Assembly (NCBI GenBank): GCA_977020255.1
Contig: CDROCS010006370.1
Coordinates: 1 to 64,000 of the forward strand
DNA length: 64,000 nt
Reading direction: 5' to 3'
DNA from: Obrimoposthia wandeli
Taxonomy: Eukaryota
Part shown: positions 1-64,000 of the stretch, in pieces
Layout of the letters: the number at the start of each line of letters is the position of its first letter
How positions within the stretch are numbered: position 1 is the stretch's first letter
Translations under genes and position numbers: made by a program
Notes under the pieces: generated by a model
Seen by the model: the letters and a program-made list of their open reading frames with translations, nothing else
What the model was told of the DNA's origin: nothing
Database searches by the model: none

Positions 1-129
1 TCAAAAGTAGGAACACGCCTCTCGGAAAATAAGTGTTTTAGAAAATATAGAATTAATTAATAATGAAAAAATAGAAGACAATTCAATTGTAAAATTTGAA
101 ATTATTTTGATTAAATGATTATGAGAAAT

Positions 130-2942
130 CAAACTAAAATCATTGATGGAGAAATATGACGTAATTTTTGCAAAAATGAATATGACCTCGGACGAACAGA
201 TTTAATTAAACATAACCTGTTAACTATTAATACAGCAATCAAACAACGACCTTACTGTATCCCATACGCTTACAGAGAAGAAGCTCAAAAGACAGGTAAA
301 AAAGGAATGTTAGAGAATAAAATCATAAGAAGAAGTTTTTCAGCATAGACATCTCCAGTTGTTTGATAAAAAAGAAAGATGGTTCCAATTAAGATTTTGC
401 GTAGATTACAGAAAAAATTAAACGAGATCACACATAAAGACACATATCCGCTTCCAAGAATCGATGAAATCTTGGATAAACTAAAAAATGCAAAAATATT
501 TACAACCTTAGATTTACAAAGTGATATTGGCAGATAGAAATAGATGAATCAGATAAAGAAAAACAGCATTCTCAACAGGAGAAGGATTATACGAATTTAA
601 CGTTTTACCTTTGGATTAACAGTGCTCAGCAACATTTCAGAGATGCATGAGCCACATTTTGATGGATGCCGATCATGTCATGGTCTATATCGACGATATT
701 CTAATTTTTTTTCAAAAAAGTTTGAATATCATTTAAAAGATTTAGAAAAAGGTATTTCTTAGATTGAAAATAGCAGGTTTAAAATTAAAACCAAAAAAGT
801 GTAAATGGATGAAAGACAAAGTGAGAATTATCTAGGTCACGCAGTATCTGCAAAAGAATTCAACCAGATGAAAGTAATATAGAAAAAAATAAAGAATTTT
901 CAATCCCAAAACAGTAAAAAATATACAAAATTTTAGGACTTGCAGGGATATTATCCTAGATTTATCAGAAACTTTGCACAAATAGCAACACCATTAAACA
1001 AACTTATTAAAGGATGAAAGAAAAATTTGAATGGGGAAACGGAACAACAAGAGTCGTACAGTACTTAAAAACAAAAATTGATTGAAAAACCTATATTGAG
1101 ATATCCTAATTTCAACAACTCGTTTATAATAATGACTGACGCAAGTGAATGCGTTAGGAGCAGTACTAGGACAACAAGATAATAACGAAAAGATCATGTG
1201 ATAGCTTACGCAAGCAGTCTTAAAAAACACGAAATAAATTATTCAACAATAGAAAGAGAATGCCTCGCTATTTGTTTCGCAATGGAACATTTTAAACATT
1301 ACTTATTAGGTCAAAAAGTTCACGTTTATACTGATCAAAGACCATTACAGTGGCTACTAAATCATAAAGATACAACATCTGAATTAATGAGATGGGCGTT
1401 AATTCTCCAAAAATATGATATTGAAATCAAATATAGAAAAGGTAAATCAAATGCTAATGCAGATTGCCTATCTAGAACAGAAGAAGTAAATGTAATAAAT
1501 TCCAATGACACCGAATTAAATATTTTTACAATAATCAAGGCTCGATATGATGATAAAGTAATCACCGATCTTCAAAGAAAAGATACGGAATTACAACAAA
1601 TAATTAAAAGTACATCACCATCAATCAAGTTCCAACAGATGAAAAATTAAGAAAACATTTAAAATTCATGAATCTCGTTATAAATTCAGTAACAATATTT
1701 TTATTATTTAAACGATAAAAATCTGTACTCACTAGTTATACCTAAAGAAATACAATGCCAATTACTTTCAATATCATAACGGAGCTTTAGGAGGACATCT
1801 TTCAACAAAAAAGACACATTCGAGATTAAATTTAAAATATTATTGGATTGATATGAAAGAAGATGTAAAAAATTGGTGTAATACTTGTGAAATATGTCTT
1901 AAAAGAAAAAAGCACTTACATACCACAAAGATACCTTTAAAACCAATACTGTATCCATCGGCCCCATGGAAACTGTTTGCCATGGATGTAATGGGGCCAT
2001 TACCTGAAACACCCCGAGGAAATCGATATATAATAGTATTTTCGGATTATTTTACAAGATGGCCAGAGGCTTTCCCAACACATGATCATAGGCTGAAACC
2101 ATCGCGAAGGTTTTAGTCGAAAACATTATTTTTACTTTCGGTGCACCCCGAAATTATTAACCGACAAAGGTCCTGAATTTATAAATAATGTATTAGCATC
2201 AATAGCTGAAATCTTTCACATAAAAAAGATCAATACAACACCATATCACCCTCAAACCGACGGATTAGTAGAAAGATTTAATAGAACCCTCGAAGATATG
2301 ATGGCAACATACACAAACAACAACCAAACAGATTGGGATTTACACATACCCCCATGCCTTTTTGCATATAGAACATCAGTACATGCATCTACAGGAGAAA
2401 CACCTTTTTACCTTATGTTCCTCAGAGATCCTCAAATGCCTATTGATCTAACATTACTACAACCTACTACACAGTACCTAGAAATACCTGAATACAAAAT
2501 AGAAATTAGAGAAAGAATAAAACTAGCATTTGAAAAAGCTAAATTATTTGTAAAAAACATACAAGAAAATTACAAAGAATATTATGATAGAAGAACTAAG
2601 CCATCAAATATAAAAATCGGAAGTAAAGTAATGATTCACAATCCACAAATCAATGTAGGATTATCACACAAATTATCAAAACCATACAAAGGACCATATA
2701 CAGTTATAAGTACCAATGGAACTAACATAACAGCTAAACTCGACAATGAACCAAAATCAAAAGAAATAAGAACACATATAAACAGATGTCGAGAAATACC
2801 AGAGGAAAATATAAAAGTAAAAAATCACAAATATAACTTAAGATCAACTAACAATAATACTGTTCTACAAATGTTAACTATAAAAAACTCACAAAAACAA
2901 AACAAGACTAAATTGAGTCATCAAACTAGAAATACAATAAAA
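130..2942 (+). pseudogene. pol: Gypsy pol (RT, RNase H, integrase), frameshifted
   Basis: ORFs 1198-1650, 1853-2116 and 2298-3098, plus intervening frames, carry canonical RT, RNase H and integrase motifs. Confidence 0.92.
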
Positions 2943-4117
2943 ATGTCAATAAAAGAAATATGTAAAATAATGATATTATTAATAATATATTTTACAGTAA
3001 AAAGTAACATAATAAAAGTAAATGCTATAAACCTGAATGAAAATCAATTAATAGTAAAAGACGAAATACATAGATACGACTCATCAAACATCTCATAAAA
3101 AATTTTGGACTAATTACAATAATACCTGAAATCACATCAATAAAGTTAAAAATATCACTCTTTACAAAAAAATTAGGAAGAATTCAAATAATACAATCTG
3201 AAAAAAATCAAATAATAAATATTTACAAAATCGAATCAAAAAATTATATAATACCATTTTTAAGAACAGAAACACAATACAAAATAAGAGTTAAGTCAAA
3301 TTTAAAAAATATAACACTTTATGAAAGAATTATAGAAACTCACTTATACTTAGCCTCAATATTAAAAACAACAGCAAAATATATAACAAAACATCAAATC
3401 ATGATAAATTGGGACTTTCAACTTAAAATAGATAATTTAGATAAAACCCTCATTAGAATTAGATATAGAGGATATAATGATCATTTTTGGAAAGACGCAG
3501 AAAAACAATTAGAAAAAACACAAATCAGAACAAATATAACTATAAAAAATATAATATATCCAGAAAAAATAATTATGGATAATAGAGAATGTGTAATTAC
3601 TAACAAACCCATAATGTATAGACAATGGGGACAATAATTTGAGACTTGTAAAAACCTAACAAACTTAAGGATTTTAGGAAATAAAATATCCAAATTATAC
3701 CAACCTACGACTTTTTGTGGTCAATGGTCAGTAATTACAATTAGGAAATATATCAAAGAAACAACTATAAAACAAATACCACATACTACAACATTCACAA
3801 CAAAGACTTATGGAATTACAAATCAAAATAATATCACAGAAAATAAAACAATTAACAAAAAATTAAAAACAACAGAAACAATACTCTATAAATCATTTAA
3901 TAAAAGTCTAAAAATACACTTTAGTAAACAAAAATACTCAAAAAATATAAATAACAAGGAATTTTTTATAACAATCATAATAATCGAAACCTGCACATTA
4001 ATCATAAAAATAACATGGAAGATCATTAAAGTAAAAAATAACACAATTTTCAAGAATCATTATCGGACTAAGTATTGTGAACCACCTGGCCCATTTATGA
4101 CATCCATCATTCCTAGC
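2943..4117 (+). pseudogene. env-like ORF (signal peptide, C-terminal TM-like segment), degraded
   Basis: MSIKEICKIMILLIIYFTVKS hydrophobic leader follows the integrase in the same frame. The fragment at 3401-3637 is open. EFFITIIIIETCTLIIKITWK, a hydrophobic stretch followed by basic residues, lies at ~3960-4020. Position after pol is typical of env. Confidence 0.55.
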
Positions 4118-4276
4118 TCTTCAAACTCATCTAATGTGTCAATAAATACAATAATTGAGAATAATAAACAAAAAATAGAAAAATCTTTATAAAATTGTCA
4201 TAGAAAATACATGAATTGAAATACTAAAATAAAAACTAATCATAAAATAAAGTAATTATAATGTAGATAAAGGAAA

Positions 4277-4870
4277 GTGTATGTGTTTAGTTTAAATAGA
4301 AGATAGTAAAAAAGTAAACTTAAAAACTTATTAACATTTTAGAAAATGAGAAATTTAAAATTAGTACAAAATAATAGAAGAAGATATAAGAGACAGAAAA
4401 ATGGGAAAATAAATTGTTGATAGAGAATATAAATCTGAGATCGCATTTAAAAGACAACGAAATGGAATGTGAACGAATGAATAATGCTTTGACGTGGCAA
4501 TTGAAAGATTGGAACATAGCCAAACAAATAAGGAAATACTAGTAAAAGACTCAGAGAAGCGTTAAATTCACTAATATCCTTACGATCAATGGTGAATCAC
4601 TTGATGGGATTCCAACATATAGAAAGCGACGATTCTGGATGCGACAATTAGTAAATTTCCCAGTAAGTAGAGTAAAAATCATTTAAGAAAAGAACAAGAA
4701 TGAAATCAGAATTATGAGCATGTTTTTATTTTTTTTGAGAAATTGGTGTTTATTGAATGGGAAATAAAAATCACTTGAGTAAAAAACGATAAGTAAAAAT
4801 ATAATAGTGTTAAATAGTGATATAATGTAATGAAATAAACTTAATATCTGTAAATAAACATATTCTTACA
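4277..4870 (+). repeat. putative 3' LTR of the Gypsy element
   Basis: Purine tract AAGGAAAG directly before TGTA at 4277; ends AATAAA...TTCTTACA at 4870 (TGTA..TACA termini). The 5' LTR is not in the window, so this is unconfirmed. Confidence 0.4.
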
Positions 4871-5354
4871 TACTGTCATTTTAAAAACTCTTATTTTTTT
4901 TGTTGAACATTGAAACAAGAACACAATATGAAAATCAGACTTTAATTTTTGAGAACAATAATATTTTATTCTTGCATGAACTCTGACATCTTTATTTTTA
5001 TTTCTGATTGTGTGCTTTACAGATGGAACAATCAAGCTCAAACCCCCATTTGAATTGGCAGGTTGTTCCGCGGGGAAAGAGAGAAAAGTCAATAGTACTA
5101 GCAGATAAACGACCTGAAATGGCTAAAATGGCTAAATTCCTTTATGGAAAAATAAGACAATTCACCACTTTTTTCTTTCATAAATATGGCCATAAAACGT
5201 TTGAAAATCAAACACAACTTCCTAATAGGATTAAGCTCAGAGATACAATTAGAAGGAGCATAATCCTAAACTATAACAATAAAAAAAATCTACAGATAGA
5301 AGACTGTTAGATATTATTAAACCCATCCCAACATGCACAGATATTGAAATCCAT

Positions 5355-6158
5355 ATGGCAAAGGGCCGCGGTTTCTTACGGCATAATAAATGCAAAAAGT
5401 TTAGCATTCTCCTTTTACAAAATCATTCCTATAGAATAAAATGGCACCAAGTCACACCAGACTATAAAATTCACTTACCCAATGGCCATAATATATTATT
5501 CATAGAGCAAAACATCCAACCCAAACCTGTTCAAGTTTGCCACTTAACAGTCACCCCCACTAGTCCACAGTTATTTTTTGTCGATTGCGAAATGGTGAGA
5601 AAAATGAATAATCAACAAACCTTAGCCAGTATCACCATAATGGACAAAAGTGGAAAAATCATATTAGACACACTATGCAATAGCCGAGACAGAATCAGGT
5701 CTTACGTCACATTTAAGACGGGACTAACCGAGAATAAACTGAGAAACCAACCTGATTCTAAGGAGATAGTAAAACATGTTCAGTCTTTATTAAGAGGCAA
5801 CATCTTCGTTGGAACGGGAATTGCTAACGACCTAAAAGTTTTAGGATTGAAAAAAGATGATTTTTCATAGATTGTGGACTTGGGCGCAACAAAAATCATT
5901 CAACAAGATATGAATCGTCGTGAACAGGCGGGATTAGCAGGAATGGTTAAATTCTTTTTTAATAAGATCATCCAAAAAGATACCCACTCTAGCCTAGAAG
6001 ATACCACATGGACTAGACAAATTTTCCTTTTTAAAGAACAAGAACTGCTAAAAGAATGTGGTTTGACCGTCTCTTTTCCCCGCGTAACCAACGCTAATTT
6101 TCCTGTCTTAACCGAGGTTATAGATCTCACCTCCTCTGATTCCGAGGATGATGATTAG
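5355..6158 (+). pseudogene. intronless DEDDh 3'-5' exonuclease, REX4/ISG20-like, with one in-frame TAG
   Basis: ExoI FFVDCEMV, ExoII FVGTGIANDLKVL and ExoIII HSSLED. ORFs 5355-5870 and 5874-6158 are in one frame, split by TAG at 5868-5870. Upstream ORF 5008-5310 may be a frameshifted N-terminal part. Confidence 0.85.
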
Positions 6159-6522
6159 TGGTAGGAATTTTTTTTTTGTTCGTCAAAGTGTTTCGAGAGA
6201 AATCAGGATAAATGAAGTTTTTTAAAAAAGTAAACACTACTAAGTTAGTCGCATTGTGGTTGATTTTTTTCGAGACACTAAAGAAAAAATAGATGTTTTT
6301 TCTTGCCTGAGTATGCTCAACGTTATATGATATTATTTTACTTACAGAACTCGTGTTTGGTAACAATAATTGATGTGTAATAAATATATATATATAATCT
6401 TTTAGATAAACAATTACCAAAAAACTATAACAGTTTATTTTCATTTAATTACAACGTCAGAGGTCTGACTTGGTTTTCCCCCATAGGATTGTTGGGTTGT
6501 TAATTAAAATAATTAATTTTTG

Positions 6523-6930
6523 TCAATTTAATTTGATATTTAAAAGTAATCTAAAATGCCCACAATTAGGGAGGTTTTCAAATTCAGCCTCCGACGGGGT
6601 GGTCCCGTTTCGCCTTGCCAGGCTCATCAGGAAGGCGGCATGATAACAGGATGAGACGCAATGTTTTTCCGCCCAGCAATAGCAGCAGATGCGGCGGCGG
6701 TCTGCCCTTTCTCGGCCGGCGACGGGTCTGGTCCGGCTCCTCCACCATCTATCCCTGAACGGTGACAGCCTAGGCCGACACACGGCATCTCCCTCTGTGA
6801 AGTTCAGCAGTCTAATTGTACCAATCGAATTGACTGTCGTCTCCCTGAAGCCCTCCAGCGCGGTGGCGTCTGCTACCGAGTAGGCGGTCGATCTAACTTG
6901 TCCGTGCACTTCACACCGATTTTGACATGT
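6523..6930 (-). CDS. GC-rich possible exon/ORF of unknown product; contains a CX2CX4HX4C pattern
   Basis: GC-rich island in AT-rich DNA; 128-aa open frame containing CCYCWAEKHCVSSC. The true frame and strand are uncertain. Confidence 0.25.
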   Translation of the reverse strand, partial: TCQNRCEVHGQVRSTAYSVADATALEGFRETTVNSIGTIRLLNFTEGDAVCRPRLSPFRDRWWRSRTRPVAGRERADRRRICCYCWAEKHCVSSCYHAAFLMSLARRNGTTPSEAEFENLPNCGHFRLLLNIKLN

Positions 6931-7763
6931 GTTTTGTTGATGTGACGCTTATTTTTCTATGCTTGAATGCATGTGTATTTTTGTGTGACAACAATTTTAT
7001 AAAATTATGTACATTTATAACGTGTTAAGATAGTTAAGTCAGTAGGTAATGATAATTCAATATGTTTGTGATTAAATCACCTTTATCTTTGTAACCAGAA
7101 ATTAATGATTTGGTAAATAAGCCCTGTCCCAGTATTGATTTGTCTGCTATTGTGCTGTTTTCTGCTTGACACATAGTTGTGTTACAGAACTGTGAATGTC
7201 ATGGTTGCGGATCAGAGAAGTGCAAATTCACTTAGCTATCCGGCGGCCTCGATATTTCATGAATCTATAAATAGACAACAGTGATCATGTTTCCCTCTGC
7301 TCAGATGCGATACTACAATCTGTTGGCCTGTGGGCATGCGGGATTTTATCGTGCTTCCAGTTGGCAGGCAGCATACCTCCATGTGATTTGCATCCGACTG
7401 CCACTGCTGCAGCAGCAATAACAGCCATTCTCCCTGTGTTTGTGTGACCTCAATTATCGATCAGTGACTTAGACTTGGAATATATACATGTGCTGATCGA
7501 ATTAAATGGACAGAAACAGTGGCCAAACATTTGGGAAAAACAATATTACAAATTGCAATTTGTGAACACTGAAAAAATAGACAAATTATTAATTAACAAT
7601 TCGGATCCATAATTATCGAAATATTTTCTGAAACAAGGTTTTCAGTTAATACAATACCTTAGTACTTTTGATCTTTTGATATTCTTCGATACTATCTATT
7701 ACACAGGCATAAGTGAACGTGTTCAACAAAGTCGTATAACTTCCGTTAATCATAAGCTATATT

Positions 7764-8339
7764 AGTAGGTGGATGTGTCCGGTCTAATACACCCCCTCCC
7801 CCCAGGGGGAGTTACCACTGTCCTTTAAAACCCTGCATGGGTGTGGAGTGAAATTTCGTGTATGTGGGTGGAGTGAAATTTCGTGTATATGTGTGGAGTG
7901 AAATTTCGTGGATGTGTGTGGAGTGAAATTTCGTGGATGTGAGTGGAGTGAATTTTTCTAACCCCCCCCCAACATCCTAAAAACTAATTAACCCCATTTA
8001 ACGACCTTTAAAAATTGAAAATCTCATAGTGCTCCCAAAGAGTGAGGAAGTGCCTGGGGGCCATCTAAGGGCCAACGCGTGCCCTTCGGGCCCGCGGTGG
8101 CCTGACGAGCAATACATATATACATGGTTAACAAAAACATAAATTTAGACCAAAATCGGTCTAAAACAAACCTAATAAAAACACACAATGACCTACTTAT
8201 GAATTTGACTCTCAAAAATCATGTGTACTATAAGAAAATTTGACCTACTTTTGACATTGACCTTAAAAGATGGACGTTCTAAAGTGCATTTTTTTAGAAT
8301 TATAGCTAGGAGTGGCGCTAGTCCTTACCTCTCCCTACT
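7764..8339. mobile_element. 576-bp non-autonomous Maverick-related mini-element
   Basis: Begins AGTAGG, ends CCTACT; flanks TATATT / CATATT (5/6 TSD). Internal ACTGTCCTTTAAAAC..TGCATG.GT.TGGAG.GAAATTT matches the Maverick left end at ~52747-52787. Confidence 0.7.
7843..7956 (+). repeat. 25-bp tandem repeat x5 (GTGGAGTGAAATTTCGTG.AT.TG.)
   Basis: Units start at 7843, 7868, 7893, 7918 and 7943 (last copy partial). Confidence 0.95.
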
Positions 8340-11300
8340 CATATTATATTTATTTAACAAAATAAATTAAAGCTAATTGATATTAAAAGTGGAGTCAAAC
8401 AAGGGTACCAGTTGTCAATGACGCTTTTATGTTTGTCCATCGACTATATCCTCCCCGTCAGTCAACAGTTGAGTCTTTGCATCAACATCTACAACTGCTC
8501 ATTTACTACTCTATCGTATGCAAAAATGACATCGTGGTTCTATCGAACTGATACTACGAAAGGGAAACTCTGGTTGAGAAAATTGCCGAGCTAGCCCCTC
8601 GGGACACCTGATATTTAGACCGACCAAGTGTGAATATTAAAACAACATAGCTGAAAATACGCAGTCACTTTCACCATATAAACATTCTCACAAACTTTCA
8701 GAACACCAGAAAGAGAAACCAAGAACAATTTAAAGAATTCGTCAAGAACCAACAGAGGAAAACAAACTACAGAATTAGTTTACATAAATATGTCTAGAAG
8801 CTCTAGGAGGCTAGGACGAAGCTAATTATAAAGTATCACTTAATTTAATATATAACAACAAGGAAATTCTGCAACTGTCACTCAATTGCGGAAGAATTGC
8901 ATTTGAAGAATCAAATAAAATTTACAAAGCTCACCTGCTGCACATGTAGTATCTGACGCAACTAGGATAAATGAGATGGTGAGTTAGAGAAGAATATGTT
9001 GCTTCTTCTGGTTCAGTAGAAATCAGAGATTGCTGTGGCATTTGTGCTTGATTAATATATTTTAAAATTGAAAAAAAAATTTTAAATAAAATAATTCCTT
9101 TATAAAATCATTTTTGAATACCATGTTCTTATTCGACGATAAATAGTTACTATCTTGATTATTTTTCATTCTTGGTCAGAAGGTAATGTATATAAGGGGA
9201 ACTGTCATCATTATTTTTTCATATATTATGCCTCGCCACAATAAAGTTAATTTGGATGCCTAGTTCAAAGATAAATTATATGGAAACCTCTCCAGGGCAA
9301 CGATAAACTTCATCACCGTTAAAGTATATCGATAAACATAGTCAAAGCTTGATGGACCTTGGCAAACCTAACCACCTCGACACTAGCAGCACTATTGCCA
9401 TCAACAGAATGAGAAAGGATAGAGAGCTCCCAATATATCGATCTGATTAATAAAAAGTGTATAAAAGATTTGAGACTGTACTCCTCAACAGAACTTTGCT
9501 AAAGTTACCTGTCTCTCAACTTTAGCGAAAGCAGGGAGGAGATCCACAAGATCTGCGGTACCAATGAGAAAGAGGAGCAACCTCTTCAATTTTTCCGAGG
9601 CATCTATCAAATGTCAATGCCAATGGCATTTGATTCCATTGTCTCAATTAAAGACGGTTCTCGCGTCAGACTCGAACGAAAACTTATTCAGTGACCATGA
9701 AGCTTACAAGCCTGAAGATTCTGTAAGTTATCTGCTAGTAACACATAAAGAGCCCGAGGAGGAGTAAGATTTGATTCTGTTCCTTGAGGATTTGTACGGC
9801 GTTAGACCGACTCTTTCAACAAATGCAGTAGAACAAGCATCTGAGTCTGAACATAAAATATCGCACCTCAGATTGTGGCATCTGGCTTTCTTTCAATATT
9901 GCGACTCCGTTGAAAGCCATTAAGTGTTTGGAAAGACGGTCTCTTAATACCATTAGCTATCACACGTTGAACTTCAAATTCACCGTCAGACTGTGAATCA
10001 GACGAATTCACACTACATAATATATATTCTTCAAGCAGTTTGTCGTTATCAATACCACCGTCAGTTATAACTTTGTCATTATAAATATCATCTTCTCATT
10101 GTAGTTTCTTCTCTCTCTCTACTTGCATAATGTCGTTAATATCAGCTTTACCAAAATCATATTCCTAGGTTTTCAGAACATTTAACACCAGAGCTGGCTT
10201 CTCTTCGAGGTAGATCTCTTCGGGCCATTATCATCATCATCCAGTCTAAGAGACTATTGGATTGAATTAACTTTAGATGTAGTCAACTACAAATTATTTA
10301 ATTGTAAAGTATTGGGTATTCTTGACTATGTAAAATTATCTATATAGATAATTAGTAGGATACTTATTGATTGATATAACCTACTATGGATGTAAAAAAG
10401 CTGTCAGATTACAAAAGATTCCAAACAACGAAAAATCGTCAGTGGAATTTATTAATGGCATTGATCGTCGTATAAGTTTCGTATAGTCAATTCCCATTAA
10501 CTTACATGATATGCATTAAAAAAGTTCATAGCGCAAACAGCTGATTTGATAAAATAAAAACGAACTTATGTTTGAAATCGGGGCATAAAACTGAATCAGA
10601 TAGAATTCAAACGCGAAAATCGTATTTTATAGTGTTTTTTGTTAAAATTAGCTGAAGTCATAAGCTGCTGATTTTTATGATTTTATTTTTGAATTAACAA
10701 CAAACTTGTTTCTTGATATTTCCCAAAACCTTACAAATTACATAAACGATCAAAAACAGATAAAGAAATATAATTGTTTTCTCCTACGAATTAAGAAATG
10801 GTGAAATTTAACATTCAATTTAAAAAGAATCTGAGTATTTTTGTTGCTTTTACTAAAAAACAAAATTTTAAAGACTTTACTTTACTATTAGTATTAATTA
10901 ATAAAATACCGTAAAATTTGTAAAAATATTTCTTCATCAATCCTGTTAGCTAAAAAGCTTGTTAAACAAAATATTTGCTGAATAAGCATCTGTTGTAATT
11001 TTAGAAGTTATATTTAGATATTTTGCCCCAACTGTTTTCTTGTTTACGTACAAAATGTATAGTGGATGTTTTCACAACATATTTCACCAAAATATTGCAG
11101 AATCTTTAGCTATGTTTTTCTTAATTGAAAAAATCTCAAACAAACTTAAAAATGCAAGGATTATTTAATATAGTTTTCATACAAAAATTTTCAAATTTTT
11201 CTATGGATTCCGATCAAAAACTTTGCATTAAATTGCTTTATAATTTATTTTATATTATTAATAAATTTGCCAAATGCAATGCTAACAAAGAAATTAAATT

Positions 11301-11515
11301 TAACAAAATTCAATGGTATTCTCATTTATGCACTTACACCTGATACACACTTTAATATTGAATGTATTAACTAATGTGTATTATGAGGTCACTTCTCTAT
11401 TGTTTTCAAAAATGTTAAATTTTTTTGAGTGTATGTGATTTGTTTGACTGTATTGAAACTGTATAAATAAATCTTTCAATTTTCTGAATTTTGTTTATTC
11501 TAAATTTACGCCAAA

Positions 11516-28607
<17,092 letters not shown>

Positions 28608-30335
28608 CAGCATTGCCATTCTCCATATTTCTCTCTATCTCTTCATCGTGCTCAAATAAACGAATCTGCGGATTAAACTGCTGCTAACCTACTTGTTTTA
28701 TTCTGTACGAATTATCACTTGATATTTGTTATTACTGCTACTTAGAATCCACCTGGATCTTGTAACACTTTCTTACACAATATATGTCTTCGAGTTGATA
28801 GTCTCGTCTTCTATCTTAGAGCATTTTCATTTGGGCTTCTGATGCTCAGAATACAGAAACGTCCTGTTAATTCATTAAATATTATATATATTAAAGTGCT
28901 CGAAGTAATGCCCATTAAAATATTACAATTCTTTTTTAATGTTATACAAAAAAATCATGTGATCTCAATTTTTTAAACCAGTTCCTGGCAACATAAAAAC
29001 ATTACAGGGTCAAAATTAAACTTAAACCACAAAAATGTTTTTCAATTTTTAGCATATCAATACGAAACATGCATTTTAAGTGCGAAGGGTACCTCACTAA
29101 CTTGGATAATACTCATGGAATATTTTATTTAATAAAGAAACAGAAAACTTGCATAAATTAAGCTGAATTTGTTCACAAAAATGTCCAAGCGAGTTTTTGT
29201 TATTCAAACTTTAAGCATATAGATTGTCTTATCTTCGCATGTTTGAATTTCATTAAAGATTGGAGTTATTGTATTGGAGTCCCAATTGACAATGAAAAAA
29301 GCATTTAATAATATTTAGCTTATTAATTCAAATTTATTTTTCTTATATCATTGAAAAATCACATTTATATTTAAATTTTTTACATATAAATAAAAGAATT
29401 AAATTACATAAAGATTAAAAATAATAGTATTATTGTCCGAAATTTTCCCTTATTATTTTTTGGCCGTAAATTCATTTTTACTTTTTACAGCAATTCATTA
29501 AATTAAAAATTTTAGAACTTAAACAATTTCACCTGTTAAAGTAACTCTAAAATTCTTGGAATTAAACTCAGATTTGAGATTCAATTATTGAATAAGAATT
29601 ATACGTCTATTAAAAATGAATTTTTTTAGTTTCCTACCTGTGTTGTATGTAACTTCAAACTGAAGTTTAAATTTTGAATAAATAATGACTAAAATCTCTG
29701 AAAAATATAAATATTACAGATAGTCAGATACACGCAAATGTATTGTGGAAAAGTCTCCTTTATTTTCGATGATATATTTTTTTGGTTGATTAAAATAGCC
29801 CTTTATTGTTTGTATCGTTTGAACCGCACAACATAAAACAAAAAATGGATTGGAAAAATTGTTTGATAACATAATTTTATACAAAAAAATTACCAAGAAA
29901 TGAATTCTGAGGATAAAATAAATTTGGTGGTTATGAGAATTGGCGGGTTGGAGGGAGAATACTGTATTTTGAAATTGGTGTTATTTTGAAATTATTTAAG
30001 CTTTTAAGCATTTAAAATAATTTTGTCGATCGAATTAAGAATTTATAAATAAAATTGTTAAACAAAGTTAACTAAATTTTCACTATCAAACTTAACTTTT
30101 ATGCTATTTATTGTATACTAATAAATATTTATAATTAAAAATCAATTATAATCAGAAGAAGGTCAAAATAACACAGAATGTATACTTTTAGTTATCAACA
30201 GTGTATTGGTTATAATTTTATTATATGTTAAATCACAGAAACCAAATTAATATTTTGTCCAGATAATTCAATCAAGCTCAAATCAATACAAATAATATTC
30301 CATCATCCGAAGAGTAGTCCAATAGCAGCAGAACT

Positions 30336-33300
30336 CTACAACTGCGAATTTAAGTCGTCAGAGAGGACTGGAAGAAGCAGCAAGGGAATTAGCATCAATG
30401 TCAGCAATAAGATGGAGGCTCCTGTTCTCCCTGCTGCCTTGTGGTGGTGATAACGGCGTCGGCGTCGGCGTCTGCGGTTGTAATGTCCGCCATTGGGGGT
30501 CATTGAGTGGTGCGGCTTGTAGTACTGGGTAGCCCACATCTTCACACCACCCTTCATTTGGTGCAGCTCCGCACTGATTTGTCTCAGCTGCTTGCTGTAC
30601 TGTGTCAACCGTCCGCGCATCTGCTTGTTTACCGCCATTACCGGGCCAGTTGTCTACACAATCGACTACCAGCGTTATTTAGCTCTAACAAAGTCAATGT
30701 TATGGACATTTCATCTTAGAAAAAAAATTACTTTATAAAAAATTTTATATTACATAATGCTACATTGAAGTTCTGAGTCAATGACTTGTAAAGCGAAGCA
30801 TAATAGAAAATAAATATGATAATAATAATAGTAAAAAGTCATTAAAAGCTAGATTTTAAATTAATTTTTAAAAGATAAAAATCAATGAGATACCTAAGAA
30901 GAATATATTCACACTTGAAATATTGAAAAGAACGTTGGATACAATATATTTAAATCAGATCTAGATGTTTTTAATAAGTTGAAGTATTTTCAATATGTCC
31001 TATTGTCGGTAAAGAACATGAAGAGGACATGTTGATTCAGCAACGGAAGACATGTGATAACTTTATTTAAATGTATTGGTGAAATTAATGATAATTGGTA
31101 AAATTAATAATTAAATTAATGGCAATAAAAACTTGACCAATTTGAATTTGTGAAAATATATTAATATACTGCTATATGTGAGAAACTCTGGGTTTCGTAC
31201 TGATTTTTGTTAAATCTATCTTTTAAAATAAATGCAGTGTTCATTTTTGTCATTTGGTTTTGACAAAATTTACAAATAAACAAACTGTATCAGGTCTTAA
31301 GGTTAATGCAAAAGTGAATTAATTTTAACATAAATTAAAAGTCATGTAAATTTCAGCCTCAGATTGAATTATATTGAAAAACTAAAAAATATATATCCAA
31401 AAAGCTTTATTTTAATAAATAAAGTATATTATAAACAAGATTTAATTAATTAGTACAAAACATCATCCCATGGGGCCTCAGGTGCACAATATGACCAAAC
31501 AATAGGCCGAATCAAATTTTGCAAACAAAGCACTTTAACTTGATTGCGTAGTGGACATATGTAACAATTGGTAAACATTTGATTATATAATAAAATATAA
31601 TAAATTGAATTTTTCATAGATGAATAAATTGTAATAATCATGTTTAAAAATATTTGTAGTTTTAGAATAGCTGCCACTCATTCAACTATGCAAAAAATGT
31701 TTAAGTACATATATCAATATATTATCTTAATTATTCTATACAAACTCATAAACAATAGTTAGATAGACCTAATAAGAAAGTAGTTATATAGATAATAGTA
31801 ACACCCGACACTTAAAGCCTCCATTCTTTTCAAACTAGGGTTAATATAACTCCACCGGCTTTGTTTAAATGATTTTTGCGAATGATTTAATTGAGCTGGA
31901 ATATTAAACAACAAAGAATTTTGAAAATCAAATCTTGAGATAATAACCGCATGCATTAGCATTGTAGTTATCTCAGTAGTAAGGTATTTTCTTATAAGAT
32001 AAATATTTTTGATATTTTTATACGAAAACAAAACTCAAAAATGTCAGTATTCATACATATTGTACTGAACAGTCCAACAAAAGTCCTGATCGAATTTTAA
32101 CCGTTATCTTATATCATGGGTTTCCCAGACCCATACTAAAATTTAATCATTTGTTTAAAAAAAGTACAACTTCGATCGTTATAAAATAATATTGACTTTG
32201 TTCGTCAGATTATTTCCTATATAAAACCAAAATTACGACAATGTATAACCTTGCGTCAACATGATAGGGGAACTTAGTGTGTTAACTGTGACATGGGTAC
32301 TCTCAGACCCACACTAAAGTCATTACAAATGTTGTCCGAAAAAGTGATTTATTTATCTGAATCTGTGGTTTAGAATTTTAATTTATAAAAATCGATTTTA
32401 TATCAGTAACTATTTTGAGGTACTCTATGATTTAGTTACATAATATTAACGTAAAGTAGAAGTTTAAATAATTACATTCATTCATTGTTAGAAATGAATA
32501 GGCAATGGCGACAAGCGTTTCTAGAAGCTATTGCAATATTTGAAGAACTCCCGAATACCCTGCAACTATTGAATACATATTTCCCAAAAATGATGATGAA
32601 GGAGATAATCTACGTGAAGCATAGCGTATAAATGATGATTCTGAAAGTAATAATAGCAACGATTGCGACGAAGAATAGCAAAAAAATCCGTTAGTATTGA
32701 TGACGGATAGTGAGGACGATTCGAGCAGTAGTGACGATGATGATGAAGTAGAAAGTGTCAGACGGGATCTCATTTCTCCCTCTGGAATTTGAGGGTTCAG
32801 AACAAGCCGGAATACAGCAATGTCAAGGACGGTAGTCACCTATGAACGTGCTACATGCTACTCCACGAATTAACAGTGGAGTTAACCCAGCGTCTCCTTT
32901 GGAGTGTTTCCTAATGTTTACTTAAGAGGCCCTCGAAGAAACACTGTGGTTTACCAATGTTCAAGGTAGACGTATAATAACTAAGTTAAATCAGAAAGTC
33001 TCAATCAACAATCGTAAAGTTATATGCATTTATATGTCTACACATAATTTCTGGAGCATATACAGCCCAGTTCCGTTCTCTGGATAGCTTGTGATCCAGT
33101 GGAGACGGTCAGCCAGTTTTTAGATCTCAAATGAGCTTCCAGAGATTTTACCAACTATGAACTGCCATCCGGATTGATGATCTTAGAAGAAGAAACCGAG
33201 ATGATCCCTTGGCCTCAATCCGCAGTGTGTTTGAATTGATCCGTTCAAAGCATGGGCAATTTAAGACACCTACTGAAAATCTAACAATTGATGAGCAACT

Positions 33301-36300
33301 TGTAGAATTTCACGACTGCGTTCAATTTCAAAAATATACTCCCAGCAAACCGGGTAAGTTCGGAATAAAGTGTTTCTGGTTGTGCGAAGCCTAGTCTGGA
33401 TTCTGTCTCAATGGTTTAGTTTACATTGGCCAACATTCTGTAAGATATGTAATTCTCCAACCATGTGCCTCAGTACCTGAAGGTGTGGTCACACAGTTGA
33501 TTACCCCTTATTTGGATAAAGGCTACAATTTAGTGGCTGACAATTGGTTTTCTTCTTTAGCTTTGATTGATAAGCTGAGAGCTCACCAGACAATGTGCCT
33601 GGGGACAATGCTGCGGCGAAATCATTGGCTGGTCGTGTAGAAGGTGATACTAAGTTCTACTACGAACCCAATGGCACTGTACTGGTGTCATTCTGGGACA
33701 AGAAAAAGAAACTTGTGTTAGTGGTTGACAGCTTTGTCAGAGTTAGGGAAGAATATCCCGTCTCTAACAAAGCTATATCCATTATGCATTACAACAAAAC
33801 CAAGTCGGGAGTATATGCTATGGATAAAATGGTGCGTCATTACACCACAAAGAGGAAATGTAGACGTTGGCCTGTATCTTTATTCTTCAATCTCCTAGAT
33901 GTCACATTGGTAAACTCTTTCATGTTGATAGCTCAACTTCTCAACATTGATGCACAGCAGAGGAAGACTTATCATTCAAAATACATGCTGGACGTTGGAT
34001 ACAGTTTAGTGAAGAATTTGGCAGAGCACAAAGCAACAACGTATATAAAGGCCCCCAAAAAGGACAAACTGGCCTAGCAATTGTGTGACTATGGTCCGAA
34101 ACAACAGCCAAGGGAAAGATGAACAAGACTGTATTGCAACAAAACGTCGATGTGCTTCATGCTACCGTGCAAATCGAAAGGGTAGAAAAACGTCCCACAA
34201 CTGCAACACCTGCAATAGTCCCATATGCATGCAGCATGCAACATTTGTTTGCGAAGATTGTCAATAAATCGAACTGTGAAAATTGTTCGTCTTTTAGTCT
34301 TTTGAAGTATTTGATCATGTATATAAAATATTTTTGTGTTTTTTGAGAAATACCTATTTATTAGTTATTTTCCAATATATACACTTTGTATAATAAAATA
34401 TTTTCAATTTAACCTAAAATTAAACAGGTTATAGTTGATTTTATTATGTTATAATCCATGGGTCTGAGAGTACCCATAACACAGTTAACGCCATGACTTT
34501 TATGTCATAGAAAAATGGTTAACTAAATTAGAGTTTTCAGCTTTTAAATTTTAAAGAGAAAAACTGTGTTCCACATAACCTCTTAAATTCTTTTTAATTT
34601 ACGTATTCCAAGGCTAGATGTCAAATGTTATAAAATACGCGTTTACATACCGGGTTAAAAGGAACGCATTCCACCATAAATATGGGTTCTTTTCTTTAAT
34701 ACAAATAATACATGACAATTTAAAATTTTATTTTGTTATTGGAATTTAACATTTTAGAAAGTATCAATAAACTTAATATATGATAGTTTAAATTAAAAAC
34801 ATAAGTAATACCCTTATGAACATGAAAACATTTTAGGAATTTCATATTAAATTATTAATTATATTGCAGCTAGAACAATTTTTAACAAAATTTATTGTTT
34901 ACATATTATATTTATAAAGGAGTAATTCCAAGCGGTATCTTTCAATCTTAAGCATTTAAATTTTTGTGGTAATAAAAATAATTTGACAACGAATTTATGC
35001 TCTTTTTTTCCTAAATATATCTAATGGAAAAGAGAAGAAGTAATAGAAAATGATTAAAAGTATTGTTTTTAGTTTGTATCATTTCAAATTATATGCTTTT
35101 TAGAAGTTATTTAAATATGTGATTTTAAATAAGTCAAATACAATGTTGAATTTGAAGACAAAAATCTATTTTAAAAGTGATAATATTTGTTCAATAAATA
35201 AATGTTACAAAACTTAATTTGAATTTTAAAATAATTCAAAATTAAAAATATTAATAACTGTATAATAATTATTTCAAAACCCGTATATATATAAACATAA
35301 TTGTATTTCCCCCAAAATATTAGGTTTTTCATAACATACAAGTTAATTGATATATTCTTCAATATATTTAGGAATTAGTTTATTTAAAATCATTTATAAC
35401 TTGTATAATTAAAAAAAAATAAATGGAGTAATTTAACGTTTTTTAGAGTTTCTTTTGTTCAAATACATACTTATTTTAAATTGTACGAAAAGGCCTTGAG
35501 GGAGTATAATAATTTGCACCTATTTATCTATATACAAAGTTTCATTCAATTTAATTTACAAAAAAGTAAATATTCACATGCCATCATCAATAAAAAATAA
35601 TGAAACAAAAAATTTAATTAAAATAAATCCTTGATAACTTGTGGCTTTAAAAAAACATTCTTTTTAATATAAATTTACGGACCAAACTCTTTTATACAAA
35701 AATCATTTTTGGAGTTAATTTTACTTTTTTTAACCAAATTTACATACGTTACAATTGATATGCAATTTGATTATAAAAGTTTGATTTTAAATTTACAACA
35801 TTTAGTTAATTATAACACAAACTCACATAACTGTTGTGACCCCTTGCTCCGCGACTTCCAATCATTTTACGAAACTTTCGCTTTGTTCGCTTTACAAGTT
35901 CGATGATTTTTGCCTTCAACATCTTATTGAATTTCCGCAATTCTGACAAGCGTTTTCGAAAGAACTCGACAAACTTATTCCTTGGACTGTCTTTCGACAG
36001 TCTCTTTTCGATTCGTTTGATAGACAAGTCATTGTAGGCCAACACGAAAATGCAGTTTCTGAGAATATGTTCGCTTGTCATCTTCGCAAGAGTCTTCTCC
36101 AACGTGGAGTTCTGGAGCTTACTGTAGTTAAGACTGTTTGTGTTGTTCTTTGAATGCTGCATATTGCTGAAGATCTGCTTCTGCATTGTCTTCTTGAACG
36201 AACGCATATTGTTTAGGGTGTCTCGTAATCGATTCTGGAACCTATCTACATCTTCTGGATTAATATTGTCTTTGCCAGACGGTTTCAAATTGTGGCTTGA

Positions 36301-39300
36301 AATGTCAATTTTATTATTTGTTATTGGCGTCGGTTTGATCTTCTTCTTGGAATTGTCTTTGTCAAATTCCGGAAATACAGGGTCTTTCTTCACCTTCCTC
36401 TCGTTGTCACTTGGCATTCCGTTGTTGCGGGGTAGATTCAAGTTTACTTTAGACGTTTTTGGACTAAAGGTTGGATTTTCTAGAGACTGTTTCTTATTCT
36501 CAATGACTTTCTTCGCTCCCTTCTTTTTGAGTGCCGATAATCCAGATTTGGGTTGCAACTTTCTGGCTTTCATTGCATTTCTGAACCGATCTGCATTCTG
36601 AAAATGAAAAGAGCTTTTTAAGGTATATATATAAATCTGACACTCAAAACATTTTATATTATAAGTTGTTATATAAAGTACACGGTGTATCATAAATCAT
36701 CGATGAACTTTCATTTTATAAAAATACAATATCATAATACACGATTTTTATGGGTTTATTACAACTCAAAGCCACAAAATAGTATCGATTCCTGATGAAA
36801 TCCATTCATTTTTGTCTTATTATTTAAGCGTAATGGCTATTAAAACAACGCTCCAACGAAGAATATTATGAAAGAACATGTTTCATCAGATAAATAGTAT
36901 TAGTGATGCTTGTATTAATTATCAAAAAAAATTGGAATGTCTATTAGATGGAACTCCATCAATGATAATGTCAAGAAGTTTGAGGAAATTGTATTTGTTA
37001 TTGATATGTCGTGCAAAATGATGGGACTCTTCAACATTATACACGAATTGTACGAGATCCTATTGATGAATAATTTTCCAAGCACGGATTTGTCATCGAT
37101 ACCCTGCTGAATAGCCACCTCGTAGGCCAGACTTGTCACTGTTGAACTTTTGAATGTGAGGAATTTTAAAGAAACTGGTTTAGAGGCCCAGAATTGAAAT
37201 CAAATACTATATGAAAAGGCTGATAATTGTGGCTGAAAAAATCGATGAACAATTCTGCCAAAACATTTGTGTATCTCTAAGTGTAAGAACTAAGCAGTGT
37301 ACACAGGCCAATGGAGGTAATTGGGAAAATAAGATACATTAACATCTGTTATCATTGTTGTATTTATATTTCCTAATGTTTACATAAAATAATTATTACT
37401 TAGGTATTAATAAAAATTTATTTTGTGGAAGTTAATTAATTGGTTTATATGTTCAACAGTGACTTATGATAGACCCTGTTTGTATAAAATTTACTCGGTT
37501 GATTATTTATATTACTTCAGAAAGATGAATTGATTTTACTAAACACATAGGAGTCCAGAGATTTTTATGTTATTAAAGGAGTTAAATTAGAGAAAAAGTA
37601 TTAATTCTAAAATATATTAAAAAATTAGTAAAATAAGAATGAAATTACAGATAAAATATTAAAGAAATTGCTCGAAAATTTCATTTAACCAGACTAACAA
37701 TTATATACTGTTACTATTCAGTCAAAAATTATTTAAAAATCACAATAAAACAGAATATTATCCAATTAAATTCGTAGCTTGACTGATTATATAAGCAATT
37801 AGGAGTTATTATTTTACCAAAGAACTTCTCTATAGGCCTTAATCTGGACTTCTGGCTAGCCTATCAAATCGGCGATATCATCTAAAACCACTGCTTTGTC
37901 AGTCAAGATATACGCTATCTTGCTAAATTCAATCTTCAACAACAATATGATAACCAAAATGAATTAATATTTTTGACAATATATCTAGCTTACAAAATAC
38001 TAATTCTGAAATATCGGCATATACGTCAATTAGCCAAGTAATTATATTCTTTTATATTTAATAAATATGTTTTGACTGAAGTAAGTATGAAATATAGAAA
38101 AGAAAGTTATTTTTATTTTATTTATACTTTAAGGAAATAAATTTAAATATTCAAATCTTCATAATTTTTCGAAATAATGCTTGGGGAGATGAAGCACAAC
38201 CACTCGCAATCGTTTATATACATTTTAAGAGGCAACATACAAGAAACCGGTATTGAAGTCAATTTACACCGATTGTTCAAAAAATCTGAAATAAACTAGA
38301 CAAAGTTGATTATAGTCGATGAAAGATCATTTTTATAAAAGATATGTTGACCCGAGAAAAAGCAACAAAACGAGGATCAGAACAGGTCAACTTTTGAAAA
38401 AAAATTGCAAGACGTACACAGTTTGATTAAAAGTTCTATTATATAGTAGCAATAACTTTAGATAATAAAGTTTATTTCGAGCTATTTCCAAAGGGAAATA
38501 AAATCAAAGTCGCAGGTTGATGTTTGAAAAATCTTCATGAATAAACAGTTTATCTTAAGTCTTAATCTGTTTGTTAAAAATGACACTGATGCACCTAATG
38601 TGTAAAAAAGTAATGTTTTTGTGAAATTGCAGTGTAAATTTTAGGAACCAGTCCCCATATAGCCCAGTTTTTAATTTGTGTGATCGGTGGTTATTTAATT
38701 TTTAGAATCTAAGCATGTCACAGAAATTTTATTACTTACAATATTTCCTTTATAACAACTGCAAAGCAATTTAAAGCGATCGATTTTTGAAGAATGTGAA
38801 CAAATGTTTTGAGGATTAAGATACAAGATAGGTGCATCTGGTAATTGTTTGTCATAACTGGAAGTTTTACTATATTCAAATAATTTTTCGATATTTTATG
38901 ATCTTTTTCTCCCAAGTTTTAACTGCTCCCAGTTTATATATTAAATGAAAATGTTACACATTTTAACTTTAGGCGTACTATATGACGTATGTGTTACACA
39001 CTGTCGGATAATTTAACAAAGATTCATATCAACAAATCGACCTTGGCAGCAATTGTGTCGCAGTAGAAAGGGGCTTCATCGAATGAATTGACGAAGTACT
39101 TGCACTGACCCTGACTGCAATATTTTTCGCCAGCCTGAACACATTTACAATCGTGGCAACCGTCATTGAATCTGCATGTAATGACTTAATTGATATTTAC
39201 GGTCTTCCTACTGTCTGGCATAAATTATATTATCCCAATTTATCAAAGGGTTATTATCTAAATTTTTGATAATATAATTATTTGACTCGTATTATTTTTA

Positions 39301-42300
39301 TGTATGCGAGAGAGATGCTTTTTCGTATTTAATGCTTTCAATCAATATGTTAAAATAAATATTTGTTAAAATCAGTTACTGACAATTATAAGTGCATAAT
39401 CCTCATTCAGAAATTCGTGCTTGAATTATCGGGAAAGATTGCGAGCAGAATTAAACAGACAATTTCTAGTTTTAAGAGTCAATCCTATGAAAAAAGTTAA
39501 AAAATGTATGTTTTTAATAGTATAGACAAACATGCAGATTTTTGGCTTTGTTCTTTTAATCAAATCACAGGTGTAAAGGTGATAATATTTTAATATTAAC
39601 ATAAAAAAATCAGTTGAATAATAAAATTTGATAAATACATTTAATCAGAAAATAATATGATAAAGTTCTATCAATTTTGTCAAAATTGACGTCACTAATA
39701 TCTTCTATAAGTGGCCAAACAAAGTTCTTTGTTTCTTTCTGTTACTTTTTCAAATGAGCAGCACTTGATACAGACATTGGTTTCTCGGTTGTGATACGCA
39801 TACATGTACTTACTGTGAGTTTCTTTCGGCTTCATTTATGTTTTGTTATGGTTAGGATTTGTTTTAAAAATTAAATTAAACTCAGAAAGCTCAACAAATG
39901 CTACCGAATCATTGTTCGTTTTTTTAAAAATTAAAATATGACTGAAGCATTATGTGTTGCATAAAATACCAAAACTATTTAAGCAATACATTTACTTATG
40001 TTAAACCTTTTTTTAATATAAAGTGATAAATAAAGAATAAAAAATAAAAACAGTTGAGTAAAAGCTAAAAGGTAAAAAAGTAACAACTGTTCCAATTCAC
40101 CCAAGTTGACAGTATATGCTGAAGTTGAATGACAAGTTACTCTTCTTGCTAGCCTTGTTAAAATAATGAATATAAATGATTTTTAGGCAAACAATTCATG
40201 ATAATAAAAAAGTCAGGTAATAAAGGGAAATAAGCTTTTTGGTCAAAATAAAGTTATCTTTCAAAAACAATTGTTTTCCTACACATTTTTCTGTAATTTT
40301 TTTCTAATGAAAAATGTTATATTTATGAACAAACAATAATTATAACTGAATTTTAGAGATTTATAACTTACATGGTGATTTAACAAAAAAGAAAATCACA
40401 GATTTGTAAGATATTTTTAAAGTTATTTCAGCAGTTTGGTTTTAAAAGTTTTCATTCCCATATTTATGATTTTAAAATAATTTTTCATATTTTATTGTTT
40501 ATTCAACTTAAAATTCTAATCAATGTGACCCAATTTTTAAAATTGAAATGATTGATTATTTATTTCCTTTTAATAAATGTTTACAAATATATATTTCAAC
40601 CTCAATAAGTTTTGAGGATTTCACATCTTTCCAACTTTGCTTAACGTCAAAGTGGCTTTATAAAGTAGGTTTACTTTTGTTAAAAGAATTGTTTTTAAAT
40701 ACATAGATTTATAAAAATCCTAGCAGTATTTTTATATTTAAATTTAAAAAATGAAATTTTTATATCTCTGAAACTGTTTTTTGGTAAATAAAACTTTAAC
40801 ATTCTTTCTGATAGCTGTTTTGAGAATAATTTGAAAATATGAAGAAGGATTGAGATTTCTACTTTGATAACTTCCTTAAAAAAGGTCGGATATTTCGAAT
40901 CAATAATTAATTTATCATTACTATAATTTACAACAAATCTAGACTTAATTTAAGTTCTTTATGTATTTAATTTTTCGAAGCAATAAGTAAAAGTACTTGT
41001 AGAGATTATCGAAACGGCCCACTATTTTTGGTTGAAGTCCATCGAAGAGGAGGTGACAAACCATTGGTAACTATTCAAAGAAATCCCACTGACATACACA
41101 ATTAAGGTTCACACAGCTGTCAGAATATGGTTAAATTTTTTAGCTACATAGGAACCAATAATACAACTTACTTTTACAATATTTTATAAATAATGTTTGC
41201 TCGCTAGTGAAAGATGTTTTCATATTTTTTCTCTCTTCTCATTTGACCAGTAAACTGGTCGTAATTGGAATGGAAACCCAAATAATGTCTTTTACAATTA
41301 TATTCTTTGCATACTGCTTTTATTTCTGAACAATTTAAACTTATTGGCTTGTATTCAATAAAAAGTTGTCGTCAGTCCATATACATTTAATTCTCTCCTT
41401 TCCTGGTTCACTTTTCTGAGTATGCTTGAGCTGCCATATTTAAATTACGGATAAAATTATTTTTTTCCCTGTGTTATATAATCGTTTGAAAAAAAAAATT
41501 TAGATGGTTACAGGCCTCATAAATATTGAAATTTATAGATATTTTTATATTTTCAATTTTTTAGAAAATACTGTTTGTATAATTTGGATAAATCCAAATA
41601 CACGGAGAAAAATCTAATTAAGGATCGCCGTTACATTCAGATATGTAAGGCATATTAAAAAGTGTTACAAACAGTGATTAATTATATTTTACTCTTCTTA
41701 ACATGAGCTATACCAATTCCGCTATACAACTTTTGCATTTTTAAGAAACAAGAAAAGGGATTAAAAAGTTAATTTTATTCTACTTTTAAAAATATATATA
41801 TTTTTACTTAGAAACGTATAAAGTTTATGAAAACGTTTCGTCGTTTCATATTTTTACATATTTTGTTGTTGGATGTTTCTGAAACGGATAAACAATTTGT
41901 ATTAATTTCTCATGATTGGAATAAAAAATTAGTTCATTCCTGCAAAAGTATTTTCTGGAATTTGTGAAAAGAATGTATAGTTTTTAGCGCTAAAATTAAT
42001 ATTGTAATGTATCCATATGAACAACATATCCGCAGTGTTCTTACTTGAATCCGATAAATTTGTTTGCACAATATTTCTTGTAGTCTTTTACACATTTCAT
42101 CGGTATTTTTGCTGACTCATCACTTTTGCCAACACTTGGAGCCAGTTTATTCACCGCTGGGAAATCTTTGCCGTTGATACTTGGGCTCATTTTGTCTTCA
42201 AGAGCTGCATCAGATTTATCAATATTCTTATTGAACATTTTTTCATCTTCATAACCCTTTTCTGACATCGATTTCGTCATGGGATTCTCCTCTTCTCCTT

Positions 42301-42670
42301 CAAGTCCAATGTTTCCACCTTCCATGGAAGACGAAGGTGATCCTTCTGGAAAGGATTTCTCTGCGGAGCCCACTTTCTGGGCCTGGAAGAGACTTGTGTC
42401 GGTTTTGGGTCCCGTGTCACCGAGACCCAACTTAGACTCCGCCGGCAGCTTCTTATCGTTTCCAGCAGCGTCTTGCTTGTTGCTGCTGGGTGGCTTGCCG
42501 AAGGCTTGTGGCTGGTCAATTTTCTGGTTTCCCTCTGTGAGGCTGATCGGGTCGATGTCTGTGGAGTCAGGGTCATCTGGAAAGGTCTGAGCACCCTCGG
42601 TTGCACAGTGCAACAACATACATATGATTGGCAACACCACTACAAGCATCGCTTGATTGTGTCGGGCCAT
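30336..42670 (-). CDS. spliced gene for a secreted/membrane-anchored protein with a pacifastin/VWC-like Cys module; middle exons unresolved
   Basis: Exon 42670-42045 (signal peptide MARHNQAMLVVVLPIICMLLHCATEG) splices in phase to 39171-39042 (FNDGCHDCKCVQAGEKYCSQGQC). Candidate exon 38390-38352. Exon 36597-35827 splices in phase 0 to terminal exon 30653-30336 (Arg run, then hydrophobic ASILLLTLMLIPLLLLPVL). Joining the two halves into one gene is inferred. Confidence 0.6.
31759..32031 (-). mobile_element. L2/CR1-group LINE RT C-terminal fragment
   Basis: IRKYLTTEITTMLMHAVIISRFDFQNSLL...YINPSL matches the L2-type IR.YLT...T..LVHALV.SRLDYCNSLL...HITP.L motif. Confidence 0.7.
32286..34484 (+). 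mobile_element. piggyBac transposon, 2.2 kb, defective
   Basis: TTAA on both sides; 26-bp TIR CTGTG(AC/TT)ATGGGTACTCTCAGACCCA. Transposase motifs TIDEQLVEF, ADNWF, YNKTKSGVY.MDKM, RRWP...FFNLLD, and a C-terminal Cys-rich domain. Confidence 0.95.
32505..34267 (+). pseudogene. piggyBac transposase, multiple stops and frameshifts
   Basis: ORF fragments 33209-33394, 33595-34077 and 34085-34267 (CASC...CNTCNSPICMQH...CEDC). Confidence 0.92.
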
Positions 42671-43610
42671 GATATCGGGTTCTGTTGGGCGTCGTGCTAA
42701 AATGAGCAATGTGTAGACAGCCCCACTATTTGAAGAGAGCCGCTGACAGTTGCGGGCTGATTCTATAATCTAAATCACCCCAGTAAATGCAGGCATGAAT
42801 TATGAGCCAGTATATTTAGTCATTAGTTGCCGATTTTTCAATCTCTCGTACTCCACCCGAGTGACTGTATTTAGCATTAGTCATTAATTAATTTTTCTAC
42901 AGCATCAAAAGTAGGTAAATCTGCCATCAGCTTCTTAACTCTTTCAAATCAAACACTCACGTAAAGTTGGCTGTTGGTATAAGTTGAGAAAGTGCCCACC
43001 CATAAAAATTATTAATGTCAATATACAGTATCTCTGGGTATTGATTTTTAACATTTGATCTTCCAGTAACTTGACAGTAATCTTGAGTTTTTATTACACT
43101 TGTTCATAAAAGATCTGGAAAACTTAAGAAATGGAATCAATACTATATTTTGCTAAAGATTTTTCATGAAAGGACTTAAACACAGCAGATTAAAGATAAA
43201 TGACTAACTTCATATAATAAAGCACATACAAGGAGATTTTGAAAATTACTCTCCAAAAACGCACAAACCTCATAAAAATCTTGAAGACTTTTACAAATAA
43301 TCAAATATAAAAAAGTTATACGGAAAAACTCCATTATTATTAAACAAATCAGTGAAAGTGATTAAATGTTTCAAATATCCATTTAAAAATTGTGTAGAAT
43401 GTATAAATCTGAAACTGAAGAATTAAATATATACAATTAAAGATAAATATTTATTTGAAGTTTGAGGTATGCGATTCTCAAAGAGTTAATTTATCCAAAA
43501 CGTATTTAAAGACATGATGCAAATCATATCCTTTGAGATTATGAAACACAATGGGAATGCACTTTTTTTGAGAGTAAAGTCAAGGTTACAAAGATTGCAC
43601 GCCAGTAGGT

Positions 43611-43831
43611 GGAAGGATGGAGTCTAAGCCACTTTACCCCCCCCCTAAAGGGTGTCACTCCATAAGGATGTCACACCATAAAAGGTGTCTTGCCACACCA
43701 TAAGGGTATATGTTGCCTCACCTCTGGTGAGGCAACATATACCCTTATGGTGTGGCAAGACACCTTTTATGGTGTGACACCCTTTAGGGGGAGGGGGAGG
43801 GGGGGTCAAGTGGCTTAGACTCCATCCTTCC
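43611..43831. repeat. left terminal self-complementary hairpin (mirror copy at 51192-51404)
   Basis: 43611-43634 GGAAGGATGGAGTCTAAGCCACTT is the reverse complement of 43808-43831. It encloses a perfect 54-bp-arm palindrome 43669-43779 with a TCT loop. Confidence 0.95.
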
Positions 43832-44165
43832 TTGATATACTACTATGGTCGTCCATAGTTTAAAGGGTCAAGTGGCTTAGTCTCCACCCTTCTTTTTGAG
43901 ATATACCACTATGAAAGGGTCAAGTGGCTTAGTCTCCACCCTTCTTTTTGAGATATACCACTATGAAAGGGTCAATTGGCTTAGTCTCCACCCATCTTTT
44001 AGTGATCTAGTCTCCACCCTTCTTTTAGTGATCTAGTCTCCACCCTTCTTTTAGTGATCTAGTCTCCACCCATCTTTTTGTGGTCTAGTCTCCACCCTTA
44101 TTTTTGGCTAACTACTAATTCAAAGGATCAAGTGGCTTAGTCTCCACCCTTCTTTTTGTGATCTA
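43806..44165 (+). repeat. subterminal iterated motif (AAGTGGCTT/CT)AGTCTCCACCCTTCTTTT, ~9 copies in ~52- and ~25-bp units; inverted set at ~50880-51215
   Basis: Read directly from the sequence. Confidence 0.9.
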
Positions 44166-44769
44166 GTCCATAATGAAAATTTATGATAAAGTTCACTCTT
44201 AACAATTAAGAAATGTGGTTTTTAACACACACATACACTATTTTATGTGAAATTTATGATAAAGTTCACTCTTATCAATTAAGAAATGCGGTTTTTTAAC
44301 ACACACATACACTATTTTATGTGAAATTTAAACTAAAGTTCACTCTTATAAGTTAATGAATGTATTACGTAATCACACACATACTATTTTATGTGAAATT
44401 TAGATCAAAGTTTTTCCTAGGCTTTCACATTTATAGAATTATGATAAAATTTCTTTAAATAACTTCAATTATATATTAAAATAAAAAATAAAATAAGAAA
44501 GAAGTCAGAGAATAATACAAAATTAAACACATTTATTATGTTATTACATAATATCATCTTCAAACTTAAGTGAATAACATTTACAAAGTAAGAAAGTCCA
44601 TTCTTTATACATTCTTTTCGTTTCAACGACTAAGTTACAACGGAATTAATAGAAAATTAGTAAAAATATTAATTTATTTGAATATTTGAATGAGAGTTTG
44701 AATAAATGAGAGGTAGAATGAATGTAAATGAATAAAATTATGCATGCAAGTATGAATGTCATTTACAAG

Positions 44770-46140
44770 TAAGAGTCTTAGCAAGTGAATGTAATTTTTA
44801 AAATAAGAGTGTCGATAGTTTGATTGAATGCAAGTGTAATTTAGACTATAAGTAAATTAAAATAGAGTTTTTGTTGAATAAATTATAGTTAGATTGAATG
44901 CAAGTATGACGAGCAAGTGATTGATAGTATGAATTTCAATACAAGTAAGTGGGTTTAGCAAGTGAATGTAATTTTAAAAATAAGAGTGTCGATAGTTTGA
45001 TTGAATGCAAGTGTAATTTAGACTATAAGTAAATTAAAATAGAGTTTTTGTTGAATAAATTATAGTTAGATTGAATGCAAGTATGACGAGCAAGTGATTG
45101 ATAGTTTGAATTTTCAATACAAGTAAGTGGGTTTAGCAAGTGAATGTAATTTTAAAAAATAAGAGTGTCAATAGTTTGATTGAATGCAAGTGTAATTTAG
45201 ACTATAAGTAAATTAAAATAGAGTTTTTGTTGAATAAATTATAGTTAGATTGAATGCAAGTATGACGAGCAAGTGATTGATAGTATGAATTTCAATACAA
45301 GTAAGTGGGTTTAGCAAGTGAATGTAATTTTAAAAATAAGAGTGTCGATAGTTTGATTGAATGCAAGTGTAATTTAGACTATAAGTAAATTAAAATAGAG
45401 TTTTTGTTGAATAAATTATAGTTAGATTGAATGCAAGTATGACGAGCAAGTGATTGATAGTTTGAATTTTCAATACAAGTAAGTGGGTTTAGCAAGTGAA
45501 TGTAATTTTAAAAAATAAGAGTGTCGATAGTTTGATTGAATGCAAGTGTAATTTAGACTATAAGTAAATTAAAATAGAGTTTTTTGTTGAATAAATTATA
45601 GTTAGATTGAATGCAAGTATGACGAGCAAGTGATTGATAGTTTGAATTTTCAATACAAGTAAGTGGGTTTAGCAAGTGAATGTAATTTTAAAAAATAAGA
45701 GTGTCGATAGTTTGATTGAATGCAAGTGTAATTTAGACTATAAGTAAATTAAAATAGAGTTTTTGTTGAATAAATTATAGTTAGATTGAATGCAAGTATG
45801 ACGATCAAGTGATTGATAGTTTGAATTTTCAATACAAGTAAGTGGGTTTAGCAAGTGAATGTAATTTTAAAAATAAGAGTGTCGATAGTTTGATTGAATG
45901 CAAGTGTAATTTAGACTATAAGTGAGTTTTTGTTGAATAAATTATAGTTAGATTGAATGCAAGTATGACGAGCAAGTGATTGATAGTTTGAATTTTCAAT
46001 ACAAGTAAGTGGGTTTAGCAAGTGAATGTAATTTTAAAAATAAGAGTGTCGATAGTTTGATTGAATGCAAGTGTAATTTAGACTATAAGTAAATTAAAAT
46101 AGAGTTTTTGTTGAATAAATTATAGTTAGATTGAATGCTA
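44770..46140 (+). repeat. ~178-bp tandem array, left arm (~8 units)
   Basis: Marker GGGTTTAGCAAG at 44951, 45129, 45307, 45485, 45665, 45844 and 46011. Confidence 0.95.
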
Positions 46141-48600
46141 TAGTTTACAATAAATTTATGCATATATTCACTTTAATATGTTGTAAGTTATTACTTTATT
46201 ATAATTTTCAACAAAAACTTCAAGTAGTTTACTTATTAAACATAAGTTTAATGTTTTGTACAATAAATTGACTTGTAAACATAATTTATTTTGGTATATT
46301 TTCAATTTAATATGTTGTAAGTTATTACTTTAATATAATTTACAACAAAAACTTCAAGTAATTTACTTATTAATCATAATTTTAATGATTTGATCAATAA
46401 ATTGACTTGTAAACATAATATAATTTGCATATTTTCAATTTAATATATTGTAAGTTAATACTGTAATATTTCATTACATAAAAAAGGAATTGATAGTTTA
46501 CTATCGTTTACAATAAATTTATGCATATATTCACTTTAATATGTTGTAAGTTATTACTTTATTATAATTTTCAACAAAACTTCAAGTAGTTTACTTATTA
46601 AACATAAGTTTAATGTTTTGTACAATAAATTGACTTGTAAACATAATTTATTTTGGTATATTTTCAATTTAATATGTTGTAATTTATTACTTTAATATAA
46701 TTTACAACAAAAACTTCAAGTAATTTACTTGTAAACTACAATATTTATTTGTTGTTGTATATATTCAGTTTAAAATGTTGTAAGTTAATACTTTAATATA
46801 ATTTACAACTAAATCTTCAAGTAATTTACTTATTAATCATAATTTTAATGATTTGATCAATAAATTGACTTGTAAACATAATATAATTTGCATATTTTCA
46901 ATTTAATATATTGTAAGTTAATACTGTAATATTTCATTACATAAAAAAGTAATTGATAGTTTACTATCGTTTACAATAAATTTATGCATATATTCACTTT
47001 AATATGTTGTAAGTTATTACTTTATTATAATTTTCAACAAAAACTTCAAGTAGTTTACTTATTAAACATAAGTTTAATGTTTTGTACAATAAATTGACTT
47101 GTAAACATAATTTATTTTGGTTAATTTTCAATTTAATATGTTGTAATTTATTACTTTAATATAATTTACAACAAAAACTTCAAGTAATTTACTTGTAAAC
47201 TACAATATTTATTTGTTGTTGTATATATTCAGTTTAAAATGTTGTAAGTTAATACTTTAATATAATTTACAACCAAATCTTCAAGTAATTTACTTATTAA
47301 TCATAATTTTAATGATTTGATCAATAAATTGACTTGTAAACATAATATAATTTGCATATTTTCAATTTAACACGTTGTAAGTTAATACTGTAATATTTCA
47401 TTACATAAAAAGTAATTCATAGTTTACTATCGTTTACAATAAATTTATGAATATATTCACTTTAATATGTTGTAAGTTATTACTTTATTATAATTTTCAA
47501 CAAAAACTTCAAGTAGTTTACTTATTAAACATAAGTTTAATGTTTTGTACAATAAATTGACTTGTAAACATAATTTATTTTGATATATTTTCAATTTAAT
47601 ATGTTGTAAGTTATTACTTTAATATAATTTACAACAAAAACTTCAAGTAATTTACTTGTAAACTACAATATTTATTTTGTTGTTGTATATATTCAGTTTA
47701 AAATGTTGTAAGTTAATACTTTAATATAATTTACAACCAAATCTTCAAGTAATTTACTTAATAATCATAATATTAATGATTTGATCAATAAATTGACTTG
47801 TAAACATAATATAATTTGCATATTTTCAATTTAACACGTTGTAAGTTATTACTATAATATTACATTACATAAAAAGTAATTGATAGTTTACTATCGTTTA
47901 CAATAAATTTATGCATATATTCACTTTAATATGTTGTAAGTTATTACTTTATTATAATTTTCAACAAAAACTTCAAGTAGTTTACTTATTAAACATAATA
48001 TTAATGATTTGATTAATAAATTGACTTGTAAACATAATATAATTGTATATATTTTCAATTTAACACGTTGTAAGTTATTACTATAATATCACATTACATA
48101 AAAAAGTAATTGATAGTTTACTATCGTTTACAATAAATTGACTTGTAAACATAATATATTTATGCATATATTCACTTTAATATGTTGTAAGTTATTACTT
48201 TATTATAATTTTCAACAAAAACTTCAAGTAGTTTACTTATTAATCATAAGTTTAATGTTTTGTACAATAAATTGACTTGTAAACATAATTTATTTTGGTA
48301 TATTTTCAATTTATATGTTGTAAGTTATTACTTTAATATAATTTACAACCAAAACTTCAAGAAATTTACTTAATAATCATAATTTTAATGATTTGATCAA
48401 TAAATTGACTTGTAAACATAATATAATTTGCATATTTTCAATTTAACACGTTGTAAGTTAATACTGTAATATTTCATTACATAAAAAGTAATTCATAGTT
48501 TACTGTCGTTTACTATAAATTTACTTGTAAACATAATATATTTATGCATTTATTCACTTTAATACGTTTTAAGTTATTAGAATTTGTGTTCTTGTATTCA
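46140..48600 (+). repeat. central AT-rich higher-order tandem array (~464-bp period built from ~100-130-bp subunits)
   Basis: Marker TTTATG(C/A)ATATATTCACTTTAAT recurs at about 46156, 46517, 46981, 47446, 47909, 48160 and 48541 (last copy diverged). Confidence 0.9.
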
Positions 48601-48629
48601 ATGATTAACTTTTATTAAACTATTATATA

Positions 48630-50280
48630 ACATTGACACTCTTATTTTTAAAATTACATTCACTTGCTAAACCCACTTACTTGTATTGAAATTCATACTA
48701 TCAATCACTTGCTCGTCATACTTGCATTCAATCTAACTATAATTTATTCAACAAAAACTCTATTTTAATTTACTTATAGTCTAAATTACACTTGCATTCA
48801 ATCAAACTATCGACACTCTTATTTTTAAAATTACATTCACTTGCTAAACCCACTTACTTGTATTGAAATTCATACTATCAATCACTTGCTCGTCATACTT
48901 GCATTCAATCTAACTATAATTTATTCAACAAAAACTCTATTTTAATTTACTTATAGTCTAAATTACACTTGCATTCAATCAAACTATCGACACTCTTATT
49001 TTTTAAAATTACATTCACTTGCTAAACCCACTTACTTGTATTGAAAATTCAAACTATCAATCACTTGCTCGTCATACTTGCATTCAATCTAACTATAATT
49101 TATTCAACAAAAACTCTATTTTAATTTACTTATAGTCTAAATTACACTTGCATTCAATCAAACTATCGACACTCTTATTTTTAAAATTACATTCACTTGC
49201 TAAACCCACTTACTTGTATTGAAAATTCAAACTATCAATCACTTGCTCGTCATACTTGCATTCAATCTAACTATAATTTATTCAACAAATACTCTATTTT
49301 AATTTACTTATAGTCTAAATTACACTTGCATTCAATCAAACTATCGACACTCTTATTTTTTAAAATTACATTCACTTGCTAAACCCACTTACTTGTATTG
49401 AAAATTCAAACTACCAATCACTTGCTCGTCATACTTGCATTCAATCTAACTATAATTTATTCAACAAAAACTCTATTTTAATTTACTTATAGTCTAAATT
49501 ACACTTGCATTCAATCAAACTATCGACACTCTTATTTTTAAAATTACATTCACTTGCTAAACCCACTTACTTGTATTGAAAATTCAAACTATCAATCACT
49601 TGCTCGTCATACTTGCATTCAATCTAACTATAATTTATTCAACAAAAACTCTATTTTAATTTACTTATAGTCTAAATTACACTTGCATTCAATCAAACTA
49701 TCGACACTCTTATTTTTAAAATTACATTCACTTGCTAAACCCACTTACTTGTATTGAAAATTCAAACTATCAATCACTTGCTCGTCATACTTGCATTCAA
49801 TCTAACTATAATTTATTCAACAAAAACTCTATTTTAATTTACTTATAGTCTAAATTACACTTGCATTCAATCAAACTATCGACACTCTTATTTTTAAAAT
49901 TACATTCACTTGCTAAACCCACTTACTTGTATTGAAATTCATACTATCAATCACTTGCTCGTCATACTTGCATTCAATCTAACTATAATTTATTCAACAA
50001 AAACTCTATTTTAATTTACTTATAGTCTAAATTACACTTGCATTCAATCAAACTATCGACACTCTTATTTTTAAAATTACATTCACTTGCTAAACCCACT
50101 TACTTGTATTGAAATTCATACTATCAATCACTTGCTCGTCATACTTGCATTCAATCTAACTATAATTTATTCAACAAAAACTCTATTTTAATTTACTTAT
50201 AGTCTAAATTACACTTGCATTCAATCAAACTATCGACACTCTTATTTTAAAAATTACATTCACTTGCTAAGACTCTTACT
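48630..50280 (-). repeat. ~178-bp tandem array, right arm, inverted (~10 units)
   Basis: Reverse-complement marker CTTGCTAAACCC recurs nine times from ~48665 to ~50095, plus a terminal variant. Confidence 0.95.
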
Positions 50281-53125
50281 TGTAAATGACATTCATACTT
50301 GCATGCATAATTTTATTCATTTACATTCATTCTACCTCTCATTTATTCAAACTCTCATTCAAATATTCAAATAAATTAATATTTTTACTAATTTTCTATT
50401 AATTCCGTTGTAACTTAGTCGTTGAAACGAAAAGAATGTATAAAGAATGGACTTTCTTACTTTGTAAATGTTATTCACTTAAGTTTGAAGATGATATTAT
50501 GTAATAACATAATAAATGTGTTTAATTTTGTATTATTCTCTGACTTCTTTCTTATTTTATTTTTTATTTTAATATATAATTGAAGTTATTTAAAGAAATT
50601 TTATCATAATTCTATAAATGTGAAAGCCTAGGAAAAACTTTGATCTAAATTTCACATAAAATAGTATGTGTGTGATTACGTAATACATTCATTAACTTAT
50701 AAGAGTGAACTTTAGTTTAAATTTCACATAAAATAGTGTATGTGTGTGTTAAAAAACCGCATTTCTTAATTGATAAGAGTGAACTTTATCATAAATTTCA
50801 CATAAAATAGTGTATGTGTGTGTTAAAAACAACATTTCTTAATTGTTAAGAGTGAACTTTATCATAAATTTTCATTATGGACTAGATCACAAAAAAGAAG
50901 GGTGGAGACTAAGCCACTTGATCCTTTGAATTAGTAGTTAGCCAAAAATAAGGGTGGAGACTAGACCACAAAAAGATGGGTGGAGACTAGATCACTAAAA
51001 GAAGGGTGGAGACTAGATCACTAAAAGATGGGTGGAGACTAAGCCAATTGACCCTTTCATAGTGGTATATCTCAAAAAGAAGGGTGGAGACTAAGCCACT
51101 TGACCCTTTCATAGTGGTATATCTCAAAAAGAAGGGTGGAGACTAAGCCACTTGACCCTTTAAACTATGGACGACCATAGTAGTATATCAAGGAAGGATG
51201 GAGTCTAAGCCACTTGACCCCTCTCCCCCTCCCCTAGGGTGTCACACCATACCTTGCCACACCATAAGGGTATTATGTTGCCTCACCAGAGGTGAGGCAA
51301 CATATACCCTTATGGTGTGGCAAGACACCTTTTATGGTGTGACATCCTTATGGAGTGACACCCTTTAGGGGGGGGGGGTAAAGTGGCTTAGACTCCATCC
51401 TTCCACCTACTCACGCCGCTGTCAGGTATCGCCCCGTAATGTGATTATAATCTCTGATTAGCCTAGATGGGACACCGAACAAATAACAAGCTGTACTAAA
51501 ATGAAAGTACTTAATTTTGTGCGACAGGGACCCTATTTAAATAAGTAATGTAACTTTCATTCGATACTCGAATAATCCTAGGTCATTTCATAAGTGTTTG
51601 CGGCGTTTGGAATCAGTGTTTCATCAACCGTAACAGCATCTCCATTTTCAACCCGATCAAATTCATTATCATTGAATAACTCCTCATTTGAGTTTGTAAC
51701 GATCAATTTTCTCCGGGTGAGACAGGGAATAAAAAACGTTTTGGTTATACATACCATATCAATATGATGTGAAAGAGAAGGTAATGAAGGTTTTTAGACT
51801 TTGTAAAACAAAACAAAAAACATATTTTTTGTATATACTGAATTTTTATAGAGCTGAATTTTCAAATGTATAGTGTTATAGTAAATGAGAGAACTGATAG
51901 ACTATCAGAAAGTCCAATAGAAATCCTTTGTGACTATTTCAGGAGCTATTAAATCCTAAATGGTAGACATGAAAGTGCAGTCACCTGCTCGTTTTCAATT
52001 TCGAAATTTACACATCCAATTTACACAATCTTCTAGTTTTAATTTACTTGCTTGACTTCTGTACCATCCACCGTCATTAGACTGCTCTTGAGTGGTTGAA
52101 AATTCAGTTTTTGTCTCAGTTTGTAAAAATTTTACACCTACACCGATATTTTACACATGCATAAATTTTCAATCCAGACTCAAATACAGTGTTTTATAGG
52201 ATAAAGGATTGCCTACCCCCTTACTTCAAAGAAATTATCAGCTCAGAAAATATAGAATGCTATAGAAAATAGAGTACTTTTTTAAACAAACATTTCCCAG
52301 TCTCTTTATATAGAAACCTTTTCAACAGTTGTCTATCTAAACGTTTTAGTGTTTAGGTAATATATAAAAGTATAATTATGTATATAATTATAAGCAGTAT
52401 TAAATGGGCAATGAAGTTTTCACATATGTTAAACAATAGCAGTTGTGTACAAAATCAAAACTACTCGTTTTAGTTTCAATTTTTTGGAAACAAAGTCATT
52501 TATACTGTTTGTTTTAAAACAACAACAAGTTATTTCTCATTGTTAGGGTCAGTTTATATTTTAAATGATTTGCCATATATTTAGAAACATAAGTGTTACA
52601 GAAATGATACAGCTACAACTTATCACTTGTAACTGAACGTCTTGAAATTAATTAAAATTAGTAAATTTAATTGGGAATCATAAACATGCTTATAAGGTGA
52701 CATAATTCATTTAAAATTTAAGATGTATATAAGTAGGTAGGCTGCTACTGTCCTTTAAAACTGTGCATGTGTATGGAGGGAAATTTCAGAGAAGGGGAGA
52801 ACCCCCCAATTTTTTATTTTATTTTGAATTTTATCGCTAATCTTAAAGGTGATTAGAGAAGACCACGGGAATCCATATTGACCCTGGCGGCCTATCGGAG
52901 ACGAGATTTCAAATAATATTTTATTTTTTATTTTTATAATTTATGTGAAAACATTACTACTATTTTTAAGAAAGATTTTAGATTAATAAATTACCACATG
53001 TTTGTTAAATATCTAGGTCAGTTTTATAATCTATGGTAGAAAAATAGGTTTAGATAAGATTTATATAATTTATAGGAGAGAAAAACAAAATACGAGTCAA
53101 AATTCGTTTCTAAACATTTATTAAA

Positions 53126-53434
53126 TCAAACATAAAACACCATATTGGCTTCACTCAAATTCCAAAGAGGCTGCAATTTCCTGTCATCAGCAAAATATCC
53201 ATTGAGACGTATTGAAATATTCCATAGTTCTTCATCTAAAATTGGAGCAATCACATATCCTAGATCATCTCTAAAAGCCAGACTGTGATCAGTTTCAAGC
53301 TGGAAAGAATTTCCTTCATATACATAATCAGGTATGTAAAATTCCAAAATATTTTTCAATTGATCAATATCAGATGTTGTTAAAATTTTAATGATATATT
53401 TATTCTCCACTTTTGATATTTTAACAGGATTCAT
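53126..53434 (-). CDS. Maverick accessory protein, paralog of 53688-53972 (possibly OB-fold/SSB-like)
   Basis: Intact 102-aa ORF; shares (A)F.DD.G and W...IRL.GY.....K..P.W motifs with its neighbour. Confidence 0.65.
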   Translation of the reverse strand: MNPVKISKVENKYIIKILTTSDIDQLKNILEFYIPDYVYEGNSFQLETDHSLAFRDDLGYVIAPILDEELWNISIRLNGYFADDRKLQPLWNLSEANMVFYV

Positions 53435-53687
53435 AACTCGTATAATTTGATGGCTCTTTAATATATTACATAGTTTTGCAATCCATTTGAATAATAAAAA
53501 TGTTCTACATATCTCAGAAGAGGATCCATTCTAAAATAAAGAAACTGATTAAAAAACAATGTTTATAAAAATGCATATAAGATACAAATATTATGAAAAT
53601 AAATAAAACTGATTATTACATGCCAAATGAAAGAAACATGGGAAAAATGAAAAAAAAGAATAAAACCGATGAAAGAAAAAGAAATAA

Positions 53688-53972
53688 TTAAAACATATAG
53701 ATATGAACACGTTCAATTTTCCACATAGGTAACTTTGTTCCAAATTCATTTTTCTTGTAACCATAAAGTCGAATTGTTACAGTCCATTGCTTCTTTTTAA
53801 GAAATGCATTAACATCTATTTTTCTTCCATAGTCATCTAGAAATGCTGCATCAGCTCCTCGGATATAAAATTCGTTCTTATTGAAAGTAAAATTTGGAAC
53901 TGCCTTTTCAACTCTCTGTTTTAGATATTGAAAATCTGGTTTTTGAATATTTGATAGATAATAGCTGAACAT
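53688..53972 (-). CDS. Maverick accessory protein, paralog of 53126-53434
   Basis: Intact 94-aa ORF containing AAFLDDYG...WTVTIRLYGYKKNEFGTKLPMWKIERVHI. Confidence 0.65.
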   Translation of the reverse strand: MFSYYLSNIQKPDFQYLKQRVEKAVPNFTFNKNEFYIRGADAAFLDDYGRKIDVNAFLKKKQWTVTIRLYGYKKNEFGTKLPMWKIERVHIYMF

Positions 53973-54163
53973 TCTTCTTTCACTTCTTTTACTAAAGCAA
54001 TCAGTTGAGCCATCTTCAAGAATCTAACTTTGTATTTGAAATATTGTTTCACTTCTTCATACATATCCTTATCCGATTCTTCAAACATTTCTAAATCTTC
54101 ATCACCGCATAATATCCGTTGGCTATCGTCCATCATTGATAATGGTCTTTGATATGAATGCAT
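53921..54163 (-). CDS. small unknown Maverick ORF with acidic N-terminus
   Basis: 80-aa ATG ORF overlapping the next ORF by 52 bp, consistent with compact viral packing. Confidence 0.4.
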   Translation of the reverse strand: MHSYQRPLSMMDDSQRILCGDEDLEMFEESDKDMYEEVKQYFKYKVRFLKMAQLIALVKEVKEECSAIIYQIFKNQIFNI

Positions 54164-54445
54164 TTATTATGATTTGTCCTCCAATGGTGCATTCTTTTAT
54201 ACTAATTTGTAACAAAGATATGAATCTCATTGGTTAATATTACTAAAGCATTGAATTTGATTGGACTAAATCCATATTAAAAATTGAAATTGGTTTGAAG
54301 AAATATATCATCCAATTATAATAGGTTTTCAAGATATTTACAAAAAATTTGCAATAATAAAGCAGTTTCATATATATATAAAAAAGAATTTACAGAAGAC
54401 AATTTTAGTCTATTAAAACTCGTAATTATAAATTACAAAGAATGA

Positions 54446-55218
54446 ATAGAAGATGATATTTCGTACTTACCATTCAATGATTAGAAGCCGAGTCGATATG
54501 TGAAAAAGTTTGATGATTTCACAGTTGTTATTTTTCCCTCAGGTTAGTTTTTTTTTTTTTTTAAATTTATTTACATGTTGATTTCTTTTAGGAAGTTGTC
54601 GTGTTATGGAATGCAAAACACTATTGAATGAGTTAAATTTACCATTTGGAATTCAAAACCATACAATCAATCAAAATTTCAGCTAATCTCGGGAAAGCAA
54701 TAAATCTTTATAAAATTGCAGTGAAAATGATAGAAGAATGCATATTTGAACCAGAAATTTTTCCTGCTCTCAGTTATTTGAAGTTTAAACCGCTATGTGT
54801 AAATATATTTTCCAGTGGTAAAGTCATGATATTGGGATTGAAAAATTTTGATTATGCAGACTTGGTTGATTCGATTTTAGAAAATATATTATATTACAGT
54901 TTGTTATCTTTCTATAAACAAACCCGTTTAAACCTATTGTTTCAAATGAATAATACTATAAAAAAAGACAATGAAGTGGATCGTCTTGTCAACGAATTTT
55001 TTTCTGGGAAAATTAAGGGTAAACAAATTTTATCAGAATTAAAAAATAATGATACAACAAAAGATAATATTGAAATATTGGTTAGATCACATGTTATTCA
55101 AGAATTTAGAAATCGAACACAAATAAATAAAATTATATCCAAATATTCATTAATTAATTTTTGTATTTCATATACAGTAGCTCTAACATTATACCTTTCA
55201 AAAAAGAAACTTCTATGA
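54446..55218 (+). pseudogene. TATA-binding-protein-like gene with a 49-nt intron, damaged
   Basis: Repeat 2 IQSIKISANLG.AINL...FEPEIFPALSY...VNIFSSGKVMILGLK aligns to TBP IQN.V.S.D.K..I.L...YEPELFPGLIY...LLIFVSGKVVLTGAK. Repeat 1 FTVVIFPS|GSCRVM is restored by removing GT..AG 54543-54591. One frameshift near 54650, and stops at 54443 and ~54480. Confidence 0.8.
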
Positions 55219-55254
55219 TAATATAAACAATGTCAAATTGAAAGAGTATATGTA

Positions 55255-55903
55255 ATGGAGCTTAATAATAATGCCGTATTTCAAATAGTTGGTCCCAGTG
55301 GAAGTGGAAAGACACATTTCGTATGTAAATTGTTGTAAAATGAATCTCTTTTCAATTCTAGTTTTAAAAATATTTATTGGCATCATGGTGAAGGAGAGGA
55401 AAGGGGATTAACCCAAGCAGAAGTCTGCAAGTTGAAGGGAATTAAATTTATTGAAGGATTTGATGTGAATTGGTCCGAAAGATTGAATAAAAGAAGATGT
55501 AATTATAATTAATGATTTGTATAAAGAAGCTAACAAGGAATTTGACTTTAATAATTTATTTTCAAAGATTGCAAGACATCGCGAAGTAACAGTTATATGT
55601 ATCACTCAAAATCGTTTTCCCCGAGGAGGTCATCATAGAACAAGAAATCTTAATGTACATTACTTAATTTTATTTAAAAATTCTATAGATCAAACAGTTG
55701 TACATGTTGTAGCCAGACAAGCATTTCACCAAAATAAGAACTTTCTAATTGATTCATTCGATGATGCTGCTAAACAAGCACATGGGTATATATTTATTGA
55801 CTTTACACAAGCTTGCCCAGATGATTTACGTGTTTTAACAAACATATTTAATTCAATGGAAGTAATTGTTTATAAACAAACAGAGAACAATTATAAAAAA
55901 TAA
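55255..55903 (+). pseudogene. packaging ATPase (A32/FtsK-like)
   Basis: Walker A VGPSGSGKT, Walker B-like VIIINDL, and ARHREVTVICITQN. One stop and one frameshift. Confidence 0.93.
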
Positions 55904-55910
55904 ATATGCA

Positions 55911-56057
55911 ATGCCTTTTAAAAAGTTGATAGTGAAACGTAAACGTAAAGTAAAGTCTAAGAAAACAAAAAAAAAATCATTCAGAAAAAAAGCAGTGAAT
56001 AAATTAATCAAGTTTGTAGTTCGGAGTAAAAGAAAACTTAAATGGCTTCAAATATAA
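55911..56057 (+). CDS. small Lys/Arg-rich protein, putative DNA-condensing core protein
   Basis: MPFKKLIVKRKRKVKSKKTKKKSFRKKAVNKLIKFVVRSKRKLKWLQI lies between virion genes. Confidence 0.45.
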   Translation: MPFKKLIVKRKRKVKSKKTKKKSFRKKAVNKLIKFVVRSKRKLKWLQI

Positions 56058-56085
56058 ACAAGATTTAAATTTAACTTTTTTTAAA

Positions 56086-56380
56086 ATGAAGAAAATACAA
56101 AGAAGCATACCCTACTTTAATGCTTTGATCAAAGCCTCTTCTCATAAGAGAATGAGTATTCTGAAAGCAGTTCCATATTTTATTGTATATGATTTATTGG
56201 AAGTTTTGTATAATATAGTTTTGGGTCGAGTAAAAATTGGAAAACGGAAAAATGTATTAAAGAAATATGGAAAAACTCTTCTAGATATTGCTAATGTAAA
56301 ATATAAAAAAAAGGAAACGAAATATTATTCTTATACATAATGGCGGTTTCATAGGAGCTGTTGTTTCATTTATCAGTAGA
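56086..56380 (+). pseudogene. conserved small Maverick protein ending in an NGGFIG motif
   Basis: KRMSILK...LLEVLYNIVLG..KI...LKKY; frameshifted tail HNGGFIGAVVSFI resembles the (Q/N)xGGF protease-site tail of Maverick small ORFs. Confidence 0.65.
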
Positions 56381-56490
56381 ATTATATTTGCGATACGTAC
56401 ATAAACAATTATTTTAAAAATCACCTAAAGATATGGTTGCTAACCCTTCTTTACCTAAATTTAAATGTTCTATTTATTCAAATTGTTGTA

Positions 56491-57516
56491 ATGGAGAACA
56501 AATGGTTCAATCCAAAAGACCCAATTGGCTACACAGGAGTTTCGAAACTGACAAAAATACAAAACAGAATTACAAGAAAACGCAGAAATGGCTGAACGAT
56601 CAAATAGTCTACAGTCTGAACAAGCCAATGAGTAGAAGGTTTCCAACTAGAGCTTACAAAACCAGCGGTCCTAATAATTTTTGGCAAATGTATTTGATGA
56701 TATGATTCCATATTCTTCCATTAGTAAGGGATACCGATATATTTTAACATGTATTGATGTATTTAGCAGGTTTGCGCGTGCAATTCCAATTAAAACAAAG
56801 ACTTCAATAGCTATGCTTGAAGCCATTAAAGAAATATTAAAAGAGAACATTTTACAAAATGTGCAAACTGATTTAGGAAAAGAATTTTATAATAATCAAT
56901 TTCAAACATTATTTAAGCCAAATAATATAAATTACTACTCGGTGTTTTCGCAGTACAAAGCAGCATTAGTAGAAAGATTTAATCGTACTTTAAAAGATCG
57001 AATAAAAAAGTATTTCACAAAAGAAGAAAATAAAAAGTGGATCCAAGTTTTGCGTAAAATAATACATGCATATATTCACTCTGAACGTAGAAGTCTCAAG
57101 GGAATGAAACCTGTTGATGTTACTGATAAAAACTCTATTGATATTTGGATAGACAGGAATAAAAAAGAAAATGTTAAAAAAGCTACATATAAGAAAAATG
57201 AATATGTTCCAATTTCTAAAATTAGCTCTACTCCATTTATTAAAAACTTTGATCAGATTGGAGCGATGAAATATTTTGTATAAGTAAAATTGATTAAAAG
57301 AGTAATCCAATAATGTATACTATTAAAGATGCTGACAATAATATCGTTCACGGTAAATTTTACGAGCAAGAACTACAAGTAATATCAAATAAACCTAGCG
57401 TTTTCCGTATTCAAAAAATATTAAAATCTAAGGGTACAGGTAAACATAAACAATACTTTTATAAATGGCATGGTTATTCAGATCCAACTTGGATATCAGC
57501 ATCTAATATAATATGA
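56491..57516 (+). pseudogene. retroviral-like (rve) integrase with C-terminal chromodomain
   Basis: WFNPKDPIGYTG, YILTCIDVFSR, VQTDLGKEF, VERFNRTLK, then GKFYEQELQ and FRIQKILKSKG...Y.KWHGYS. Frameshifts present. Confidence 0.95.
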
Positions 57517-58495
57517 AGTCTATGTATATGGTTTTATCTAGTAACACATGCCCGAAGACTCAGCCGGATAATGACGATAGTAGCTTTATTATCGATTGGA
57601 AAAATCCTATAAATCTCCAAGGAGAATGGGAAGCGGCTTTAACTAATTTTTTTAAAATTATTCTCCAATTAGTATCAGAAAAAACTCACATATTTCGTTT
57701 ACCAAAGAAACTGAAGTTGTGATCGGGTTTGATAGTAAAGGAAAATTATTTTACAATTGTATAGATAAATAAGTGAAAGTAATATATGAAAATAACAAAA
57801 TAAGATTTAAAAATCGATTATTTTTTATTCAATTGACATTTGAATCTAAAAAAGAAGCTCTTCATTTCAGTTTTGATAGTGAACATGCAATAGGTATTAA
57901 GATACGGGATATTGTCACATCTAAATGGGTTAGAAATGTTCCTGGTAGAGTTAGAAGACTGTTGTTAGCTGAAACGAGATCAAAGGATGTACTTTAACTG
58001 AAAAAGTTTTTAAAAATTATAAAATATATAGTGAAGTGAATTTATGTAAATTAATATAGAAGGAATTTAGTGAATATTTGGATAAATGTGTAACATTAAA
58101 ATATGGTAAATTGACGTTTACAGTAAAGAGCAATGTAAAGCGGGTTTCATTTAATAATAAAATCGCAAAAAAACTCAGTTTAAACAGAAATACCTTAGAA
58201 ACCTGTACAATAAAACTCATAAAAGATAAAAATAAGGCAAAACTTTAAAATTATATAAAGCATTTATATATTTATACTAATTTAATAGAACCAACGCTTG
58301 TAGGAGGACTACGAGTTCCACTTTTGAGAACAATATGGATATCTTAAACTCAAACTAAAGTTCGGGACGTTATCGGTATTCGTATAAATCAACCCATGTA
58401 TCTTCCAGTTGCTCTATTTTCTATAAGCAATATTGAAGTAAATATTAGAGATGATTCCGAACAACTAATAGATTTCTAATAGACAAAGAAAGCAA
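57513..58495 (+). pseudogene. minor capsid protein (penton/PX-like)
   Basis: N-terminus MYMVLSSN...PDN..SSFI.DWKNPINLQGEWEAAL; C-terminus YIYTNLIEPTLVGGLRVPLLR...NIEVNIRDD..QLIDF. Confidence 0.85.
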
Positions 58496-58496
58496 A

Positions 58497-58874
58497 ATGG
58501 CAAATCCGGCAATAATTGAAGCTTATAGTCAAAGCCAACAGGGTTGAGAATAACCATATTTTGTTGGTAAACAATATGGATCCAGCTGGCTTAGAACATT
58601 AGGTAGATTTGCCTTTCCTATTTTGAAGAAACTCGGAAGATTTGTATCAAATTTAGGAAAGGACTACCTTTCATCTAAGGACAATAAACTAATACCAACT
58701 TTTAAGAAGCATGCACTTAATGAACTTGATAATGTTTTACCTGACGTTACTAATTTGATTAGAAAAGGTAAATCAAATGAAAGCCAAGAAGGTAGCGGAT
58801 TTAAACGTAAAAAGAAGCAAAAAATTAATATAAACAAACGTAAGAAAGTTGAAGAAACAATATTTGCAAATTGA
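58497..58874 (+). pseudogene. Maverick QxGxG-motif protein (PW/PZ-type; core or membrane-lytic candidate)
   Basis: YSQSQQG..PYFVGKQYGSSWLRTLGRFAFPILKKLG amphipathic segment, then QEGSG and a basic tail. Confidence 0.7.
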
Positions 58875-60066
58875 GTTGCGTCAAAACCGTATTGTTGTAC
58901 ATAATGCTTTCATTGAAGAAATATTTCTAGTTAACTCAGCTTCAGGAACCACTTTAACCGATTTAGAATTTAATATTAATGGTTCCAAAAGTGAATATTT
59001 AGATTTGAATGATACTTTGCTTTAGGTTCAAATAAAAGTCTTAAATCGAGATGAGACTAATTTAGCGGAAAATGCCCATGTAACACCTGTTAATTATATC
59101 TTTAATTCTTTATTTAGTGATGCCAATATTACTCTTATTAATATCAAAATTAAGTGTAGAAATTCTTTATATGCTCATAAAGCTTTGGTTGAAAGTCTAT
59201 TGAATTATAGTACTGATACTCAAAATACTAATTTGACAACCATTGGTTATGATAAAACGCTGCAACTCACAAAGAATGGATTGCAGAATCTAAAGCTTAC
59301 GAAATGTGTGGCTCTATGAGATTGAACTTCTTTGAACAATCGAAATATTTAATTCCCGGTGTTAATGTACATCTTCGTTTTAAACGTAATAAATGGAATT
59401 TTTCTTTGATAAGCACAGATATTCTAAAACCTAGACTTGATATTTTGCATGCAAAACTATATGTTCAAAGAGTTAAAACCGAGCAATAAGATTAATGGCA
59501 CATAATATAGGAATGGAAAAAAACAATGGTTGTTATCCAATAAGAGAAACTAAACTTATATCCTACTCTTTAGGTACGGGTACACAAGCTTTTAATAAGG
59601 ATCAAATTTTTGGTGATGTAAGATTCCCGAAATTCGTTTTAATTTCTTTTTAAAAAACTGCAAAGTTTCTAGGAAATTATACGACAGATGTAACTCAATT
59701 TGACAATCGTAATGTATGTTCAGTAACACTTTCAAGAAATACTGATTATCGTGATACATATAAAACATTTTTCGAAGATAACGCTTATGCTTTGGCTTAT
59801 ACGCAATCTATTATTCTGAATTTGGGTCAACTAGATAAAAATATAAGCAATGGTATTTCTTTCACTGAGTTTAAAAGTAGCTGCCCGTTCTTCACATTTG
59901 TTTTGGCACCAGACTTTGATATAAACCAATGCCAACTACCAAAGATGGAAATTTACGACTAGAAATTAAGTTCAATGCAGCTTTAACACATCCTACTACG
60001 GTGCTTATTTACGTAGTATTTGATTCGGAAATACAAATCAATAAAAACAAAACTATCATATTATAG
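58871..60066 (+). pseudogene. major capsid protein (PY, double jelly-roll type)
   Basis: LEFNING..SEYLDLNDTLL, PVNY.FNSLFS, Y..KA.VESLLNYS, FFEQSKYLIPGVNVHLRFKRN; ends IQINKNKTIIL*. Confidence 0.9.
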
Positions 60067-60067
60067 A

Positions 60068-60224
60068 ATGGAGTAAGACATTTTTTTAAAATTTATATTT
60101 ATTAATTTTTATTTAGTTCAGTACAAGTACAAGAATCAGCAGAGAAGTTCATAGGTGATAAATTCAATGGAGTTTATCCTATTGATATGATTCCATTTAT
60201 TCAATCAGCCTAGCTTTATTATTT
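60068..60224 (+). pseudogene. adenain-type cysteine protease, N-terminal part, with 44-nt intron
   Basis: ATGGA|GTAAG..TTTAG|TTCAGTA (intron 60073-60116) gives MDSVQVQESAEKFIGDKFNGVYPIDMIP. Confidence 0.75.
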
Positions 60225-60230
60225 ATTGAG

Positions 60231-61572
60231 AAAATCCTATAAATATCCAAGGAGAATGGGAAGCGACTTTAACAGTTTTTTTATTTATTATTCTCCAATT
60301 ACTATCATAAAAACTCACATATTTCGTTTACAAAATAAATGAATTATGAAAAACAAATAATGTTGTGATCAGGTTTGTTAGTAAAGGAAAATTATATTAG
60401 AATTATAGATAAAATGATAAATAAAGAAGTGAAAGTAATAAATGAAAATAACAATGTCAGATTTAAAAATCGATTATTTTTTATTCCATTAGCATTTGAA
60501 TCTAAAAAAGAAGCTCTTCAATTCGGTTTTGTTAGTGAACAAGCAGTAGGTATTAAGAGACGGGATATTGTATCATCTAATTCGGCTAGAAATGTTCCTT
60601 ATAGAGTAGCAAAACTGTTATTAGTTGAAACGAGAGTAAGTGATGTACTGGAACCCTAAAAGATTTAAAAATATTATAAAATAGATAGTGAAGTGAATTT
60701 ATGTAAATTTATAATGAAGGAATTTAGTGAATATTTGGATAAATATGTGTAACATTAAAAATATTAAATAGACGTTTACAGTAAAAAGCAATATAAAACG
60801 GGTTTCCTTTGATGATAAACTCGCTAAAAACGTCGATTTGACCAGAAATACCTTTGAAACCTATACAATAAAACTCATAAAAGATAAAAATAAAGCAAAA
60901 CTTTAAAATGCTATTAATCAGTTATATATTTATACTAGTTTAATAGAACCAATGCTTATTGAAGGACTACGAGTTCCACTTTTGAGAACGATATGGATAT
61001 CTAAAAGTCAAACTAAAATTGATAAAGTTATAGGTATTCGTATAGATCAACCAATGTATCTTTCAGTTGCTCTCTTATCTATAAACAATATTGAAGTAAA
61101 TATTATAGATGATTCCAGACAACTAATAGATTTCACATACGAAGCCAAGACAAATTTAACAATACATTTAAGAAAAGAAATGGCGAATCCTGTAATAAAT
61201 GAAGCTTATAGTCAAAGCCAACAAGGTGGATAATTACCATATTTTGTTGGTAAACAATATGGATCCGGCTGGCTTAGAACATTATGTAGATTTGCCTATC
61301 CTCGTTTTAAGAGACTCGAGCAATTTGTATAAAAATTAGGAAAGGACTACCTTTCATCTAAGGATAATAAGCTAATACCAACTTTTAAGAAGCATGCACC
61401 TTATGAGCTTATTAATGTTTTACCTGACGTTGCTAATTTGATTAAAAAAGTTAATCAAATGAAAGCCAAGAAGGTAGAGGATTTAAACGTAAAAAAGAAG
61501 CAAAAAATTAATATAAACAAACGTAAGAAAGTTGACGGAACAATAATTGAAAAATGAGTTGCGCCAAAACTG
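60231..61572 (+). repeat. diverged direct duplicate of ~57601-58889 (most of minor capsid, QxGxG gene, MCP start)
   Basis: Colinear similarity from AAAATCCTATAAAT.TCCAAGGAGAATGGGAAGCG to GAGTTGCG.CAAAAC, with scattered substitutions and indels. Confidence 0.93.
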
Positions 61573-61578
61573 ATTTAA

Positions 61579-61719
61579 TATCCGTCAGCACTCATCAGAC
61601 ATGTGGAAACTCATGGGAAACGCCATGTATTCTATAATAAAACTCGTAAGCAAAACCTGTTAACTACTTATTGTGGTCTTTTATGTCTTTTATGGTTGTA
61701 TCATCAAATTTCTCAATAA
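61579..61719 (+). pseudogene. adenain-type protease, C-terminal part
   Basis: YNKTRKQNLLTTYCGLLCLLWL matches the oxyanion Gln and catalytic Cys motif (Q...S/T..CG.YC). Confidence 0.8.
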
Positions 61720-62329
61720 ATTTTACGAATTTAAATGACTTATTTTTATACAAGTTAGATTTATATAGATTATAATATTAATTTCAAACTTTTTTAACAA
61801 ATTTATAAGTTACATGCTTTACGTGATTGTAAATAATTTTATGAAAAGAAATTATTAAAACGTTTAAAAAATATTAATTAAAAATATCTAAAAAATAAAA
61901 AAAAAACTATATGATCATACTAAATTACATAAAACAATAAACTAAAAATACTTAAAAAACTTACATTTTTACATTTTTTAACATCTAAAATTTTTATAAA
62001 TTTTAATTATGTAGAGTTTTATTAAATAATCAATATTTTAAAAAAATTAAAGATTAAAAAACTTTTTTTTATACAATTCTAAAATCAAATCTGGAAAAAA
62101 TATTTTTTTATATATATCACGTTGCAGGTGTTTAGTACCAAAATTTTAATTCTTGTAAGTTTTTTACTATATCATACGTTGTAGGCGTTTTTTCGATATA
62201 AATGAAACATTTAACATTAATGGCTCAGTGATATTTTATGTGAGTTAATTTTTTTTATTATGATTTTATTTTATTTTTTCACATTTATTTATAGATTCAT
62301 TTTTAATATGAAATTTACAAAGATATAAT

Positions 62330-62394
62330 CCAAGTATCGTGTTTAGTATATGCCAAGTATCCTGTTTAGTATATACCAAGTATCCTGTTTAGTT
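62330..62394 (+). repeat. ~23-bp tandem repeat x~3 upstream of putative pPolB start
   Basis: CCAAGTATC(C/G)TGTTTAGTATAT repeated. Confidence 0.85.
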
Positions 62395-62471
62395 TGAATT
62401 GAAGAAGAATGCTACTGATCTTATTATTGTGACTCTCTCTCTATTATTGTTATAATTATTATTATTTAAAC

Positions 62472-64000
62472 ATGTCTCATATAACTTTTAATAATGGTAA
62501 TACTTTTGTCCGGTCTTCAGATGAAGGGCTCCTCGCTTTAGGTGGCTCCAAAATGGATCATCTAGTTTAAATAACAACAAAATCAACAACACAAGATTTT
62601 TTAGTTTTAAAAAGCCATTTCCCGTAACGCCAATTGGCAGTCCGAACACATCTCCTTTTAAAGATTTAATTCATTTATTAGTAGACGAGAGTGACAATAA
62701 AACCCAAAACAAATATTATCATCGCAATGTGCGAGATAATATAAATTTTGATTCAATAACTAATGTTAAAGTGTTATATAAATTGGTTAAGCGCCTTAAG
62801 AATAAGTTGAAACGATGCTTTAAAAAGAAGGAAGCTAAAAAAGGAGCTAGAACAGTTAACAATTCATGCTGATTTATTACATTCAGTTAAGCAAATAAAA
62901 ATAGAACCTAATAAACTAATTAGAGACATGGCTAAAAAATTTATACTGCGTTTGGTTCACACAAATTATATTTTAAGCAAAACGGGAAATCTTTTAATTT
63001 TTGTGACAAGGTTATCGATGTCTTATAAGACGTAGCACTTATCACTGTTTTCCTAAAATGTTTGGTGTTAATTATAGTTCTAATGATCGTTTTATGAATA
63101 TTAATACAAATTAACTTAATTGTTTTAAAGTTACTACAATTTCTCAAGATGCCCTAATAAAAGATTTAGCAGAGAAAATTTACTCAATATATAGAACTCA
63201 AAAATTATATTTTATAGATCATTCGTTTGTCACATCATTCAACTTTGATGATAGATTAGATGATGTACTGTTTGATGGTGCATTAATTAGTGTTTTTCCT
63301 AAAGTTTGTCACCATGTCAACTTTATAACTACTGTACTAGTAATATCCATAATTTAGATTGTCATGTTTTTATGAAAAAATATTACATGTTTTAAAACGG
63401 GTACATATGTCCCTTATGTGATATATTGTTTACAAATATAGAATATTTAGATTTCTATTCTTATCAGAAAATTCATTTAACTTATTTTAATACTAAGAAA
63501 TCAAACTATAAGCGTAAATCATCATCATCATTATCGTCAAGCAGTAATACAGTTATAAAACTAAAAACAATTAATAATATAATACCGGTTGATAGTTTTA
63601 ATAATAGTTTTGATTTTAAAATAGTTGATTGTTGGTCACGTCCTCATAGTCTAACATTTTCACCTAATTTTGATTTCACTACATTTTTAAATGATAATGA
63701 TTTTACAAATTTACGGGATAATGAATTAGATAAGCATTTAAACGAATCTCTAGATTTTAATGACATACTTTATACATATGAAAAACCATTTGTTAATGAA
63801 TTATATAATGATTTTGTAGCAACTGTATTTCTTTTCGGTTTTCGAACTGGGGCTGCTTATGATAAACATAGAACCCACTGTAATTTTAATACTGATACTA
63901 TAACTTTATTCACTATGCCAGAAAATAAATATTGTGAATTCACAGATTGGTCAAAGTCAGTTCAACCTTATTTTGTAGAATACGCTGATTTTGAAAGTAT
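62472..64000 (+). pseudogene. protein-primed DNA polymerase B, N-terminal part; runs off window
   Basis: Open frame 63396-64000 ends GFRTGAAYDKHRTHC...MPENKYCEFTDWSKSVQPYFVEYADFES, matching the zinc finger, MP..K...F.N and YADFE ExoI motif of Maverick pPolB. The upstream part and start position are approximate. Confidence 0.7.

Follow-up and report, generated by a model that had tools for sequence, protein, structure and literature searches.

Background

Mavericks are usually regarded as self-sufficient virus-like elements. The published signature of these elements, also called Polintons, consists of a 6-bp TSD and long TIRs (PMC3014272, PMC8969392, PMC10045372), and their excision step has been described as unknown (PMC2836005). 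A comparison of gene-less elements that have the ends of Mavericks and duplications of the Maverick length would reveal the sequences that integrases of this class need. A 64,000-nucleotide stretch of DNA from an AT-rich animal genome (the whole of it is called the window here) raises the question of whether such elements exist, as two non-coding elements, E1 and E2, lie on it together with a coding Maverick, E3, and all three start with the same six bases. In this study, we report the analysis of the ends and surroundings of these elements, and weigh whether E1 and E2 were moved by a Maverick integrase.

Results

Ends of E1, E2 and E3

A preliminary description of this DNA had placed AGTAGG at the start of three elements and CCTACT at the close of the two complete ones. 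Both were found: AGTAGG lies on the + strand at 7764 (E1), 43604 (E2) and 52732 (E3), and CCTACT at 8334-8339 (E1) and 51406-51411 (E2). The features of the locus are listed in Table 1. The 6-bp TSDs that had also been claimed proved perfect for E2 (6/6; probability by chance at this spacing 0.0006 in this window), but in E1 only five of the six bases agree, one being mismatched (probability by chance of a flank match at least as good 0.010 in this window). For E3, only the left flank, TATATA, falls in the window.

The hexamer by itself is weak evidence, because the window contains 23 copies of AGTAGG where 12.8 would be expected; one of 100 shuffles gave as many. Support for an end family rests on the sequence beyond it. 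The subterminal motif of about 40 bp, said to be shared by E1 and the left end of the Maverick, was recovered by blastn within the window as a 41-bp block with 88% identity (7817-7857 against 52747-52787, E 9e-9), and the similarity between E1 and E3 begins precisely at AGTAGG, with none in the flanks. An agreement between E1 and E2, which had gone unmentioned, was also identified: 21 of their first 29 bases are identical in ungapped comparison, including 15 of the 23 past the hexamer, a score equalled at only 5 of 111,068 other window positions. The ends of the non-coding E1 and E2 and of the coding Maverick of the same genome have AGTAGGT in common. The left end of E1 is an E2-type block joined to an E3-type block; the 38-bp block common to E1 and E2 is absent from E3, and E2 and E3 are connected only via E1.

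E1, E2 and E3 are one real end family. The abundance of AGTAGG and the imperfect TSD of E1 would be expected if the common hexamer and the duplications were coincidences of AT-rich DNA, which is nevertheless highly improbable, given that the similarity extends beyond the hexamer and starts exactly at it in all three elements, and that E2 has perfect ends and a 6/6 duplication within a colinear gene remnant.

Table 1 Features of the window relevant to elements E1 to E4
Feature	Position	Strand	Remarks
E1 left flank TATATT, putative TSD copy	7758..7763	.	5/6 match to right flank
E1, non-coding element, AGTAGG...CCTACT	7764..8339	+	576 bp; longest ORF 63 aa
E1 terminal block common with E2: AGTAGGTGGA, GTCTAA..CAC, C-run/G-run	7764..7816	+	21/29 ungapped identity
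E1 block in common with E3 left end	7817..7857	+	41 bp, 88%, E 9e-9
E1 25-bp tandem array, 4.8 copies	7837..7956	+	Repeats part of the E3-like block
E1 right arm, three inverted AGTAGG copies	8192..8339	-	Outermost copy is the element end
E1 right flank CATATT, putative TSD copy	8340..8345	.	5/6 match to left flank
E4, dead pPolB remnant of another Maverick	42948..51524	-	tblastn, pPolB of L001, L002, L005, L006
E2 TSD copy CACGCC, left	43598..43603	.	6/6 match
E2, non-coding foldback element, AGTAGGTGG...CCACCTACT	43604..51411	+	7,808 bp; longest ORF 56 aa
E2 left terminal palindrome: end motif, spacer, inverted end motif	43604..43830	+
E2 left arm: 26-, 52-, 74- and 179-bp tandem arrays; 20-bp end motif x6	43604..46138	+
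E2 central AT-rich satellite, periods 134/228/464 bp	46159..48472	.	GC 0.18
E2 right arm, inverted copy of left arm; end motif x6	48635..51411	-
E2 right terminal palindrome	51193..51411	-
E2 TSD copy CACGCC, right	51412..51417	.	6/6 match
E3, left 11.3 kb of decayed Maverick/Polinton	52732..64000	+	Continues past window end
E3 left end: AGTAGGTAGG, then block common with E1	52732..52787	+	L010 has AGTAGGT at equivalent site
ORF, weakly similar to first gene (156 aa) of L010	53126..53434	-	tblastn 32 bits, 24% identity
ORF, weakly similar to 108-aa gene of L001	53700..53987	-	tblastn E 1e-5
TBP-like gene, single TBP repeat; 1-2 frameshifts, 2 stops	54419..54906	+	PF00352 E 1.9e-11; tblastn
A32-type packaging ATPase; 1 frameshift, 1 stop	55228..55900	+	tblastn ~70% identity, full coverage
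Small protein	56092..56298	+	Homologs match Adeno_PX: weak in L009; L001 16.7 bits, below cut-off
rve integrase, chromodomain-like C-end; ~3 frameshifts, 1-3 stops	56476..57513	+
Gene X (~355 aa in relatives); 1 frameshift, 2-3 stops; about half alignable	57519..58476	+
Small gene (~110 aa in relatives); 2 stops within aligned stretch	58497..58868	+
Double jelly-roll major capsid protein (MCP) gene; 3 frameshifts, 2 stops	58888..60063	+	tblastn <=66% identity, 95% coverage
Second, partial copy of gene X and 110-aa gene; 1-2 stops each	60212..61470	+
Adenain-like protease remnant (~30%)	61579..61707	+	tblastn, protease homologs of L005, L008
Protein-primed DNA polymerase B (pPolB), 5' part	63396..64000	+	Continues past window end

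Structure of E1 and E2, and insertion of E2 into E4

Both E1 and E2 are non-coding, in agreement with the preliminary description, and tblastn with all proteins of the E3 relatives described below detected no Maverick gene traces inside either. In E1, a 17-mer of the 25-bp array has four exact occurrences, and the three inverted AGTAGG copies of the right arm fall within 150 bp; its left and right arms match over AGTAGG only (6 bases). The arms of E2 match at about 93% over the outer 230 nt, with the very ends perfect; farther in, they agree at 100% over 961 nt. Given this identity and the perfect TSD, E2 has the look of a young element amid old-looking dead genes. As single-stranded DNA, the left terminal palindrome is predicted to fold at -115.6 kcal/mol (z -22.6) and to leave AGTAGGT unpaired.

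E2 is nested in a further piece of Maverick DNA, the fourth element here (E4), which is the remnant of a dead polymerase gene and had not been described before. When each flank of E2 was compared with the pPolB queries by itself, the two matches proved colinear, which marks E2 as a discrete insertion. The coding remnant of about 0.8 kb has been damaged by this insertion, by at least two frameshifts and by at least seven stops.

Gene content and state of E3

The assignment of E3 to the Mavericks/Polintons was confirmed by protein matches, by the gene order of its relatives and by a capsid structure model. Relatives on public contigs carry genes for a TBP-like protein, A32 ATPase, rve integrase, double jelly-roll capsid protein, adenain-like protease and protein-primed polymerase, in this order, and the order in E3 is as in L001, L006, L008, L009 and L010. 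The Maverick hallmarks (pPolB, rve integrase, MCP, A32 ATPase and adenain-like protease) all have colinear counterparts in E3; no minor capsid protein was identified in its virion module.

The E3 integrase matches Pfam rve at 31.7 bits, just under the cut-off of 32.6 (E 2e-7), and Chromo at 19.3 bits, below the cut-off. It has 423 homologs, the best at 62% identity, many with rve and Chromo; in the integrases of intact relatives only these two families were found, and no zinc-finger family (N-terminal HHCC). Homologs of the other genes gave a Pox_A32 match of 25.5 bits for the ATPase of L001 (cut-off 22.8), a Peptidase_C5 match of 31.9 bits for the protease of L005 (cut-off 21.3), and TBP matches in PDB for the TBP-like protein of L001. 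Positions 63813-63998 match the pPolB of L001, L006 and L009 (tblastn E 4e-13), and DNA_pol_B_2 (PF03175) is on record for L002, L006 and L009. For the capsid protein, Foldseek with the AlphaFold model of a homolog (pLDDT 81.9) retrieved the MCPs of PBCV-1, SGIV, Sputnik and mavirus (E 1e-16 to 1e-12), so that a double jelly-roll fold is shown by the model for the MCP of the E3 lineage.

All alignable core genes of E3 carry frameshifts and stops. E3 is therefore a relic and not the working helper that it had been taken for; it also lacks the 38-bp block of E1 and E2. No intact helper of the same end family was found within the window, E3 and E4 both being dead.

Ends of the relatives

In the closest relative, L010, the sole AGTAGG(T) lies 369 bp outside the stop of the first gene, against 394 bp at the equivalent site of E3, a comparison that draws on this one contig and on just 49 bp of flank. 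Because of the matching distance, AGTAGGT is likely to be the end of the lineage. Against this, L008, a relative that is complete, starts differently (TAGACGG...). L008 has a TIR of 65 bp, and L001 has long subterminal tandem arrays. Reiterated subterminal motifs and C-run/G-run palindromes are found in the relatives too, and the design of E1 and E2 thus fits the E3 lineage.

The position of AGTAGGT in L010 also bears on whether the block at 52732 is a Maverick end at all. It might instead be a truncated copy adjoining Maverick genes, from an unrelated cut-and-paste family, for example IS3EU/GingerRoot-like or foldback-type, to which E1 and E2 would also belong. The right end of E3 is beyond the window, the approximately 400 bp between 52732 and its first gene have no homology to the relatives, 6-bp duplications are also made by IS3EU/GingerRoot (PMC10045372), and long tandem-repeat arms are typical for foldback elements. 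We nonetheless consider this explanation quite unlikely: L010 has AGTAGGT at the matching distance, no CCTACT ends a separate small element ahead of the Maverick genes of E3, the ends of IS3EU/GingerRoot are TA..TA or TG..CA as opposed to AG..CT here, and the neighbourhood of E1 and E2 contains no other transposase. Besides the Maverick genes, the transposon-derived coding remnants of the window consist of a Ty3/gypsy pol and a fragment of piggyBac.

Discussion

The shared ends and the 6-bp footprint suggest that a Maverick integrase moved the gene-less E1 and E2, and the duplications fit an rve integrase of the Maverick kind. Movement in trans is the best reading of these data, and we hold it with slightly more than even confidence; the evidence for it consists solely of the ends and TSDs of two elements seen once each. 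Neither a second copy nor an empty site of E1 or E2 was found with two DNA patterns in metagenome and viral contigs.

As each element was seen once, movement in trans is indistinguishable from the insertion of a complete copy followed by decay on site. E2, and perhaps E1, would then be a once-complete Maverick that inserted itself and lost its genes on site by internal deletion and satellite expansion, never having moved as a gene-less unit. Such a Maverick would give identical ends and a 6-bp duplication; the long ends of the relatives are made of tandem units, as are the arms of E2, and E3 and E4 demonstrate heavy Maverick decay in the region. Against this, the tblastn searches yielded no Maverick gene trace in E2 or E1, E2 is highly ordered, with its 961-nt identity between arms and its perfect TSD, and E1 unites two kinds of end block in merely 576 bp. 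We regard decay on site as unlikely, while giving it more weight than an unrelated transposase.

The most probable history is as follows. E3, of which the left part is seen, is a decayed Maverick/Polinton provirus; its lineage is adintovirus-like and also has a TBP-like gene, and the outermost AGTAGGT is the putative recognition end for the rve integrase of that lineage. E1 and E2 are composed only of such ends: both open with these terminal bases and continue with reiterated subterminal motifs, and E2 has a satellite core in addition. E2 most likely arose from the long inverted-repeat pair of a Maverick after gene loss, and E1 would be a short derivative whose left end unites E2-type and E3-type blocks. 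The integrase would have been supplied in trans by some other, intact Maverick of the genome and not by E3, and would have bound these ends and inserted E1 and E2 separately, duplicating a 6-bp target each time; the insertable DNA was presumably made by excision or copying. The further proposals that E1 and E2 used pPolB or capsid, were packaged in capsids and behaved as satellites found no support here.

If the families of E1 and E2 prove multi-copy and polymorphic, a few terminal bases and reiterated subterminal motifs would be the entire cis requirement for Maverick integration, and animal genomes would receive both MITE-like and satellite-bearing DNA from Mavericks. We tentatively propose, at somewhat less than even confidence, that Mavericks support gene-less dependants of two designs, a 576-bp MITE-like unit and a 7.8-kb satellite-bearing foldback with 220-nt end hairpins that leave AGTAGGT unpaired. 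Virus-like Mavericks would then resemble ordinary transposons in giving rise to dependants that can carry repeats and satellites to new places in a genome. Annotation would otherwise class elements such as E1 and E2 with unknown repeats or with foldback elements. Two further observations from the window are the constancy of the TBP-like gene in this Maverick lineage and the nesting of one Maverick-type element in the polymerase remnant of another.

Comparison with known systems

The closest system is that of the Mavericks/Polintons, the adintovirus-like MELD viruses of animals, which encode an rve integrase, protein-primed PolB, A32 ATPase, double jelly-roll capsid protein and adenain-like protease, as do E3 and its relatives, and have AG...CT ends and a 6-bp TSD, directly seen here on E2. 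E3 differs in being decayed and visible only in its left 11.3 kb, and its lineage in the Endonuclease_7-like stretch of the relatives' PolB and in the TBP-like gene, the constant neighbour of the ATPase. A TBP-like gene has been noted earlier in MELD viruses with adintovirus-like PolB (PMC8502044).

E1 and E2 resemble MITEs and other non-autonomous derivatives of TIR transposons, such as piggyBac-type MITEs (bioRxiv 10.1101/2025.02.07.637071), in being gene-less, in having the ends and TSD length of a coding element, and in their reiterated subterminal motifs. They differ in the presumed source of the enzyme, which would be a virus-like element that replicates itself and has an integrase of retroviral type, not a cut-and-paste transposase. 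Short or foldback Maverick derivatives like E1 and E2 were not described in the literature searched. Some non-autonomous Polinton entries exist in Repbase.

Foldback/Galileo elements (P superfamily) have 7-9-bp duplications and other end sequences. E2 is like them in its kilobase-long inverted tandem-repeat arms around a non-coding centre, but only this architecture is alike, the TSD being 6 bp and the AGTAGG ends being held in common with the Maverick. IS3EU/GingerRoot DNA transposons have a 6-bp TSD, an rve-related enzyme and TA..TA, occasionally TG..CA, ends (PMC10045372); with the AG..CT ends of E1 and E2 only the TSD length agrees, and no such transposase is present in the window.

Transpovirons are small, linear, TIR-bearing DNAs dependent on giant viruses (PMC5499653). 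Their likeness to E1 and E2 is conceptual, both being small TIR-bearing DNA that depends, in the case of E1 and E2 putatively, on the machinery of a virus-like element from the Polinton-centred class. Transpovirons encode proteins and are packaged in virions, whereas E1 and E2 encode nothing.

Identity and decay of the Maverick element

The element E3, whose left 11.3 kb lie in the window, had been described as a Maverick (Polinton), and this identification was confirmed by an rve integrase, a PolB, a predicted capsid fold and a gene order matching that of its relatives. Pfam searches of the open frames of E3 detected a TBP domain (E 1.9e-11), the rve integrase core (E 2e-7, just below the gathering score) and nothing else; the ATPase, capsid and polymerase went undetected on these open frames and were recognised through relatives. 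The integrase frame had 423 homologs (best 62% identical, ~345 aa long, many with rve and a chromodomain), all from metagenome or Logan contigs, and the exact sequence of the integrase ORF had no match on record. Nine relatives were available as DNA (L001, L002, L005, L006 and L008-L012) and two more contigs as gene lists only. Their common gene order is TBP-like gene, A32-type ATPase, one or two small genes and integrase, followed by genes of ~355 aa (gene X), ~110 aa and ~410 aa, a small protease-like gene and PolB (1,070-1,290 aa). Pfam cut-offs were passed in the relatives by Pox_A32 and Peptidase_C5, and three of the relatives have a recorded DNA_pol_B_2; a sub-threshold match of one small relative protein (17.7 bits vs a cut-off of 25) was taken as noise. 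The model of a homolog of the ~410-aa protein (pLDDT 81.9, pTM 0.83) matched double jelly-roll capsid proteins (those of PBCV-1, SGIV, Sputnik and mavirus; E 1e-16 to 1e-12), and on this modelled fold the gene is identified as the capsid gene. Counterparts of all the relatives' genes were found in E3 by tblastn with their order kept, PolB being on the plus strand as in L006 and L010. E3 thereby qualifies as a Polinton under the definition of these elements as encoding a protein-primed polymerase and a retrovirus-like integrase (PMC5499653). A capsid-based scan of viral contigs gave no relatives.

Each of the eight relatives with contig coverage of this region has the TBP-like gene (~150 aa). 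In most it adjoins the A32 ATPase or lies close by, and L005 has it at the far end. Its match is to one TBP repeat (Pfam; TBPs in the PDB), so that it represents half a normal TBP. A TBP-like gene has a precedent in MELD viruses carrying an adintovirus-like PolB (PMC8502044). The N-terminal part of the relatives' PolB contains an Endonuclease_7 stretch (PF02945); no OTU domain, a feature mentioned for adintovirus PolB, appeared in the domain matches of these polymerases. Accessory genes vary (MATH/TRAF-like, dUTPase, and a parvovirus-type phospholipase A2 domain adjoining the ATPase).

To count the breaks in the E3 genes, tblastn matches to several intact relatives were chained, and all counts are minima. 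Frameshifts and stops in the alignable core genes did not bear out the suggestion that E3 itself was the helper of E1 and E2; with these breaks, E3 is a relic, which cannot recently have supplied any protein. The second gene X/110-aa pair of E3 sits after the capsid gene, and some relatives have two tandem X genes before the capsid gene.

Coordinates and condition of the features of the window and of related contigs
Feature	Location	Remarks
E1, 576-bp non-coding element	7764-8339	AGTAGG start (+); CCTACT 8334-8339
E2, 7,808-bp foldback element	43604-51411	AGTAGG start (+); CCTACT 51406-51411
E3, decayed Maverick	52732 to window end	AGTAGG start (+)
E3 TBP-like gene	54419-54906	broken; 1-2 frameshifts, 2 stops
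E3 ATPase		1 frameshift, 1 stop
E3 integrase		~3 frameshifts, 1-3 stops
E3 gene X		1 frameshift, 2-3 stops, ~half not alignable
E3 capsid gene		3 frameshifts, 2 stops
E3 second copy, gene X + 110-aa gene	60212-61470	partial, 1-2 stops each
E3 protease		~30% left
E3 PolB		alignable start open; remainder past window end
PolB remnant, left of E2	42948-43602 (-)	adjoins E2
PolB remnant, right of E2	51414-51524 (-)	adjoins E2; E 0.004, 38 residues
ORF	42044-42769 (-)	~209 aa (42044-42671), intron-less
Ty3/gypsy pol fragment	1186-4189 (+)	RT_RNaseH, Integrase_H2C2, rve_3; several frames
Alpha-actinin-like exons (host)	15189-24541 (+)	spectrin repeats, EF-hand
piggyBac-type transposase remnant	33574-34074 (+)	DDE_Tnp_1_7, E 1e-8
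TBP-like gene, L001	3634-4080
TBP-like gene, L005	10246-10698
TBP-like gene, L008	304-768
TBP-like gene, L010	1036-1524
TBP-like gene, L011	1405-1866
TBP-like gene, L012	1358-1807
PolB with Endonuclease_7, L001	11383-14790
PolB with Endonuclease_7, L008	9926-13786
PolB with Endonuclease_7, L009	8029-11313
Accessory gene, L002	6411-7400
Accessory gene, L008	1649-2092
Accessory genes, two ERZ23498365 contigs		gene lists only
GC-rich DNA, L006	1-2300	bacterial-looking

Terminal sequences common to the three elements

The AGTAGG starts of all three elements and the CCTACT closing E1 and E2 were found as in the preliminary description. The window holds 23 copies of AGTAGG vs 12.8 expected; the hexamer by itself proves little, and the case rests on the sequence that follows it. 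The reported subterminal motif of about 40 bp common to E1 and the Maverick left end was upheld as a 41-bp block with 88% identity (E1 7817-7857, E3 52747-52787; blastn E 9e-9). E1 and E2 are identical, ungapped, at 21 of their first 29 bases, after which comes a C run; past the hexamer the identity is 15/23, equalled at only 5 of 111,068 other window positions. A 38-bp block common to E1 and E2 is missing from E3, and E1 therefore forms a bridge between the other two. Similarity sets in exactly at AGTAGG in each element, the flanks being unrelated, and none of the remaining AGTAGG sites in the window has the shared blocks; that the resemblance arose by chance is very improbable. A second colinear GC-rich block of E1 and E3, spotted by eye, was unsupported by BLAST and MAFFT and was dropped, and a 32-bp AGTAGG..CCTACT palindrome (10354-10385), which has no target site duplication (TSD), is probably due to chance. 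Searches of metagenome and viral contigs with two DNA patterns (the E1/E3 block and the E1/E2 end) gave 0 matches.

Evidence on AGTAGGT as the Maverick's own end comes from L010, the only informative relative, the right end of E3 lying past the window. This contig is among the closest by integrase (P0011; 59% identical overall, at most 68% within single matches). Its sole AGTAGG, at position 50, precedes a T and a short C run and lies outside the first gene, 369 bp from the stop of that gene vs 394 bp in E3. Both this result and the AG..CT ends make it less likely that E1 and E2 belong to an unrelated transposase family of which a fragment adjoins E3 by chance, an explanation that we regard as improbable. 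The contigs of other relatives, L001, L011 and L012 among them, stop in short subterminal repeats or in 280-bp tandem units with C-run/G-run palindromes; thus this lineage has reiterated subterminal motifs as a rule, a build also seen in E1 and E2. The 14.2-kb contig L008, which has inverted ends of 65 bp, has a different start, so the ends differ in sequence from one sublineage to another. In L006, a metagenome contig that is probably chimeric, the GC-rich DNA is joined to an AT-rich element, so its left junction is uninformative on the element end; L005, being distant, was rejected as a guide to the lineage ends.

Structure and insertion sites of E1 and E2

The tips of E2 are perfect inverted repeats flanked on both sides by CACGCC, a 6/6 match whose chance at that spacing in the window is 0.0006. 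The flanks of E1, TATATT and CATATT, agree at five of six positions (chance 0.010), so its duplication is imperfect; the 6-bp TSDs described for both complete elements hold in full for E2 and only in part for E1. The same ends and TSD would also result from decay in place, whereby a complete Maverick inserted and lost its genes later at the same site, and we consider this unlikely, if still a serious alternative.

The arms of E1 match each other in the hexamer only. In its right arm, AGTAGG occurs three times in inverted orientation over 150 bp, an arrangement that is unlikely by chance and resembles the end motifs reiterated in E2; a tandem array (25-bp unit, 4.8 copies) is also present, and the longest ORF is 63 aa. 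E2 (longest ORF 56 aa) is a foldback with arms of ~2.5 and 2.8 kb, built from 26-, 52-, 74- and 179-bp tandem arrays, around a centre of AT-rich satellite with 134/228/464-bp periods. Compared with each other, the arms are 100% identical over an inner 961-nt stretch and ~93% over the outer 230 nt. A 20-bp end motif occurs six times per arm, once at the tip and five times in inverted orientation further inward. As single-stranded DNA, the outermost 227 nt are predicted to form a near-perfect hairpin (-115.6 kcal/mol, z -22.6), in which AGTAGGT is the only unpaired part.

The relatives' PolB matched the minus strand directly on each side of E2, weakly on the right, and when the two matches were compared separately their query coordinates were colinear; E2 therefore lies inside the dead polymerase remnant of another Maverick. 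Besides its one insertion, this remnant has no fewer than 2 frameshifts and 7 stops. This position serves as empty-site evidence for E2 and shows nesting among Maverick-type elements. The split remnant was absent from the preliminary description. The segment 51525-52731 was rejected as its missing N-terminal part, having no similarity to the E3 polymerase start or to the relatives. For the nearby minus-strand ORF neither homologs nor a Pfam family were found, so it does not belong to the remnant; its start is signal-peptide-like and its surroundings are richer in G+C.

Elsewhere in the window, retroelement and piggyBac-type remnants were found, together with alpha-actinin-like exons (best PDB match human alpha-actinin-2, E 1e-27), which point to long introns and to an animal as the host. 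Rfam and tRNA scans of the window found nothing.

Proposed origin and comparison with known elements

The best reading of the sequences is that E1 and E2 were inserted by a Maverick-lineage integrase via their AGTAGGT ends. The integrase of E3's lineage would have recognised these ends and inserted both elements, its source being an intact Maverick copy at some other place in the genome. E2 probably originated as the two long ends of a Maverick stripped of its genes, and on this reading E1 is a short derivative combining two kinds of end block.

Some non-autonomous Polinton entries exist in Repbase. In the searchable literature, no description was found of gene-less derivatives that have Maverick ends and are of MITE size or foldback type, and an apparent absence of non-autonomous Polinton copies was remarked on for a lizard genome (PMC3014272). 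The published Polinton signature is a 6-bp duplication with long inverted ends; Ginger elements have duplications of 4-5 bp, and IS3EU/GingerRoot elements duplicate 6 bp and have TA..TA ends (PMC3014272, PMC8969392, PMC10045372). IS3EU/GingerRoot thus resemble E2 in the length of the duplication but differ from both E1 and E2 in their ends, which are AG..CT in the latter two.

Follow-up and report, generated by a model that had tools for sequence, protein, structure and literature searches.

Within the window (the whole stretch of DNA analysed, 64 kb in length), a gene-less insertion of 7.8 kb with long inverted arms lies at 43604–51411. Its termini are AGTAGGT, beginning at 43604, and ACCTACT, ending at 51411, and the inverted symmetry ends exactly at these positions. 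Both flanks carry the hexamer CACGCC; two random 6-mers of the window are equal with a chance of 7e-4, and the chance of CACGCC by base composition is 2.5e-5. An earlier note on this DNA had described a coding-free foldback element of this extent with a perfect 6-bp target-site duplication (TSD), and the description is borne out, as the longest stop-free frame is only 70 aa and the two copies of the duplication are identical. No polymerase or integrase matches were found inside the element, and it does not encode the pPolB, rve integrase, ATPase, protease and capsid set of autonomous Mavericks. An Rfam scan of the element gave no match at gathering score. Self-BLAST of the 64-kb window (E 1e-6) returned no further copies of any element module, and looser scans of the window with six of the modules returned short or AT-rich matches only. 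The exact 24-nt end had 0 matches in GTDB genomes, a comparison that is uninformative for an animal element.

Table 1. Features of the gene-less element, its insertion site and related sequences in the window
Feature	Position	Strand	Remarks
Related small element	7764..8339	+	576 bp; AGTAGG..CCTACT ends
Decayed Maverick-type protein-primed DNA polymerase, downstream part	42936..43603	-	
Target-site duplication, left copy	43598..43603	+	CACGCC; exact 6 bp
Left terminal 7 nt	43604..43610	+	AGTAGGT; outside palindrome
Left terminal palindrome	43611..43831	.	221 nt; 3-nt loop
52-bp and 26-bp repeats, left	43862..44168	-	outward-facing 20-nt end motif
74-bp repeats	44177..44412	+	3.2 copies
AT-rich spacer	44413..44763	+	mirrored in right arm
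178-bp array	44764..46138	+	7.7 units
Asymmetric core	46139..48634	+	134-bp units in 464-bp higher-order repeat
178-bp array, inverted	48635..50284	-	9.3 units
AT-rich spacer	50285..50635	-	mirror copy
74-bp repeats, inverted	50636..50871	-	
52/26-bp repeats, right	50880..51161	+	with end motif
Right terminal palindrome	51192..51404	.	imperfect
Right terminal 7 nt	51405..51411	-	
Target-site duplication, right copy	51412..51417	+	CACGCC; exact 6 bp
Same decayed polymerase, upstream part	51412..51506	-	endonuclease VII-like region
End-like block, more degenerate copy	52154..52226	-	points into polymerase remnant
Candidate left end of second decayed Maverick	52732..52787	+	AGTAGGT, 8 nt, then 41-nt block
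Second decayed Maverick gene block	53126..64000	+	

The arms (43604–46138 and 51411–48901) are 97.3% identical over 2552 columns, and their outer 1.3 kb contains 1254 matches, 4 substitutions, 7 indels and one edge gap. A single 63-nt stretch of the terminal palindrome holds three of these four substitutions and four of the seven indels; differences between the arms are mostly changes of homopolymer length or are clustered in the G-run/hairpin stretch. The core is 2.5 kb long and 83% A+T, with its strongest period at 464 bp and a sub-period of 134 bp. The higher-order repeat matches itself at 93% over 464 bp and is more diverged than arm from arm. Modular inverted arms of about 2.5–2.8 kb, small indels between them and an AT-rich tandem core (put at 2.4 kb) had all been claimed previously and hold up. 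The unequal number of 178-bp units in the two arms was also correctly seen, but the proposed counts of about 8 and 10 were slightly high. The junction between left array and core is abrupt and falls mid-unit on both sides. Additionally, a 44-nt motif of the 178-bp unit recurs in the core, but only in the orientation of the right arm (0/300 shuffles versus 78/300). The 74-bp repeat and the spacer have no significant homology to the core. Copying of the left arm from the right end would predict both a shared core motif in right-arm orientation alone and an abrupt left junction, as found.

Each terminal palindrome begins 7 nt inside the element end. The left palindrome has an additional 16 nt in its outer arm and a longer G run in its inner arm, and folds at −120.9 kcal/mol (z −22.5; 0/200 shuffles); the right palindrome folds with z −18.8. 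Outward-facing copies of the end motif number five per arm, counting the inner palindrome arm, and the right 52/26-bp block is one 26-bp unit shorter than the left. The palindrome as a separately inserted MITE is rejected, as there is no flanking duplication and the motif recurs in the subterminal repeats. The terminal palindromes, the repeated end motif and the target site within a polymerase remnant were all absent from the earlier note.

The downstream part of the interrupted polymerase spans the exonuclease motifs to polymerase motif A and contains stops, frameshifts and deletions. Four proteins were matched to the remnant in a large-library search; read with X at stops, none of the six flank frames was recognised by Pfam. 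Residues 235–266 of P0244 map to 51506–51414, and residues 266–375 to 43602–43315. Of four homologs aligned across the insertion site, three match the duplicated codon on both sides, and the codon phase of the alignments agrees with a 6-bp duplication. Since both flanks belong to one polymerase gene, with homologs collinear across the site, this is a true insertion and not an assembly fold-back, and the element entered the site whole, at a staggered cut of 6 bp. The two arms have hardly diverged from each other, whereas the interrupted gene is badly decayed, which argues that the insertion is recent.

The related small element at 7764 carries 25-bp subterminal repeats and is flanked by TATATT and CATATT, a duplication at five of six positions, for which the chance in AT-rich DNA is 2.3%. 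When the first 30 nt of the large element were compared with 112,158 positions, the best two matches were the ends of this 576-bp element, in register and inward-facing; its own two ends are only loosely alike. Of the 31 AGTAGG..CCTACT pairs, these two elements alone have flanks that agree at 5 or 6 of the 6 positions. Homology between the 576-bp body and the large element's arm is not significant. Both further copies in the window of the 576-bp element's subterminal block are at the edges of Maverick remnants. The copy at 52747–52787 is identical at 36 of 41 positions (next best 24; 0/1000 shuffles) and lies about 340 nt ahead of the first ORF of the Maverick gene block. AGTAGGT at 52732 was rejected as a Maverick-end mark when taken alone, there being 14 occurrences of AGTAGGT across the window. 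The direct match between the large element's end and the 52732 motif is 7 nt only (rank 402 of 112,158, not significant), and the arm has no significant match in 52732–53126 (302/500 shuffles equally good). Translation of the 505 nt left of 52732 matches the Maverick block weakly (11/27, E 5.5e-4, against 0.041 for the best of 40 controls), so the motif may lie within nested debris. Its inverted partner would fall beyond the end of the window at 64000.

The second Maverick block contains two ORFs on the minus strand, paralogous to each other and similar to giant-virus proteins, a TBP-like ORF, P-loop ATPase pieces, an rve integrase plus chromodomain and, at 63753–63998, the N-part of a polymerase; both Maverick remnants in the window contain pPolB. 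Other pieces of this block are, by resemblance only, capsid-like and protease-like; because the capsid-like pieces were unconfirmed by Pfam, PHROGs or the Atlas, the capsid label stays at that level.

The ends of the large element are, quite likely, of Maverick type. Published Maverick features include AG..CT ends, a 6-bp duplication and short terminal tandem repeats of 1–3 bp, such as (AGT)2 or (AG)3; nothing beyond AGT-AG was found at the ends here. Vertebrate Mavericks are described with (AGT)2-type ends, a 6-bp TSD, lengths of 12.7–24.6 kb and terminal inverted repeats (TIRs) of 46–1447 bp (PMC8097293). The element shares their TSD length and five of the six bases of (AGT)2, but is gene-less, 7.8 kb long and has arms exceeding the TIR range of that account. 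TIRs of ~2 kb that themselves bear genes are described from butterflies. A Maverick-type integrase had been proposed earlier from the AG..CT ends and the 6-bp TSD; end type, duplication and the 576-bp relative give this proposal real, though partial, support.

As a whole, the element is somewhat more likely than not a non-autonomous derivative of a Maverick/Polinton, mobilised in trans. It would have kept only the cis-acting ends and been moved by some younger, unseen Maverick in that genome, the enzyme being, as end type, duplication length and relatives suggest, a Maverick rve integrase that recognises AGTAGG ends. Following the published model, a protein primer at the unpaired 7-nt end would start synthesis of the copy, and the displaced strand would close into a 2.5-kb panhandle. 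The racket-like single strand of that model, to which the earlier note had likened the folded element, is itself sequence-derived rather than demonstrated, and the capacity to form a panhandle comes with any long inverted repeat. The long arms may have arisen by copying of one end onto the other, through panhandle repair or conversion, such that arrays born in one arm reach both and unit numbers then change separately. The repeated end motif may supply additional protein-binding sites, as proposed for Galileo (PMC3573991). The link to Maverick genes is a two-step one via the 576-bp element, and arms of 2.5–2.8 kb are beyond published vertebrate TIR lengths, both of which weigh against the derivative reading; with a single copy seen in the window, the gene-less form is only putatively mobile.

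Both non-autonomous Polintons and foldback architecture have precedents. Non-autonomous Polintons are reportedly described by Kapitonov and Jurka in 2006, and the name of one such family exists for zebrafish, Polinton-1N1_DR (PMC9341505). As described, these elements and the present one have in common a gene-less or gene-poor make-up, AG..CT ends and a 6-bp duplication. The present element differs in being two-thirds inverted arm, with tandem arrays, and in its 221-nt palindromes, in a comparison that does not extend to Repbase structures. In the literature searched, which lay outside Repbase, subscription papers and supplements, gene-less Mavericks of foldback type with terminal palindromes were not found described.

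Alternatively, a full Maverick whose TIRs were long and rich in repeats may have been inserted and then have lost its genes by one deletion in place, the gene-less form never having moved. The abrupt left junction, mid-unit on both sides, resembles a deletion scar, and no second copy is present in the window. Likewise, vertebrate Maverick loci are described as mostly degraded, and non-autonomous copies as not seen in Anolis. However, zero coding remnant is left across 7.8 kb, yet ends and duplication are pristine, and the window holds another element, small and without genes, that has related ends and a near-duplication. Moreover, the greater divergence of the core repeat than of the arms indicates that the repeats predate the insertion, and deletion in place is judged unlikely.

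Less probable again is a cut-and-paste element of foldback type from a different DDE superfamily, comparable to FB, Galileo or Tetris, with AG ends and a 6-bp duplication that mimic those of Mavericks and with Maverick debris as a gene-poor landing zone. Galileo, of the P superfamily, has internally repetitive long TIRs (up to about 1.26 kb), TIR extension, unequal unit numbers and subterminal copies of the end motif (PMC3573991), all of which recall the present element, and the foldback element Tetris may also be likened to it (PMC4079207). Direct comparison links the present element only weakly to the Maverick block, and the end-like blocks at 52226 and 52732 may have been left by a dispersed small element that inserted into old Mavericks. 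However, the TSD here is exactly 6 bp and not the 7 bp of Galileo, for which a terminal palindrome is not among the features reported in the account cited (PMC3573991). Ginger1/2 duplicate 4–5 bp and Polinton 6 bp, and IS3EU/GingerRoot, which share the 6-bp TSD, have TA..TA or TG..CA termini, unlike the AG..CT termini found here (PMC10045372). Both further copies of the 576-bp element's block also adjoin the edges of Maverick remnants, not what this alternative favours.

A Maverick-family element primed by hairpins from the 221-nt palindromes, and not by protein, before rve integration is decidedly improbable. Flip/flop isomers, as in parvoviruses, are expected of hairpin transfer; both palindromes here are the same isomer, read from the element end, although one copy cannot decide. 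A very stable palindrome is present at both ends, and endogenous virophages/PLVs of the protist Halocafeteria, which are rve-integrating Maverick relatives, are reported to carry a palindrome in the TIR beside the TSD, with a hairpin-priming model (bioRxiv 10.64898/2026.07.28.741278). Those elements are gene-bearing and mostly without pPolB, with a palindrome of 52 nt in the subtype shown, whereas that of the gene-less animal element is 221 nt and stands 7 nt from the end. The 7 terminal nt outside the palindrome leave the 3′ end unpaired, and neither the 576-bp relative nor the 52732 motif has a long hairpin (z −1.2 and −0.5). In addition, the preprint ties palindromes to elements without pPolB, but both Maverick remnants here have it. 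The interrupted polymerase gene leaves little room for an assembly or library fold-back artefact (an assembly artefact was named in the earlier note as what would refute the element), and such an artefact has a negligible likelihood: most arm differences are of types typical of long-read error and unit counts could be wrong, but the flanks are unique and non-inverted, the duplication is exact, homologous proteins are collinear across the site and symmetry ends at a motif common to the independent 576-bp element.

The reading as a non-autonomous Maverick derivative may tentatively be extended, with more doubt than confidence, to a dispersed family of Maverick satellites that lack genes and were active recently in an animal. 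Such a family would parasitise the polymerase and integrase (possibly the capsid) of a helper like a defective-interfering genome, with arms that copy themselves and spread satellite DNA, and 221-nt palindromes that are a record of fold-back synthesis at the termini or a second origin. If true, it would be direct sequence evidence for a single-stranded panhandle intermediate. Should there be further copies, sequence alone could set the panhandle model against hairpin priming, through the junctions, the numbers of units and the palindrome isomers of those copies, and Mavericks would join those transposons from which satellite arrays and long inverted repeats are seeded. How Mavericks replicate and integrate is so far modelled from sequence; an insertion both recent and gene-less would show what suffices in cis, and the element is a natural minimal test case for Maverick copying and insertion, with arms that would record how one end gets copied onto the other.

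Elsewhere in the window, a secreted-looking ORF at 42044–42694 had no homolog among near-length proteins (0/66 candidates), and an alpha-actinin exon has 55–61% identity to the best 120 matches listed.

The foldback element is bordered on either side by CACGCC. Its termini are AGTAGGT..ACCTACT, and its inverted symmetry stops exactly at them; two random 6-mers of the window are equal with a chance of 7e-4. The arms are 97.3 % alike over 2552 columns (4 substitutions and 7 indels in the outer 1.3 kb), bearing out the 6-bp target site duplication (TSD) and inverted arms of the earlier note. The 178-bp arrays are unequal, as it had stated, but hold 7.7 and 9.3 units rather than about 8 and 10. 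Its coding-free, AT-rich tandem core description likewise stands: A and T make up 83 % of the core, whose higher-order period is 464 bp, and the longest stop-free frame of the element is 70 aa. No match was found in an Rfam search of the element.

A minus-strand reading of the left flank, in which X replaced the stops, matched four of the 1.84 billion proteins searched. All contain DNA_pol_B_2 and Endonuclease_7, the combination of the Maverick-type protein-primed polymerase. All four align, in order, with both flanks; in one of them, P0244, residues 235–266 correspond to 51506–51414 and residues 266–375 to 43602–43315. The duplicated codon is matched on both sides in three of the four. Because the right-flank matches are individually modest (E 0.001–0.004, flank-only search), flank assignment rests on position and collinearity. 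The element was inserted as one unit with a 6-bp duplication and is a true insertion. Stops, frameshifts and deletions run throughout the rest of the polymerase remnant, and this heavy decay dates the insertion as much younger than its target.

A 221-nt terminal palindrome, missed in the earlier note, starts 7 bases inward of each end. The left copy folds at −120.9 kcal/mol (z −22.5, 0/200 shuffles); the right is imperfect and contains most of the arm differences, possibly through sequencing error. The window holds 12 copies of a 20-nt end motif at ≤4 mismatches, one inward-facing and five outward-facing per arm, and none outside the arms. The left array/core junction is abrupt and mid-unit on both sides. 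Core and 178-bp unit share a 44-nt motif in right-arm orientation (0/300 shuffles as good), while the left-arm orientation shows no sharing (78/300). This suggests that the right arm with the core is the older, uninterrupted segment, from which the left arm was copied, or that the left junction suffered a deletion.

The balance tips slightly towards a non-autonomous Maverick derivative; the element works like one and is probably a member, showing the 6-bp TSD and the inverted repeats with AG..CT ends. Of the earlier proposal of a Maverick-type integrase, the 6-bp duplication holds, and rve integrase action is what we infer. A helper's rve integrase would act on the AGTAGG ends, the copy would be made by protein-primed synthesis, the displaced strand would close through the arms, as the racket model has it, and end-to-end copying would have lengthened the arms. 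Both Maverick remnants in the window are heavily decayed, so neither could be the helper. Gene loss in place is an unlikely route to such an element. A cut-and-paste foldback transposon from another superfamily is somewhat less likely still: in the accessible text on each, Galileo has equal foldback dynamics but 7-bp TSDs (PMC3573991), and IS3EU/GingerRoot elements share the 6-bp TSD but end in TA or TG, not AG (PMC10045372). Hairpin-primed replication is improbable, since the 7 terminal bases are unpaired, favouring protein priming. An assembly fold-back artefact, named in the earlier note as a refutation, is very improbable, as homologs collinear across both flanks, with the duplicated codon, would not arise from it.

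Vertebrate Mavericks also have 6-bp TSDs; their ends are (AGT)2, which AGTAGG here matches at 5 of 6 bases, or (AG)3, and their terminal inverted repeats (TIRs) of 46–1447 bp are shorter than the 2.5-kb arms here (accessible text of PMC8097293). As far as the parts available describe, the TIRs of butterfly polintons measure ~2 kb and some of these elements remain mobile without polB (bioRxiv 10.1101/2025.02.07.637071), protist virophages and PLVs, mainly those without pPolB, are reported to bear terminal palindromes (bioRxiv 10.64898/2026.07.28.741278), and a non-autonomous Polinton/Maverick family name from zebrafish exists (PMC9341505). Every single ingredient is already known. No description of the combination (gene-less, 2.5-kb array-filled arms, 221-nt terminal palindromes and Maverick-type ends in an animal) was found in the literature searched; Repbase, subscription papers and supplements lie outside it and may contain similar families.

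For the first 24, 29 or 45 nt of the foldback element, the best other position among ~112,000 scanned is 7764, in register (18/24, 21/29). A gapped 30-nt query ranks 7764(+) and 8339(−) highest, the inward-facing, only loosely alike ends of a single 576-bp element that has TATATT on one side and CATATT on the other. Flanks match in only two of the 31 AGTAGG..CCTACT pairs, the foldback (6/6) and this small element (5/6, by itself a 2.3 % chance); no other pair exceeds 3/6. A long terminal hairpin was looked for in the small element and is absent. Its block 7817–7857 is 36/41 identical to 52747–52787 (next best 24; 0/1000 shuffles). The matched stretch begins 15 nt after the first base of an AGTAGGT at 52732 and lies ~340 nt ahead of the second decayed Maverick; a more degenerate, marginal copy at 52154–52226 (0/200 shuffles) faces into the polymerase remnant. 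The foldback matches 52732 directly over 7 nt only (rank 402), and AGTAGGT occurs 14 times in the window. In translation, the 52226–52732 stretch weakly resembles the Maverick block (E 5.5e-4, outscoring 40/40 controls), so 52732 may lie in nested debris and is a candidate terminus only.

Features of the window
Feature	Position	Remarks
Gypsy-type pol pieces and the ORFs after them	1186–4200, 5283–6158	pol pieces: RT-RNase H, integrase
Small element	7764–8339	25-bp repeats; related but unequal ends
GC-rich internal hairpin	~8070–8103	z −2.3; in small element
Alpha-actinin exons	11694–24544	55–61 % identical to best listed matches
Short ORF	30336–30653, minus	like host-gene N-terminal exon, ligand-channel or calcium-channel accessory (by eye)
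piggyBac-like element	32281–34489	31-bp inverted repeats; transposase frames broken (family by eye)
242-aa intact ORF	42041–42769	directly after polymerase remnant; signal-peptide-like start
Foldback element	43604–51411	
Left terminal palindrome	43611–43831	
Foldback core	46139–48634	
Second decayed Maverick	53126 to window end	TBP-like ORF, P-loop ATPase pieces, rve integrase with chromodomain
Two paralogous ORFs	53126–54023	mutual match E 3e-9; resemble giant-virus clusters
TBP-like ORF	54637–55218	PF00352, E 2e-11; inside decayed Maverick block
Direct duplication, 1.3 kb	57581–58887, 60211–61570	84 %; covers capsid-like genes of decayed Maverick
Polymerase N-part of second decayed Maverick	63753–63998	

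The host is an AT-rich animal, and the divergence of its alpha-actinin exons suggests a long-branch one. The paralogous ORFs of the second decayed Maverick are candidates for an ssDNA-binding role; the capsid and protease labels of this Maverick are our assumption from resemblance, unconfirmed by searches. Their resemblance to giant-virus clusters, some of which carry DUF2738/DUF5871, is flagged as weak evidence by the Atlas. A homolog search with the 242-aa ORF gave none among 66 candidates of near length; it is a candidate host gene or former Maverick cargo. Behind the Gypsy-type pol come an AT-rich stretch of ORFs, labelled env-like by eye, and an ORF for a DEDD exonuclease (RNase_T, E 4e-4); together they may form one LTR element that carries an exonuclease.
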